In this document: piece after piece, positions 1 to 64,000 of the stretch | Layout: the number at the start of each line of letters is the position of its first letter | Numbering within the stretch: the stretch's first letter is position 1 | Assembly (NCBI GenBank): GCA_965285935.1 | Contig: OZ260666.1 | Location: 3,596,001-3,660,000, forward strand | Direction of reading: 5' to 3' | Source: Ophelia neglecta | Lineage: Eukaryota | Length of the DNA stretch: 64,000 bases | Program-made: the position numbers and the translations under genes | The notes under the pieces: generated by a model | Databases searched by the model: none | Told to the model about the DNA's origin: nothing | The model's input: only the letters and a program-made list of their open reading frames with translations

Positions 1-680
1 GGAATGTCGGATATTTCATACAGAAATGTTGGACATTTCATACAGGAGTTTTGATGAATTCTGGTCTGGTTATATTGAAGCGCCGAGGCACGCGGAAGCT
101 AGTGTCAACAATCTATAGACACTTTGCCAATCCCATAGGAAATAGCTTGGTGACAACACAAGCCGACCACTGTCTACGATATATTAGGTTAATCCACCTT
201 CTAATTGTCGCTTTCCATTTACCATAGGCCAGTAGCAATAAGCGTGCAGCTATGCCTCTGCTATCTACATGAAATGTAATAAATGCAAAAAATGCTCTCC
301 TCCAGGTAACACGTCCAGGCACTAGTCTCGGGTAGGCGATAATGATTAATGGAGATATCTTCCCGATACGATAATAGGTTTTTCCACATCACAAAGTGCG
401 TGGGTTCGTTGTCGCGGACGTATGCTATAGGATAAAAATATATGTCATAAGCTACGAGGGTGTTAGAAAGTGTTTCCTAAATGCAGAGAGAAGTAAGTTA
501 AATTTTTATACAGTACAGTACACATTATCATATACCTATTGTAAACTTTGTTGTATGACATACTTGTTAATGTGTTGAGTGATATTGTCCATATTTAGCT
601 TATTTGTTTGCTAGTTTCTGCTAGTCATTATATAACAGATCATGCTGCCTAGGGAACTTGTACCCTTAAAAGTTCCCGCC
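1..680. repeat. Inverted dispersed copy of ~31530-32230, plus the 21-bp satellite units at 1-50
   Basis: 120-210 (actttgccaa...tcccataggaaatagcttg...) is the reverse complement of ~32050-32150. 641-672 (catgctgcctagggaac...) is the reverse complement of ~31530-31565. 1-50 is the reverse complement of the aacattcctgtatgaaatgt unit. Confidence 0.85.
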
Positions 681-1334
681 GATTATATTTATTTAGCAAG
701 TGGTGGCATGTTGAAAAATAGGCTCAGACTCAGGAATGAAAGTTTTTTCATTTACCAATCATGTTTTTTACGTACTGGGTAAATTTCACCATTACAATTT
801 TCTTTTTATACTCTTGTGGACCTTCTACCCACGTTTATCAGAATACTGATGATGCTATACATGTCAAGGCCGAGACGCCCTGACTTAAAGATAATAATAT
901 GATGTATGTGGCTTAAACAATTCCTGATTCATCTCCCTTCACGTCATGGAAAAAACCAGCAACATCAACGTAACTGTTTGAGTGTTTGAGGGAGCCTCGT
1001 GTCTATAATGTTTATGTTATAGCTAACAAAGTGTGCTTGTTGATAATAAAAAAAGAGCATGTATAATATATTGCTATGATATATAATGTGTTAATTGTAT
1101 TGCTAGTATTTTTGTAAAGAATGATATTAAACAAATATCGCCTACAAGGCTCACGGTGAATAATGAGCGCCTTGGATTACAGTCATGCTTCCGGTTACTG
1201 ACCTTTTCTCTGTGATTATAAACAAATTACAGTAGTCCCTGATTACAAACAAGTTACAGATCCCTCTGATTAACACAGTTTACCAACAAAGCTTATTCCT
1301 ATTTTTCAGGACATCTATCAATAAGTTGTCTATA

Positions 1335-4300
1335 ATGAAGCATATGAATATCATACTAATATTATTAACCTGCCAGAATATTTATGCGCTGGCCAGACAA
1401 CCTGGAGGTAAGTAGAAAAATTATATAATTTGTAGATTGTAATGAGAATTAGACAAAAACGTGTTCCAATAAGTGAGTCATTCGGCAAAACATACTAGTA
1501 GCGTTAGGTTTAGGAAAAATATGTAATATGCCAAAGGAAAGCTTTGGCTCTCCCATTGAGATTTTAGATGAGTTTTTCCTTACAAAACCAAAAACGGTAT
1601 AAAATGTCCTAGCACTCTACAGAGGAAAGTGGGAATATATCAAGTATATTATGATGCCGATAAACATAATTTATAGCTGTATGTTAGGTGCTCACAAAAT
1701 ACTTCTGGGGAACTGGAAGTGATGAACATTGCTGCTTTCATTGCAAGATATGTCTGATTTTATAGTGTTGCATATAGGTTATTAAATATCATACTGCCAC
1801 TGACTCGTGTCGCCACATCATCTTGTGTCCGCCTTTGGCCGTAAAGACTATTTCACCCTGTATTGTTTGGTTTAGAGAATGTATTAATTTGGTCCTTTTA
1901 AAATGAAAGTAGTTGACTACCTTTTCTTATGACATTTGTCAGCCGCCTATTGATTAAAGCGGCTAATTTAAAACAAAAAATATCGGAAGATAGTGTTTCG
2001 GAGACTTGCCGTATAAATACTACCTCGAATTATTACTCAGTAAATTAGGTTAAACTTACCAGTTGATAATTGCATAAAAACTGGATTGTTAGCAAACACG
2101 TAACTTTAATGATTTTCTCACCTACTCGCTTAGAAGCACATACCAGAGTATACACTGGAAACAACGCCAGTCTGTTATGGAGGCTGCCTGAAGCAAATAT
2201 ACAACCTGTCAAATGTTACTTCAACACAGAAACTAGTATATTTACAATCAAGGATTCCAATGTAATATACAAGGGTGGCAACGTCTTCAAGGAGAGAATG
2301 AACGGCACACTGACGAACAACACTTTTGAGATAACCTTGGTGAATGTCACCATAGAAGACGCTGGGACTTATATCTGCCGTAAAACGAACTATACCGTGA
2401 CAAAGAAACTACGTGTCTCGCGTAAGATATGGTATTGTTAATGTTTCTGTAAAGCATTTTAACATCTGTTTGTCTGGGGTAAGAGATGAAATTGTTAATG
2501 TTGAATATTGCTAAATACCATTATTAAACTAGAATACTTGTTCATTGAGGTAAGATATATTACTGATAATGTATCAGTATATCAATTTAACACCTGCTCT
2601 CCAATTTTTCATTGTTTTCCGATTTTACCTACTTAATATAATAATGTTTCGTCATGTGAAAATAGCTGTCAACTTTGAACTTATTCAAAGGATGAAAACC
2701 CGAAGCCTTTTTTGGAACTCAATGTTAAATGTCAAAGTGGCCATGGAGTCTAACTTACTGAAAAATTACTATCCATCTGTCCTATTTTGAACACATAGTT
2801 TTTTTTTTTGATGTGGCTTTCACTATACACAACACTTAACTACATTTTATTGCTAGTGATATCAACTTTATATTTGCATATTTGTATTTGCACGTACTTA
2901 TTTTGTTTGGTAGCTGGGGATTGATGTATGTTGGCCTGAAGCGGCTGGTACAAGATGATTTCAGGCCTATTGAATGGACTCTTCTTGAATTGAATAGTGA
3001 TGTAGCTTTGTCTACCGCATAACCACTTCTGTTTCTTACTCTCCTCTTCCATACTACTTGATATTAAGACAGTTTCTCCGTGGTGCTTGTTTTTCGTGGT
3101 TACACACTGGAACAGGCACATGCGCTGTATTTTAATATATTTTTGTTCATATAGGACCGACCGTTCGTTTACCGGATAAGAAGTTAGCCTCGTCAACTCA
3201 GTCCCCATTGGCTTTCTTCGCAATGATTCAATTAATCATAATACCTGTTATAGGAGTCCCCCTAACATTGGGCTGCTGTCTGTGTAAGTCTCTATCTTTT
3301 TATTGATTGACGAATTTAAAAAGCCAGAATTGTAATCTTTGCCATCGGCCATAACGCTTATTCATGGATGATAAATTGAGATATTTAACCCATACTAAAC
3401 TATACTTTCACAGTGAATCTAATTCAGTCAAGGCAGAAGACTATTGATTCGTCAAAATCGTCATGCTTTGCATTATAATGACAACTTCGGATAATTCTGA
3501 AACTTTGAAATAATAATCACCTTATTTTTCTGCCCTTTAGAACTGCAATAAAAAAAAGTGAAAAGTGTATATTTAATTTATCCCTATCTCTTACATGTAT
3601 AAGTAAAGAGTATAAGCCAGACTAAGCATATTTCACACTACTTGCCACATTAAAACAAATCATACCTCTCTAGAAAGCATGATGATGCCTAAAGTTTATT
3701 TGCCCAATTTTGTTTCTTTCTAAAGTAGACTAACATTGCAACATATAAACATTTAGCAGTTTTTATTTTTGAACATTAATTCATACATTGGATGACATCT
3801 TGTGTTTGCTCGAATAATTTTTTGTGTGGAAAACAGATAAATCGAATGAATATGACGAGCAGAGCCGAACCATAAACCAAGACGTTGAAGTTGGGGACAC
3901 TCGACAGCCACTACCTGGTAACAGAATTAAACATAAATGTCAAATTAACATTAACAGTTATATGGACGAGAAGGATACATTTTATCGCTAATGCCTGATT
4001 TAATATAATTGTGGGCTACGAGATTCGTCATTGTGAAGGTGCAGTCGGAAGAGCGTTACACATATTACATACCGTTACAATAGATTACCTTTTATCACAT
4101 ACTTTCCAAATGAATGGTGTTTCCCCTAGCCAGTAATGAAAGCAGCATGATATTAAGAAAGGAAGCGATATCGGAGGGGGGGGGGGAGTTTTGCCACTTG
4201 CCATAACGCTAATTGGTGGGTGATAATTAAGCCCATGCTAAGCTATACTTTCACATTGAACTAATTCAGGTAAGATAGAAGACCACTGATAAGTCGTCAA

Positions 4301-6511
4301 GTTTGGTATTATATGGAATGTTCCGAAACTTTGAAGGATTAATCATCTTATTTTCTTGCTCTTAAACACTGCAATAAAATACGGTGAAAGTGTATATTCC
4401 CCCTTTCTTACGTGTATAAGTTAAGAATATAAGCCAGATTGATTTCATACTACTTGCCACATTTTAGAAATTCATATCTCTCTTGAAAGCCCGATGACCC
4501 CCCCCCCCCCTAACATCTATTGGCCTATTATTTTCTTTTATAGAGTAGGCAAAGTATAAAGATCTTGTTTATTTCGCTTTTGAGCAGTCTTCTACATTAA
4601 TACCATCCCTGAATGACATCTTGCGTTCCTACGAATAATTTTTGCTTATGGAAAACAGGTAATTTGAAAGGTGTTACCGAAGGAACCACTTCAAAGGATG
4701 AATCTGACGAGCGGAGCCAAACCATAAACCAATGTGTAGAAGATGGGGAAAACCGACACGCACTAACACGTATTAAAATAAAACATAAGAGTAACATTAA
4801 TATTATCTGTAATATAGAGGAGAAGGATCCTTTTTAGCAAATGAAAACTTGTTTATGCCTAATGATCTAATTTAATATACATTGGGCTACCTTAATGTAA
4901 AATACACAAATCCTTTCATATTTTGACCCTTTATAGAAGGTAGCATGGCCATGGACTGCAGAAGCGACATAATCAGTCAACACGTATATGAAGATTTGCC
5001 GAACCTATATCAACCACCCTGTCTTGTGGAAAGAGCAAACAGATCAGGTAAATTTAAAGCGGAACTTTTAATAAATGTACGCCACATTTCTAGTCCAAAT
5101 AGATAAAACTAAACGCAACTACAATGATCCCAAACTTCATGCAGAAGAAGGGCGTATGTAATAAGTAGCTTGGTTTATAAGTATACAAGATAAATAAAAG
5201 GAAGTACGCAATCCCTAATACTACATTTACAGTTCGTTATTCTCCACTCATTTAATCGCTCCTAATCTAGTATATTTTACATTTGGGATATCAAAGAAAT
5301 AGAGTGGAACAATTAAATGAAATGATTTCAGAATATTAGCCACATATTCGATCTCTTCCATTTTATCACTCATCTGATTTCATATTACAGAATATACGTT
5401 TATATTACTATATACCAAGGTATACCAATAGGCTTTAGACTGGGCCGAATCAGCGAACACATCACAGAGTCCGACGAGTTACGGATCCAGGAACCCCACC
5501 CTCGACCTGTGAATGGGGCAAGTGACAAAGGTAAACCATTCGACACGGAAGGCTAACGCAAATTAAAAATAATAGTCGTTAATGTCTAAACTTGAAACAA
5601 TTAAATAAAACCCGCCACACTGTCCATCGATGGGATGCCCAAAGAACATATGTTATAAAATATTTAAGACGTAACAAATATAGACATGCATTATATATAC
5701 TTATTTCTAAGTACAACTTAGCATCAAAACAGAAGGTAAATCTGACATGATTCCGACACTTACCAGGACAAATTAAAACCCAATGGATTATAATCGATGA
5801 CTATCCTCACTAGTCCACGGGAAACGAATATATGTTATTTTTATGCTTATTTTTATAAGCTTTTAGTATTTTACAAAGTAATAAGAAAGAAATCGGAAAA
5901 TAATAATCAATTATTTTACCCGTAGTAGAATGCAGCATGGCCATGGACTGCAGAAGCAACCCAATCAGTCAACACTTGTATGAAGAGTTGCCGGACTTGG
6001 ATATGGCTCTTATAGAAAGGGCAAGCAAAACAGGTAAACTGTTAAACATAAACATCCAGTTGGAAGGAAACAACGCCACATTTGTGAGGAGAATTCTTCT
6101 ATCGTCTTATACAAGTCTTCTCAAACCAGCGGCGGAACTATTACAAAGAACTGGTTAACAGGATTTTTTCTAGTATCTACACTATATTAACACAATTCTA
6201 GTTTCAACACTACTAAATGCGACTGTATTAGAGACACAGTAACTTTAAGTTACCAAAACTTATAAATTATTTCACACTATATGTATAATTGATTCAATAA
6301 CAAATATAGTATATAGTACTTTGTTGAAAGTTCTTTATTCGCCACTCATTTTACCGCACAAACTAGTGGGTTTCTACATTTGGGGTTTCCCAAAGATAGT
6401 TAGAAAGTAATATAAAGTAAAACAATACAACGTCAAAATAGTTACAGCATTTTCATTGTTTCTTCTCCATGTTTAACCCCTCTCAAGTTTCTTAATACAG
6501 ATAACATATAA
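1335..6511 (+). CDS. Gene A: single Ig V-like domain type-I membrane receptor with Tyr-motif cytoplasmic tail (~335 aa)
   Basis: Manual model, all introns phase-1 GT-AG: 1335-1407 signal peptide (MKHMNIILILLTCQNIYALA); 2134-2421 Ig; 3155-3283 TM (LAFFAMIQLIIIPVIGVPLTLGCCL); cytoplasmic exons 3837-3917, 4659-4769, 4937-5047 (HVYEDL), 5432-5530, 5929-6033 (HLYEEL), 6501-6511 (DNI*). The joined frame is open. Confidence 0.75.
2134..2421 (+). CDS. Gene A Ig V-like exon
   Basis: GNNASLLWRLP...VKCYF...FEITLVNVTIEDAGTYIC with V-set DxGxYxC; tag acceptor at 2131-2133, gtaaga donor at 2422. Confidence 0.85.
3339..4900 (+). repeat. Tandem duplication (~850-bp period) of intron plus cytoplasmic exon within gene A
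   Basis: ttgcca..gccataacgct starts at 3339 and 4191; both copies contain paralogous exons (DEQSRTINQ / DERSQTINQ). Confidence 0.8.
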
Positions 6512-7946
6512 ATGTTAATACGTGGATCGATCCTAATTCTCCAGTAAGCAGTTGGCCAAAATGTATATCATGTGCTATGGCTTTTTCATACCCACATTAA
6601 CATATTTGGGGGCAGTAGTATATTCACTGAACATTTATATCCATTCAAGAAAAAAGAAAGTGAAAGCTGAGATTTCAAAGAAAAGTATTACAAAGTTAAA
6701 TTTCAAGTTATACATATTTCAACACCCTTGGATTCTTTGGCATGATGTTTGGATTCGTGTCTGTAACACATAAGGTGTACCAGAGTGCCAAAAATGCAAG
6801 TGATGAAAATTGAGAAAAGACAAATTATGAATCTGGAATAATGAATAAAACCCAATCCTACTGCTGATGTACACACTCCGGTAAAAAATTGTGCAAAGTG
6901 AATTTCTTCCATCATGAACATACTCCATAGCCAAATTATTTTCTTTTCCTATAGCATTGACTTCCGAAGATGAAGTGACCACACGTTGAAAAACATGACC
7001 AGTAGAACCTGGCGTAATAAAACGGTCCGGCGCATTCCACGCTAATTTGTCGGCACAGGCATTCATTGCGATGAAATCCTGAATAGGATTCTGGTTCAAA
7101 TTGTAATTCTGATTTCCATCTCGACGACATTCACCAACAATGGAGTTGCAGCTTTGTTTCTCCAGTGCATTATTTAGTGGAAAAAGAGTTTGCATTGTAT
7201 AAAAAAGCTGTAAAATTGTCTTCTTGATAAGTGCTTAGGTATATGTAAACAATAATATTACAATTCTTAGATAGCGCCATAATTTCTCTGTTGTGTGTGC
7301 ATCTTGTATTAATTAACTCTTATATCATAGCTAGGTTATCTTTATGTCATTGGAACAACAATCAAAAACAAGTCATTCGATTTATCACTAGCAAGCAGTC
7401 GAGTTTATATTCGTATGTATATACACTGAAAAGAACCGCCTTCATGTCCTAAAGATACTTCTTTTAATTCATATTGTACGTTAGAATTAATCGATATTAA
7501 AATATTAATCGAAGCATTGTGTATAAATCATTTTTGTAGTGTACTCTTATTTGATGATTCTTTAAATTGGCACTTTGCACTATACCAGTTACATTAGCGT
7601 CTTCAAACAATGTTTGTTTATTATGAATTAATAAAAGTAAGGCACTTACTTTTGATATACTTTTGATATAGATGTTCTAAATCATTCTAACAAGGCTGCA
7701 CAGTCAGGGCAAAGTTGGCTAATGTGTTCAGGGTTAAGGGTACGGTTGATTGGTTGATTGTTTATTATAGTGACATAGTGTATACATCTATAAGCATAGA
7801 AAGTAAACCCTAAACAAACCAATTACACCCAGCCCTACTGGGCTTATTACAGGTTATAAGTCACCTGCAAATATGACATTTCATAAAAGGCAAAAAGCTA
7901 AGTTCATGGCAAGACCTAGCACAGCCTCTCAAAAGCACATCTTTAT
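6034..7946 (+). repeat. Segment duplicated at 12401-14196 (last intron, terminal coding exon and 3' region of gene A)
   Basis: Both start gtaaactgtt.aacataaacatccagtt and end agcacagcctctcaaaa...catctttat; nearly identical over ~7080-7946. Confidence 0.9.
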
Positions 7947-9308
7947 ACAAGTCTAAAACCACTTTCCCTTATCATTACTTGATTAATGTTCACAAATTTA
8001 CTGTATGAGTACTATACCGGTCGTACAGTTTTGTTAAACTTGTACGGCCTGCGGCAGACGTGTGTAGAGACAGGAAAATCGTGTCATTTGCAATGCGTTT
8101 GGGAGGTCCACCGTTATATAGAAGCCGGACTATTGGACAAATTAAATGAAAAATTACCAGGGGGGGTTAAAATTAGATGGCCTGCCGCCTGTTTACATTT
8201 ACAGTGATCCCCGTGTTAGTGAGCAGTGTTTGTGATGTACAAATTGACTTGTTCACAACGCTTTTCTTTCTAAACACACAGCTTTAGGGGTCGTACATTA
8301 CATGAATAATATGTAGGGAAACTAAAAGCGGTAGCTCTGGACCCCATCAATGGTGACTTAACATGAATCCCTAGTCACGGGAAAAGTAGAATAATCCCAG
8401 GTCAAAGTGAAGAAAATCAGTGATTTCCAACGACAGTCAAATCTTGAAGTTCTTGTTGGCAATAGCATTTACTTAATTCACTCTTTGCTCAGTTTTAATA
8501 TTAGAAAAAAAAATAATCAAGATTGAAAGTTTTTGTTTGCACATTGATGCATGATAGCAGATTTTAATGTTCAGAATGTTAATAGGGGTTATTTCATATT
8601 TTGGTTCCCGGTCCGCTCAGTTCGTTCATGTGATACAGATAGATAGTTCAGTATGGTGTGTTATGACAATGCCTATTACTACATTGACTAAATTAGAAGT
8701 CGTTTAATCGGACAATAGACCTACATTCGCGCCCGGTGCTTAAATGAAATGGATCATCATAGCCCGAGTCTATACAATCAACACTTCAATTGCAATTGCT
8801 TTCAGATCTGGCAGATTTTGAAATGCACAGTTAGCTGGGCATGTTTAATACACTGCAAGACTAACACGCCTAGTGACCCAACTGTTTTAAGTTGGCATCT
8901 GGAGATGTGATGAAGACCTTGCCCAATGATGGCACGTAGTGTTTAGAATTTCAAACACGGCTGGTTATTCAATCAAAATGCCCGTGTCTCAATGCGCATT
9001 ACTTTTATTTTAAGTCATACGTACGTTGTATACGCAGAAGTTCTACGGGCCTAGATTTTATGATCAGACAGTGTAAGCGAACTATATACAGCCTGCCAGA
9101 GCGGCCTAAGCTTCTGCGGTATGATCCACACTTATAATAAATAATTAAAATGTTTCGTTCATATCCGACTTTTCGATCTGTCATGTTTTTAACTACTTTC
9201 CTAACCGTGCGACCGGAGCTGTGTAACACGGATAGGCGCGGGTTCTCAGTGAACACGGGATACTTTTAGCACGGTCCATGTTCAATTCACACGTACGGAC
9301 AAGGACTT

Positions 9309-11390
9309 TTGTACAGGACAAATACAAAAGTAATATTGCCAATGCTATATCTATATGAAACATTGTTTAACAGAATACTTAACACGGGTGTAATCCCAAG
9401 TATCTGGTCAGATGGCCTTATTGTTCCAATTTTTTTTAAAGGTAGTAGCAAAGATGCTAACAACTATAGAGGTATAACACTACTGTCTTGTGTTGTCATA
9501 TACATTTGTAGAGGATAATAGGTTAATAAATGAGAACCAGGCCGGGTTTAGAAAAGGTTATAGCACTAATGATCATGTCTTTGTTCTAAACTGTGTCCTT
9601 GAAAAATTTCTTTCACAAGGAGAAATATTGTATTGCGCATTCATAGATTATCAGAAAGCTTTCGACACTGTGTAGAGAGGAGGCATGTGGTTTAAATTGG
9701 ACTCCCAGGGTATTTGTACTGATACCAAAATCATTAAAGTTATCAGAAATATGTATAACAATGTCAAATCATGTGTATTAGTTAATGGATATAAGTCTGA
9801 GTATTTTTTCAATCTGGTGGGTTTAAGACAAGGAGAAAATTTGTCCCTCTACTCTTTTCTATTTATCTTAATGACGTAGAGCAATATTTGATTAACTCTG
9901 GTAACTCTGGTGTAAACTTCGACCCTCAAGGTTTAATTAGGTTGCTTGTATTGATGTATGCTGACGACACAGCTGTCCTGGCTGATACACAAGGTAAGCT
10001 TCAGATAGGTTTAAATGTCTTAGACAATTATTGTAAAAAGTGGAATTTGACTGTAAATATACAAAAAACCAAAGTGGTCGTATAAAGCAAAAAAAAAAAA
10101 AATTACACTTCTTTTATCAAAAAGAAGAACTAGAAAATGTATACGAATTTAAATATTACTAGGCATTATTATTATATTCAACGGAAGGTTTGATGCTTTC
10201 AAGAAACATTTAATAGAACAAGCCCGTAAAGCCACAATGCAATTGTTAAATAGAGCCAATGCCCTGTCTATACCAATAGATATGTTATGTGATCTATATG
10301 ATAAAATTGTACTGACAATATTAACATACGGTTGTGAAGTATGGGGTTATGATAACAATGATGTCATTGAGGCTGAACACCTACGATTATGTAAATACAT
10401 ACTAAAGGTCAGGCGCTCCACCTGTAATAGCATGGTATGTTGGGAACTAGGAAGGTATTCCTTGGATATTGTAATTAAATCCAGAATTGTGGGTTTCTAG
10501 GGTCGTATTGTACAAGGTAAAGAGAGCAAATTGAGCCATCAGACGCGTTACTATTTATTCAACAAGTTCATTGAAGGTACTCGGCCAGGTCATTGGCTAC
10601 AGTGCTAAAAGAAAATACTTGATGACACTGGTAAAAGTATGTTTTTTTTTAGCTTTAATATTGATTTTAACCCTGTGTGGTTGAATTTAAGGGTAAAGAG
10701 AACCTTGTCAGATCAGTTTGAGCAAAAGTGGCATGCAGATGTCCTCTCACTACCAGTCTGTAACACATATAGAGTCTTTAAATCACAGTTTAAGATGTCA
10801 GAATATTTATGTAGTACCTCTGCAGATTGGGCAACTCATCTATTTAAATTTCGAGTCATTAACCATACTTTGCCTATTGAAACAGAGAGACAGAAAGCAT
10901 TTGTTGTTCCAAGAAATGAAAGATTATGCACATTCTGTAACTGCATGAAAATTGGTGATGAATTCCATGTACTACCTGAGTGTGAGAGTGCTAAAGTCAA
11001 GACACTTAGAGAAAGGTATCTCCCTAAATATTATTATGAACAATCAAATATGTTCAAACTCGGTTTATTGATACAAAAGGGAGATCTACAAACAAGGCTT
11101 GCAATATTTATTAAAAAAGCTTTTTTTACTAAATCATCTTATGGCTGATCATGGCACTTGTGGCAACTTTATAAAACTGGTCAATTATTCTGCATACGAA
11201 TGAGTGACATATAAAATTTTCTGAATTGCACTGTATACTACTGGGTAACATAAAACTTGTGAACTATTCTGTATATGTAAATGTGCTATTTTATACTGCC
11301 CTGTACACATCTTACGCGCTATGCATTATTATGTATTATGTATCTCTGTCTCCATGGCTCATATGAGTCCTTGAGAAATAAACAATCAAC
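9309..11390 (+). mobile_element. 5'-truncated, decayed non-LTR retrotransposon (LINE) ORF2: RT plus C-terminal Cys/His finger
   Basis: Fragmented ORFs with NNYRGITLLS, QAGFRKG, FIDYQKAFD, GLRQGENLS, LMYADD (9957), ELGRYSL and RLCTFC..IGDEFH; many stops and frameshifts; AATAAA near 11377. Clade (CR1/RTE-X/Proto2-like) not resolvable by eye. Confidence 0.92.
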
Positions 11391-12267
11391 ATAACGGGCA
11401 CTTCACATCAAACAATATATTGTATATATAAAGGTAGTCTAGTTGCCGTTACAAAAGCGTTCGTTAGATAAAGTTATGTTCTAAAATAAGTAGAGTATAT
11501 ATAGCTATAATAACGGTGTTTAAGACATCAAGCTGAACTATGATTGGGTCGGGGCTGCACTGTGGCGCCGCGCCGCGTCGACATAGCATCAGCCCCGACA
11601 TTCTCAATTCAGCCCCGTCTGCAAATACTAATAATTGATGATAATCGGTGACATAACTGTGTCAACCATCATTAGAACTTGTGGTGTACACGGACAAGCC
11701 TTCCACTGCTGAGGCCGCATGCTTGCACGGGAAATAATAATGGGATGGCTGAGAATTACCTCAACAATATACATTTTTATACGTATTCTCAATATAATCA
11801 TCACATTGGTTGAGCAGTCACAGTTCTTGTTTTGCCTGTTATTCTGTGCATAGAATTATTTTACCCCAAAGCCTAGGTATCTGGTAAACCACAGCCAATA
11901 GAATGGACCTGAGGAACTAAAGGAAACTGTTAACTTCCAAACTGGCATTTTCAAAACAGTTTTCTAGATGCTGCCAAATAAGCTATCAAAGATGTTCTAG
12001 CACTTGTCTACTTTTAAATATTATATATTATTGGATGAAAGGGAACCCTTGAATATGGCTTTGCCTCACAACGCATAATATAACATACGAAAGTCGTTAA
12101 TAAACTGGTCGGACTTGCTGTCTGAGGCGGTTGTACTCGAAAGCATTGGCAGTTTGGAGCCACACGAGAAAACTATATACATTTCATATAACTTCTGGGG
12201 TGTCTTTGATAAGAACCATTAACTATAACTTACTAAAAAATATTACTAGAACATTTCATATAACATA

Positions 12268-12395
12268 CAGTGAAACCTGCCTTAAATACCTCCTCTATCA
12301 TCAGACGACCTGTAAATTAAGACCTGTATGCTTTCAATGTTAAAAATCTTTCTAGACCAACCACCTTAGAAATCAGACCAGCTTTCTTCAGTCGG
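12268..12395. mobile_element. Possible truncated Tc1/pogo-type MITE end
   Basis: ta|cagtgaaacctg start with internal gacc subrepeats; the right end is replaced by the duplicated block starting at 12401. Confidence 0.35.
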
Positions 12396-12400
12396 TACCG

Positions 12401-14196
12401 GTAAACTGTTTAACATAAACATCCAGTTTGAATTAAACAACGCCACAATTGTGAGGAGAATTACTCTATCATCTTATGTTGAACATTCTTTATTCGCCAC
12501 TCATTTTACCCCACAAACTAGTGGATTTTACATTGTAGGTGTCAGAAAGATAGTTAGAAAGCATTGAAAGCAAAAAGATACACCGTCAAAATAGTTACAG
12601 CATTTTCGTTTTCTCTTTTCCATGTTTAACCCCTCTCTAGTTTCTTAATACAGATAACATATAAATGTAAATTTTTGGATCAATCCTAATTCTCCAGTAA
12701 GCAGTTGGCCAAAAAGTATATCATGTGCTAAGGCCATTTTCATACCCACATTTACACATTTGGGCATTGGTATATTCACTGGACACGTCTATTAAAAAAA
12801 AATATGAAAAAAATTTGGAAGTTGAGAATTCAAAGAAAAAAATTAATACCAAGTTAATTTCAAGTTATATATATTTCAACATCCTTGGATTTTCGGATGA
12901 TTTTTGAGCTCGTGCCTGTGACACGTTTCTGGATTTTTACATTAGTTGTACCAGAGTGGCAAAAAACGTAAGCGATAAAAATAGAGAAAAATCAAATCTT
13001 GAATCTGGAATAATGCATGAAACCTAATCTCTTCAGGAACTACAGCTGATATACACACTGCCGTGTTGTTAAAATTGATGACTGCTGGCAATGCTCAAAG
13101 TGAATTTCTTCCATCATGAACCTATTATATAGCCAAATTGTTTTCTTTTCCTATAGCATTGACTTCTGGAGATGAAGTGACCAGCCACCCACTGAAATAC
13201 ATGAAGAGTAAAACCTGGCGTAATATAAAGGTCCCGCCCATTCTACGCTAACTTATCGGCACTAGCCATCATTGCGATGAAATCCAGAATAGGATTCTGG
13301 TTCAAATTGTAATTCTGATTGCCATCTCGACGACATTCACCAACAATGGAGTTGCAGCTTTGTTTCTCCAGTGCATTATTTAGTGGAAAAGGAGTTTGCA
13401 TTGTATAAGAAAGCTGTAAAATTGTCTTCTTGATAAGTGATTAGGTATATGTAAACAATAAAATTACAATTCTTAGACAGCGCCATAATTTCTCTGTTGT
13501 GTGTGCATCTTGTATTAATTAACTCTTATATCATAGCTAGGTTATCTTTATGTCATTGGGACAACAATCAAAAGTAAGTCATTTGATTTATTACTAGCAA
13601 GCAGTCGAGTTTATATTCGTATGTATATACACTGAAAAGAAACGACTTCATATCCTAAAGATACTTCTTTTAATTCATATTGTACGTTAGAATTAATCGA
13701 TATTAAAATATTAATCGAAGCAGAGAAGGCATTGTGTATAAATCATTTTTGTAGTGTACTCTTATTTGATGATTCTTTAAATTGGCACTTTGCACTATAC
13801 CAATAAAAGTTGCATTAGCGTCTTCAAACAATGTTTGTTTATTATGAATTCAAGACCTCTGATAGATGTTATAGCCAATCGATGTATTTTAATAAAAGTA
13901 AGGCACTTACTTTTGATATAGATGATCTAAATCATTCTAACAAGGCTGCACAGTTAGGGCAAAGTTGGCTAATGTGTTCAGGGTTAAGGGTACGGTTGGT
14001 TGGTTGATTGTTTATTATAGTGACATAGTGTATACATCTATAAGCATAGAAAGTAAACCCTAAACAAACCAATTACACCCAGCCCTACTGGGCTTATTAC
14101 AAGTTATAAGTCACCGGCAAATATGACATTTCATAAAAGGCAAAAAGCTTAGTTCATGGCACAACCTAGCACAGCCTCTCAAAAACCCATCTTTAT
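12401..14196 (+). repeat. Second copy of 6034-7946, with a ~210-bp internal deletion; retains the DNI* terminal exon (12654-12664)
   Basis: Direct sequence match; cttaatacag|ataacatataa is preserved. Confidence 0.9.
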
Positions 14197-17143
14197 GTAA
14201 GATATGTTTACACAGGGCATAGCCTACCAGGAAATATAAAGGATATACCAGGATACAATAACATATTAATTCCAAGTACAAGTTCTAAAATCCCAAGCAT
14301 ACTTTATACTTGTTTTGGAACGCATATAGTCAAAGATTTTCAAGATTAGTGTATACAATTTTAACATAATATCATCGTTTTAACAAACCAGATAAACGTT
14401 TATGGGTAAAACAAAAGAATTTACACAACCCAGGCTATAAGAAATGGGTTTAGATCGCTGATATAACGGTAAGGTACGGTACATGCATGGGAGAGTGCGG
14501 GTTCGAATCTTATTAGAAAGGGGCAATTTGCCTCCGCACTTTACGCTCATAATCACAAGCCACCTAGTGCGAAACTGCCTTGGACATATAAGCTGTTAAT
14601 GTCAGACTCCAAGTAAAGAATTATAGACGGCAACACTTTTCATATAATTATTTGGTTGTTAGTTTAATTCGTCAATGGCAGATAATGCCCCTTCTAATAT
14701 ACCACATGGAAAATTCGTACCTATACGACACATTGCGGCCGGATCAATACGGCTTTTTTTACAGGTTAATAATGACTCGTATTTAATACCTCTGCACTGC
14801 TTTAGCCGCTTAATTGACTGGTTTAAAATGCCTGTCAAGCACTCGTGCTTGCTAGGGGTCGCTTTCAGGGCACTTCCGAGCTATCGAGATCTGTTGACAA
14901 GTTGTCGTCTGCCATCAACCAGTCGTCTGTCATAAGCTGTCATGTCAAAAGTTACAATACACTGGGAAGTTGATGCAAAGTTAAGCTGTTCATACATACC
15001 TTGTTCAGAACCTGCTAAATTACAGTATTCAGGGGTTCAAAACGGCTAAAATATCAAGTTTGACCCATGACTTCATAAATATTCCATCTGCTAGCTGGCA
15101 GACCTACATTCATTATAAAAAACAAACTGAGTTATGTTACTTTTGATCCATTAGTATGTTATTCCTCTAATGCCATAAGTATGTAATTTATTTAATAAGA
15201 TATAGGGGGAGACGGTATCGAATGCCTTACTAAAGACAAAACACCACCAGAACCAATCCGGAATTATCGAGGGAATTCAAATTTATTCACAATAATATTA
15301 AGATCCACACAAGTGCCACGAAAAAAACGGTGTTTATCCCAAGGTCTAACAGTCGTTAATACTGTGATGAACACATCATACTAAATTCTAATATGGGCAG
15401 TTTGAAAAGGGGTTAATTTCTTTGGCTGTCATATGGGTCTCCCTTTGGAACTCAGGAGTGGGGTGTCCTGCCAGGGCCTATGTTTTGTGTATTGAGCGTG
15501 ACTCATCATAGTGTCTGTATCTTACAAACAGGCCGAACCTTACGTGTGTTACGCCGTATACAATAAAGTTTTATTATATATTGCCATGACTAGGGTATGG
15601 TTGTTCAAAACTACTTATAACACTTAGTGTAAAATTCTTTTCAGAGCTTTGCACATTTGTTTGCGCAATTTGTACATATAAGGGAATTTAAGTCCTACAG
15701 CGGTGAATGTTTCTAGGTCACCAGGAAGTAGTTTCATGGGTCTACACTTATGCCTATATATGTTTTAAATGTGAGTGTGATATTAATGAAACTCGGCATT
15801 TATTATAGGGATTGTACGTACACAGTTGGGAAGGTTAAATACATACACTATTAAGAATTGTCAGTCTTAGTAATTAAATCATAACTGTACAAATTGCATT
15901 ATTTACATATATTGAAGATATGGTTTTTTTTAGTCTACAATACACTGGTAGAGTCAAATTCGACATGACATTCACTTTATACAAACTCATAGGTTGTGCT
16001 GATCACATGACACTCGCTTTATACTATCTCAATGATTATGCTGATCACATTATTTGCACGATTTCTGTACTATTGATGTTGCTGCCTGGCAGGCAAACTA
16101 GTTAATTGGACATTCTAAGCAATAAATTTTCTCGTCCGCCGAACACTGTGGGCCAAAGCGTAGGCTTGAGAGCGTCAGCGAGCAGCAATGTTTGCGCACT
16201 TAACAACAGTAGTTAGTTTCCCTACGAGTCCAGCCGGTGACACAGTAATACGTAAGTGAAAGTTTCTTGATTAACCACACATTGTTTATTTTTCGACCAA
16301 TAATACTTAAATAAATCCACGTCAGTTATTTAGAGGTAGTAAAAAGATAGGGATGTTGTCTTGCCGAACTAGCGGGATGTTATAAGTGAAGTTGATTACA
16401 CGGGGTTGCCGAGGGGAGGCGGTGGCCCTGGACATTTCTGGAGCGTACAACCTACTGAGGGTAAGGGTCCAGTTTGGTTTAAGAGTTAGCCTGAGGGTTA
16501 GGATTATTCAAGTCTGAGGTGTTTCTCATCCGCCAGACCTCGCCATATCCGGCTTCAATCAAAAGCCGTAACACGTTGGCCCTACACTAAGCTTGCCTGT
16601 AGTATTCCCTGAGCAGAAGACATTTCAAATTTGTAGTGTAACTTAATATATATTACCGTACACTATAAAATAGCCTTTTCTATAAGTTCTGTTCACAACC
16701 AACCTATATAGGACATTTTCAGAACATCTATTATTGTAGGCGCTGATCATTGTGAGCTCAACCAGTATGTTAAATATCACGATAAATGGGAGACCTGGAG
16801 CAAATTGGCCGATAGTAATTCATTATATCATTATAATTATCGGCTATTTAACCAGGATATATACATACTTACATTAATACATCTGAGATCTTGGCTGGCT
16901 TCCAATACACATCAACCTACGCATGGGCCTGGATCTTAAGCGTAGATCTGTGTGGGTTGGGGTTGGAGGGGGTTGGAGTTGGGCTTTGTGTGGGGACAGG
17001 GGAGGCTACTGGCCGGACAGGGGCCAACCTGTAAAGCGGGAAAGATAAAAAATAATGCTACATAATTAGAATTTTTTTAATAAGAGTAACTTTTACGTAA
17101 GTGCTGTAACACATCTCTGTCAATACCGGCGGTGTTCGTGTCC

Positions 17144-17235
17144 GAAACTCGTGTCAGGAAGTTTCTAGGTAAAAATCGTGTCAGGAAGTTTCTAGGTAAA
17201 AATCGTGTCAGAAAGTTTGTAAGTCTATATATAAA
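17144..17235 (+). promoter_or_regulatory. Putative gene B core promoter: three 27-bp tandem units (two with CAGGAAGT, ETS-like) followed by a TATA box
   Basis: aaaaatcgtgtcaggaagtttctaggt-type units at 17144, 17171 and 17198, then TATATATAAA at 17226; homologous single-unit layout upstream of gene D. Confidence 0.55.
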
Positions 17236-17449
17236 GAGAATTTACTGCATATCATAAATAACGAGAGAGAGAGAAAGTTTACTTTCAAATGAAAGATGGG
17301 ACGGCAGACAATCAGAAGGTTTATTCGTTTTTATGTAGTGGAAAAGAGGTTGGTGTGTCTTCCACCGGCTTTCTTTTGATGTTTTTGTCATTGGTAATAG
17401 TATATTGATACAAACATATTTTTAGGTCTCGGTGAATTTAAGCTGGCCT

Positions 17450-20400
17450 ATGATGGAGACCAAGTCGATCGTACTGCTGGTTTGTCTGTGCAAGGTAGAA
17501 GGTGTTATGACTGCACCATCGAGTGGTAAGTACTGGAATTTTATACACTGACGTATGTAGAATCTTAGAATCGACTTATGATTAGTCAAGAAGTGTACAC
17601 CAAGTCTCACTCATTCATCATGACTGATCGCTTTCAAGGGTATGTCGTTTTCCGACTATTATTCACATTGGAAGGGTGTTTTCGAATTTCAGCTTCTTCC
17701 GGCACAGTCACTAAAGTCACTAATAGAACCCTACAATTTGCAACTTCCACAGGCACAGTCATTCGAGTGAATATTGGCGACAACGCCACCTTGCGGTGGA
17801 AACTGCCGAAGGAAAATAGCATAGAGCTCACAAAATGTTATGACACGAACATGATCAACACATTTAACATTGTGAACATGACGGTGGTATTCAGGAGTGT
17901 TAATATGCGCCATGAGCCTCTCAGTTCAGGGACAAACGAGATCAGCCTAACGATGACATTGACAAATGTCACGAGAGAAGACGCTGGTTCGTACAACTGT
18001 CGTCGTACTAACTATAGTGAAACCAACACTGTTTTTGTCTGGGGTAAGTTCTCCTTTTGATTTTTCTTGACACTGACAGACCATGTGTCTCCTTCTTTTG
18101 TGCTTTTTTTGGCTACGTAAAAAACAATCTGTGAAGTAGTACATATATTGTCGGACTTTGGTTCTTAACCCTGAAAGAAATAGAATGTTATTTCTTTTTT
18201 TTTACCAGGTTCCTCTTATATCTATTCGTAACTGACTTTACAATCGTTGCAGTAATGTCCATCTTACCATATATAAGTATTTGATAAACCCTTAAATTAT
18301 ATTTTGATTAAGTCTCTCTTTCCCTTTGTTTGTGCGCCACTTTTTCTTTAAGGTAAAGAATTAGACAATGTAGAAAGAAGGAAAAGATTGCATACCCTAA
18401 CTTTTTGCATTATCAATACCATAAATTTAGTTACGATTGCTTCGTCAAGTTTCAGTATTGGATATACTTTTTTAATTATTAAAAGTTGAAACATCCTCAT
18501 GATTACACTACAGAAGACCACGTGAATTAATTTTTTCACATATTCAACTACTCATGGATAATACCAACCGTATATTTAAGATTTAAATTGTCTTAGCCAT
18601 ATTTTATACCTATGCCTTTCGCTCGGTCCATATGATTACATTTTCCGATTATTTTCAGGAAGACCTTTCCCAGCCCTAATAGATTCAGAGGGCTTTAAGT
18701 TGATGTGTAACGTCACTTCCACTTCTGTGCCAGAAGGCTTTCGAACTCCGATGGCTTACACTTGGTTAAGAGATGGCGCTGTTATCGGAAATACCTCGTT
18801 CGAATCTAACTATACGATTCCGATATGGAACATTATGAACCCGTTCCATAAATACTCCTGTCTAGGGAGAGAGAATGGCTCTACACTAGTGTCAGACTCA
18901 AGTAAGTAACACATACTGATCGTGCTTAGCAGCGTGGCTACCAAAACCCATGGAAGTCACAATGCACTGTTGGGTACCGAACGATAATTAACTAAGACGA
19001 GTAATGTGGATTTTACATCAGTTTCTGCAAGCATTGCTGAAACACCATTAAAATGAAACAGTTTAAACTTGGTTTAAGTCATCAAGTAATTTCAATTGAT
19101 ATATCGATGTTATGCGTTAACGATCCGATAATGAGTATGTTTTTTTTCAGGTGGTTTTGTGCAGCTTCCTGTTACCCCAGGCCTGCTGGTGATGATCACG
19201 GGATCCTGTGTCCTAACCTTACTACTTGTCTTAGTCATACTGCTCTGCTATCGACGTGAGTGTCTTGTCATATCTTCAACCTCGCATTTTATGTTTCAGA
19301 TTCCCTGTATAACGGAAATCGTGCTTAGTAAAATAGAATGCATACTCTGGGGATCAAATTATGTATAGAAGAGACATAATCATGCTTTTCGAAACCGTAG
19401 TGTGACATTCCGTACTTAGGAGTATGGGTGCAAAGGGTGAAGCTTTTCATCCGGGAAATCCATCAGGGCTACGCAGAATTTTAGTTACTTAGACTCTTAA
19501 TCAAAGATTGGACAGACCATAATTAAAGAATCATTCCATCAGTCCGTATTCCAAAAATAAGAAGGTCATATTTAGCATTTAAACGCTTCAACGCAAAGAG
19601 GCCCTTTTACAATACACGTGTTAAAGAAATCCCCACACAGCTTGTTTAAAAACAATGAAAGTAAACATAATAAACTACCTAGTATTACAAAATGCTAAGG
19701 TTCTTACTGTATTACATATTCGTTGATGTAGTTTACTAAATGGGTCAAGCATACTATCTAAGAAAATCAATATTTTAATGCACCAGTCTGAAATTAGCCA
19801 AATTTCTCTTTCATGCTACACAGTCTGATATAAATAGATCATATAAGATTTATTTCTCAATCAGATAATCACATCTTTATTTTGGTATAGAATCAAAACT
19901 AAGACAAGGAGACCGTCACCAGGCAGACAGCTTTCATGAACGAAGGCGTCGTCAGGAGTCATGCTGCTGTCACGAACAACGCTGCCGCCACGATCCAAAC
20001 TGTTGTCACCAGTCAAGGGGGCATCACGAGTCTGGCTGTCGTCACGAGGCACCCTGCCGTCACCGGCCACACTGCTGTCAGGAGCCATCGTGTGGTCACG
20101 ATCCACGCTGCGGTCAGGAGCAATCGTGTGGTCACCATCCACGCTGCGGTCAGGAGCCATCGTGTGGTCACGATCCACGCTGCGGTCAGGAGCCATCGTG
20201 TGGTCACCATCCACGCGGTGGTCAGGAGCCATCCTGCCATCACCAGCCATCCGGCCGTCAGGTAGATATCGATGATGATTACGACACGACCATGGTAGAG
20301 AACATCATGTTTGACCCTCAAATGGACGGTGAGCCGATATCCATAATTACTTTCCTTATCATACATTTATATTCATCCCCGGCACCTTTTACTGAATTTG

Positions 20401-20870
20401 GGTATAAATATTGTTTGAATATTAAGTGTGGGTGTACTGTATGGTTCAACAGCTGCAATAAATAACTTTTACCTCAAAGCTATTTCTGAGAAGAAGAGAT
20501 AAATGAGAGAATGCGCAGTGAGACCAGCTGAGCCACTGTCAGCGCACAATTGAATTTAAACTACATGCAAAAGTAGTTTTTAACTAAAAAATAAATATAA
20601 TACTAAGGACCAATATATCCCACGATATATTTTCATGGTATAAACATTTCGATTTGACAACCTTCTCTTCTCAAATTTCTGTTACAACTTTATTTCACTC
20701 GACGTCTTTCATTACAGTTAGAATACTGTTGCAAACTTATTGTTTTCCAAACAGAGGTCAGCGAGTTTGGACAGTCTAATACATTCAGACCTATCGCGTC
20801 CGGGTATTCCGAGGTTTGGGTGCCAGTACCTCCGCTATCTGGGAATACAGCCAGGCAAGGTGAGAAATGA
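17450..20870 (+). CDS. Gene B: two-Ig type-I receptor with Cys/His-rich repeat tail and ITIM-consensus motif (~442 aa)
   Basis: Phase-1 exons: 17450-17525 signal (MMETKSIVLLVCLCKVEG); 17693-18043 V-like (alternative in-phase acceptor 17753); 18659-18901 second Ig (LMC...YTWLRDG...YSC); 19151-19255 TM; 19891-20328 Cys/His repeat; 20755-20870 terminal exon (SGYSEVWVPVPP...*). Open frame throughout. Confidence 0.82.
19891..20328 (+). CDS. Gene B cytoplasmic Cys/His-rich hexapeptide repeat exon (36-bp higher-order repeat)
   Basis: tag acceptor ends 19890, gtgagc donor at 20329, 438 nt. Phase-1 frame reads ...CCCHEQRCRHDPNCCHQ...(CGQEPSCGHDPR)-type x4...; this frame is absent from the ORF track. 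Confidence 0.8.
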
Positions 20871-21001
20871 TGAAACCTGGGTAATCATATCATCAATGAT
20901 AAATGTTAAGGTCACAGTATTCTTGCAAAACATTAAAAGGTTAGTCATTTTTTGGAGTTTTGTCTTTGAAATAATAAAGCATGATCCGGAATATAATGTT
21001 A

Positions 21002-21173
21002 CAGTGGCACCTGTGTGTTTGGTCACCTGTGCACTACAGTCACCTGCGCCATAAGGTCACAAATAACAGCCTAATCCCCATGTATGCCTGCGTTAATTGA
21101 CCTGCTTATGAAGGTCACCTACATAATTTGGCAAGTTTTTGCTCTTGCCTGACCTGTTTAAAAGGTTACACTG
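21002..21173. mobile_element. Short MITE-like element with CAGT...ACTG ends and TA flanks (Tc1/pogo-type)
   Basis: ta|cagtggcacct ... aggttacactg|ta imperfect terminal inverted repeats. Confidence 0.45.
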
Positions 21174-21179
21174 TATGAC

Positions 21180-21560
21180 AAAGCTAAGCTGGGTTTGGCA
21201 GATCTTAGATGGGCTAGGAGGCTCTTTATTTTAATTGGTGTTTCAATTTGCTATAGCCTAGCATCCCTGGATACCTATATTCTCGCATGATTAACATGCA
21301 CTTACCCAAAATGTAAATTAAAACCATAATTATGAATTCTGCAGCAAAATCTTCTTCCGGCCGTCTATCGTTTCTCGACCCTCTGAGGTACCTGTATGCT
21401 AGTGTGGATAGGAGATGGAAGAAAAGGAGTAGACTCGTCCCTGAATGAGACGCTGGGATGCGATGAATGAAGGGGAAGAGGACCAAGGACGCCGGAAGGG
21501 GACAAGGATGGGGAGTGGGATCAGGGACTTTGGGTGGGACCAGGGATCTTCGGGGACTTG
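21180..21560. repeat. Dispersed repeat, diverged copy at ~57345-57730 and partial at ~22260-22330
   Basis: Shared ctaagct.ggt..gc...ttagatg, cctgtatgctag.gtggatagga and ggaaggggacaagga segments. Confidence 0.6.
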
Positions 21561-21794
21561 GGAGTTTGGTTTCAACCATCCATAGGTCTTTGTACAATTT
21601 ATTGGAGCGGGTGCCTTACTTGGGACCAGATCAATAGCCTTGGAATAAGGCCTCAGCGGTTGGTAGTATGAAATAAAATGGTAACTTTTTTTTTATCTTC
21701 CTGCAAGGCCTTGGCTGAAGCGTCAAGCGCTCGGCCTGACACCTTTACGCAATAAAGGCGCACTACTACCGGTTGAAAAATCAGCCGGTGAACA

Positions 21795-22110
21795 GCGCAT
21801 GCGCATCAATACGGAAGTGTACATTCAACATGTACATTGAATCGAGACGGTCAAAACCTGTGCACGTCGTGATGCTTAGTTGGAAAAATAATACACATTA
21901 TCTAGCATGTCAAGCACCAGTCTTAATGTCAATTGAAGTAAACCTATTTCTATCATTATTAACACATCATATTTTAAAGACTGATTTGCATAAATACATA
22001 AATAATGCGTTTGTTTACCTGTTTAACTTCGCCAGCGTCCCGAGTCCGTCATATTGCAAATCCACGTGTCACGTGACACGACTGACGTCACGGAAGCTCA
22101 TTAATATTAA
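21795..22110. promoter_or_regulatory. CpG-rich cluster of TF consensus sites (NRF1, ETS, E-box, CRE)
   Basis: GCGCATGCGC 21795; CGGAAGTG 21812; 16-bp palindrome CGTGTCACGTGACACG 22065-22080; TGACGTCA 22083; CGGAAG 22091; TTAATATTAA 22101. Confidence 0.45.
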
Positions 22111-24158
22111 GTCCGCTCATGAATTATTCAGAGCGAGCATGATCAGGCGGCCCGTACAAGGCTACGAGGGATGTAGATAGTAAACACCGTTTATAGTAAA
22201 AACATGACTTTTATTGATTTATCATACATTTTGAAGGAATCAGTGAGTAGCATTGTGGCAAGGCTACCAGATCAATGACGGGGAAGGGAAGGACTGCGGA
22301 AGGGGAACAGGGACTTTGGATGGGGTGGCGCTATTTGGTTCGAATTATCCTTGGGGCTGGGTAATACAGATGGAGGCAGATGCCTTATACGGGATCTGGC
22401 ATATTGAGTGAAACCAGGGTTTTTGTATAGGATCGGGGATTTTAAGTGGGTTCGGGGATCTTGGGTGGTGCCGGGGACCTTGGGTTAGGTAAGGGACCTG
22501 TGGTGGGAACGCAGATCTTGGGGACTATAGCCCTTTGTTGAGATCGGGGATTCCAGATGCTAACGAAGAGCTTTTGTAGTATGGGGTGCCTTGAAGGGGA
22601 TTTGGATCTGCAAACTTTTTGAATATTATGCTTGAAGCAGGGTTTATAACTATTAACGAGGGTGGTGTCAATATGCCAATGTGCCTTGAACATAGCTAGC
22701 GCGGGACTATAATTATCGTCCTTAACATATACGACTGATAATATTTTATTGGAAACAGAAAACATAACGGCTTCCTGATAAATTAGGGCGGTTTAGTTAC
22801 AACAAGTTAAAACTTTGGTTTTAAACAAAGATTATTTATATATGCTAAATTCACTAACAATAAAAGCAATACAAATTCCACAGTTTTTGGAATAAATACA
22901 GTATAATGTATAAATTGATCAAAACTCAATCTATTATCACATCAAAAGAATTCCGCAACCTCCTTGAGATAGAAAAAAAAATCAAAAGTTTGTTTTTTAC
23001 CAGAAAAGAGGCAAAAGGTAGGCTCGCGCGGACGGTACCCAAAGTATGTACTTTTCATGGCCGTAGATTTGACATTCAATGACACTCTGAATTCTATATA
23101 ATAACATTTCCTGTGTTTATCGAGAATGCTTTTATTATTGTTCTTCTATTGTTGGTAATTTGACACCGCTTAATAACTACACAATGAATTTGTAAACATA
23201 GTTAATGCACTGTATCAAAATATATGACTATTCATGCCAATTGTTTTGTAAAAAATAAAATACTTGCTTAGTTGTGAAGTCTAAGCTTTAGACCAAATGT
23301 ATCTTTAATTTTCAAGCCTATATCTGTCCGACATGTTAAATAGTGATTTACTTTGTATATAGAATATGTAAAGATTAAAATGTTTTTAAAAATGCCAGTT
23401 ACTTTAGTTGTTAGATCTATAAGGAAAATATATGCCATAATATGGAGTATTTTTCATCCATTGTCTTAATCCTACAATGACTTACAACCAGAATATTCAC
23501 CAAAGGTCGCGCATCCATTTGGGAAGGCCACGTACAAATGTGCTCAAAAAGGTATTTTCTATAAAATCAACACCATCCTTAAACACGCCCTAATTTATAC
23601 AAATTAGATTTAACAAAACCCAGGATGGCCAAATCACTTATATTAACTAAAAACATCGAAAAGTGTAAAGTTAACGCACGTTTTATTTGCTCTACGAGCT
23701 GTCTAATAGGTACCGGCTGATTCTGCTGAATCTAAACAATTATTTTTAAATAAAAGGGTGTTTTGAATGATCATGAGCTAGTATAAAGGCACAGGTGTTT
23801 CATTATACGCTGCCGGGATCTACCTTTTCGTGCGATGATCATAAAACGCGATGTATATACTCTCCTTTTATGCTTAGGATACCGATATGTCTATATTCAA
23901 AACGGTGGTATTTAAATTTGCTCCAGATAATCTACACAGACGTCTGACGTCACGATAGTCGCCTTAGACTACCAATCGCTTGTACTGATAACAACAATTG
24001 CTCGATATCCGAAATGTGTCTGACTGTAGGAAACTTAGTTAATTGCCATATAAATTACTAATTTTTCCCGTTCTGAAACAATGTAGGCCGGGACGAACGT
24101 TCACGCTATTAGAAAATAGGTCTGTTTGTATGCTTCAACGCAGTTTTCCGCTAGGCTG

Positions 24159-24600
24159 TCAGTTGGCTGCAGGCTAGAGGTTCAGTTGGCTGCAGGCTAG
24201 TGGTTCAGTTGGCTGCAGGCTAGAGGTTCAGTTGGCTGCAGGCTAGAGGTTCAGGTGGCTGCAGGCTAGAGGTTCAGGTGGCTGCAGGCTAGAGGTTCAG
24301 TTGGCTGCAGGCTAGAGGTTCAGTTGGCTGCAGGCTAGAGGTTCAGGTGGCTGCAGGCTAGAGGTTCAGGTGGCTGCAGGCTAGTGGTTCAGTTGGCTGC
24401 AGGCTAGAGGTTCAGTTGGCTGCAGGCTAGTGGTTCAGTTTGGCTGCAAGCTAGAGGTTCAGTTGGCTGCAGGCTGGAGGTTCAGGTGGCTGCAGGCTGG
24501 AGGTTCAGTTGGCTGCAGGCTAGAGGTTCAGTTGGCTGCAGGCTGGAGGTTCAGTTGGCTGCAGGCTGGAGGTTCAGTTGGTGACAAGCTAGGAGTTCAA
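24159..24600. repeat. 23-bp minisatellite (ggctagaggttcagttggctgca), ~19 units
   Basis: Direct tandem repeats with few variants and no spacers. Confidence 0.95.
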
Positions 24601-24851
24601 CTGGGAGCAGGATAGCATTTCAGCTGTTGGCAGCTCAACAAGTAAGTCTGATTTACATATTTTTAAACTTTTTGTTTATCTCGTTACTTTTTTCGGCACC
24701 TTATCATATATTTTTTGTTGTGAACGTTTTAAATGTTGGTATCACTCAGTCCATTTATCCTCAGTCTGTAAAACAGTCATATGAAATAGGCTCTGTTAAA
24801 AGTCAATTTATATGGGACACTTTCAGTGTTCACTGATAATATCCTACATCC

Positions 24852-25081
24852 AGGACCCGGTTTCTGGAAGCAGTTTAGGATTATATAAGACGATTACCGA
24901 TTAACTCAGATCGCTTTATTCGGTGTTTCAATTGACCAGGAATAAGTCTACGACCAAAATGGATAGGTTAAAACCAAATCCAGCTTCCAAAAAGCCAATT
25001 AGGACGTTAAGAGCGGTTAAGCACTTGAAAACTGATTTTAATCCGAATTGAGAGTTAAGACCGCTTCGAGAAACCGGTCCC
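24852..25081. mobile_element. ~230-bp MITE with imperfect terminal inverted repeats
   Basis: ggacccggtttctggaagcag at the left end vs gaccgcttcgagaaaccggtccc at the right; second copy at 58622-58837. Confidence 0.6.
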
Positions 25082-25992
25082 AGCACCTTATTAACCATGT
25101 ATTGTATGGGAAATATGGGACACAGGTCTATACAAGTAATAACCAAACTGGGTTATCAAATACATAGATACATCACATGTCTTGGCCACCATCCAACACG
25201 GAACAACATGGAGTTTGCCCTGGAACTGAGACGGCATGGTTGGAGGAAAGGGGTGAGTTGGTGGTTTGGTGGAGGGGGGTTGGGGGTTGGTAGTGGTGGT
25301 TGGGGGGGGGGAGTGGGGGGGGGCGGAGTTTACGGAAAGGCTGCTTAGCGTGTGATCTGATGGATTATCTAATTTATTCATTTAGTCAGCAGATCACTTC
25401 ACCACACTCCTACATTATTCAAGCTATATATATAAAATGTTTGTTTAATGACCGAGCGCCTTCCTGTAATATATATCTGGCAAGCGCAGATGATATCCTC
25501 CCGGAAATTACTGTCACATATTAGATGTTGAGGCAGACATTTAGATGGATGACATCATCGTTATTTAGGTGGGTGTTTTCTACTAGCTATTTCCTTTTGG
25601 CACGAGTTTTTGAGTTAAGAGACGCACCATTAGATCACTAGACGGGAGCATGGAGGGGGATAGGGAGTAGGAGGATGGGGAAAGAAGATTGCTTACAAAT
25701 AAACTGTTTTTAAATTCATGATAAAGATTTTTTTTTAAGTTTGTAAAAAAACGGTATAACGGTTTTTCATTTACTTCGGCTTAAAACACATATTTTCTCC
25801 CCAGAAGTTGCGAACAATTTTTTGCTTCAAAATTTTCTAGCCCCCCCCCTTCTGCTTCCCCTTGATTTCAAATTGATCGGGCAATGCTCATTTTTACTAC
25901 ACGTTACAGTTTTATATCATCTAGTAAATGTGTAAGACAAAGATATGTTTAAACCATGTTATTCAGGTCTACACATATTAACGCCTGCAATA

Positions 25993-28900
25993 ATGGGGTC
26001 CGAGTTGATCGTCCTACTTCTATGTCTGTGCCATGTAGCAGATGTTATGACCGCACCAGCTAGTGGTAAGTACCGCACCACCTAGGGGTAAGTACCGCAC
26101 CAGCTAGTGGTAAGTACAGCACCAGCTAGGGTTAAGTACCGCACCACCTAGTGGTAAGTACCGCACCACCTAGTGGTAAGTACCACACCAGCTAGTGGTA
26201 AGTACCGCACCAGCTAGTGGTAAGTACCGCACCAGCTAGTGGTAAATACCGCACCAGCTAGTGTAATTTACCACACCAGCTAGTGGTAAGTTCCGCACCA
26301 GCTAGTGGTAAGAACCGCAACAGATAGTGGTAAGTACCGCGCTACCCAGTGGTAAGCACCGTGCCGCCTTTGTGGTAAGTACCCAACCACTTTGTGGTGA
26401 GTACCACGCCACCTTGTGTTAAGTACCCATCCATCTAGTGGTAAGAACCAGAATGGTGTAATGACTTGGGTTAGTAAGGTATTGGACGCCTTAATATGTC
26501 TGTGTTTAAAGGATAAAGATAAAGGTGTTTTCTGAATCATATTCACATTTGAAGAAGGCAAACATTATGAAGATGGATTTATTTATAACTTATAGAACCC
26601 TACAATGTGTAACTTCCACAGGTACAGTCACTCGAGTGAATATTGGCGACAACGCCATCCTGCGGTGGAAACTGCCGAAGGAAAATGACATAGAACCAAC
26701 AAAATGTTATGACACGAACAAGAACAACACATTTAACATTGTGAACATGACCGTGTTACCCAAGAGTGGTAACTTCAGCCTGGGCTTGTCTGAGCTTTTG
26801 AATGCAGGGAGAAACGAGATCAGCCTAACAATGACATTGACAAATGTGACGAGGGAAGACGCTGGTTCGTACAAATGTCGTCGTACTAGCTATAGTGAAA
26901 CCAACACTGTTTTTGTCTGGGGTAAGTTTCCTTTGGGTTTTTCCGTGGCCCTGAAAGACTATGTGTCCGATATTTTAATTGGCGACTGAAAAAACAATCA
27001 GTGAACTAGTAAATATATCGTCGTATTTTAGTATAAGTAAGACTTTCTTAATGATTTCTTTCATTAAATGTCTATTCCCGTTTATTTTCTTCATGGTGAA
27101 GAATAGGACAATGTAACTCTCCTTTTCTAGAAGGAAAAATAAATATGCAACCTCAAACGTGTTTAATAATCGATATGAAAATAAACTATACTTCGAGCCA
27201 CCCAGCAAACCATTAATCATAACATTTAGGTGTTCAAATATTTACTGTTTTATCATATATATCAAGTAGTATCTTTAAATTTTAAAATGGTCAAGTAACT
27301 GCTATATTTTATACTTATCGCCCTCACTGGGTGCGATGGAATGAATTCATATCATTATGTTTGCGTTGCAGGAAAACCAACTCCAGCCATAATTGATACA
27401 GAGGGTTTAAAATTAATGTGTGACGTCATTTCCACCTCTCTACCAGACTACGTTCGACCTCCGATGACTTACAGTTGGTTACGAGATGGCGCTTTAATCG
27501 GAAAAACCACGGATGAGTCTACCTATACGATACCCATACACAGCATATTTAACCCGTTCTCTGAATACTCCTGTCGAGGGAGGGAGTATGGCTCAAGTCT
27601 ACACTCAGACTCAAGTAGGCAAAACACATTAATAGTGGCTAGCAATATGGCTAAGCAAAACTGATTAAATTCATATCGACAACTTGCTATGGAACGCTTG
27701 TATATTGGCGAACAGGGTATATTTGTCCAATGTGCTGCAACCCGCTGCCAAAAGTACCAATTGGAAAGCTGATAAATCCTTTGTCGTGCACGAGGGGCGG
27801 AGAGGTGGGAATTACAGTCTATTAAGAGGTCGATCCCAAGTTTCGGAAATACTCCTGCCCCCCCCCCCCAACCCCGCAACTTGTATAGGGAGTATGTTAA
27901 TCGTATGGTCAATATTAACATTACACACTATTTTGAACAATATACAAACGAGTTCTGCTATAATCCGCTTGCAGAACAGGATTGTCTACAACTTTCCTAC
28001 CCCCGACCCCCCCCCCCCCCCCGCCACATACCCTCCCCAACCCTTCCAACCAATATCTATGTTTTATCCTGCAATTGATTCCAATGTAACGATCGTTTGT
28101 GTTTATTATACGAATATGAGCGTTTGTGTTTTAGGTGGCTCTGTACGGCTTCCTGTCTCTCCAAGACTGGTGGCGACAATCGCAGGATTTTGTGCCATAA
28201 CAATCCTTACACTACTTGTCGCACTATCCTGCTGTCAACGTGAGTGTATTTTCATTTCTTCAAAGTTAAGCACGTGTTCATATGCATTAAACTCCCTTGA
28301 TATCATCGCAACCGTATCTCAATATTATAAATAACATTACTTGAGGGACTGACATAACAAGAATTCACAAAGATCTATTAGACTAAAGTTTAACACTGCT
28401 TTTATATTACATGTACATAATATAATATTATCTTACTGCCATTTTATCTTACACTATCTCGGCGCATCAAATTGTTATCTTTCCGAATCAAATAATCTTA
28501 TTTTAATTTTGTTCTAGATTCAAAACAAAGAAAGCGAGCTGCATCAAGTTCCGTCACAAACGAACACGATCGTCAGAAGTCAGGTTGTCGTCACGAGAAA
28601 CGCGACCGACACGAGCCAGGCTGCCAACACGAACCCATCTGTCGTCAGAAGTCAGGCTGCCATCATGAACCTATCTGTCGTCAGAAGTCAGGCTGCCATC
28701 ATGAACCCATCTGTCGTCAGAAGTCAGGTTGCCATCACGAACAACGCTGCCATCATAGCCAAAGCCGTCACGAATCAAGCTACAATCAAGCACCTAGTTG
28801 TTGTCACGAGGAAGGTTGCCGACCTAATCCCCGCTGTCTTCAAGAGACACTCAGCCGTCATGAGTCAAACCCCCATCTGGAGACGACACTCCATGGTAAC

Positions 28901-29324
28901 GAGCCGCCCAACCGTCAGAACAATGATGAACATGTTGAGAGCATCACGGTAGAGAAGAGCGCCACGTTTCAGCCTCAATTGGAGGGTGAGTTTAAGGCCA
29001 TTATTTGACCGGCTAGTATAGTGAAGTGTTTCCGCGAGCTCTCATTATCCTGCCTGACATCCCCATTTGTCAGACTATTCCACTGACTAAATCAAGCGTC
29101 CAATATCCTTCAAACTTCTTTACTTTTGCGTTAAAACTATTCTTTCACAATAATCGAAACTTCCTAGATGAATTAATTAATGTTTCTTCATTTTCTAATT
29201 CGTGTCTTAACCACCAGAGGCCAGCGAGGGACAGCCTAGCACAGTCTTACCTACAGAAGTTCGATATTCATTTGTTTGGGTACCACGACCTCCGCCTTGT
29301 GTGCAGAAAGCGACCCAAAAATGA
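25993..29324 (+). CDS. Gene C: paralog of gene B; two Ig domains, TM, Cys/His repeat tail, ITIM-consensus motif (~431 aa)
   Basis: Phase-1 exons: 25993-26065 signal (MGSELIVLLLCLCHVAD); 26622-26921 V-like; 27372-27614 second Ig; 28135-28239 TM; 28518-28985 Cys/His repeat; 29218-29324 terminal exon (VRYSFVWVPRPPP...*). AATAAA at 29346. Exon sizes 243 and 105 are identical to gene B. Confidence 0.82.
26050..26448 (+). repeat. 22-bp minisatellite (accgcaccagctagtg|gtaagt) derived from gene C's signal-exon end and splice donor, ~18 units
   Basis: The first unit is the true exon end plus GTAAGT; later units degrade toward 26448. Confidence 0.92.
28518..28985 (+). CDS. Gene C cytoplasmic Cys/His-rich repeat exon
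   Basis: 468 nt, phase 1-1; reads ...GCRHEKRDRHEPGCQHEPI(CRQKSGCHHEPI)-type x3...CCHEEGC...; gtgagt donor. Confidence 0.8.
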
Positions 29325-30427
29325 AGACACCTATTCGCAAATACCAATAAAAAAGTAATTCCAAATTTTATCCCAAAATAATTAACGGCTTTATTGACTG
29401 TTGATGTTCGTCTGTGAAATATTAAACGACATGCAGTCGCACTTAATAATATGCATTAATATATAACAACAATGGGACTACTATATGTACTGAGGTGCTT
29501 ATGCTGTGGCATGCTATGTTATGCTATGCTTCTCTGGTTTAGCCCCATTTTGGGCTCTTGGGGTTTGTCTCGGAGGATTCTGTGGGGACTTAGCTTCCCT
29601 TCTGATATGGGAACCCTTTGCACAATCACCAAATGACAGCGGATATCTCTATAAGTAAGCCCTAGATTCGCCGTCAGGACGAACAGACGTCTTTACTTTT
29701 ATATAAAGATGATTTTCATGATAGGGACTTAAATGGGACCGTTCCTTTCCTTTAACTCCAGAAAAACACGCTCCTACATTTTATCTCATTTTAAAATACA
29801 CGGTTCCCTTTATCTATCACCAGAAAACACTTTCCCACACACTATCGGCCGGAAATACTACGTTTCGTATCAATCAAGCATATTTTTTATGCTTTTTTGA
29901 GTTAATACCGTAAAAAAGGGGGTTGTGTTGCGCGGTTGCAATATTTTGACGGTAAAAAAAAGTATAACATAGGTGAACATAATAAAAAAAAAAGTATCAT
30001 TGTACCCATTATGTACCCTTGGTTCTTGCAGGTCCCCTATAAAGTTTTCCTCTGTGTCGCTGGGTTCTTTTTGGTCTCGTGTATAGTTTTTATCAGTTTC
30101 GTGAGAGTACCAGCTAGTCTCCTCTAGAGATTTTATCAGTGTCACTTGGTTTCCTACAGTATTTTCCATGAATGGTATCTGCTGGTCCCCTCTAGAGTTT
30201 TCCGCCGTGTCGCTGGGGTCAGGCGTAAATATTGAATCAGTCGGTATATTACAAATCAACTGAACTCCAATGCCAGTACTATCAAGAAGTTAAGCTTTTC
30301 GTTGCCATTTCAATTAATTACTTGGACAACTCCAAATAGTTTTAAGAATACGGAGCCTTTTACACTGCTATGCCCTTGTAGACGGAAGTGGCACAAAATG
30401 TACATTTGATTTTATAAATTTTTAAGA

Positions 30428-30575
30428 CGTGTTATTTGTCCGTTTGCTATGAATTTTATTATTATAATAATGTGATTTATCTAATATGTTTCATGCGACA
30501 TTCCAATTCAACTTGTTTCGCACTATCTGTATTTAGTGACACAAATAGAATTATTCAAGCAAAAAACAACATGCT
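30428..30575 (-). pseudogene. Inverted relic of a gene-A-type cytoplasmic exon with in-frame stop
   Basis: Reverse complement gives gcttgaataattctatttgtgtcactaaatacag|ata... and ...ataacac|gtcttaaaat, resembling the flanks of exons 3837-3917 and 4659-4769; translation DSAKQVELECRMKHIR*. Confidence 0.5.
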
Positions 30576-31529
30576 TTTCCATTGTTTATTTAACCCTTTA
30601 CAGAAGAATATGAGGAATTTAATGCGTTTAAAAATAACATAATAATACAACAAACGATGATGCTCAGTGTCTAGGGCTGTTATGTCTTCATGTTAGCTGA
30701 TAAGGTCTTAAAACGGTATTCATCACATTAAGCTGAATATTATAAAAACAATAATATTAGAATAATTGTAAATCTATGCGAATATTATATACAAACCAGT
30801 AGTATATTGTCCATTTTATGGCTTTTCTTCACATCTAAGTAAATATGAGTATAATAATTAGTATGACAATTACATCGGTTCTTCATAATTATATTATTTC
30901 TATGTTGATTTCAATATTATTTATTAAGTAACTAGTATAGTAACCGCTATAACGATATTCATCCCATCAATCTGAGTATAAGACAAAATGAATGACAGTC
31001 GTTATAACGGTAGGGAACACAACATGTTAATTTGAAATATAAACAATATATGAGCAAGTATCTTAATCATCGTAATGATGGTTGTTCGTCTTACTGAATA
31101 TGGTATAAACAGTTAGTAGTACAATACTACTAATAGTATCCGTGTTCATCATAACTAATATTTTTGAAATGTATGATTACAAAAGAAGTATTACAATCAA
31201 TATAACAATGTTCTTTACAACCATCGGAATATTATACAACAAAAGTAGTCTGTATGCCATTAAAAGTAGTCTTTATAATGTTGGTTAACACATCAAGCTA
31301 AATTCAAATAGTGCTGGCACGGCGCCAGCACTATTAGATTCTCTACAAGCACACTGTGTGAGCTATAAGATAAACATTTAAGAGCCGAGGTTCCCTCTCT
31401 CCCATGGGCTCCCATTTCCCGCATTTAGCCTCACTCGTTCTTCATGCACCCATTCCTGTATTCAACTACCTGATCCATCCTTCCTCCAAAAATATGCGTG
31501 GCAGGCGTATATAAAGTAGAAGTCACTAC

Positions 31530-32230
31530 GCCTTTAAAGGTAACTTGTTCCCTAGGCAGCATGATTTAGCAAACAAGTAAGCTAAGGACGTCATTCAACT
31601 ATGTTTGGCATATCCTGATCATTTATGATAGGTATATGATAATCTGTATTGTATTGTTAATATAAAGCATTTGTAGTGTGAACACCTTAAATATAGAAAT
31701 TTAACTTAATTGTGCCTGCATTTAAAGACACTTTCTAACCTCCGCGTAGCTTATGAGAGATATTTTATCCTATATTACACTTCCGCGACAACGCACCAAA
31801 TCACTTTGTCATGTGTAAAAACCATGTTATCGTACCGGGAACATATCTCCATTAATCATTATTGCCTGCCAGAGACTTGTGCCCGGAAATTTTACCTCTC
31901 CGTGACCGGGAAACATAAAACGGAGGTGGAGGGAGAGTAGTCATTTTAATGACCGAGGCGTTCATTTCATGAATTTATTACATTTCATGTCGATAACAGA
32001 GACAGAGCGGCATGTTTTTTTACTGAATTATGATAAATTGTAAGTCAAACAATTAGAAGGTCGATTAACCTGATATGTCGTAGAAAGTGGTCGGCGTTTG
32101 TTGTCAACAAGCTATTTCCTATGGGAATTCTCACATTTGGCAAAGTGTTTATTGTTTAATAACACTATAGGGTTCCGTGGGTCTTAGCTCTTCAATATAA
32201 TAATAATATAACTAAAACAAATTTCATCAA
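31530..32230. repeat. Inverted copy of ~60-680
   Basis: Reverse-complement similarity to the region upstream of gene A. Confidence 0.85.
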
Positions 32231-32499
32231 AATTTACCAACACTATGACTAACGGCTGAGCGTACATTATCATATGTATGAAGCAATGTATTTGTTTTGT
32301 ACGCGTAATAATTGCGTGTTTGATAAATTTGAGTTGATGAATCGTCTGTTAGTGAGGTCTTAATATATGCAAGCTTTCAGATGATGGATACCAATTATTC
32401 AACCTACGCTACTGGGAGCGTCAATATTTGAGTGACTCATAACTGACAATGAAATCTACGGTAAACACTGAAATATTTTTCAACGGCGAAACTCGCAGA

Positions 32500-32895
32500 A
32501 ATGTGCAACATTCTTTTATGAAAATTGTAACATACCTGTATGAAATTTGTAACATTCCTGTATGAAATGTGAAACATTCCTGTATGAAATGTGAACCATT
32601 CCTGTATGAAATATGAAACATTCCTGTATTAAATTAGCAAAATTCACGTATGAAATGTTTAACATTCCTGTAGGAAATGTTTAACATTCCTGTAGGAAAT
32701 GCCTAACATTCCTGTATTAAATGTTCAACATTCCTGTATGAAATGTTCAACACCTATACGAATTGTGCAACATTCCTGTTGGAAATGTGCAACATTCCAG
32801 TATGAAATGTCAAACATTCCTGTGAGAAACGCCTAACATTCCTGTATGAAATGTTCAATATTCCTGTATAAAATATTTAACATTCCTGTAGGAAC
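32500..32895. repeat. 21-bp minisatellite (aacattcctgtatgaaatgtN), ~19 units
   Basis: Direct tandem repeats; same family as window positions 1-50 on the opposite strand. Confidence 0.93.
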
Positions 32896-33177
32896 TTTGC
32901 AATATTTTTGTTCTAGTAGAGTAGATTCTAAGTGACTCTTGCCTTACACTAACTAAATGGTTGTACTCATCACCTGACACATTAGCCTTATATTAACCCA
33001 CTAGTTGCGCATATCACAGCAATTACACGATTCATTCCGTTCCCTTCATGCGGCTGCTGGAAGGTTACACTCATTAGTCAGTGAGAGTTAATAAAAAGAT
33101 AGGGATGCATTGTCTAACTATAGGATCTTAATATGGAATATTGATTAAACGCGGAGGTACGGAGGCTAGGCGATGGC

Positions 33178-33215
33178 GGAAACTCGTAACGGGAAGTTTC
33201 TATGTCTCTATATAA
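33178..33215 (+). promoter_or_regulatory. Putative gene D core promoter: GGGAAGTTTC (ETS/kB-like) plus TATA-like box
   Basis: gaaactcgtaacgggaagtttctatgtctctatataa, homologous to the gene B promoter unit. Confidence 0.45.
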
Positions 33216-33595
33216 CTAGAATTGGCTACATTATCATGTAGATAACAGAGAGAGTGCGAGTGGCCCTGTCTATGTATAGATGGAAAGGCACACAACTAGA
33301 GATATGGATTACTTGTTAATTGGTGGAAAAGATGTGGGTGTATGTTATCAACCCACTATTTCCTTCCAGAATTTTCACATTTGGACACGATATTAAAAGT
33401 GCATAAACACCTTGAGCTACCGCGGGTCTCAGGCCTACATTTACATGGACTTTCAAGCAATATGACTACTCGCTGAGCGCATATTATTCTTTGTGTAGGG
33501 TGGCGTTTATTTGTGTGATCGATGAGTGTATTGATAACCAAGTAGCTGACTAATGCCCTGTTATTTAGCTGCCAGTGAAAATAAGCTTGCATGTG

Positions 33596-35528
33596 ATGGA
33601 GTCCAAGCTGATCGTACTACTAGTCTGTCTGTGTAAGATAACAGATGTTATGACCGCACCACCTGGCGGTAAGTACCAGAATTCATACATTGACGTATGT
33701 AGATTTCTTAGAATAAATTTATGATTGGTCAAGTAGTATACACCAAGTCTTATTCATTCATCATAACTGGCCGCTTTTAAAGTAACCTTATTCACCCTGA
33801 AAGGAGGATTTTATGCAAAGAATGATAAACATGGTAAGCCTTTTTTCCAGCTTCTTCAGTCACAGTCACTCGAGTGAGTGTTGGTGAAAAGGCCACCTTG
33901 TGGTGGAATCTTCCTGAGACAAATAGCAGAGAGCCACTCAAATGTTTTGATAAGAACGAGATGAACACATTTAACATTGTAAACGGGAGTGTGGTATTAA
34001 GAAATAGTAATAAATACAGCGTTAAGCATCTCTACGAAAAGATAAATGAGACCGGCCTAGAGATGACCTTCAAAAATGTCACGAGAAATGACGCTGGCCT
34101 CTACAACTGTTGTCGTACTAACTATAGTGAAAGCAATACACTTTTTGTCTGGGGTAAGTTCCCTTTCCTTTTCGCTCGGCCCTGAAAGGTGTAGATAAGT
34201 TGTTATTTCTTGTTGACGAAGTGTCTCATATATGTAGTTATAACTATATTACAGTCGCTTAGGCAATGCATAGATTGTCATATTTCAGTGCAGATAAACT
34301 CTTAAAGTAGTATCTCATGTATTAAATATCTAAGCTTCATAGTTTTTTGCATTTTTTTCCACAATGGGAAAGGTATAGCAACGTGGATAGCACTAATTGT
34401 CCAACTTCGAACATATTTCATTATGTTTATAGCAATTCATTAATTTACGAATGATTCGTCGGATTTCAATATTGGATATACTTGGTTAAATGAACTACAG
34501 GTTGATCTTTCTTATACTTGCAATAAAGCAGTAAATAGGTCTAGGTAATATAGATGCGTTACCATATTTATCGTCTTCTTGAGTCTTCTTGAGTCATAGA
34601 CTCTACACTAGTGTCAGACTCAAGTAAGCAACACACACTAATAGTGCTAACCAACGTAGCTTCTAAAACCGATGGAAATTCCCACTGCATGTTTTTACAC
34701 CGAACGTCGGTGAACTAATACGCGCATGTCCAGTTAAATCGGCTATCCGTATGCATGATTGTCCCAAGCCAGAGTGAGGTCCGATCCTCAGCGCTCTGGC
34801 CCTCGCTGCACTCATCTTGTATCCTCTAGACGCCGGCTGAAATAAAATGTGGACTTAAGACGGGCCTTTCTACTACTCTCTCTCCCGTCACTTAAAGTTG
34901 TTATTTTGCAATTACTATCAACTAATATATGATTTGAATATATTTAATATAATGTTTTCAGGTGGTTTTGTACGTCTTTCTATCACTCTGGGACTACTTG
35001 TGGGAATCACGGGAATTGGTGTCATAATATCCGCAGTACTCCTTATTATACTGGTCTGCTATCTACGTACGTGTCTTTTATCTTGAAAGAGAATTCCGCG
35101 CCTTCGTGTATTTTTTACTTTCTGAGCGCATATTCCCCGATCGAACAGAACAAAATGACCTGATTTCTCATCCATTTCATAAAATCCGAGACATTTCTTC
35201 CTCTAGCAAATAATCACATCTTAAATTTGGTCTAGGATCAAAACAAAGAAATGGACCTGCGTCAACCCAAACGACTTCCATTGTTGTCACAGACGAACAC
35301 GGTCGTTCCAGACCAGGTTGTCTTCACGAGCAAAGAAACCGTAATGAGCTCAGCTGTCCTCACGAACACAGGGGTCGTCAGGAGTCTGGCTGCTGTCACG
35401 AACAACGTTGCCGTCATGAGCGCTGTTGTCACGAGTCAAGGGGCAATCACGTCCATAGATGTCGTCACGAACCACTCTGCCGTCTACAGCCAAGCCGCAA
35501 TCGGGAGCAAACGCAGGAAAAATTATAA
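33596..35528 (+). CDS. Gene D: paralog with the second Ig exon deleted, a shorter Cys/His tail and no ITIM (~257-265 aa); may be a pseudogene
   Basis: 33596-33668 signal (MESKLIVLLVCLCKITD); 33851-34153 V-like; possible in-frame 24-nt remnant 34600-34623; 34962-35066 TM; 35236-35528 tail (...GCCHEQRCRHERCCHE...QEKL*). Confidence 0.7.
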
Positions 35529-36354
35529 TCAACCTGAAAATATACCACTGAAAATGTTTTATGGTGAGTAGAATATATAAACATCCCACAGGCTTCCTGT
35601 TAAATTACGGGGGTGTTCGATACAACTTCGGAGAATGTGTATAAAAAAAGAGCTAGGCTATGAAATGTAGGAACTTTGGGTTGCGTCCCAGCAATTTAAA
35701 TAAGCTAGGAGAGAGGGCGCAAAGTTAACACACACAAACACACACTTAGCTTACATGAAGTGATATATTATTTCGCAGCTATAAAAACAAGAAGAAAGGT
35801 AACATATGCATGTAAAATTTCACTTTCACATTTAATGATTAAAGCTTTATACCATGTATCCCAACAAATAGAATTACGCAACTTTATTGAGTCAGAAAAG
35901 GTATCATAGAGTTTGTTAATTAAGAGAAATTTGAGGCAGAGGCTAGACGCGCGTGGACAGTAACCAAACTTTTCGTGGCCAAAGTTTTGACATTTAATGA
36001 CCCTCCGATTTCAAAATAAGTAAATTTCTTTTGTACATCGTTTGATTTCATTATTGTTCTTCTCAATGTAGTTAATTTGAAACCGCTTAGTAATTATATA
36101 ATGAATTATTAAACCTAATAAATGTATGTATTTAAACTAAATATAAGACCATTCATGCCATTGTTGTCAAAAAATAAAGGCGGTGCTTAGTTGTTAAATC
36201 CAATATGTACAACCAATGTTGTATTTTTATCCTACAAGCATATTTACTCGTTACACGTGTTAGATAATGATTTACATTGTATATACGATTTGCAAATAAT
36301 AAAACGGCTTTAGAAATCCCAATTTTCTCTAGGTGTTGGCTCCTCATGTAATAA

Positions 36355-39149
36355 AATGTAGAAAGTATTAGAACCTAATTGCCCCCCCCCCCCCCCATTT
36401 AATTGAGGGAATCTTTTGTACGTTGTTCGACATGTTTTGTGTCTGTAATCTTAAAGACACATTTTAAGAACCCCATCGGCCTATTTTTTGCCTAGGCAGA
36501 ACCTTGACCGGTTACAACGAAACAAATAGGTCCAGTAGTACAGGGGTCCTGAAAATTCCTTCACTTTCTTCCCTGAATAATGCGACATTAGTATTCTCTG
36601 GAAAGAAGGTCTGCGTAATGTAAGTAGTACGGTAAATTGCCTTGAGATGCCCATTTTCGGGAATTTCGTAGTTCGCGAATATTTCCTTGTTTGCCGTAGT
36701 TGTCATTGTTATTAATGGGTCCCTCAAATATTGACGCTCGCAAGTAGCGGTGGTTGAAAACACACTGCGCACTTACGCCGGGGTGGTGATATATTTAGAA
36801 GTGCCATACATTCCGGTAAACCCCTACTTGCTAAGCACTTAATGGGTTTGCTGCCCGATAAAGCCACTTTTGCAAGATGTTCGCTAGAAGTTTAATATTA
36901 CAAAATAACTTGCTGCACACACAAGGAAATAACAGAGGTCCAAAATGCCGGTCCAACTCTTAAGATTATACCTTTAAGGTTGTACATTGAAAGAACCAAA
37001 AACTTGTTAGCTATCAACCTACTCGTACTTTCATAGTTACTGTTAATTGAAGCCTTAACACCATAGTGTATGGCACTCTTAACCTTATCCTCTGAGCGGC
37101 TCTAAACCGGATCAATATTTAGAATAAGAATGTCGCATTAGATTCGGGACAGGCAGATGGTAGGAAAAGCCAATAATGTTTTGTTTCTAAACTGATATAA
37201 TTGTTATTTCTATGCAAAAATACTGGTACCATGTTTGCTGTAAGGGGTGGGGTAGGGGAAGGTAGGACCTCTCCCTTGATTGTAGCTTGCTCTAGAGTGC
37301 AGGCGAATATGAGGGGTAGGTTAGGGCAAGTGAGGGGCCCCGCATTAACTGCAGTTTGATATAGGGCCCAGGAGGAGGTTAGTAAGGGGAAGGAATGATC
37401 CCCAACCCCCACCCACCCCCTAACCCACCCCCTCCCTAACCCCCCGCCCCCACGCCTTCTTCAGCACCACCGGTGGGGCTTTATTTAGTCATACATACCT
37501 AACGTTAACGATACATTAACATGGCTGAATATCATAAATCAACACAAGCAGTGATAACAATGCCTTGCGCAAGGACCTGTTTTAACGAGGCGAAAGGGCA
37601 TCTGTATATGATTATTAACATTAAGGTACATTGCTTTATCTGATAGGCTAAAGTCTGTACCCGGGATATTGTTTTTTGGCGCTGATATCACTTATCTAGG
37701 CGGTGGTTGAAACAACAGTATCGGCGCTTTACATGTTCATGCCTAAATGGAGTATTATGTGTACATTCCATGGCTGCAATGCTCATGATTGTAATTACTT
37801 ATTCCTTCATCATACGTATAAACCTGATACAAACCGATGATATATGTAAACATAAGGTAAGTTGTGTTTAGACAGGCTTATAGGGGGATTTTAAGCTCAC
37901 AAGTACCACGTCATCGCTAACCCTTGCCCATATCACAAAGTATTTCTTATAGCTACGCTTTAAATGTCTCTTTATCTACTACGCTACGCCTTGTCTCGCA
38001 TCTACTGATCGTGGGGACCAGTTTTGTATTAGGTTTTTCAGTATGCAGGTTCTTTTGCTTCCCTAAATTCTGTGTATGGGTGAGCTGGGTAGACATTGCT
38101 GTGTCTGAAATTCCTTATCACAGAAGCTTTACTTTTGTCCTATATGCGTGAGATGGTGTTGGCAAGGGACTTTGACTTTTTTAGCATCATATTGCATACA
38201 CAACATTGGTATTTATCTCGGTCTACCTGGGTGTGAAATTATAGTATAGACCGAACTGCAATAATATTTGACACAAGACTATTTTCACTTTATTAAGTAC
38301 ATGTCAAGTCGGGTTCAAGCACACATTGAATGACGTTATCTTGACACAGTTATATAGCTTTCACTATTCCCATTGTAGGCCCGTATATTACCTTGAAAAA
38401 ATGTACGCAAACAACATAAACTTTACCGTGCACTTATAGCAAGCGCTGTGTGGTTCACATTTAGTATTTACCCTTCTGTTCCCCTCTCCCTTTATTCGTC
38501 CCCTGCTACCTGTCCTGCGTTAGGTTTCACTCTACAATCCCTGCCTTCGATCGCAATCCTCTCAGTCTTCGCTCTATTTCAATCTATCTGCCCTGTGATT
38601 TGTCTACTCTATAACTCCTAAAGCCATCGGCACACCATGCACAATCTAGACCCTATCTACCCTGCCCTCTCAATCTAACTACCCTGCATTGCATTTCAAT
38701 GTAGCTGCCATGTGATCTAGCTCAATTTACCTACCCCCTACATTTTGGTTGAATGGACATTCTTTGCATCCAGTGACATCTCATAATTTACCTTAATTCA
38801 CTTGACCCTCCATGCCCTACACGCATTCTGAAATAAGTTAACTTTCTATCGTGCAAACGATATGTATTTAAGATGGCTTAAATGTAGAACACAATAGATA
38901 ATTGCATATTTTTACTATAAAGAATTTTTGTGACTTTTCCTTTTAACTAAATAATGGTTTGCAACGGGGTTTAAACCCTGAAAAAGCATTTTACTTTGAT
39001 GTTGGAAGTTGACAAGTTCAATAATCCAATTAACGTAATACCTGAACTATTAAAGAAAACAAAGAAAGGAAAACTTTGAAGAAAAGTCCTTAGTAGCTAA
39101 CAAATAAGTCCGTGGCCATATCATCAATTTTCTATTGCCGTCGGTGGTA
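36355..39149 (+). repeat. Intergenic block duplicated at ~61355-64000
   Basis: Collinear similarity throughout; window end cgtggccatatcatcaat...gtcggtggta matches 39111-39149. Contains a decayed LINE-like motif (NSVYGELGR) near 38070. Confidence 0.9.
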
Positions 39150-40087
39150 AAATTATGGAACCGTGCTAGTGAGTGGAGTTTGCAGTTGTTTATTCAAGGT
39201 GCAACATCTAGCAATCAAGAACTATCTAAGAAGTTGGTAACCTGATAGTTTGAGTTGTCAAGCTCACATTTCAACCCATATCTTCCATTGCTTTGTTTCT
39301 TTCATTTAATCTCGAACAATTATCACGCTGGGTTAATCAGGACTATTAGGGCCATCTAGGGCCAAATGAGATGTGCATCAAAGAATTTAGCTCTTATAGA
39401 AATATACTAAACTAAGTGATTTGTGATGAAGGACCCTCCGTCTAAATATGTATGCTAATGGTATAGATGTTCCCGTTATTTCTCATAATACAATTGTTAT
39501 AAAATTGCTAAGCAGTTTAAGAAATCTGTTAGTCTGAAAGTCTTACATTTAAGTCTTTTTTATTTACCCTGTCAAGAAAAGGATTATTAAGCAGACCTTG
39601 AAGCTTGCCGACTTCTCTTATTAAACATCAGCTACATTAGATTTTATATACATACTATTTATACTATATACTAAATATACTACTTATAGAATTACAGGTA
39701 CAACGTGACACCTGTGGATTCTACCAATCTTAAACTGTGCAGCTTATTAGCAATCATAAACTAATAAAACTAGTTGCATGTACAAGTAAACTCCTAGAAT
39801 GAAAATTCCGTGTACGAAAACACGGGAACGAATAGTTCCACGGCCTTTTGGGGACTGAATAATTATTTATTTAGGGATTTCAGGCCTTCAGCTTTTTACG
39901 GTTCTAGCTATGTTATTTAATAAGATGAACTTATTCATGATCAGAGAGTCTGTTTAACCTTACTAATATTCTAATATTCCCGTTTTAACATGTACTTCTT
40001 TGGGTTATTTCACAGGAAGAGAACAACAGGGACCGCAGCTGCATTCGTCGAGGGATGTGTGTTCAATTTACTAACTAAAAACAAATA

Positions 40088-43000
40088 ATGACATATAATA
40101 TATCAAAGACACCGGTGATCCCCGCAGTCTTATGCTTGTTTATACTGCCACTCCCATATATCGCCGCCTCGTCAAAAAGCGAAGGTAGGTTCACTGTTAA
40201 CAATTTTCACTCGTAACATACGAATATTTGTTTCCTGATAAGCCTTTGGGGGGGGGGGGGGGGAGGGCAATAATACCTAAAACTATAATACTGGAACAAA
40301 TTCAATACAAACCAAATGTGTTGGCTTATCCTACATTGCCTATTTATCCCTTAGGGTTATTAGGCAAAAAGAAAATCACAAGTCCAACGATTTTGGCTTT
40401 CACTGTCTAACATTCCGTTTGCTAGCACAATGCGCCGGTCATCCCTGACTACAGATAACCGACAGATCCAATGGACGTTCTCTTTTTAATATAACGCTGT
40501 GCGGTGCAATTGTTTCCTTTTGATCCTCATTCTTAACATTTTCATGGTCTATTTAAATTTCCAGTATGGCTCAAGCGTCCCGGCCAAGTGTACGCTTGTG
40601 TTGGGTACACTGCTAAACTACTCTGGAACTACAACCACAGCTTGGGAGAGTTTGATTCAGTATACTTCCACAAGGTTCGCCCAGATTGGAGATTCCTGCT
40701 TGGTATGAACTGGGACGGTGAGTTTTCGGTTAACATGCCGAGGGCTAACCTGGTTGAAGGCAGCACTTATGGGCTGTCGTTGGCGGGAATAGTGATGGAA
40801 GACAGCGGAATATATGAAATAGAAGTTTACCTGCAGCGCCCTTCCAAGGTGATTCACAACCAAGCAGAACTAATCGTGCTTATCCCATCAGGTACAGCCA
40901 AAATTTAAAAATTTCGTAACGGCTTACAAACTTAACACGATCATGTTATTATTATTGTTTTATATGTATATATAAACATGCACTCTACATTTGCCTTTGT
41001 GTCTTTCAGCATGCCCCGATCGACACCGATTTCAGCAGCCAGTCATCACAATAAGAGAGGCAATAGGCGGGTCGGGCAATGTAATACACATATATAATAA
41101 CACACTGGAGGTGCCCCGGCCAGTGAATGTCAGCCTCATTGTTGCCATACCAGCAGCCGACCCGCCTGTTACATGTACTATAACCCTGGAGGGAGTCCAC
41201 ATCCATACCTGCGAAGGGGGGTCAGACAATGTGGTTGAATGCGAGAAGAAATTCGCTCTAGGTCAAGGTCAACATCAGACAATAACCCTAAACCTGACCT
41301 TCATAGCCTACGAACCCAGCATTACAACACTTCATGTGTACACCAAACCAGGTATGCGGACTTCATTGAAGATAATATTTTGTTATGACCAAGTCGAGAA
41401 CTCACCGGGTCACCCATGTTATTATTGGCAGGGCGAGTGACATGATAATCCGACGGCCATCCAATCTCCTTAATACTAGACACACCCTTGTAACATCATC
41501 TTGACTATATCAATGATTTTGCATTGACAAACTCTTGCGAATGAGTGAAACAAAGTTAAATGAGTATGCGCGTTCTTAATGACCCCTAGCTCGGCCTCTT
41601 ATAGGTTATAGTTCAGCCTTACCAATGAAGGAAGCCTATCACACAACATTATTAAGCGCAATATGAGTATGAGGAGAGGGTATAAAAACCAATCAAGATC
41701 AAAGGTTTTACCAACTATAGAGATATGTCTATGGGCAAGATAGAATTTGAGTCTAATCATGATATAGTTATGTCCATTAACGATCACAAGGTGTCAAATC
41801 AAGCCATAATTACACATTCATTTTAAATAGTCCGCTATTTGTTGGCATATGCGGCTTTAAATACAAGCCAGGCTTTTGCCCGGCATGTTTTGTAATTTTT
41901 TTCGCATCTTTTAAAATAACCTATTTTTTATAATCACATGTCAGTCGCCCCAGATGGCCCTAGATATGACCAAGCGTCAACACAACACCTGGATACGGAT
42001 TCCTCAGTATCAACACCAACCACGGTGCTCTTATGGTCTAGCACTGTGACCCAGCAAGAGAATACTACTTCAGCCAACGAGACAGCTTATTGGTTGGACA
42101 CCAGAGGGCGCAGTATGACGACAGGGGAGGTGTCAGTTATCGCGATCTGTGCCATAGCGCCCCTTTCAATTCTGGGTGTGACCGTAGTTATGTACGTTAT
42201 ATGGAATCGTCACAGAACGGAAAAAGGACATCAGTCTAAGGTAATTATGCCTCCACTAGCGCAATAGTTAAGTTTGAGTTTCACAGCTGTGGCTTTATTT
42301 GCAGTCACGCTAATAAAACATAACATGAAAATTCCAAGTCTTTTTAAATCAAAAGTCCGCTTTTATTTTTCGGTTATCAAACTGATTTTCAATCACTGGT
42401 CTAACCAAAACTAGTCAGCATCTACTTTTTCCATAAATAACATAAATACTGTGACCTAGTCCTAGGTGAGAAATGTTAACGACCTGTCCGATCGTAAACA
42501 AAGAGCAGACACAATAAGTTTATCGCTATGGGCAGTCATTTTGAAGTTGTCTTGTTTACTGTAAACCAAGAAATATTCACTAACAGGAAAACTTTCCTTA
42601 TCTGAATAATTCTAAGTAGTGACTTCCTGTGAAACAAGCTACAGAAGGAGATAGCAAAGAGGCAACTTCCACGAGCAGGAAATATTTGTTATGATCGCGA
42701 AATTTTCATGGTCGCGATATTTTTGTGATTTTAAAAACGCCCATAGCACGAAACATGGACCATGAAAGTACCATCTTAGACAGTTTATGTGATATTGGAC
42801 ATCCTTTATCCGTTTAAACTTAATGCAATTATATTTTTAGCAGGACGCCGATTATGGAGATGGGGTAAATTGTCGACATCCAGATAAAAACGCCCTATCT
42901 ATGTCTACTACTGAAACTACTGAGGAGCCTGGCAGCCCACCACAAGCCCCGCCACATCACTCGGCTCGAACAAACACGTCTGAGAGAAATCCGCCTGACG

Positions 43001-46000
43001 TCAATGTAACAAATGACAGTATACAACCAGCCCACTCGTCTTATGAAAACGAGACACCACCGACAGTCCCACTTCTCAGCAACGATACCCCTGAACAATC
43101 AAATGTAGAAATAGACAGGGAAACCCCTGACTTATTAGTGAGTAATTCATTTTTAAATATTCAACCAATAAACAGATTAATTGTAGTTGCTAGCGAACAC
43201 ATGCATTACTTCAATTAACTTCTCGTGGTAACGTGTGCATTAACAATATTGGGATGCGATGTTGGTGTAATGGTGGGACGATAAACAAAGAGCAGACACA
43301 ATAAGTTTATCGCAATGGCCAGTCTTTTTGAAGTTGTCTCGTTTACTGTAAACCAATAAATATTCACTAACAGGAAAACTTTCCTGATCAGATTTCACCA
43401 TATATCGCTTACATGCAATTTTGTGACTGAATAATTCTAAGTAGTGACTTCCTGTGAAACATAAGGTACAGAAGGAGAAAGCAATGAGGCAACTTCCACG
43501 AGCAGGTAATATTTGTTATGATCGCAAAATTTACATGGTCGCGATAATTTTGTGATTTTTCAATCACTGGTCTAACCAAAACTAGTCAGCATCTACTTTT
43601 TCCATAAATAACATAAATACTGTGACCTAGTCCTAGGTGAGAAGTGTTAACGACCTGTCCGATCGTAAACAAAGAGCAGACACAATAAGTTTATCGCTAT
43701 GGGCAGTCATTTTGAAGTTGTCTTGTTTACTGTAAACCAAGAAATATTCACTAACAGGAAAACTTTCCTTATCAGATTTCACCATATATTGCTTACATGC
43801 AATTTTGTGACTGAATAATTCTAAGTAGTGACTTCCTGTGAAACAAGCTACAGAAGGAGATAGCAAAGAGGCAACTTCCACGAGCAGGACATATTTGTTA
43901 TGATTGCAAAATTTTCATGGTCGCGATATTTTTATGATTTTAAAAACGCCCATAGCACGAAACATGGACCATGAAAGTACCATCTTAGACACTTTATGTG
44001 ATATTGGACATCCTTTATCCGTTTAAACTTAATGCAATTATATTTCAGCAGGACGCCGATTATGGAGATGGGGTAAATTGTCGACACCCAGATAAAAACG
44101 CCCTATCTATGTCTACTACTGAAACTACTGAGGAGCCTGGCAGCCCACCACAAGCCCCGCCACATCACTCGGCTCGAACAAACACGTCTGAGAGAAATCC
44201 GCCTGACGTCAACGTAACAAATGACAGAATACAGCCAGCCCACTTGTCTTATGAAAACGAGACACCACCGACAGTCCCACTTCTCAGCAACGATACCCCT
44301 GAACAATCAAATGTAGAAATAGACAGGGAAACCCCTGACTTATTAGTGAGTAATTCATTTTTAAATATTCAACCAATAAACAGATTAATTGTAGTTGCTA
44401 GCGAACACATGCATTACTTCATTTAACTTCTCGTGGTAACGTGTGCATTAACAATATTGGGATGCGATGTTGGTGTAATGGTGGGACGATAAACAAAGAG
44501 CAGACACAATAAGTTTATCGCTATGGGCAGTCATTTTGAAGTTGTCTCGTTTACTGTAAACCAAGAAATATTCATTAACAGGAAAACTTTCCTGATCAGA
44601 TTTCACCATATATCGCTTACATGCAATTTTGTGACTGAATAATTCTAAGTAGTGACTTCCTGTGAAACATAAGCTACAGAAGGAGATAGCAAAGAGGCAA
44701 CTTCCACGAGCAGGAAATATTTGTTATGATTGCAAAATTTTCATGGTCGCGATATTTTTATGATTTTAAAAACGCCCATAGCACGAAACATGGACCATGA
44801 AAGTACCATCTTAGACAGTTTATGTGATATTGGACATCCTTTATCCGTTTAAACTTAATGCAATTATATTTCAGCAGGACGCCGATGATGGACAAGGGGT
44901 AAATTGTCGACACCCAGATGAGGACGTCATATCTATGTCTACTACTGAAGAGCCTGGCAGCCCACCACGAGCCCCGCCACGTCACTCGGCTCGAACAAAC
45001 ACGTCTGAGAGAAATCCGCCTGAGGTCAACGTAACAAATGACAGTATACAACCAGCCCACTTGTCTTGTGACAACGAGACACCACCGACAGTCCCACTTC
45101 TCAGCAACGATACCCCGGAACAATCAAACGTAGAAATAGACAGGGAAACCCCTGACTTGTTAGTGAGTAATTCATTTTTAAATATTCAATCAATAAACAG
45201 ATTAATTGTAGTTGCTAGCGAACACATGCATTACTTCATTTAACTTCTCGTGGTAACGTGTGCATTAACAATATTGGGATGCGATATTGGTGTAATGGTG
45301 GGACGATGAACGAACAGCTGCATAGAATTTGGAAAAATGTCTTGGATGAAAATTAATAATTACTAAATTAAGAATAAAGAATGTATCGGCTGGACGCTGC
45401 CAGCTGACCAACACATTAAATTCAAACAAAAGACTAGTATAAAAGGCGCAGGCAACACCAGAGCTCGTGTTATGGTTATGAAAAACGAACGTAAGCGTGA
45501 AATTCCACCATTCTTTCGGTCCCTGATAAATATAACGTATTAGAATGCATCTAAAAAAAGTTAGCAAGACAAATGTGAAGCCAGCCCTTTAACAACAAAG
45601 TGAGCACCATTAAGATGCAACTACAGTAAGTGAACCAATTTGACAAATGTAGAAGATATTGAGCACCTTTCCTTTCGATATTGAGGGACACCTGTTTGGC
45701 GGGACAGTACCATAAACATCGTCAGGAGTTTATGCACTGTTGTTAAACCCTGCGTGTCTATATTAGATCAAAAGGTCATAATTATTATTGAGTCTGTCTA
45801 TTTTCTACAGGTAAAAGAATTTGCAAGACAACCAGAACATGGTATAGGCGAACAACACCCAACAGAAACGACAACTCCTTCCAATTCCAGCCTGAAAGAT
45901 TATCCGTCCCTGTTTGATTCCCTGTCAAAAGGTCATCTGACTCCACCAGATACCGTAACGGGACTGATACAGCAGAAGTCCTTGCCAGAACATTCTTCGT

Positions 46001-47313
46001 ACGGGTCAGATACAGAGGCAGGGGATCATCCGTCCAAATTAGATAACGAACTGGGAAAAGGAAGTGCGCTCCATTTAGGTTCAGAGTCAGGAAGTCACAC
46101 GTCTCAGCCATCTTGTTTGCCTCCGTCGAGTTCCGCATCAGAAGGCCGTTCGTCCCATTTGAAATCCTTGAAGGGGGGTCGAACATATCTGTCAAATTCC
46201 GTGCGAGGAGAATGTACATCTCAGCCGGCTTTAAGACAAGAAGATCGCCCGAACAAGCCAGTTTCTAGGCAAAAACGTCGTCCGGAAGATCGTCCGTTAC
46301 AGTCAGATTCAGGAAATGGAGATCATCAGTCACTGACGGGGTCAGGATCAGGGGATCGTCCATCACAGCCAGGGTCAGTAGCAGGGGACCGTGCGTCACA
46401 GCCAGGTTTGGGACCAGGGAACCGTGCATCACAAACATGTTTAGGACCAAAAGATCGTTCGTTCAATCCAAGTTCAGTGGCAGAATATCGTCAGACAAAA
46501 CCAGCTACAAGCCAACGAGTCGCGACACACCTATGGTCAGCAACAGGAGACTGTCCGTCACCAACAGGGTCAGGATTAGGCGATAATCAGTCACGGGAAG
46601 GTTTCAGACAGGGAGAGCTTGCGCCACAGCCAGGGTTAGAACAAGGAGATTGCCCGTCACAGTCAGGATCAAGCCCAGGGGATGCAACGTCACAGCCAGG
46701 TTCAGGACCAGGAGATCATGCTTCACAGCCTGGGTCAGCACAAGGAGATACTTCGTCAAAACAAGGTCCGAGATTAGGAAATCAATCCTCACAGCCAGGT
46801 TTAGGAACAGGAAATCGTTCGTCACAGCCAGAGTCAGGGTTATACGTCTGTCCTTCAGAGACAAGCGCAGGACCAGGAGAGAATCCTGTGTCAAGGTCAG
46901 GTTTAGAGCAAAAAACTAGTCCGCCACAGCAACCGTCAGGACTAGAAGATCTTCGCTCCAGGCCGTTTGCAGGACAAGAAGTCCGCCAGCCACAGCCAGT
47001 TTCAGGATCAGGCGGCCGTCCGTCTATGTCGGATTCTTATCCCGGAAAGGATCCATCCCAATCGAAATCCAAATCAGAAGAATGTCCATTTGTACGATCG
47101 GTTACTACGAAGGATGCAGCCATGGGCGGCATATTAGCACACCGCATCTCATTCATTGCCAAGAAGCCTCCAGGAGCCCCTAATCAAGATAAGGTTATTG
47201 AAATGCTACCACAAGACCCTTCTTCGACTGACACGGATATTCCCACCACTATCAATACTTCTCCAACAGCCCCAGGTAAAACAGAAGGTTTGTTAACGGT
47301 TAGTAAAGAATAA
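40088..47313 (+). CDS. Gene E: type-I receptor with Cys-less V-like domain, second beta-rich domain, Ser/Thr stalk, TM and long low-complexity tail (~1148 aa if all exons are used)
   Basis: 40088-40184 signal (PAVLCLFILPLPYIAA); 40565-40891 (GYTAKLLWNY...EDSGIYEIEV); 41010-41351; 41945-42240 stalk+TM (VSVIAICAIAPLSILGVTVVMYVIW); phase-0 exons 42841-43137, 44049-44345, 44875-45162; 45811-47313 G/S/P/Q-rich. Phases are compatible. Confidence 0.72.
42390..45306 (+). repeat. Recent tandem array of ~0.8-1.2 kb units, each carrying a ~297-nt coding exon
   Basis: Near-identical introns and exons; exon starts are 1208 and 826 bp apart. Confidence 0.93.
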
Positions 47314-47368
47314 GTAAGCTTTAGGGAACAAGACCCTTTGATCACGGACACGACCACACAACGCCCAG

Positions 47369-47990
47369 ATGAGCATTAACCCGGGAGATGAACTGAAAGT
47401 ATTCAACCATGAAGTCTTGTCCCTAGCTCACCTTGCCTGCATACATGGCGAAATCCCAGCCATTGGAAAAAAAACTGTAGGAATACAGGTACCGACGTTA
47501 ACGCTATGGAAACGCTTGGTTACACCCCGCTGGATTTGGCAGCAACCCACGGACATTCAAACGTAGTGGAATATCTTATGAAAATAGGAGCTAATGTGGA
47601 TCTCTCCTCGACAGACGCATTTACTCCATTACACTTGGCGTCGAGTGAAGGTCACCTAGAGGTCGTTGATGTGCTTTGTCTGGCGGGAGCAAATCTTTAT
47701 ACAGAAAGTCAAAGATTTACTCCCATCGGAATTGCCTCGGCGAAGGGACACCTACAGGCTTAATCAAAAAAGGAGCTGATTTGATTCGTGCTGGTATTGG
47801 GGGTAATACCCCTTTACAGCTTGTTACCAAGGAAGGTCTTGGAGAGGTTGTTTGCCTTTTACACAATTCGGGTGCCGATATGATTAAACTCAACCAGAAC
47901 AAAAGCTCAGCTTTGGACATCACTTTAGAAAGGAGTCATAATGACATTTTTGAATTTCTCTCTGCCAAGGGGGCTGTTGCAAATGTTTAG
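47369..47990 (+). pseudogene. Six ankyrin repeats broken by frameshifts, directly downstream of gene E's stop
   Basis: LAHLACIHGE / TPLDLAATHGHSNVVEYLMKIGANVD / TPLHLASSEGHLEVVDVLCLAGAN / TPIGIASAKGH / TPLQLVTKEG / SALDITLERSHNDIFEFL, spread over three ORF segments; shifts near 47470 (A-run) and 47760. Confidence 0.85.
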
Positions 47991-49949
47991 GTTTCATGGA
48001 ATTTACCGGAGAATCTTTCATGATTATGATCATTAGCACAAATATAATATACCCAATTAAATTATTTTCAATAGTTGAATGAATCATTCTCTAGTTTAAA
48101 ATACATAACTAAACTCCGAAGATAGTTTCCTTCGTTAGACCTGTTATATCTATAACTACTCCAACAAACCAGCCCGATGGGTTAACTCCATAGAAATAAC
48201 ACATATACAACAGTAATTATTGTTTTTCTATGGTTATTAGCACCAGATTTTATTATTATTTGTATGAAGCTACTAAGCGATACACCATAATGCTGTAAAA
48301 ATACCATTGCGCACCATGTACTCTAGATATGATCTCTAGGTAATTTTGCAATAAATATGTCATCTTTGACTGATCATCAGTTTATTACTAAATTGTTCAA
48401 CCTATATTATTTTATATGAAGAACACAGCTGTTTACAAGTTAGTTTGTCTTCTTCTACATGTATTTTTCTCTCGTATGGAAACACTCTATTGTTTAAGCT
48501 TTAACTAGTATGTGGTAATATTCATTTAAGTATACTTATATAAAACGTGAACTAACATTCATCGACTGATGAATTAATTATGCCTTGAATGACTAATTAT
48601 GCCATGAATGTACTCAATTTATGTATAGAAACTGTGTGTATCATTGTAAGATGATTACAAACATTGCTGTTAATCTCACCACAATATGGAATCTTTGTCG
48701 TTGGTAGACTTTTCTTTGCTGCTGTATGAATACAATGATGATTACGTGAGTAGACTCATTGCCCCCGCATTGTAAAGCGCGGATTGCCGACACGTTTAGA
48801 AATAGTGACGCGCATGATGCCGGAATCGAAACGACAGAACTAAAAATTTATGCAACATTGAAACTTAATTTTACCAAAGAATGTAGTAACTCTATATTCT
48901 AAACTTGCTTAACAATTATCCGCATTTTTTCCGAAGACGTCGCATTTATACTCTGCCGTAAGCATGCCAATGATATATATGATGGCTTTGGCCATAGATT
49001 TCCTTACTTGGTATTCTTTCGTTCGGCATTAAGCTGCTAGTATTAACAACGCCTTCAAGAGTTATACATTTTAAATATTTTATAGCGCAGAGTTATTTCA
49101 ATTATTTGTGACAGAAAACATGCGACTTTAACATTGTCTATGTGTCGAAACTATGCGCTTGAAATATGAGAATTTGTTGATCGAGCATTTCTGATTTAAA
49201 TCATCGAAATTATTTATAGGCCCACTCGATAGAGCAGTAGTTATTTTAAGGTATTTGTTTGCATTGATTAACACCGCTATCAAATAAAATAACAAACGGC
49301 AACTTCTTTAGAAGTGATATAATATCATCCTTTTTATGTTTTTCCAGTAATATAATACATAAAAATGATTCAAAACAGTATCATAGCAAACATAAAATCA
49401 ACTTTAAACATATTTAAACAAGAGAAAACGCAATATATTGTCTAAGCACAATAATGTAAAATGAAACAAAAATGTACAACACAACTTTTCAAATAAATGT
49501 AATTTCCCATTAATATTATTGGTAAATGCCTCTTATAAATACAATAGTAATTTTTCTGAATATTTTTCTCTTTCATCCAGAAAGATGATGTATTAGTGTT
49601 CCCCGTAGTTGAACTTACTTATTGATTTTATTTTATATATATGATTTAACCAAATTACTTATTCTAAGCTTGGCAATATGTATTCACATGTTATTTTATG
49701 CAAATCTATACCTTCTGAGTCTATTTCGTCTCTTTCAATTCAATTTCATTGCCCAAAAATAGAACAAATATTATGACAAACTCCCAAAGTAATATATATA
49801 TATATAATATTCAAATATTATAATACACCGGAAAAATGCTACATGATATGTTTTTAAATATATAGAATATATTAATCAGAAGGACAAGAAAACAATGGCT
49901 TTTAGGTCCTCAATAAATGCGGCAATATTCATTTCAAGCAGAGTTGAAA

Positions 49950-51200
49950 CCAAATAAATTACAAGGTACAGGGGAAAAGTATAAATCACCTTATCTATGA
50001 ACTGAATTATGATAAGCGAACAATTAAATAATGAATAATATCAATTTATTATGTGACTTGATAAGTAATTAAGCTTTAGTGCGGGTCCAGAAAGAATATA
50101 TCCACCAAATTATTTGCACAATTTTGTATCTTGTTCGACAAAGCCTGGGCCTTTTTACAATAAAAGGAAAATATGCTAGGAGTCAAAGACATCACACTGT
50201 AAACATTTATTTGATGGCTTGACTTTCACCTTGTGAAGCAAAATATCTGCTGGATAATTAGTATTCTCTTTTGCATGGTAATGAGACTGGTTTCCTTCGT
50301 GACATTGGGTGCAAGACCATGTGTTTCATTTTTTTACAAGTCTTTCTCATATAAATTTACCCAGAATGTACTATGATCGTGATTTTCTTCATTGGGTATG
50401 TTCTTGTAATCATATTATTATTCGCTGAAACCAGATCCTTAAATATACATTTATCTTACGCTACATTTGTTTGGCCCGTTTATTCGCAAAATTGCTTTCC
50501 CCAAACAGTTTGGTTTAAATTCATTACTGGGTTTCGCCCTAATTTATCCAAGACGTTTGCTGGTAAAAGTTTCCTCGGTTATCTATCTATGACTTCCCTT
50601 GTGGGTATTGTAGCCGGCATAAGAAACCTAAACTATCACAATAAACCTCACTTTGTTACTTGAATTTCACCCATGAGAGAAAGGTTCTTCATAGATAAAG
50701 CCTTAGTTATATTTTCGCATTTGATAAATTAAGCCTCCGAATTTCCCGGTAATTATTTGCTTTTTCTCTCTTATAGATATACCAAGAATGTTTTGTAGTT
50801 GTCGGGATATATTTTCCATTTGGTTTGATCATTAAATGTGGATATCTCTTGTTTACGAAGGGGGAATAAATAGTCATCTGCAGCATTTGATGCTAAGGCG
50901 ATCTCGCCTCGTTACAGATGCACCACGGGTTTATGTGTAGCAAAATTAAATATGACAGTATACCATCTGGAGCAAAGTTTTCGACTGCTTATATTATTTT
51001 TAATTGCGGACTGAACAGGGTTAAACGACGCCTGATTCCCATCTACATCTTTGTCTATACTGGACAGTCTGAAGGCACAGGATAAACGTCCAGGTAGGAC
51101 ACCCTCAAGGCGCATGGCATGGATGAAATATTTTCTTACAGTCGAATAATTTTATCATTGTCGCTCTCTATTTAAACTCGATCCTGTACCGTCATCTCGC
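49950..51200 (-). mobile_element. Highly decayed L1/Tx1-like LINE ORF2 3' part
   Basis: Minus-strand LHKVKVKPSNKCLQCDVFDS..HIF around 50170-50240 resembles the L1/Tx1 C-terminal zinc knuckle; heavily disrupted. Confidence 0.45.
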
Positions 51201-51414
51201 CCATGTTTTTTACCTCACTACACGCCGCTCAAATGGCGATTTTGGATTGTTTTTCTTCTTCATCGATATGCTTTTCACTTTAATATACATATGCTACACA
51301 CGCACTTCAAAGCATGTACACACATGATACACGATGACTTTAATATTCCCCAGTTCAACACACTACGCGTACTTTTTTAACAACAATTGACATTATTGAG
51401 TATTGTTTTGATGG

Positions 51415-52808
51415 TTGTGCGCATGCTCGGTGATGGAAGCTGCCTTTCATTTCAATGAGAATATTATTGAAAATATTACGGATACCAACAGAGAGACAAA
51501 GAAAAGACAAAGACAGGACGCTTCTAATACCAGTGAAACTTCATTCCAGGTTAGGAAAAGGCTTAATTTTAACGACACAGTAATAGAAATGAATCCTGCG
51601 CACCACACTGACCAAAATGTAAAGGCGGTATTGGCCATTGTGAAAGGTACGCAAGCCACCCTACATGAATACAATAGGCGCGTGACACTCCTTGAACAAT
51701 GGTCTGTACAACAGCAACAAATGAATGACCACATACATCGAGCAATCAGTGTTATGGAATACAAACTGCTTGACCTGGAAGCACGCTCACGAAGGCTTAA
51801 TCTTATCTTCCATAACACAAGGGAGGAAGGACACCGAGAAAACACCAGGGATGTGCTGGCATCGTATTTCTCCGTAGATTTGGGCCTTTCTGACGCTCAG
51901 GTAGAAAGCATTGTTATCCAGCGTTCTCACCGTCTAGGGGCATCGAGGGGAAGGGCACGCCCGATCATTGCGTGTTTCCGTGATGAATGGGCTGTCAACA
52001 ATATTCTAGACGCTGCCCGCACAAGACATAAGGAAAAGGAGATTTCAAAAGACCTGCCGAAAGTAATAAGGGATGCTAAAAGTGTCTCCTTCCCAAGATG
52101 CACGAGGCAAGAAGAAGAGGAAATCATGCTGTAATTAGGTTTCCAGCTGCACTCGTGGTGGATTCAGTGGTTGTGATTGACTGCTTTCATGGATTCCGAA
52201 ACACTGGCCAGGCAAATTTCATGGCTACATCAACCCCAATAAGGGAGCTTCCCGAGACAAGTTGGCACCGTGGTCCTTCCGGTGCTGCAGGTGTGGCGGC
52301 ATTTTCTCCTCCGCAGCAGCCATTACAACAGCAGACAATAGGATTTCCGCAAAATGCCTACAGGCCTGTTAATTATTATGGACCATACGACGCATCAATC
52401 CAACAGACGAGACCATGCTATGGGACTCAGCGTCCACAACTACCCTACCAAACCATTTATAGCAGGGCGGCAAGACCCACAACTGGACCTGTTATGCCAC
52501 CTCCGCTGATTGCTCATCGTGCTCCGGGTATGATCCCGGCCGACCGTCCTGTAACTGCGTCTGTCAACCTAGCGGGCAATCAACAGTTTGCTGCGCCCAG
52601 GCCAAATGCCACATCATCATCAGTAATGAGGAGTACGAGTGAAGGACAAACAGTCCCTGTCTCCACTGGCATACGGACACAGCAGAATGATCTTCTGCAT
52701 GAAACACAGGAGGCGGGTCCTTCGGCTGATGGCGGTACGGGAACAGTCAACCCGCCAGTGGGAGATCAAGGCCTTCCTCCCGACACCGGACAGCCGCGGG
52801 CAGTGTAG
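51415..52808 (+). pseudogene. LINE ORF1-like (coiled coil + RRM-like region), frameshifted near 52090
   Basis: DLEARSRRLNLIFH...IQRSHRLG...RPIIACF...ISKDLPKVIR, continuing in another frame as ARRRGNHAVIRFPAALVVD, then Pro/Gln-rich. Confidence 0.75.
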
Positions 52809-52829
52809 CTGCCACAATCAGTAACCGAT

Positions 52830-55800
52830 CTGTCCTTCCTGGTCTGGAATATCAGAGGTCTTGCAACGAAAACTTACTCCAAGATTTTAGATCCCCAGTT
52901 CTTGGAGATTGTGGATCAATCTGACATCTTGTTGTTCACCGAAACATGGAGCAATGATTTGCAAAACCTGGACATTCCCGGATATGACGCAGTTTATAGA
53001 GAAGAACTTAACCCGAGAGCAAAAAGGTTTTCAGGTGGTATTGCCGTTTATTTTCAGTCGCAACTGGCGAAGGGAATAACAATTCTAAAAAAAGTAAAAG
53101 ATTGTATATTATGGTAAAAACTGTCTAAAGTATATTTTGTTGGTGATAAAGACATTTTGATTGCTCTGATTTATAATGTCCCTCAGGACTCGACTAGAGC
53201 TCCAGACTCACCAAATGTTTTTGCTTTGTTGGAGTCCCATATTGCAGAGTTCGAAAGTGTACAACCAGATACATATGTATATATTGTGACTGGGGACTTT
53301 AACGCCAGAACTGGGGTATTGAATGATTTTATTCGATTCGATAATAATTCTTCTGATCATATACTGCTGCCCGAAGAGTATGCTGATGATTCTACCTTAC
53401 CAAGAACTTCAATGGATGTTACTGTTAATAATTATGGGCACAGGTTACTAGATCTGTGTTGTGCTACCGGCCTCCGTATTGCAAACGGTCGGCTTGGGAA
53501 TGATAAAGATTGTGGTAAATATACATATATAGGTGGAGTCGGAGCAAGTGTTATAGATTATGTACTGTGTATGCAGTCAGATTTTGCTCTGTTCTCTAGT
53601 TTTTCTGTAGGTGACCCAAATGTTATGAGTGACCATAGCCCTCTTAAATTTGAATTTAAAAAATTGGGTAATAAGCCGGAGAGTAAACCTGCAGTGATGA
53701 GTACTAAATTAGCTTGGAATTCAGAATGTGTAGGTCAATTTAGAGCCTCATTAAATAGTGCTCTCGGTAGTTTAAATCATATAGTTAACTCCAATCATAG
53801 CATTGACATACAGGTTACTAAATATACAGATAAATTACTTGATGTCGCGCTGCCTCTTCTCGGTAAACAAATCCGGCCACATGCTGTACGAACTACACCA
53901 GTTATTGATACTCCTGCGTGGATGTGCAATAAATGCAAGCTCTTGCGAGATGAATTTCATGAAAAGCTTGATTTATATAGACAGAATAGTATCGAAGATA
54001 TTCGGGCGAATTTGAGATTGGCTAGATCTAAATACTCTAAGCACGCTGATATTTGTAAAAATAAACATAGCGTAGGTCAAACAAAATCATTGCTAGATGC
54101 CCGTAAGAATAATGCCAGATTATACTGGAAAATGTTGAAAGGTTCAGCTAGTCGTGTTTACCCAAACATTGAAATGGCTGAATTCTATAATTTCTTCAAA
54201 ACTATTTCTAACCCCCCAAACATTGAAGACTTCGAGATTGCTGATGAATATAACTCATTTGTGCAAGACTATGTAAGAGATGAGTCTATGTTTAGTGAAT
54301 TGGATACGGAGATATCTGTAAGTGAGATTCTGTCAGCGATTTGGCAGCTTAAGGCTGGTAAGGCGGCAGGGCCCGACTTACTGATTAATGAACTATTCAT
54401 TTATGCAGATGAGTTGGTACCGTCGTTGCAGGGGCTCTTTAACAATATCTTGAGTGCTGGTGACTTTCCGTCCTCTTGGACAGATGGTATCATTTTACCC
54501 ATCCATAAGAAGGGCTCTTTACACCAAGCTGAAAACTATCGTGGGATAACGTTACTTAGCGTACTGGCAAAGCTGTTCACTCGCATTCTTAACAATCGCC
54601 TGACTTCTTGGGCAGAGGAGTATGGGGTGTATATCGAAGGTCAGGCAGGCTTCCGTGCTGGCTATGGTACAATAGACAATTTATTTGTTCTGCATGGGCT
54701 TATATCAAATTATTTGAATTCTAAAAAACAATTATACTGCTGCTTTATTGACTTCCGTAAAGCCTTTGATTATGTCAATAGAAATGGTCTATGGTATAAA
54801 CTCATAAAGTCAGGAATTTCTGGCAAGCTTTTTAATGTTATAAAAAGCATGTATTCTTGTGTTAAATCAGCTGTTCGGTCCTTGACTGGGGAAATTAGTG
54901 AGTCGTTCGAATGTTTATTAGGCGTCCGTCAAGGCGAAAGCCTCTCTCCATTTTTATTCTCTATTTACATTAATGATCTTGATCATGAATTATCTAATAG
55001 CCAACAACCCACAGGAATAAGCATTGATTATATTAAGCTCTATTTACTTCTGTATGCTGACGATGCCGTCATATTGGCAGATATGACGGAGGGTCTGCAA
55101 TCACGACTGAATACACTAGAAACATATTGTGAAACATGGAAATTGAAGTTAAGCACAGAAAAAACTAAAGTGGTAATTTTTAGAAAAGGGGGTAGGTTAC
55201 CGGGGAATCTGGGGTTCAAGTATAAAACAGCAAAATTAGAAGTAGTCTCGAACTTTTCTTATTTGGGTTTAGTCTTACCAGCGGGCGGCTCTTGGACGGC
55301 AGCCCAGGAGACCCTGGCGAAGCAGGCCACGAAAGCAGTTTTTTGTTTGAAAAAATATACATATAGATATAACATGAGCCCCAAAGACATGTGCTCTTTA
55401 TTTGATAAATTAGTTCTTCCTGTTTTAAACTATTCCTCTGAACTATGGGGCTTTCATCGGGGGGTGAATGTAGAGAGGGTTCATCTCAAATTTTTATAAA
55501 AGTATCTTAAACTTAAAAGACAGAACAAAGAATGAAATGGCTTATGGGGAGCTTAATCGGTTTCCTTTACAAATTAATAGGTACCTTAATATAATTAAAT
55601 TGTGGCTTAAACTGATTCAAGTAGGTGGTAATAAGCTAATGCAGAAAGTCTATTGAATGTTATACAGCAGAATACAGCAGGATAATTGGGCCAGTAAAGT
55701 AAAATATCTTCTGTTCAAATACGGTTTCGGAGAAGCTTGGCTGAATCAAGGTGTTGCCGATGTAAAACAATTTATAGTGTTATTTAAACAGAGACTCTTT

Positions 55801-56190
55801 GATTGCTATAAGCAAGATTGACATGGGAATATAAACGATTCCTCAAAGTGTATATTTTATCGGTTTGTTCATCCAGACTTTGGCGTTCTGCCTTCTTATA
55901 TGAACTGTGATGTGAGCATCAAGTATAAAAAAACACTGTGCAGATTTAGGTGTCGCGATCATTATTTGTATGTGGAGAGGGGCAGCTGGCAAAGGCCACC
56001 TGTAGAGTTTAGTTTTCAGAGCGCAAATGTAGTGTATGTGATAAGTTGGACGATGAATACCATTTTGGACTGGAATGTTGTTTATTTTTCGAACTACGTG
56101 CCAGATATATTCCAAGATACTATGTAGTAAGGCCTAATGTATATAAATTTTTGGAACTGCTTAGATCTGCCAATAGTAAAACTCTAAATA
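52830..56190 (+). pseudogene. LINE ORF2 endonuclease/reverse transcriptase
   Basis: In-frame stop at 53115-53117, 780-aa open stretch 53157-55499, then stops and frameshifts. Confidence 0.92.
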
Positions 56191-56194
56191 ACTT

Positions 56195-56950
56195 ATATCT
56201 CTTAAGGCCAACAGCTCAAATAAAGAGAGTATATTCAAAATTTTCGGTAGCAAATTTGGCCACAAAACAACATACCTAGGTCAAATTCTTTGTAATGCCA
56301 AAAGTTTCTTAACCAACCGACTCTGTCACACTGTATGATTCCTTTGTAAACCCTTATTTAAATTATTATGTTGAGGTTTCAAAACAACTAATATTCTGCC
56401 ATTGCAGGAGATTTATTTATACTCTGCAACATGTTTATGTGCAAATGTATTAATAATTTACATACCCAGATTTCGGATGGGATACCCATTGTCAATGTTG
56501 ACTTTTATCAGGATCTCACCAGACAGGTTTCAACATTCTTTTGACTTAATTTTCTTTTTTGTGTCCATAACTATTAAGTATGGGGGAGTAACTCTGTGGT
56601 ATTATTTCTGCAAGGTTATTGAGAATAAATGTACTTTCGCCAATTTAAAGAAACAATTGAAGGCATTCTGATTTAAGAATGATGTTAAGGTGTGAACAAC
56701 TAGGTTTGTTCCTGTGGTGGTACTGCGTATGTGTTGTAAAAAATTGAATATCTAATTAAGATAATTTATACATTATAAGGCAGTCAAAATATTCTGTATC
56801 TACTAATAGGATACATATCTCATTTAGGGATCTTTCCTCTTTGTTTTGCGTGATAGATATCTCTCCATAATTAGTTGTATGACTGTATATTTGTATCACA
56901 TAGAGCCATCGGCACATTTGAGTTGAAATTTGAATTGATAAAGCCAAACA
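56195..56950 (-). mobile_element. Upstream part of the decayed minus-strand L1/Tx1-like ORF2
   Basis: Minus-strand remnants PIRNLGM and RNHTV*QSRLVKKLLALQRI resemble L1/Tx1 post-RT motifs. Confidence 0.4.
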
Positions 56951-57764
56951 AGGTCAAATGTTAAGGTCACAGTTATCTTGCAAATAATCTAAAGATTAGA
57001 TTGATTATTGGTTTAAACATATTTATTTACATAATTTGGATCTTACAGAAGCCAGGGGCTTAGAAGGTAATTTCCAAATAAATCATTAGCACAATATTTA
57101 CAAATATGCATGAGATAAAAGATGATGAGATGAGATGAAATGTAATGGAAAGGTACAATACTCGTAGTTTAGAGTCATTGGACGAGATTTGTCTACAAAG
57201 TTGATGAATTCAACATAAATAGATAGAGAGTTTTACAATTCAGTGAGTAGGAGAACAAGTATACTAAATATAAAAATATAGATTGATTATTGATATTTTG
57301 TCTGCGATGAATTAAAACAAGGAATGACGTGAAATGATTTGACTAGACTAAGCTTGGGTGGGCTGGGGTTAGATGCGCTGGAAGGTCCTATGTTGTTAAT
57401 TTGTGTCTTGATTAACTTAGCCCTGCAATGCTGGATACCTTATCTATATTACGCATCACTAACATCCACTCAACCAAAATATGAATTTAAAAGCAAACTT
57501 TATGAACTCTGTAGGATTATCTCCTAATGTTCCCGGCCACCGATCGATTCTCAACCCACTGAGGGACCTGTATGCTAGAGTGGATAGGAGCTTGAAGGAT
57601 AAAGTTGGACCTTATCGAGAGTGAGATACTGAGATTAGGTCAATGACGGGGAAGAGAACCAAAGACAGCGGAAGGGGACAAGGAGTGAATGGGATCATGA
57701 ATTTAGGGTCGGACTGGGGACTTCGGGGATTGGTACCCGAGCGGCAGCAGACATGAACTTAGCT

Positions 57765-58515
57765 AACGCAGGAAAAATAATTATGAACCTGAAAATATAC
57801 CACTGAAAAAGTTTTATGGGGAATAGAATATATAAACATACCATCGGCTTCCTGTTAAATTACGGGGGGTTCAATACAACTTCGGAGAATGTGTATAAAA
57901 CAAGAGCTAGGCTATGAAATGTAGGAACTTTAGGTTTCGTCCCAGCAATTTAAATGAGCTAGGAGAGAGGGCGCAAAGCTAACACACACACACACACACA
58001 CACTTAGCTTACATAAAGTGATATATTATTTCGCAGCTATAAAAACAAGAAGAAAGGTAACATATGCATGTAAAATTTCACTTTCACATTTAATGATTAA
58101 AGCTTTATACCATTTATCCCAACAAATAGAATTACGCAACTTTAATGAGTCAGATAAACTATGCTAGAGTTTGTTCATTAAGAGAAATTTTAGGCAGAGG
58201 CTAGGCGCGCGCGGACACTAACCATGCTTTTCATGGCCAAGGGTTTGACATTCAATGACCCTCTGATTTCAAAATAAGTATATTTCTTGTGTACATCGTT
58301 TGATTTCATTATTGTTCTTCTCAGTGTAGTTAATTTGAAACCGCTTAGTAATTATATAATGAATTATTAAACCTAATAAATGTATGTATTTAACCTAAAT
58401 ATAAGACCATTCATGCCATTTTTTGTCAAAAGAATAAAGGCGGTGCTTAGTTGTTAAATCCAAGATGTACAACAAATATTGTATTTTTATCCTACAAGCA
58501 TATTTATTCGTTAGA
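57765..58515 (+). repeat. Copy of 35510-36260 (3' end of gene D and downstream)
   Basis: aacgcaggaaaaat...cctgaaaatataccactgaaaa start; collinear match. Confidence 0.9.
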
Positions 58516-58621
58516 CGTGTAAATAAAGTAAAGCGGCTTATACCAATAAAACGAATGAGCTAAGATGTAAAATATGTAGATAATAGCTATATTGCCCATG
58601 TTAAGAATATCGGTATATCCA

Positions 58622-58837
58622 GGGCCCGGTTTCTGGTAGCAGTCTAAAGTTTTGGGTTATATAAGCCGATTACCGATAAGCTCAGATGGCTTTATTCGTT
58701 GTGCAATTGACCAGGAATAGGTTTAAGACCAAATCCAGCTTCCAAAAAGCCAGATTAGGACGTTAAGAGCAGTTAAGCACGTTAAACCTGATTTTAATCC
58801 GAGATAAGACTTAAGACCGCTTCCAGATACTGAGCCC
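58622..58837. mobile_element. Second copy of the 24852-25081 MITE; homology to the gene C upstream region continues to ~59190
   Basis: gggcccggtttctgg ... ccagatactgagccc. Confidence 0.6.
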
Positions 58838-59520
58838 TGCATCTTATTAACGATGCAATGTATGGGAAATGTGGGACATAAATGAGGCCTATACAACTTA
58901 TAACCAAGTTGGGTTATTTAATACATAAATACATCAGATGTCTTGGCCACCATCCAACACGCAACAACATGGATTTTGCCCTGGTTGGAGGAAGTGTTTT
59001 CTTTAATGACCGAGTTCTTTCTGTAATAAATATCTGGCAAACGCAGATAAGATAATTTTGGAAATTTTAAATGTAGAGGCAGATATTTAGACGGATGACA
59101 TCATTGTTATTTAGGTGGGTATTTCACTAGCTATTTCCTTTTTGGCACAATGTTAACAGTGAAGAGGCGCACAAATAGGTCACTAGACGAAGCGAAGGAA
59201 GGGGGGGGGGGGTCAGGGGAAGGTACGAAGGTCGGAGGATAGTGGGGGGATGGGGAGTCAGGCGATGAGGGGGGAGGTCGGGGGATGGGAGGGGGCGGGT
59301 GACGGGGGCAGGCGGGACGTGGGGGATGGGGGTCGGGGAAAAGGGGGATCTTTAACCTTTGTTTCAATCATGATAAAGAAACGTTTTAAGTTTAAAATAA
59401 AAAAATGTTATTTTTTTGTTATTTTTTATACCAAATTCGGCTAAATTCGTTTTTTCTCTCAAGTAGTAGGGAAACAGAATATAACCAACAAGGTGTTCTT
59501 TCAAAAAACTTCTAGCTGTC

Positions 59521-60222
59521 CTAGCGATAACATTGACAAATGTCACGAGAGAAGACGCTGGTTTGTACATCTGTCGTCGTACTGACTATAGTGAAACTAA
59601 CACTGTTTTTGTCTTGGGTAAGGTTTTGTTTGGCCCTCACAGACAATGTGTCTCGAATTTTTATTGGTGAGTGAATAAACAAACAGTGAAGTAGTAAAAA
59701 ACTTGCAGGATTTTAGTAGAAGTCAGAATTTCTTAATGATCTCTTCGAATAAATGTCTCCTCCCGTTTATTTTCTTGGTGATGAAGAATAAGACAATGTA
59801 ACTCGTAAGAAAAATAAACATGAAACCTCAAACTTAAATAGACTGCATGTCGAGCCAGCCAGAAAACCAGAAATCGTTAATTTTCACATACTTAACTGTT
59901 TTATCATGTATATCAAGTAGAACCTTAAATTTTGAAATGGCCAAGTGAGTTCTATATTTTAAATCTATCGCCCTCGCTGGGAGCGATGGAATGATGACAT
60001 CTCATTCTCCAGTCATAATTGATTTAGAGGGTTTAAAATTGACGTCTGGCGTCATTACTACCTCTCTTACATTTAGTTACATTTAGTTTCGAGATGGCGC
60101 TTTAATCGGAAGTAGCACGGATGAATCGACCTATACGATACCCGTACACAGCAGATTTAACCCGTTCTCTGACTACTCCTGTCGAGGGAGGGAGCTTGGC
60201 TCAAGTCTACTCTCAGACTCAA
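59521..60222 (+). pseudogene. Gene-C-like pseudogene fragment: 3' third of the V exon plus a damaged second Ig exon
   Basis: LAITLTNVTREDAGLYICRRTDYSETNTVFVLG|gtaagg at 59521-59617; the intron matches gene C's; second Ig remnant ~60005-60222 lacks its acceptor, first Cys and an internal segment; no signal or TM exon nearby. Confidence 0.85.
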
Positions 60223-61354
60223 GTAAGCAAAACACACTAATAGTGGCTAGCAATATGGCTTAGACAAACTGATTGAATGCACATCGACAATTTGCTACGG
60301 AAAGCCTGTATTTTGGTGAACAGGGTATATTTGTCCTATTTGCTGCAGCCTACTGCCAAAAGCACCAATTGGAAAGCTGATTTGTCGTCTGTCATGTACG
60401 AGTGGCGGGGAGGGGGAGGGGGAGAAGGTTGATTGTTGAGGGGGTACCCGTCCCCGGTTCACATTTAAAAAAACAGGGAGGAGATTCATGAATATTTAAT
60501 ATGGAGTTTTCTAATCACATGGAACAACCTATTTTCCATGTTCCGATATATTGAAGAAATGAATCCCGATTCATGGGAAATTGCAACAGAGTATTTCCAG
60601 AACCAATAGGCTACCGAGACTTCTAATATACCAAAAATACATTTTCATAATGAAGATATTTAGTTTTTACCACCGTCTTTTTCTTTTATCAATATATATT
60701 TTATGTGACGTCTTTCCTCATTCAGAGTTAGAATTCCAGAATGAAATGAAATGTTGTTATTCTCAGCCTAAATAATGCAAACTACTTAGCCAGCATTCTG
60801 TCTGAATGAAAACTTCGAAAATCGACTTCTTCATATTTCTTGTAGCTTTTAGCATCCATTGAGACATGTGTACTTCAAGTATAACTATAGGTCGACTTCG
60901 AGTGAACCTACGAGATTAACTCGTGTTACCTGAGTCACTAGAGTTGGACCGAAGTCACGCCGTTGTGATCTGAAGCTGTTAATTCCGCAAGACGCTGATG
61001 ACATCGGGCGAAACTCCAAAAACAACTGGGTAAACTCGGCCGAAGTCGGTCTATAGTGTAAAATTAGAAACATTCGTGAGCTGAACCATTAAGCGAATCA
61101 TATATCACCATTTATGAAAATCGATGTTCTACGCTGAGGGATTCTAGAGTGATAATCTTTGGGAGAAGGGTTGGGTATAAAAAGCTCATATTGGAAGCAA
61201 CTCGTTGAAAGCCCTCAATGTGTTTTGCTTAAGGCTATTCTTTTCTTTATGTAATGCTGAAGGTGGAAAATGGAAGGTCATGGAGCCGATTGGGGGCTTT
61301 AAAGATATGAAAAGCTCTCTAAATTAGAGGGAAGAAGGCATATTTCGAGGTCAA

Positions 61355-64000
61355 ATGTAGGAAATATTAGAACCTTGTTTGTCCCTTCCCCTCCTCCTCC
61401 TTTTTAATGAAGAGAATCTTTTGTACGTTATTGACAGTGTCTGTAACTTTTAAACACATATTAAGAACCTTTTAGGCCTATGTTTTTCCTAGGCAGAACC
61501 TAAACCTGTTACCAACGAAACAAGAAGGTCCAGTAGTACAGGGGTCCTAAAATTCCTTTACATGAACTTGCGTCCTTGAATAATGCTAGAGTAGTCATCT
61601 CTGGAGAGAAGGTCTGCCTAGTGTAAGTAGTACGGTAAATTGCCCATTTTCGGGAATTTCGTATTTCGCGAATATTTCCTTGTTTGCCGTAGTTGTTATT
61701 GTTATTAATGGGTCCCTCAAATATTGGCGCTCGTAAGTAGCGCTGGTTGTAAAACACACAATGCGCACTTACGCTGTTCGTTAGAAGTTTAATAACATCA
61801 AATATCTGCACACTCAAGGACATATCAGAGGTCCAAAAAGCCGGTCACACTATTAAGATTACACCTTTAAGGTTATAAATGGAAAGCACCAAAAACTTGT
61901 TAGCTATCAACCTACTCGTACTTTATAAATTATAGTTACTGTTAATTGAAGCCTTAACAGCATAGTTTATGGCACTCTTAACCTTTATCCTCTGAACGGC
62001 TCTACACTGGATCAATTTTGTAATAATAATATCGCATTAGATTCGGGACAGGCAGATGGTAGAAAAAGCCAATAATGCTTTGTTTCTAAACTGATATAAT
62101 TGTAATTTCTATGCAAAAATACTGGTACCGTGGTTGCTGAAAGGGGTGGGGTAGGGGAAGGGAGGACCTCTCCCTTGATTGTAGCTTGATATAGAGTGCA
62201 GGCGGATGTAAGGGGTAGGTTAGGGAAAGTGAGGACCCCCGTCTTCACTGTAGTTTGATATAGGGCCCAGGAGGAGGTAAATAGGGGGAAGGAATGATCC
62301 CCAACCACCACCACCACCCCTACCCCCCCCCCCCCCGCCTTCTACAGCAGCACCGGTGGGGATTTATTTAATCATACATACTTCATGTCATCGATACGTT
62401 TACATGGCTGAATATCATAAATCAACATAAGCAGATGTCAGGACTTGCGCAAACACTTTAGTTTGAACGAGGCGTAAGTGAATCTGTGTATAGCTATTAA
62501 ATTAAGGTGCATTGCACTTTATCTGATATGCAAAAGTCTTTACCCGGAATATTGATTTTTAGCGTTCATATCACTTATCTAGGCGGTGGTTGAAACAACA
62601 GTATCGGCGCTTTACATGTTCATGCCTAAAAGGAGTACTATGTGTATATTCCACGGCTGCAATACTCATTATTGTAATTAATTATTCCTTCATTAGACTA
62701 TAAACCTGATACAAGCCGACGAGATATGTAAACATAAGGTAAGTTGTGTATAGCGAGGCTTATAGGGGGATGTTAAGCTAATAACTACCACGTCATCAAT
62801 AACCGTTGCCCATATCACAAACTATTTCTTATAGCTACGCCTTGTCTCGTATCTACTGATCGTGTGGTCCAGTTTTGTATCAGGTTTTTCAGTATGCAAG
62901 TTCTTTTGCTTCCCTAAATTCTGTGTATGGGTGAGCTGGGTAGACATTGCTGTGTCTGAAATTCCTTATCACAGAAGCTACACTTTTTTTCCTATATACG
63001 TGAGATGGTGTTTGGCAAGGGACTTTGAATTTTTTAGCATCATATTGCATACGCTACATTGGTATTTATCTCTGTCTACCTGTGTAGGATATTATAGTAT
63101 AGACCGAACTGCAGTAATATGTGACCCAAGACTATTTTCACTTTATTAAGTACAAGTCTAGTCGTATTCAAGCACACATTGAATGACGTTATCTTGACAC
63201 AGTTATATAACTTTCACTATTCCCATTCTGGGCCCGTATATTACCTTGAAAACATGTACGCAAACAGCATAAACTTTACCGTGCACTTATAGCAATCGCT
63301 GTGTGGTTCACATTTAGTGTTTACCCTTCTTTTCCCCTCTTCACTTTATTCGTCCCCTGCTACCTGTCCTGCGTTAGGCTTTACTCTACAATCCCTGCCA
63401 TCGATCGCAATCCTCTCAGTCTGCGTTCTATTTCAATTTATCTGCCCTATGTTTTGTCTACTCTATAACTCCTAACGGCTTCGGCACTCCATGCACAATC
63501 TACACCCTATCTACCCTGCCCTCTCAATCTAACTACCCTGCATTGCATCTCAAAGTACATTCCATGTGCTCTAGCTCAATTTACCTACCCCCTACATTTT
63601 GGTTAAATGGACATTCTTTGCATCCAGTGACATCTCATATTTTACCTTAATTCACTTGACCCTCCATGCCCTACACGCATCCTGAAATAAGTGTACTTTC
63701 TATCGTGCAAACGATATGTATTTAAAATGGTTTAAATCTTGAACACAATAGATAATTGCATAATTTTACGATGAAGAAATTGTGACTTTTCCGTTCAACT
63801 GAATAATGGTTTGCAACGGGGTTTAAACCCTGAAATTGCTTTTTACTTTTGATGTTGGAAGTTGACAAGTTCAAAAATCCAATTAACGTAATACCTGAAC
63901 AATTCAAGAAAACAAAGAAAGGAAAACTTTGAAGAAGTCCTTAATAGCTAACAAATAAGTTCGTGGCCATATCATCAATATTCTATGGCCGTCGGTGGTA
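61355..64000 (+). repeat. Second copy of 36355-39149, running off the window
   Basis: Collinear similarity. Confidence 0.9.

What the first reader, a model, noticed from the sequence alone, without database searches (positions are those of the whole stretch)
1335..47990. Tandem cluster of non-canonical Ig receptors with swappable cytoplasmic signalling modules
Seen: five same-strand signal-Ig-TM genes and two relics within 60 kb, with symmetric-phase exons and four tail types: YEDL/YEEL exons (A), Cys/His repeat + ITIM consensus (B, C), Cys/His repeat without ITIM (D), and low-complexity + ankyrin (E). Established: birth-and-death IgSF clusters with inhibitory and non-inhibitory members are typical of immune/allorecognition loci (vertebrate LRC and CD300, Hydractinia Alr complex). 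Inference: a lineage-specific invertebrate immune or self-recognition receptor complex, possibly undescribed.
Basis: partly seen in the sequence, partly recalled or inferred. Interest (0 to 1): 0.85.

Follow-up and report, generated by a model that had tools for sequence, protein, structure and literature searches.

The report
Giant orphan Ig-receptor gene array
This stretch is one repeat unit of a megabase-scale array of two undescribed families of antibody-fold surface-receptor genes in a marine invertebrate. The genes exchange outer domains and carry different signalling tails, much as vertebrate immune-receptor clusters do, but no expression or functional data could be obtained.

Summary
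The + strand carries five signal-peptide/Ig/TM gene models plus relics, and the exon borders and symmetric phases are as described.

- **State of the five genes.** B and C are intact. A is probably intact. D has lost its second Ig exon and its tail is frameshifted. E's ankyrin end carries three frameshifting indels and a premature stop relative to an intact paralogue.
- **Scale.** The window is one copy of a block (A, B, C, D, E, relic) repeated about 6-8 times between 3.07 and 4.1 Mb of contig C9. It belongs to two co-amplified families with at least 150 and at least 132 N-terminal-domain exons, spread over C9 3-20 Mb.
- **Folds.** Both N-terminal domains fold as V-set Ig (Z 12.5-12.8). Family 1 has Trp where the B-strand Cys normally sits and Cys where the C-strand Trp normally sits. 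Family 2 has no disulfide.
- **Mosaic paralogues.** The Ig1 phylogeny conflicts with that of the rest of the gene, and one breakpoint lies inside the exon.
- **Constraint.** The terminal exon (YSxV plus PxPP) is the most constrained (dN/dS 0.13-0.24).
- **Novelty of the family.** Searches of 1.84 and 5.8 billion proteins found only three single-exon fragments from one other sequencing run.

An immune or self-recognition role is plausible but untested, because the fold neighbours include neuronal adhesion molecules. RNA data could not be reached. Other windows of this scan noted the same families elsewhere on this chromosome.

The parts
1335..6033 (+). Gene A (family 1, one Ig domain). Exons: signal peptide 1335-1407, V-set Ig1 2134-2421, TM 3155-3283, cassette exons X1 3837-3917, X2 4659-4769, Y1 4937-5047 (YEDLP) and Y2 5926-6033 (YEELP). 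The terminal exon was not identified.
   Evidence: Splice sites and phases. Pfam V-set 28.7 bits against a cut-off of 26. Six other A-type copies have Ig1 95-100% identical; four keep the YE[D/E]LP exon and two show no tail exons within the stretch fetched.
17450..20870 (+). Gene B (family 1, intact). Exons: signal peptide 17450-17525, V-set Ig1 17693 (or 17753)-18043, Ig2 18659-18901, TM 19151-19255, Cys/His hexad exon 19891-20328, last exon 20755-20870 (SGYSEV, WVPVPP, stop).
   Evidence: Pfam ig 25.4 bits against a cut-off of 21.8. AF2 model pLDDT 82, VIA Z 12.8 to Necl-4 Ig1. A 99.8% identical 6-kb copy lies at C9:3177800.
25993..29324 (+). Gene C (family 1, intact). Exons: signal peptide 25993-26065, Ig1 26622-26921, Ig2 27372-27614, TM 28135-28239, Cys/His exon 28518-28985, last exon 29218-29324 (VRYSFV, WVPRPP, stop). 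Intron 1 holds a 22-nt x 18 minisatellite (26050-26449) whose unit contains the exon-1 donor.
33596..35528 (+). Gene D (family 1, decaying). Exons: signal peptide 33596-33668, Ig1 33851-34153, Ig2 remnant about 34470-34625, TM 34962-35066, Cys/His exon 35236-35528 ending at an early stop. No last exon was found.
   Evidence: Comparison with the intact D-type paralogue L061 (C9:3164500-3169500, minus strand).
40088..47990 (+). Gene E (family 2). Exons: signal peptide 40088-40184, disulfide-less V-set D1 40565-40891, D2 41010-41351 (fold not tested), TM 41945-42240, three tandem phase 0-0 exons 42841-43137, 44049-44345 and 44875-45162, low-complexity exon 45811-47313 (stop). Broken ankyrin repeats lie at 47342-47990.
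   Evidence: AF2 pLDDT 88.6, VIA Z 12.5 to CD2 D1. Pfam Ank_2 on the fragments. Indels relative to the intact paralogue L064:2980-5394(-). That paralogue has ankyrin repeats, 139 bits.
59520..60416 (+). Relic of a C-like family 1 gene: the 3' third of Ig1, the intron and a degraded Ig2.
   Evidence: 77% identical to 26824-27808 including the intron. tblastn hits are. Equivalent relics recur in the other copies of the block.

Best explanation
The window is one copy of a block of roughly 65 kb or more (its full extent was not measured) that has been segmentally duplicated. The block lies inside a supercluster on contig C9 built from two lineage-specific families of single-pass IgSF surface receptors.

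**Family 1 (genes A-D).** The architecture is signal peptide, a V-set domain with a permuted 'pin' (Trp in strand B, Cys in strand C, Cys in strand F), an optional second Ig domain, a TM helix and a modular tail. Every module is a phase 1-1 exon, so modules can be lost, duplicated or exchanged without breaking the reading frame.

**Shown.**
- The gene anatomy.
- The V-set fold of both N-terminal domains.
- The copy number (lower bounds).
- Recombination between paralogues that re-sorts Ig1 against the stalk, TM and tail.
- Relaxed constraint on the ectodomain, and strong constraint on the last exon.

**Inferred.**
- The proteins sit on the cell surface.
- The V domain binds a ligand; its BC loop and C''-D edge vary, while its C', F and G strands are conserved.
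- The conserved tail tyrosines are phosphorylated and recruit SH2 proteins. These are YSxV followed by PxPP in B and C, and YE[D/E]L in A, the latter close to the Src-type SH2 optimum.
- Different family members would therefore give different, possibly opposing, signals.
- The 14-15 Cys-x5 hexads rich in His probably bind metal or are palmitoylated and act as a docking platform next to the membrane.

The most likely role is rapidly evolving recognition of non-self or self (immune-type), not housekeeping adhesion.
For: - Exon borders and phases.
- 8 of 8 B-type and 10 of 10 C-type paralogues keep open exons apart from one stop in L017. Every splice site that could be scored is canonical, except the inner Ig1 acceptor of L016 and the Ig2 sites of five C-type copies; the C-type Cys/His donors could not be scored.
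- At least 150 family 1 and at least 132 family 2 domain exons, almost all on C9 3-20 Mb.
- V-set folds: family 1 AF2 pLDDT 82, Z 12.8, rmsd 1.8 over 87 residues; family 2 AF2 pLDDT 88.6, Z 12.5, rmsd 2.4 over 95 residues.
- Permuted pin: invariant W15, C28 and C82 across 30 sequences. W15 aligns with the canonical B-strand Cys and C28 with the canonical Trp.
- Mosaicism: B's Ig1 is 84-91% identical to the Ig1 of eight genes whose Ig2, TM and tail are C-type. It is only 71-82% identical to the Ig1 of six genes whose Ig2, TM and tail are 82-100% B-like. B against L013 jumps from 84-90% to 98-100% at about window position 17930, inside the Ig1 exon.
- dN/dS (B-type / C-type): Ig1 0.52 / 0.79, Ig2 1.01 / 0.56, Cys/His exon 0.52 / 0.59, last exon 0.13 / 0.24.
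- The Cys/His frame has the lowest pN/pS of the three frames: 0.55 against 0.81 and 1.49.
- The YE[D/E]LP exon is kept in four of the six other A-type copies.
- Exons with the same AG and GT phase-1 borders occur in another organism's reads (L001).
Against:
- ITIM is a six-residue consensus, expected by chance at roughly 7% of tyrosines. The intact D-type paralogue reads SGYSES, which does not fit it.
- No TM segment carries the charged residue that marks vertebrate activating partners. The two YE[D/E]L motifs in A do not make an ITAM.
- The best fold matches include Necl, IgLON and Dpr/DIP adhesion domains.
- dN/dS never clearly exceeds 1.
- Copies 99.8% identical over 6 kb could partly be assembly artefacts.
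- The Cys/His stretch is an 18/36-nt minisatellite open in all three frames.
Confidence: 0.5

Rival explanations
1. The two families are a cell-adhesion or wiring code, analogous to Dpr/DIP, IgLON, nectin/Necl or clustered protocadherins. They would give neurons or epithelia surface identities, not sense non-self.
For: - The top structural matches of family 1 Ig1 are Necl-4, neurotrimin, RIG-5, SynCAM, Dpr and DIP domains (Z 10.9-12.8). Family 2 D1 matches nectins as well as CD2 and TIGIT.
- Two co-amplified families could be binding partners, as Dpr and DIP are.
- The conserved C', F and G strands form the face those adhesion molecules use.
Against: - Wiring families are usually conserved between species. 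This one has no detectable relatives in 1.84 billion proteins beyond three fragments.
- The array holds many pseudogenes, truncated members and very young duplicates.
- Tails built around tyrosine motifs, and one relative reported by this scan with a cGAS-like tail (note s1-735110), look more like signalling receptors.
Confidence: 0.2
2. Most of what is seen is young, largely non-functional segmental duplication, or partly an assembly artefact, around a few working genes. On this reading the tail 'types' are stages of decay and not a functional repertoire.
For: - D and E are damaged.
- Five C-type copies have a dead Ig2 acceptor. L019 keeps only Ig1.
- E and its four closest copies share the same broken ankyrin frame.
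- Blocks are up to 99.8% identical including introns.
- Ectodomain dN/dS is 0.5-1.0.
Against: - 15 of 17 B/C-like loci examined keep open Ig1, TM, Cys/His and last exons. Every splice site that could be scored at these exons is canonical apart from L016's inner Ig1 acceptor.
- The last exon has dN/dS 0.13-0.24.
- Divergent members at 30-60% identity still have open exons.
- Loss of Ig2 keeps the reading frame.
Confidence: 0.15
3. The family serves another fast-evolving recognition task, such as gamete recognition or the sorting of symbionts or larval settlement cues.
For: Rapid turnover, variable V-domain loops and lineage restriction fit any arms-race or species-specific recognition system.
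Against: Nothing in the sequence points specifically to gametes or symbionts. Tyrosine-motif signalling tails are unusual for gamete-recognition proteins.
Confidence: 0.1

Closest known systems
Hydractinia Alr family in the allorecognition complex (Huene et al. 2022, PMC9546547)
   Same: - Tandem cluster of dozens of type I IgSF genes with pseudogenes.
- N-terminal V-set domain that standard profiles barely detect.
- The canonical B-strand Cys is replaced by a bulky aromatic residue.
- Tails carry tyrosine motifs including [ILVS]xYxx[ILV].
   Different: - No sequence homology was detected.
- Here the F-strand Cys is kept and a new C-strand Cys appears.
- There is no Fn3-like domain.
- The Cys/His hexad exon and the WVPxPP end are not described for Alr.
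- Copy number is several times larger, and a second family with ankyrin tails is interleaved.
- An allorecognition function is shown for Alr1 and Alr2 and not here.
Vertebrate paired immune-receptor clusters (LRC: KIR, LILR, chicken CHIR; CD300; teleost NITR and NILT)
   Same: - Birth-and-death tandem arrays.
- One or two Ig domains, a TM helix and a short tail, each domain on its own phase-1 exon.
- ITIM-consensus tyrosine in some members.
- Recombination that re-sorts ectodomains and tails.
   Different: - No orthology.
- No charged TM residue and no ITAM-adaptor logic.
- The ITIM-like site is single and fused to a proline motif.
- The tail contains a Cys/His repeat.
- SHP or SHIP recruitment is untested.
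Nectin/Necl, CRTAM/TIGIT, CD2/CD58, CEACAM, Dpr/DIP and IgLON N-terminal V/I domains
   Same: - These are the best structural matches (Z 11-12.8).
- Family 2 D1, like the CD2 and CEACAM N-domains, lacks the intradomain disulfide (own knowledge for CD2 and CEACAM).
   Different: - Sequence identity is only 10-23%.
- Those families are conserved across phyla or classes, are not arrayed in hundreds, and have other tails.
Ig-TM-ankyrin receptor models noted elsewhere in this genome by this scan (s1-730835, s1-730847, s1-735110)
   Same: Gene E belongs to this family. Its intact paralogues carry D1, D2, TM, a low-complexity stretch and about five ankyrin repeats in one 744-867-aa exon.
   Different: In this window the ankyrin part is broken and the membrane-proximal cytoplasmic exon is triplicated. 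I found no published description of this architecture.

Membership tests
IgSF V-set domain | Two-sheet beta sandwich with C' and C'' strands, structurally superposable on solved V domains | tested here: met
   - Family 1 Ig1: nine strands, pLDDT 82, Foldseek E 5e-6 to CD4 D1, VIA Z 12.8 with rmsd 1.8 over 87 residues to Necl-4 Ig1.
- Family 2 D1: pLDDT 88.6, Z 12.5 with rmsd 2.4 over 95 residues to CD2 D1.
IgSF V-set domain | Pfam V-set or ig profile above the gathering score | tested here: inconclusive
   - A: V-set 28.7 bits against a cut-off of 26.
- B and C: ig 25.4 and 24.9 bits against 21.8, but V-set only 20.9 and 19.8 against 26.
- D: below all cut-offs.
- E D1: no hit at all.
IgSF V-set domain | Canonical pin: Cys23 (strand B), Trp41 (strand C), Cys104 (strand F) | tested here: not met
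   - Family 1: Trp at the Cys23 position, Cys at the Trp41 position, Cys104 kept. All three are invariant or nearly so in 30 sequences.
- Family 2: one N-terminal Cys only, and the F-strand Cys is replaced by Ile or Leu.
- The DxGxY tyrosine corner is kept in both families.
Second Ig domain (C2/I-like) in B and C | Profile or fold match to an Ig domain | tested here: inconclusive
   Pfam Ig_3 E 0.04. A profile search against PDB sequences gave only E 0.4-1 hits to Ig constant-type domains. A Cys...Trp...Cys pattern is present.
ITIM-bearing inhibitory receptor | [ILVS]xYxx[ILV] in the cytoplasmic tail, conserved among members | tested here: met
   SGYSEV in all 8 B-type genes and VRYSFV in all 10 C-type genes. 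Last-exon dN/dS is 0.13-0.24. The intact D-type paralogue has SGYSES, which does not fit.
ITIM-bearing inhibitory receptor | Phosphorylation-dependent recruitment of SHP-1, SHP-2 or SHIP | not testable with these tools
   Needs phosphopeptide pull-down or a cell assay.
Paired activating receptor (vertebrate type) | Basic residue in the TM helix, or an ITAM (YxxL/I, 6-12 residues, YxxL/I) in the tail | tested here: not met
   The TM cores of A, B, C, D and E have no charged residue. A's two YE[D/E]L motifs lie on separate exons about 34 residues apart, and the nearby YQPP is not YxxL/I.
Ankyrin-repeat domain (gene E) | Pfam Ank profiles in one open reading frame | tested here: not met
   The profiles match the fragments (E 1.3e-19), but the frame is broken three times and preceded by a stop. 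The criterion is met in paralogue L064 (139 bits, 804-aa exon).
Hydractinia Alr family | Detectable homology to Alr proteins | tested here: not met
   The profile search of 1.84 billion representatives gave only generic Ig hits and three orphan fragments. Alr proteins were not compared directly, so the resemblance is one of design only.

The most novel reading that the evidence does not exclude
The two interleaved, co-duplicated V-set families are linked binding partners of a self/non-self recognition supergene, the logic of an S-locus or of FuHC/Alr systems. Family 1 would signal through tyrosine and Cys/His tails. Family 2 would signal through ankyrin tails, which in one relative are joined to a cGAS-like domain. 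Block duplication together with exon-level recombination would generate new specificities.
Probability: 0.1. Interest if true: 0.9.

Novelty: new variant of a known kind. Interest (0 to 1): 0.66.

Why it matters
Large, fast-turning clusters of Ig-domain receptors with inhibitory-type tails are well known in vertebrates and have been found in one cnidarian. I found none described for annelids or molluscs, the groups that earlier notes of this scan guess for this genome.

If these genes are expressed, they give a third, independent example. It has several hundred members and a V domain with a rearranged core. It also has a cytoplasmic Cys/His repeat of unknown chemistry and a sister family that couples an Ig ectodomain to ankyrin repeats.

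That would make two open questions directly testable. One is whether ITIM-like signalling logic is ancestral or convergent. The other is how invertebrates diversify germline recognition receptors.

Tried and rejected
- **RNA evidence.** Every splice junction rests on sequence and on conservation among paralogues only.
- It was redone with coordinates only.
- **Joined models.** All searches and folds were done exon by exon, so no full-length protein was searched or folded.
- **Ig1 homology searches.** The profile search was swamped by generic multi-Ig proteins. The second search returned only the three fragments already in the query alignment.
- **Cys/His exon.** There is no Pfam family. Its hits on C7 and at C9:0.13 Mb are 18-nt satellites, that is, low-complexity matches and not relatives.
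- **Other domains.** Gene E's D2 has no Pfam hit and no usable Atlas hit. Ig2 gave nothing significant against PDB sequences.
- **Binding test.** Complex prediction of B Ig1 with E D1 gave no verdict (ipSAE 0.01). This is no evidence either way.
- **Extent of the duplicated block.** The own-genome DNA search with window 1-20000 scored only four candidates and did not delimit the block.
- **Literature.** Searches for Ig-TM-ankyrin receptors, Cys/His hexapeptide tails and IgSF arrays in lophotrochozoans found nothing specific.
- **Organism.** It was not identified. Earlier notes of this scan guess annelid or mollusc.
- **ITAM reading for gene A.** Rejected because of the motif spacing.
The proposed splice from 47275 to 47489 into the ankyrin exon was rejected. 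The intact paralogue has one continuous exon there.

Full report
**What is in the window**

The sequence is AT-rich (GC 0.30-0.49 in 2-kb windows) eukaryotic DNA with introns, LINE fragments and minisatellites. On the + strand I rebuilt five gene models exon by exon, using open frames, AG/GT sites and comparison of paralogues.

- **Genes A-D.** All four start with a short signal-peptide exon that ends one base into a Gly codon at a GGTAAGT donor. Every following exon (Ig1, Ig2, TM, Cys/His, last) begins and ends in phase 1 and has a length divisible by three.
- **Gene E.** It uses phase 1-1 for its two ectodomain exons, phase 1 to 0 for the TM exon, and phase 0-0 for three tandemly duplicated cytoplasmic exons.

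All searches and folds were made on single exons by reference.

**State of the five genes**

- **B (17450-20870) and C (25993-29324)** are complete.
- **A (1335-6033)** has signal peptide, Ig1, TM and four small cassette exons. Two of these are duplicates carrying YEDLP and YEELP. Its last exon was not found. Six other A-type copies in the genome have Ig1 95-100% identical. Four of them keep the YE[D/E]LP exon, and the other two show no tail exons within the stretch fetched.
- **D** has only a remnant of Ig2, has lost several cysteines, and stops early. The intact D-type paralogue (L061) continues through more hexads to the same donor as B and has a last exon. D is a decaying copy and not a designed 'tail without ITIM'.
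- **E** keeps signal peptide, D1, D2 and TM. Its 3' end, aligned to the single 804-aa exon of the intact paralogue L064, shows a stop inside a 24-nt insert at 47299, an 11-nt deletion at 47353, a 2-nt insertion at 47465 and a 10-nt deletion at 47758. E either ends after the low-complexity exon or is a pseudogene. Four near-identical copies share the same 116-aa ankyrin frame.
- **Relic.** A relic of a C-like gene lies at 59520-60416.

**The window is a small piece of something much larger**

- The Ig1 exon of B finds at least 150 open exons in this assembly (330 candidates). Nearly all are on contig C9 between 3.0 and 20 Mb.
- D1 of gene E finds at least 132 exons in the same intervals. Both counts are lower bounds.
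- Between 3.07 and 4.1 Mb the order D-type(-), A, B, C, D, E-type, relic recurs about six to eight times. One copy of B, 435 kb away, is 99.8% identical over 6 kb.
- Other windows of this scan noted the same families independently. One note lies 399 kb upstream (s1-741936), and notes on Ig-TM-ankyrin genes lie 1.2-11 Mb downstream.

**What the domains are**

- **Family 1 Ig1.** It scores at or just above the Pfam ig/V-set cut-offs, mainly through the DAGxYxC strand.
- **Fold of Ig1.** With an alignment of 30 paralogues, AlphaFold gives a nine-strand sandwich (pLDDT 82). It superposes on V-type N-terminal domains: Foldseek E 5e-6 to CD4 D1 and VIA Z 12.8 to Necl-4 Ig1. IgLON, Dpr/DIP, CRTAM and CD96 follow closely.
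- **Permuted pin.** The invariant residues are W15, C28 and C82. Aligned to a canonical fish V domain, W15 falls on the B-strand cysteine and C28 on the C-strand tryptophan. In the model, C28 and C82 lie on the neighbouring C and F strands. A within-sheet disulfide is an inference that I could not measure.
- **Family 2 D1.** It has no Pfam hit but folds confidently (pLDDT 88.6) as a V domain closest to CD2, nectin-1, TIGIT and CEACAM N-domains (Z 11.5-12.5). It has no cysteine pair.
- **Untested domains.** Ig2 of B and C has the Cys...Trp...Cys pattern but only borderline profile support. E's D2 remains unassigned.

**The tails**

- **Cys/His exon.** In B it has 18 Cys and 18 His in 145 residues, with a Cys every sixth residue for 14-15 hexads. 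At the DNA level it is an 18/36-nt repeat that is open in all three frames.
- **Reading frame of that exon.** The Cys/His frame is the one fixed by the phase-1 borders on both sides. It is the frame that leads into the conserved last exon in B, C and the intact D-type gene. It also has the lowest pN/pS of the three frames (0.55 against 0.81 and 1.49).
- **No known relative.** No Pfam family matches, and no paper was found.
- **Last exon.** It reads ...SGYSEVWVPVPP... in all eight B-type genes and ...VRYSFVWVPRPP... in all ten C-type genes examined. It is the most constrained part of the gene, with dN/dS 0.13 and 0.24.
- **Ectodomain and Cys/His exons.** Their dN/dS is 0.5-1.0.
- **ITIM reading.** Both versions fit the ITIM consensus, but the conserved unit is longer (YSxV plus PxPP). 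The D-type version, SGYSES, does not fit. 'ITIM-like' is therefore the most that can be said.
- **No vertebrate-type activating partner.** No TM segment has a charged residue, and A's two YE[D/E]L motifs do not form an ITAM.

**How the family evolves**

- **Discordant Ig1.** B's Ig1 is 84-91% identical to the Ig1 of eight genes whose Ig2, TM, Cys/His and last exons are clearly C-type (44-66% identical to B). It is only 71-82% identical to the Ig1 of six genes whose remaining exons are 82-100% B-like.
- **C-type genes at the DNA level.** For these genes only the Ig1 exon aligns well to B, at 92-93%.
- **B-type genes at the DNA level.** For L012-L014 the identity to B rises from 84-90% to 98-100% at about window position 17930. 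That point is inside the Ig1 exon, and the high identity then continues through the introns for 3.5 kb.
- **Interpretation.** This is recombination or gene conversion that re-sorts the recognition domain against the rest of the receptor.
- **Ig2 loss.** Five C-type genes have a dead Ig2 acceptor and a partial Ig2. Because the exon is phase-symmetric, skipping it keeps the reading frame, as in A and D.
- **Where Ig1 varies.** Among 22 unique close Ig1 sequences, variability is highest in the BC loop and the C''-D region. It is lowest in strands C', F and G.

**Is it known?**

- A profile of Ig1 searched against 1.84 billion representative proteins returned generic multi-Ig proteins plus three single-exon fragments of 113-147 aa.
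- Two of the three fragments were traced to 1-kb contigs of one public run, ERR14113986. One of these contigs shows the same phase-1 acceptor and donor.
- A second search of 5.8 billion clusters added nothing.
- Full-text searches found no description of such an array, of an Ig-TM-ankyrin receptor, or of a Cys/His hexad tail.
- A 2025 review of invertebrate IgSF proteins names Annelida only in a list of phyla.
- The closest described system in design is the Hydractinia Alr complex. There too the B-strand cysteine is replaced by an aromatic residue and some tails carry ITIMs. No homology was detected, and the other core residues differ.

**Interpretation and limits**

It is well supported that this is a real, very large, rapidly turning-over family of single-pass V-set receptors with constrained tyrosine-motif tails. 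That it serves immune or self/non-self recognition is the best guess. The guess rests on lineage restriction, birth-and-death evolution with pseudogenes, domain re-sorting, and tails built for SH2-type signalling.

Set against that guess:
- The fold neighbours fit an adhesion or wiring code equally well.
- There is no expression evidence.
- There is no evidence of positive selection beyond relaxed constraint.
- A test of binding between B Ig1 and E D1 gave no verdict.
- Near-identical blocks need confirmation by read depth.
- The organism was not identified here.

Noticed in passing
window 26050-26449: A 22-nt x 18 minisatellite whose unit contains the last codons of gene C's exon 1 and its GGTAAGT donor. 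Intron 1 therefore begins with about 18 tandem copies of the splice donor, 22 nt apart (not a multiple of 3).
   Followed up: partly
window 24159-24581 and 32498-32906: Two further minisatellites (23 nt x 18 and 22 nt x 19) in the intergenic DNA before genes C and D.
   Followed up: no
window 51415-55499: A LINE on the + strand. It has an ORF1-like open frame (51415-52808) and an endonuclease/reverse-transcriptase frame (52902-55499), 780 aa of it open. LINE 3' fragments also lie at 10237-11148.
   Followed up: no
window 35506-39149 and 57761-64000: A segment downstream of gene D is duplicated at 88-93% identity near the window end. The second copy is interrupted by the Ig1/Ig2 relic. Separately, 6030-7946 is duplicated at 12397-14196 (85-89%).
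   Followed up: partly
L060 (G000:C7:88404500-88408500): An 18-nt satellite, open in all six frames, that reads as NPLC-type hexads in one frame. It matched the Cys/His exon only as low complexity.
   Followed up: yes
L061 (G000:C9:3164500-3169500, minus strand): An intact D-type family 1 gene with both Ig exons, a full Cys/His exon and a last exon reading SGYSES...PVPP. It shows what window gene D has lost. The same type lies just upstream of the window at C9:3593655 (minus strand).
   Followed up: partly
G000:C9 22-23.6 Mb: Very long open frames (1,200-3,300 aa) made of ankyrin repeats appeared in the search with E's ankyrin fragment. Whether they relate to family 2 is unknown.
   Followed up: no

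What the first reader, a model, noticed from the sequence alone, without database searches (positions are those of the whole stretch)
19891..35528. Hidden Cys/His hexapeptide-repeat cytoplasmic domain in three Ig receptors
Seen: the ORF track reports Val/Thr/Ala-rich frames, but the phase set by the TM exon gives a different open frame in all three genes, with Cys roughly every 6 residues (C-x-[HQ]-[EDHK]-x-x). B expanded CGQEPSCGHDPR, C expanded CRQKSGCHHEPI, and D has GCCHEQRCRHERCCHE. The independent 36-bp expansions preserve the period. I do not know a characterised Ig receptor with such a tail. Inference: a metallothionein-like Zn/Cu-binding or redox-sensing module, a palmitoylation array, or a metal-bridged clustering/kinase clasp between TM and ITIM.
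Basis: partly seen in the sequence, partly recalled or inferred. Interest (0 to 1): 0.85.

Follow-up and report, generated by a model that had tools for sequence, protein, structure and literature searches.

The report
Cysteine/histidine hexad-repeat tail in Ig receptors
A family of about 33 neighbouring invertebrate immunoglobulin-type receptor genes carries, between the membrane helix and an inhibitory-type tyrosine motif, an intracellular stretch with a cysteine every six residues and many histidines; it has no known relative and probably binds metal, but neither its expression nor its function has been tested.

Summary
Observation confirmed. In genes B and C, and in degraded form in D, the 105-nt TM exon ends in phase 1. 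The next exon, read in that phase, gives hexads C-x-[H/Q]-E-[P/S]-x.

Evidence that this is the coding frame:
- The own genome holds about 33 copies of this exon, all on contig C9 at 3.07-4.06 Mb.
- In all 18 intact copies tested for stops, this is the only frame without one.
- The 27 intact exons are 354-645 nt long, always a multiple of 3.
- Substitutions pile up at the wobble position of this frame (83/86/130, p=0.001).
- The exon changes more slowly than its introns (0.196 vs 0.286 changes per site).
- Cys columns are among the slowest-changing.

B and C continue in frame into a conserved ITIM-consensus plus WVPxPP terminal exon. D has an in-frame stop, an exon length that breaks the frame, and no full Ig2 exon, so it is probably a pseudogene.

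No RNA data exist. The tail has no relative in 1.84 billion representative proteins, Pfam or PDB, and is predicted to be disordered. It is not metallothionein-like (CxC 0-1, CxxC 0). It is an array of 7-12 CxH motifs, the half-site of the fish CD8 and shark CD4 zinc clasp. My best guess is a Zn-binding array; this is untested.

The scan already found this family on a paralogous copy about 435 kb away (s1-741948), with the same reading.

The parts
17450..17521 (+). Gene B signal-peptide exon (approximate limits)
   Evidence: tblastn match to the C signal exon. The open segment holds a Met followed by a hydrophobic leader.
17731..18063 (+). Gene B Ig domain 1 exon (approximate limits)
   Evidence: Pfam ig PF00047, E=1.8e-5, 25.4 bits against a cut-off of 21.8. 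76% identical to C Ig1.
18655..18924 (+). Gene B Ig domain 2 exon (approximate limits)
   Evidence: 63% identical to C Ig2. C Ig2 gives only weak Pfam Ig_3/Ig_2 hits.
19151..19255 (+). Gene B TM exon, 105 nt, phase 1 to 1
   Evidence: Only one frame gives a hydrophobic helix. Acceptor cag and donor GTGAGT read. The same exon, with a phase-1 donor, lies upstream of every paralog tail exon.
19891..20328 (+). Gene B Cys/His hexad-repeat tail exon, 438 nt, phase 1 to 1; 18 Cys, 18 His, 10 CxH
20024..20260 (+). 18/36/72-bp tandem array inside the B tail exon
   Evidence: TRF: period 36, 4.9 copies, 91% match; period 18, 12.5 copies, 64% match.
20755..20870 (+). Gene B terminal exon, read in phase 1: ITIM-consensus SGYSEV followed by WVPVPP, stop TGA at 20868-20870
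   Evidence: AATAAA/ATTAAA-type signals at 20932 and 20973.
25990..26061 (+). Gene C signal-peptide exon (approximate limits)
26600..26950 (+). Gene C Ig domain 1 exon (approximate limits)
   Evidence: Pfam ig PF00047, E=2.6e-5, 24.9 bits against a cut-off of 21.8.
27362..27640 (+). Gene C Ig domain 2 exon (approximate limits)
   Evidence: Weak Pfam Ig_3 (E=0.039) and Ig_2 hits. Conserved in B.
28135..28239 (+). Gene C TM exon, 105 nt, phase 1 to 1
28518..28985 (+). Gene C Cys/His hexad-repeat tail exon, 468 nt, phase 1 to 1; 13 Cys, 18 His, 7 CxH
28570..28747 (+). 36/72-bp tandem array inside the C tail exon
   Evidence: TRF: period 36, 3.5 copies, 93% match.
29218..29324 (+). Gene C terminal exon, read in phase 1: ITIM-consensus VRYSFV followed by WVPRPP, stop TGA at 29322-29324
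   Evidence: Poly(A)-type signal at 29346. The core motif is invariant across the C-type paralogs checked but one (L003 has a Val-to-Leu change), and differences lie mostly at the wobble position.
33853..34176 (+). Gene D Ig domain 1 exon (approximate limits); no full Ig2 exon follows
34962..35066 (+). Gene D TM exon, 105 nt, phase 1 to 1
35236..35528 (+). Gene D truncated Cys/His tail (9 Cys) ending at an in-frame TAA at 35526-35528. The homologous donor lies at 35563/35564, which makes the exon 328 nt, not a multiple of 3.

Best explanation
What it is. B and C are intact members of a family of type I membrane receptors that evolves by gene duplication and loss. About 33 copies lie within roughly 1 Mb. 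Each receptor has a signal peptide, two Ig-like domains and one TM helix.

The cytoplasmic part has four pieces:
- a basic juxtamembrane stretch;
- a real, translated array of hexads C-x-[H/Q]-E-[P/S]-x, of variable length (about 9-23 Cys), very hydrophilic and disordered without ligand;
- an acidic segment;
- a conserved C-terminal exon with an ITIM-consensus tyrosine motif and WVPxPP.

The array grows and shrinks by duplication of 18-, 36- and 72-bp units. Selection keeps the frame and, above all, the cysteines.

How it most likely works (inferred). The array is a multidentate site for soft metals, most likely Zn2+. It is a string of 7-12 CxH half-sites flanked by Glu or Asp. Each half-site supplies two of the four ligands of a tetrahedral site. 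The other two would come from a neighbouring hexad, from another receptor tail, or from a Cys-bearing partner, as in the CxC or CxH zinc clasp of CD4/CD8 with Lck. Metal loading would then compact or cross-link the tails, or buffer local Zn2+ as proposed for the acidic tail of LAG-3. Either effect would change how the distal ITIM is presented.

Status of each step. The exon structure, frame, periodicity, conservation and family size are shown. Metal binding and its effect on signalling are inferred.
For: Frame and coding status
- The TM exon ends in phase 1 in all 27 copies examined.
- The Cys/His frame is the only one without stops in all 18 intact exons tested.
- All 27 intact exon lengths (354-645 nt) are multiples of 3, but not all are multiples of 18.
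- Parsimony changes by codon position are 83/86/130, chi-square p=0.001.
- The exon shows 0.196 changes per site against 0.286 in the flanking introns.
- The terminal exon, read in the phase handed on, is conserved and varies mostly at the wobble position. Poly(A) signals follow it.

Pattern
- Cys periodicity was reached by 0 of 2000 shuffles in 11 of 12 tails.
- There are 7-12 CxH motifs per tail against 2-3.5 in shuffles.
- Cys columns change at 0.21 per site against a family mean of about 0.38.
- Cys codons are TGC and TGT in about equal numbers.
- GRAVY is about -1.6 and only 8-11% of residues are hydrophobic.
- AlphaFold2 gives mean pLDDT 47 and no secondary structure.

Precedent
- CxH replaces CxC in the zinc clasp of fish CD8 and shark CD4 and binds LCK in a Zn-dependent way (PMC10768021).
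- The acidic stretch of the LAG-3 tail is thought to compete for Zn2+ (PMC10768021).
- Zinc-clasp structure: PMC12198760.
Against: - No RNA run was found. The three runs that hold the stretch are DNA contigs without splice joints. Expression and junctions are therefore unproven.
- Constraint is only moderate. Positions 1 and 2 change at about 58% of the intron rate. His columns are no slower than average (0.34 per site). His and Gln differ only at the wobble base, so part of the H/Q pattern may be mutational.
- The periodicity follows from the 18-bp repeat origin and does not by itself prove function.
- No partner is known, and no homologue is known in any other organism.
- The Zn co-fold of two tails gave no answer.
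Confidence: 0.4

Rival explanations
1. Neutral spacer. The hexad array is a translated but functionally indifferent low-complexity linker, a coding minisatellite. It only sets the distance between the membrane and the ITIM. The Cys/His content is inherited from the founder 18-bp unit.
For: - The arrays come from recent 18/36/72-bp duplications at 91-93% unit identity.
- Length varies widely among paralogs, 354-645 nt.
- Some C-type pairs show even substitution counts by codon position, 12/11/12.
- His is no slower than average.
- The tail is predicted to be disordered.
Against: - Cys columns are among the slowest (0.21 per site), and both Cys codons are used.
- Old, diverged hexads (64% nucleotide match) still keep Cys at position 1 and CA-N at position 3.
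- The exon is 2-3 times less diverged than its introns in distant pairs.
- The pattern persists in the B, C and D types, whose tails are only about 40% identical.
Confidence: 0.25
2. S-acylation array. The cysteines are palmitoylated one after another. This zips the tail onto the inner membrane leaflet and controls access to the ITIM or sorting into membrane domains.
For: - Extra Cys sit at the TM-cytosol border (CY or CC at the end of the TM exon), a typical acylation position.
- The tail has many cytosolic Cys, and a basic stretch follows the membrane.
- CD4 and CD8 tails are both palmitoylated and zinc-binding (PMC12198760).
Against: - The array starts 23-28 residues from the membrane.
- It is strongly hydrophilic and charged (GRAVY -1.6; 8-11% hydrophobic).
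- Cys are spaced one in six and not in a dense string.
- The partnering His and Glu positions have no role in acylation.
Confidence: 0.12
3. Redox switch. The free thiols sense oxidants such as those of the respiratory burst. They form intra- or intermolecular disulfides that cluster or silence the receptor.
For: Many cytosolic thiols lie next to His and Arg, which can lower the thiol pKa. This is inference only.
Against: No test was possible. Nothing in the sequence separates this from metal binding, and the two can coexist, since Zn-thiolate sites are redox-sensitive.
Confidence: 0.08
4. Not expressed as read. Either the family is silent, or a downstream AG 13 nt inside the exon is used, so that the Val/Thr/Ala frame is translated and ends before the ITIM exon.
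For: - No RNA data exist.
- An AG 13 nt downstream of the main acceptor in B (19902-19903) and C (28529-28530) would bring the Val/Thr/Ala frame into phase. I read this.
- That frame has only 1-3 stops per exon.
- About 5 of 33 copies are broken.
Against: - The first AG after the pyrimidine tract is the conserved TAG acceptor in all copies.
- The excess of changes falls on codon position 2 of the Val/Thr/Ala frame, the wrong place for a coding frame.
- That frame always hits a stop before the donor.
- The terminal exon shows purifying selection in the phase set by the Cys/His reading.
Confidence: 0.07

Closest known systems
Zinc clasp of CD4/CD8 with Lck, including the CxH variant of fish CD8 and shark CD4
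   Same: A short Cys/His motif (CxC or CxH) in the cytoplasmic tail of an Ig-domain type I receptor supplies two of the four ligands for Zn2+ (PMC10768021, PMC12198760). The tails here carry CxH 7-12 times.
   Different: - One motif per tail there, an array of hexads here.
- No CxCP motif here.
- No sequence homology.
- No known CxxC partner here.
- Those receptors activate; these carry an ITIM-consensus motif.
- Metal binding is untested here.
LAG-3 cytoplasmic tail (ITIM-like motif plus acidic EP repeat)
   Same: An inhibitory-type Ig receptor whose tail combines a tyrosine or ITIM-like motif with a repetitive acidic, proline-containing stretch. That stretch is proposed to compete for Zn2+ (PMC10768021). 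Here [E/D]-P recurs 5-8 times per intact tail.
   Different: - LAG-3 has no Cys/His array.
- Its repeat is a dipeptide at the C-terminus.
- No homology.
- The order along the tail differs: here the array lies before the ITIM.
Metallothioneins
   Same: Cys-rich, likely unfolded without metal, and plausible binders of soft metals.
   Different: - Cys is only 8-13% against about 30%.
- His is 10-13%.
- CxC occurs 0-1 times and CxxC never.
- Part of a membrane receptor.
- No Pfam or PDB match.
ITIM-bearing IgSF inhibitory receptors (PECAM-1, Siglecs, KIR-type; invertebrate examples such as oyster NCAM1 and the Hydractinia Alr family)
   Same: Ig ectodomain, one TM helix and a [S/V]xYxxV motif near the C-terminus. 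A clustered multigene family with broken copies.
   Different: None of these is described with a periodic Cys/His array between the TM helix and the ITIM. Paper searches found none.
Cysteine-string protein and Cys-rich viral glycoprotein tails (palmitoylated)
   Same: Many cytosolic Cys close to a membrane.
   Different: Those strings are dense and sit in a hydrophobic or basic context at the membrane. Here there is one Cys per six residues in a charged, hydrophilic stretch of 90-140 residues.

Membership tests
Metallothionein | High Cys content (about 20-30%) arranged in CxC, CxxC and CC clusters | tested here: not met
   Cys 8-13%. CxC 0-1, CxxC 0 and CC 1-5 per tail.
Metallothionein | Sequence match to a metallothionein family model or a solved metallothionein | tested here: not met
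   No Pfam hit on tails C and D, and only a sub-threshold Cementoin hit on B. 0 PDB hits with the profile at E<=10.
Zinc clasp (CD4/CD8-Lck type) | CxC(P) or CxH motif in the receptor's cytoplasmic tail | tested here: met
   CxH 7-12 per tail against 2-3.5 in shuffles; CxCP 0. The motif definition comes from PMC10768021.
Zinc clasp (CD4/CD8-Lck type) | A partner kinase that supplies a CxxC pair, and Zn-dependent binding | not tested
   No partner was sought in the unannotated genome. Binding needs biochemistry.
Zinc clasp (CD4/CD8-Lck type) | Homology to CD4, CD8 or LAG-3 | tested here: not met
   The tail profile found no related protein among 1.84 billion representatives.
ITIM-bearing IgSF receptor | Extracellular Ig domain(s) | tested here: met
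   Pfam ig PF00047 is above its cut-off for Ig1 of B (25.4 bits) and C (24.9 bits). Ig2 is only weakly matched.
ITIM-bearing IgSF receptor | Single TM helix with the tail on the cytosolic side | tested here: met
   A hydrophobic stretch of about 23 residues followed by Lys/Arg. The topology is inferred from the positive-inside rule.
ITIM-bearing IgSF receptor | [S/I/V/L]xYxx[I/V/L] motif in the tail | tested here: met
   B has SGYSEV and C has VRYSFV, conserved in their paralogs. D lacks it.
ITIM-bearing IgSF receptor | Phosphotyrosine-dependent recruitment of an SH2 phosphatase | not testable with these tools
   Needs biochemistry.
Cysteine-string / S-acylated Cys cluster | A dense run of Cys in a hydrophobic or basic context at the membrane | tested here: not met
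   One Cys per six residues. The array starts 23-28 residues after the TM helix. GRAVY about -1.6.

The most novel reading that the evidence does not exclude
The tail is a multivalent zinc clasp. A string of CxH half-sites binds Zn2+ and so cross-links receptor tails or captures a Cys-bearing kinase or phosphatase. Alternatively it acts as a local zinc sink, as proposed for LAG-3. Either way, inhibitory signalling would depend on intracellular zinc or redox state. The zinc-clasp principle of vertebrate co-receptors would then have an independent, amplified counterpart in an invertebrate immune-type receptor family.
Probability: 0.17. Interest if true: 0.8.

Novelty: new variant of a known kind. 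Interest (0 to 1): 0.55.

Why it matters
If the array binds metal, the family would link inhibitory Ig-receptor signalling to zinc or redox state. It would do so through an array of the same two-ligand motif that vertebrate co-receptors use once. The natural length variants would make this testable.

The case also shows that start-codon-based ORF calling hides a whole protein domain here. Only the splice phase reveals the frame. Gene models for this unannotated genome should be checked for it.

Tried and rejected
- RNA evidence. The look-up of sequencing runs listed no RNA run. The three runs laid on gene B are DNA contigs that cover the introns and show no joints, so nothing can be said about splicing or expression.
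- Homologues of the tail. A profile of 12 tails against 1.84 billion representatives gave 4 hits at E<=1e-3, all low-complexity look-alikes. One is a 12-residue repeat in a Batillaria hypothetical protein. Another is an ENA ORF with CHxxxx hexads, which is not from this genome and whose DNA could not be fetched.
- Other libraries. Pfam gave nothing above threshold. The Cementoin hit on B (E=0.034, 14.2 bits against a cut-off of 27) is discarded as repeat noise. The PDB profile search gave 0 hits. The ESM Atlas gave no usable hit.
- Structure. AlphaFold2 on the 12-tail alignment gave mean pLDDT 47 and no secondary structure, so no fold search was run.
- Co-fold. Complex prediction with two copies of the C tail (residues 22-100) and four Zn returned no answer, score 0.00. 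This counts neither for nor against binding.
- Other loci in the genome. Hits on C7 near 88.406 Mb are an unrelated 18-bp satellite that reads NPLCGQ/NPLCSW.
- Taxon. COX1 was found on contig C223. A stop-free piece gave only unnamed proteins, the best at 96% identity.
- Joined model. I did not search the joined spliced protein. Full-length relatives that only a joined query would find were therefore not sought.
- Papers. Searches, and a term look-up in one review, found no periodic Cys/His receptor tail.

Full report
**Observation**

The window is G000:C9:3596001-3660000 of a 762-Mb eukaryotic genome with about 38% GC. Genes B, C and D each have a 105-nt exon: 19151-19255, 28135-28239 and 34962-35066. 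Only one frame of that exon gives a hydrophobic helix, and it ends with one base of a split codon before a GT donor.

The next exon starts after a pyrimidine tract and TAG, at 19891, 28518 and 35236. The ORF list shows only the Val/Thr/Ala and Leu/Ser/Pro frames, because the Cys/His frame has almost no ATG, GTG or TTG codon.

Tandem Repeats Finder reports periods of 18, 36 and 72 bp at 20024-20260 and 28570-28747. The expanded 12-residue units differ between B and C, so the expansions were independent. Cys spacing in multiples of six is far beyond shuffles: 0 of 2000 shuffles reached it in 11 of 12 tails, and 7 of 2000 did for D.

**Is this the coding frame?**

There is no RNA. The only runs that hold the stretch are DNA contigs covering the introns without joints. 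The case therefore rests on paralogs.

Searching the own genome with the C and B tails found about 33 copies of this exon: 9 B-type, 13 C-type and 11 D-type. All lie on C9 between 3.07 and 4.06 Mb, as repeated B-C-D units on both strands.

- Every copy examined has the same TAG acceptor and GTGAG donor.
- Every copy has a TM exon with a phase-1 donor 120-639 nt upstream.
- In all 18 intact exons tested, the Cys/His frame has no stop. The Val/Thr/Ala frame has 1-3 stops and the third frame 4-12.
- The 27 intact exons measure 354-645 nt. All lengths are multiples of 3, but not all are multiples of 18.
- Counted by parsimony on trees of each type, changes fall 83/86/130 on codon positions 1/2/3 of the Cys/His frame (chi-square p=0.001). 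That excess would sit on position 2 of the Val/Thr/Ala frame.
- The exon changes at 0.196 per site against 0.286 in the flanking introns. In distant pairs the exon is 2-3 times less diverged than its introns.

Downstream, a CAG|AG acceptor opens a last exon, 20755-20870 in B and 29218-29324 in C. Read in phase 1, it gives [S/V]xYSxV followed by WVPxPP and a stop. Its core is nearly invariant among C-type copies (one Val-to-Leu change, in L003), with differences mostly at the wobble position. Poly(A)-type signals follow within about 100 nt.

I put the Cys/His frame at about 90%.

**Gene D and other broken copies**

D is degraded. It has an in-frame TAA at 35526-35528. Its exon is 328 nt up to the homologous donor. 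No ITIM exon was found, and only a remnant of Ig2 remains. Some other tail copies are broken too: L008 and L038 by stops, L030 by a frameshift, and L047 is a fragment. This pattern fits a multigene family that gains and loses copies.

**Anatomy of the domain**

- The hexad consensus is C-[H/R/C/G]-[H/Q]-E-[P/S]-[R/G/S].
- Cys columns are among the slowest of the common residues, 0.21 changes per site against a mean near 0.38. His is average at 0.34.
- Cys is coded by TGC and TGT about equally.
- His and Gln at position 3 differ only at the wobble base, so part of that alternation may be mutational.
- The tails have 8-13% Cys, 10-13% His, GRAVY about -1.6 and 8-11% hydrophobic residues. The array begins 23-28 residues after the membrane.
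- AlphaFold2 gives no structure, with mean pLDDT 47.
- The ends of the exon are conserved across types. They are a basic, Ser/Thr-rich start and an acidic end.
- Both the TM exon and the tail exon are phase 1 to 1, so skipping the tail exon would stay in frame. This is inference.

**What it resembles**

The tail profile finds no relative among 1.84 billion representative proteins, in Pfam, in PDB sequences or in the ESM Atlas.

It is not metallothionein-like in motif structure: CxC occurs 0-1 times and CxxC never. The enriched motif is CxH, 7-12 per tail against 2-3.5 in shuffles.

CxH is the form of the zinc-clasp half-site found in CD8 of early jawed vertebrates and in shark CD4. [quoted passage not shown] The acidic stretch of the LAG-3 tail, next to its ITIM-like motif, is thought to compete for Zn2+ (PMC10768021; clasp structure in PMC12198760).

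These are functional analogies and not homology. No partner is known here.

**Mechanism and its rivals**

My best reading is a metal-binding array, most likely for Zn2+. It would compact, cross-link or dock the tail and so modulate the distal ITIM. I give this 0.4 as a whole; the structural part alone is much firmer.

| Rival | Confidence |
|---|---|
| Indifferent coding minisatellite that only sets spacing | 0.25 |
| S-acylation array | 0.12 |
| Redox switch | 0.08 |
| Not expressed as read | 0.07 |

The co-fold of two tails with Zn gave no answer and counts for nothing.

**Earlier scan notes**

The scan had already followed up the same domain on a paralogous B-type copy about 435 kb upstream (s1-741948), with the same conclusion. 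I reached my results before seeing that note. They agree, and mine add the codon-position test, the intron comparison, the status of D and the CxH link. Note s1-746339, on the ITIM plus WVPxPP motif, is confirmed. The organism was not identified.

**Verdict**

This is a real, lineage-restricted and so far undescribed tail domain on otherwise ordinary Ig/ITIM-type receptors: a new variant of a known kind. Interest is moderate to high, but neither expression nor biochemistry is known.

Noticed in passing
window 26050-26449: A 22-bp minisatellite of about 18 copies starts at the end of gene C's signal exon. Its unit contains the donor-like GGTAAGT, so the splice donor is repeated many times (also scan note s1-746370).
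   Followed up: partly
window 24159-24581 and 32498-32906: Two more minisatellites, 23 bp x 18.3 copies and 22 bp x 18.7 copies, lie between the receptor genes. Their role is unknown.
   Followed up: no
window 59521-60432: A partial copy of a C-type gene: the 3' part of Ig1, Ig2 and the start of the following intron. No TM exon or Cys/His tail follows within the window.
   Followed up: partly
window 2142-2483: A further Ig1-like exon, 37% identical to C Ig1, from an upstream gene without a Cys/His tail hit.
   Followed up: no
window 20753-20756 and 29216-29219: The terminal exons of B and C both open with a tandem CAG|AG acceptor (NAGNAG type). Only the first AG keeps the frame open.
   Followed up: partly
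window 20858-20859: A strong donor-like AAG|GTGAGA lies three codons before the B stop. B may therefore have an alternative 3' end beyond the ITIM/WVP motif.
   Followed up: no
G000:C7:88405991-88406968 (L053, L059): An 18-bp satellite whose open frame (113-238 aa in the fetched loci; up to 352 aa by the genome search) reads NPLCGQ/NPLCSW hexapeptides, with Cys also every six residues. It is unrelated to the receptor tails and it is unclear whether it is coding.
   Followed up: partly
G000:C9:3.07-4.06 Mb: The B-C-D unit is amplified about nine times on both strands. Some copies are 97-99% identical at about 435 kb spacing, for example window B, C and D against 3180677, 3189045 and 3196218. 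This is either recent segmental duplication or an assembly duplication.
   Followed up: partly
window 10237-11148: ORFs of 87 and 169 aa lie between genes and are not part of the receptors. I did not examine them.
   Followed up: no

Follow-up and report, generated by a model that had tools for sequence, protein, structure and literature searches.

We propose, with a probability of a little under 0.6, that the gene called here gene E belongs to a birth-and-death family of receptors, probably immune, in which a few intact copies would signal through intracellular ankyrin repeats and many clipped copies, gene E among them, are likely decoys. The gene lies in a window from Ophelia neglecta, the window being the whole 64-kb stretch of DNA that was analysed, and its ankyrin module has been cut off by a stop codon and has since decayed. 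The clipped state is the majority state of a large family, and the loss of the ankyrins has recurred by separate routes in close copies of the gene.

The model of gene E has eight exons, all with AG/GT ends, which join into one frame of 1145 aa that is open throughout; the intron phases are 1,1,1,0,0,0,0. The initial annotation had placed the end of the long last exon at 47311-47313, about 55 nt before the ankyrin repeats, and the model agrees, with a TAA at that position and the ankyrin segment beginning 55 nt further on. The features are as follows.

40088..40184, plus strand: exon 1, with the start codon, a predicted signal peptide (called by eye from a hydrophobic stretch) and a phase-1 donor.
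40565..40891, plus strand: exon 2, a V-set-like domain without the usual B/F-strand cysteine pair.
41010..41351, plus strand: exon 3, a predicted Ig-like beta-sandwich with 3 invariant cysteines in the alignment.
41945..42240, plus strand: exon 4, a Ser/Thr-rich stalk, a transmembrane (TM) helix at aa 318-342, basic stop-transfer residues and a phase-0 donor.
42844..43137, plus strand: exon 5a, cytoplasmic, low-complexity, phase 0-0, the first of 3 tandem copies.
44052..44345, plus strand: exon 5b, 98% identical to 5a.
44878..45162, plus strand: exon 5c, 90% identical to 5a.
45811..47313, plus strand: coding part of the last exon, a 500-aa Ser/Pro/Gly-rich linker with 11-aa repeats that ends in the TAA at 47311-47313.
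47288..47318, ends approximate, plus strand: stop-bearing insertion, 30 nt in gene E and common to 14 of 18 ankyrin-bearing copies.
47369..47990, plus strand: what is left of six ankyrin repeats, sharing an exon with the linker and now predicted to be 3' untranslated, with the ancestral TAG at 47988-47990.
48056..48061, plus strand: candidate polyadenylation signal ATTAAA, putative, downstream of gene E.

Together, the cytoplasmic exons give a low-complexity, Ser/Pro/Gly-rich tail of 803 aa. It contains two YEN and four TRAF2-like motifs, all of them short and without conservation across copies. The number of copies of exon 5 ranges from 0 to 4 in the paralogues.

The closest relatives of gene E are its neighbours. 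A DNA search of the source genome with gene E returned 20 matches; 18 are full-length, have 85-100% identity and lie at 3.06-4.00 Mb on the same contig. We took the region from 3.02 to 4.05 Mb gap-free and modelled 26 close copies in it, 22 on the plus strand and 4 on the minus strand (names such as c3061 give the position in kb). Exon 1 was recovered in all 26, and 25 of the models are open through the TM helix. Three of the 26 are open from exon 1 through all six repeats, namely c3061 and c3935 (1185 aa each) and c3799 (1158 aa), although c3799 has AAG at the start position and would have to begin at Met7, which lies in frame seven codons downstream. The linker and the six repeats share the last exon in each of the three, and because these copies read open through all repeats in that one exon, the Ig-TM-ankyrin fusion is real at the DNA level. 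The initial annotation had postulated an ancestral Ig-TM-linker-ANK receptor and had recommended a search for paralogues with an intact fusion; c3061, c3935 and c3799 are such forms, present in the same genome as predicted models. Their existence also speaks against the converse idea, that the ankyrin segment is an independent gene or transposon piece with no fused homologue.

The stop of gene E comes from a 30-nt insertion at about 47288. All 14 plus-strand copies with ankyrin DNA carry the insertion and none of the four minus-strand copies with ankyrin DNA does; it measures 30 nt in the five-copy clade of gene E and 29 nt in the nine others. Later lesions are nested within the insertion carriers, with a 10-nt loss in 10 copies, 11-nt and 1-nt losses confined to the clade of gene E, and further lesions elsewhere, plus two nonsense codons. 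This nesting pattern is what a single origin of the insertion may have left behind; in a tree of the ankyrin DNA the four insertion-free copies do not form one supported clade. The tail was lost in other ways too: c3403 has an in-frame TAA in its linker, and eight copies lack ankyrin DNA altogether, the deletion junction being visible in six of these. A few copies are broken further upstream, by a stop in the V exon of c3770 (a clipped copy), a shift in the TM exon of c3861 and the absence of domain 2 from c3369. The clipped copies examined keep a tail of 444-803 aa open, and three copies retain only about 150 aa of the last exon.

In gene E itself the remnant is split over three reading frames, and Pfam Ank_2 still matches its middle piece (E=2.3e-20) and its last piece (E=4.6e-4). 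The two frameshifts that had been read from the sequence prove to be losses of 1 nt near 47473 and of 10 nt near 47757, and there is an 11-nt deletion at about 47349 besides. The ankyrins had also been described as having no gene start of their own, which fits the paralogues: the ATG at 47369 corresponds to an internal codon of the four intact segments, ATG in two and TTG in two. Rescue of the ankyrins by splicing was rejected, as an exhaustive single-splice scan from the last exon gives at most 116 aa and fewer than three whole repeats.

A check of the raw reads at 47311, about 47470 and about 47760 had been advised, and read-derived contigs span 47311, 47473 and 47757 gap-free. These contigs come from three runs of one sample, which may be the assembly's own; the runs behave as DNA, since introns are covered and splice joints are absent. 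The gene had been called "truncated or mis-assembled". The truncation stands, and assembly error is excluded because the lesions occur in the read-derived contigs and are common to other copies. The intact state rests on the assembly, because the run pieces listed include no bridging piece for the intact linker-ankyrin junction.

Are the clipped copies still genes? Among the 14 of them, all 13 indels upstream of the stop are multiples of three; in the remnant, one of six is (Fisher p=0.0005, or 0.002 if a frameshift in the repeat array of c3995 is counted as upstream). The upstream count covers the aligned unique coding parts before the stop, with repeat arrays otherwise left out, and consists of 12 indels from the alignment and an 18-nt V insertion in c3121. 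The two ectodomains have 66 amino-acid-changing and 40 silent variants, the remnant 102 and 20 (p=0.0003, each variant being taken as one event and transition bias ignored). Over its first 140 codons the linker appears neutral, with pN/pS of 0.85-1.04 in all groups. For the four intact ankyrin segments purifying selection is not significant alone (0.68, p=0.18), and the comparison with the 12-copy clipped clade gives p=0.037. Because upstream indels keep the frame and those of the remnant mostly do not, we consider it probable that the clipped copies are still translated.

Exchange between copies complicates this picture. The start of the last exon of c3748 is 99.5% identical to that of the intact c3061, and gene E is a mosaic, with a V domain 99% identical to those of c3748, c3703 and c3464 and a remnant 99% identical to those of c3442, c3721 and c3676. 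Its V domain and domain 2 are thus closest to one set of copies and its linker and remnant to another; ectodomains have been swapped between tail types. Gene conversion or unequal crossover is evident from these alignments, and some of the upstream constraint may for that reason be a legacy of, or an import from, intact copies.

The two extracellular domains had been labelled "Ig" from the sequence. The label holds by way of paralogues and fold; neither of the two domains of gene E itself is matched by a Pfam Ig family. Gene E's V domain lacks a Pfam V-set match, and among four distant V domains one is matched above the cut-off (L134, E=5.8e-9), two below it and one not at all. The family V profile matches JAML with E=4.5e-5. 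Domain 1 has no B-F strand disulfide: a single cysteine (C11) is invariant, and Trp20 and a G-x-Y-x-Ile motif stand at the expected sites, the B and F cysteine positions being those that we take to be canonical for V-sets. By the Pfam matches of paralogues and the family profile, domain 1 is V-set-like. Domain 2 has an all-beta AlphaFold model (pLDDT 88.7) that aligns with ICAM-2 domain 2 (VIA; Z 8.7, rmsd 2.9, 95 residues aligned), in a tie with non-IgSF sandwiches. Seventeen chains reach Z>=8, including ICAM-2, VCAM-1, CEACAM5 and CHIR-AB1; Pfam Ig matches (V, I, C1, C2) are absent, and the tied top structural rows include bacterial sandwiches. The model is that of an Ig-like sandwich of unassigned set. 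The V domain has a variable patch at residues 45-56; an overall excess of amino-acid change was not found in the ectodomains (0.44-0.54), and pathogen-driven diversification is therefore not shown.

Other features of the window deserve mention. Exons of two other Ig-domain genes lie at 17569-18057 and 26510-26986 on the plus strand, with Pfam ig above the cut-off and no match to the V profile of gene E, and His/Cys/Gln-rich repeat frames follow such exons at 19869-20462 and 28496-29005. A weak match to the family V profile at 2070-2438 on the plus strand (E=4.5e-4 within the window's frames) is possibly a distant member. A LINE-type element occupies 51412-55496 on the plus strand, with a coiled-coil ORF1-like frame and an endonuclease/reverse-transcriptase frame.

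The family extends well beyond the close copies. The V exon has at least 133 matches in the genome (150 of 182 candidates scored), 129 of them on this contig at 3-19 Mb. We picked distant genes with a V exon upstream of an ankyrin frame, which is not a random sample; in all 17 of them V, domain 2 and the ankyrin exon succeed one another in that order within 10 kb, and 15 have an identified TM exon. A detailed check of 12 genes (11 of those picked and L144) gave phases that match those of gene E, the last-exon acceptor of L130 being unplaced. Retroelement frames sit between the TM exon and the last exon in introns of the distant members L116 and L118 and in L132-L133. At G000:C9:3256655-3259441, a V exon with a stop is followed by some 27 tandem units of 96 nt that arose by amplification of part of a domain-2 exon.

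Seven distant genes at 4.5-5.0 Mb join the ankyrins to a further domain in one frame of 810-867 aa. Its profile matches cGLR1 (8gjy, E=3e-9), its model (pLDDT 74.3) finds cGAS with Foldseek (E=2.6e-10, TM-score 0.57 on the target), and Pfam Mab-21_C is below the cut-off; a single-sequence PDB search with the region gave nothing, the match coming from the profile alone. The model indicates a cGAS/Mab-21 fold, with a nucleotidyltransferase (NTase) core and a helical bundle. The ankyrin-cGLR exon of L117 begins 356 nt after the TM donor and needs an upstream exon because its first Met falls after the repeats. The genes L121-L124 are broken between the ankyrins and the cGAS-like domain, L140 and L144 have the domain without ankyrins, and the subfamily of gene E has no such domain. 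The active-site motif of cGLRs, h[QT]GS..[DE]h[DE]h..h[DE]h, is described in excerpts of Li et al. (10.1101/2023.02.22.529553, PMC9980059). Its second and third acids are kept in none of the five Ig-linked rows of our alignment A4, all three acids are kept in six of the nine rows without a V exon in the fetched stretch, and L116 and L119 also lack the acids of the motif. As aligned, the Ig-linked cGAS-like domains appear to be without catalytic acids. A tree of V and domain 2 (24 rows) leaves the deep order unsettled and decides neither gain nor loss of the cGAS-like domain in the lineage of gene E.

The source genome has at least 143 matches to the cGAS-like domain, and many of them fall within very long ankyrin frames. 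At 12.6-13.0 Mb, giant ankyrin-cGLR frames lie close to V exons; they were considered as parts of the same genes and rejected, and are probably separate genes, because the nearest exon after the TM is an ankyrin exon of about 310 aa with its own stop. Single frames of 1600-5300 aa (L136:778-7482, L145:3478-8346, L150 and L155, on C9 and C1) hold long ankyrin arrays around 1-2 cGAS-like domains, and L145 and L150 retain the acidic motif, which makes them candidate active cGLRs. Dozens of cGAS-like frames stand in tandem at G000:C5:107.4-108.8 Mb (L148); the frame examined retains the acidic motif and has a long aromatic-rich repeat at its end.

Outside this genome, word-indexed protein searches with the V exon and A4 (each against longer proteins) and with the cGAS-like region gave nothing at E<=0.001, which are weak negatives. 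None of the best 150 of 175 V-domain profile hits carries a match to ankyrin repeats or to the cGAS-like domain; the closest ones include many single-exon fragments, which limits what they say about fusion in other species. One of these 150, P0122 (524 aa, another source), combines V, domain 2, a TM helix and an ankyrin-free tail. The only named V-domain match among 10 looked up comes from a gastropod.

How might such a family work? Ankyrin arrays are docking surfaces for proteins. In intact receptors the V domain would most likely bind a ligand, and the repeats would recruit cytoplasmic partners. The stop-bearing insertion in 14 copies cut off the repeats, which then decayed, and the rest of gene E would still be translated into a membrane receptor. 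Clipped copies would bind similar ligands without the ankyrin module and so compete with, or dampen, the three intact copies; gene E is a likely decoy or damper because the ligand would be bound without that module. We infer splicing, expression, ankyrin signalling and the decoy role, and also the immune or self/non-self setting, the immune part from the cluster size, the turnover, the exchange of ectodomains, the V patch at 45-56 and the cGAS-like modules. One point against a decoy is the 800-aa tail, which a decoy does not obviously need. A wider and rather doubtful reading is that one V/Ig-like ectodomain has been wired, on the scale of a chromosome arm, to interchangeable modules from neighbouring ankyrin-cGLR genes; the tail types would be ankyrin only, ankyrin with a dead cGAS-like domain, a dead cGAS-like domain only, and none. 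Recognition might then feed cGLR-STING-type immunity by docking, with clipped copies as decoys that set a threshold.

The clipped copies could instead be passengers of 6-20 kb segmental duplications, too young or too often converted to have broken upstream, so that only the three intact genes matter. Duplicated blocks of that size at 97.5-99.5% identity across the region, conversion from intact copies, the neutral-looking linker and the copies already broken upstream (c3770, c3861 and c3369) all fit such neutral birth and death. We nevertheless find it unlikely, as the remnants have diverged from one another by up to about 6-8% and have gathered seven distinct disabling changes (five frameshifts and two stops) in 627 nt, and 13 of the 14 copies are open for 786-1145 aa up to the insertion. 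An active role for what is left of the tail, with clipped receptors that signal or scaffold through a linker whose length is tuned by exon-5 duplication and the number of 11-aa repeats, seems improbable to us. In its favour, the clipped copies examined hold open a tail of 444-803 aa, the copy number of exon 5 varies from 0 to 4 and gene E has its YEN and TRAF2-like motifs, but these motifs are short and unconserved, the start of the linker is neutral and three copies have only about 150 aa of the last exon.

We give little credence to a Notch-like mode, in which intact members are cleaved in the membrane, release the ankyrin domain to the nucleus and leave gene E as a dead version. The single-pass topology and the six intracellular repeats invite the thought; EGF/LNR matches and the WxP (RAM) motif are absent, however, and the protein stops right after repeat 6. 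Hardly credible at all is the view that the assembly is wrong here, or that the ankyrins behind gene E belong to an independent gene or to a transposon fragment. Mis-assembly is conceivable among near-identical neighbours and the runs may be from the assembly's own sample, yet identical lesions recur in four other copies and in the read-derived contigs, and in three paralogues a single open frame runs through linker and repeats.

The family that we favour, with few signalling copies and many likely decoys, bears on the open question of how invertebrates without antibodies build large recognition repertoires and make them signal. It offers a signalling layout that we did not find in the full-text literature covered, an Ig ectodomain with ankyrin repeats and in some members a cGAS-like domain. 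Its natural series of intact and clipped copies that have exchanged ectodomains also lets a decoy or paired-receptor model be put to the test. Even if the clipped copies should turn out silent, the architecture would still be unusual and the family a clear example of birth and death.

Notch is a single-pass receptor with an intracellular ankyrin array, and this much it has in common with the family of gene E. Its ectodomain is of the EGF/LNR type and ours Ig-type, with no EGF/LNR Pfam match on the ectodomain exons, and the family forms a multi-copy, fast-evolving cluster. The parallels with Notch and IkB drawn in the initial annotation hold as a resemblance, that of intracellular ankyrins, and not as membership: of seven tails examined, three of them intact, none has a RAM WxP after the TM, none of the seven has the IkB degron DSGxxS, and IkB is soluble whereas our models have a TM helix. 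By its motifs the family belongs to neither.

Vertebrate KIR, LILR/PIR, CEACAM and Siglec families pair ITIM receptors with ITAM or adaptor-binding TMs. They share with the gene E family tandem expansion, exchange of ectodomains by conversion and similar ectodomains on different tails. They differ in the switch, which here is the presence or absence of a folded ankyrin module, with clipped and intact copies at 22 to 3. We found no ITAM or ITIM in the tail of gene E, and the sole ITIM-like match in intact copies sits inside an ankyrin repeat.

The distant paralogues share the cGAS fold and the ankyrin fusion with cGLRs, and ANK-cGLR fusions are already described in excerpts of Li et al. (10.1101/2023.02.22.529553, PMC9980059). 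The domain differs here in lying behind predicted V, Ig-like and TM exons and in its lack of the acidic motif. The supplement excerpts of PMC9980059 contain no immunoglobulin-domain or transmembrane term, the two-letter "Ig" being outside that search. Membrane-anchored Mab-21-domain proteins with a signal peptide or TM helix are known from the DANGER/Mab-21 superfamily (excerpts of PMC1784063), where an Ig ectodomain or ankyrin array is not described and the excerpted text has neither "ank" nor "immunoglobulin". Within the full-text literature, judged by titles and abstract openings and with subscription papers outside its scope, we found no description of an Ig-TM-ANK or Ig-TM-ANK-cGLR receptor.

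The Alr cluster of Hydractinia is another clustered invertebrate family of single-pass V-set receptors, likened here by description and not by sequence. Excerpts of PMC9546547 describe a V-set first domain, Ig domains without the core disulfide, one domain per exon and a single TM pass, with genes and pseudogenes mixed in the cluster and tails that vary more than ectodomains. According to the same excerpts, Alr differs in its ITAM/ITIM tails and in an Fn3-like spacer before the TM, and "ankyrin" there refers to the Shark kinase. By analogy, the gene E family would work most like these clustered Ig receptor families with variable tails.
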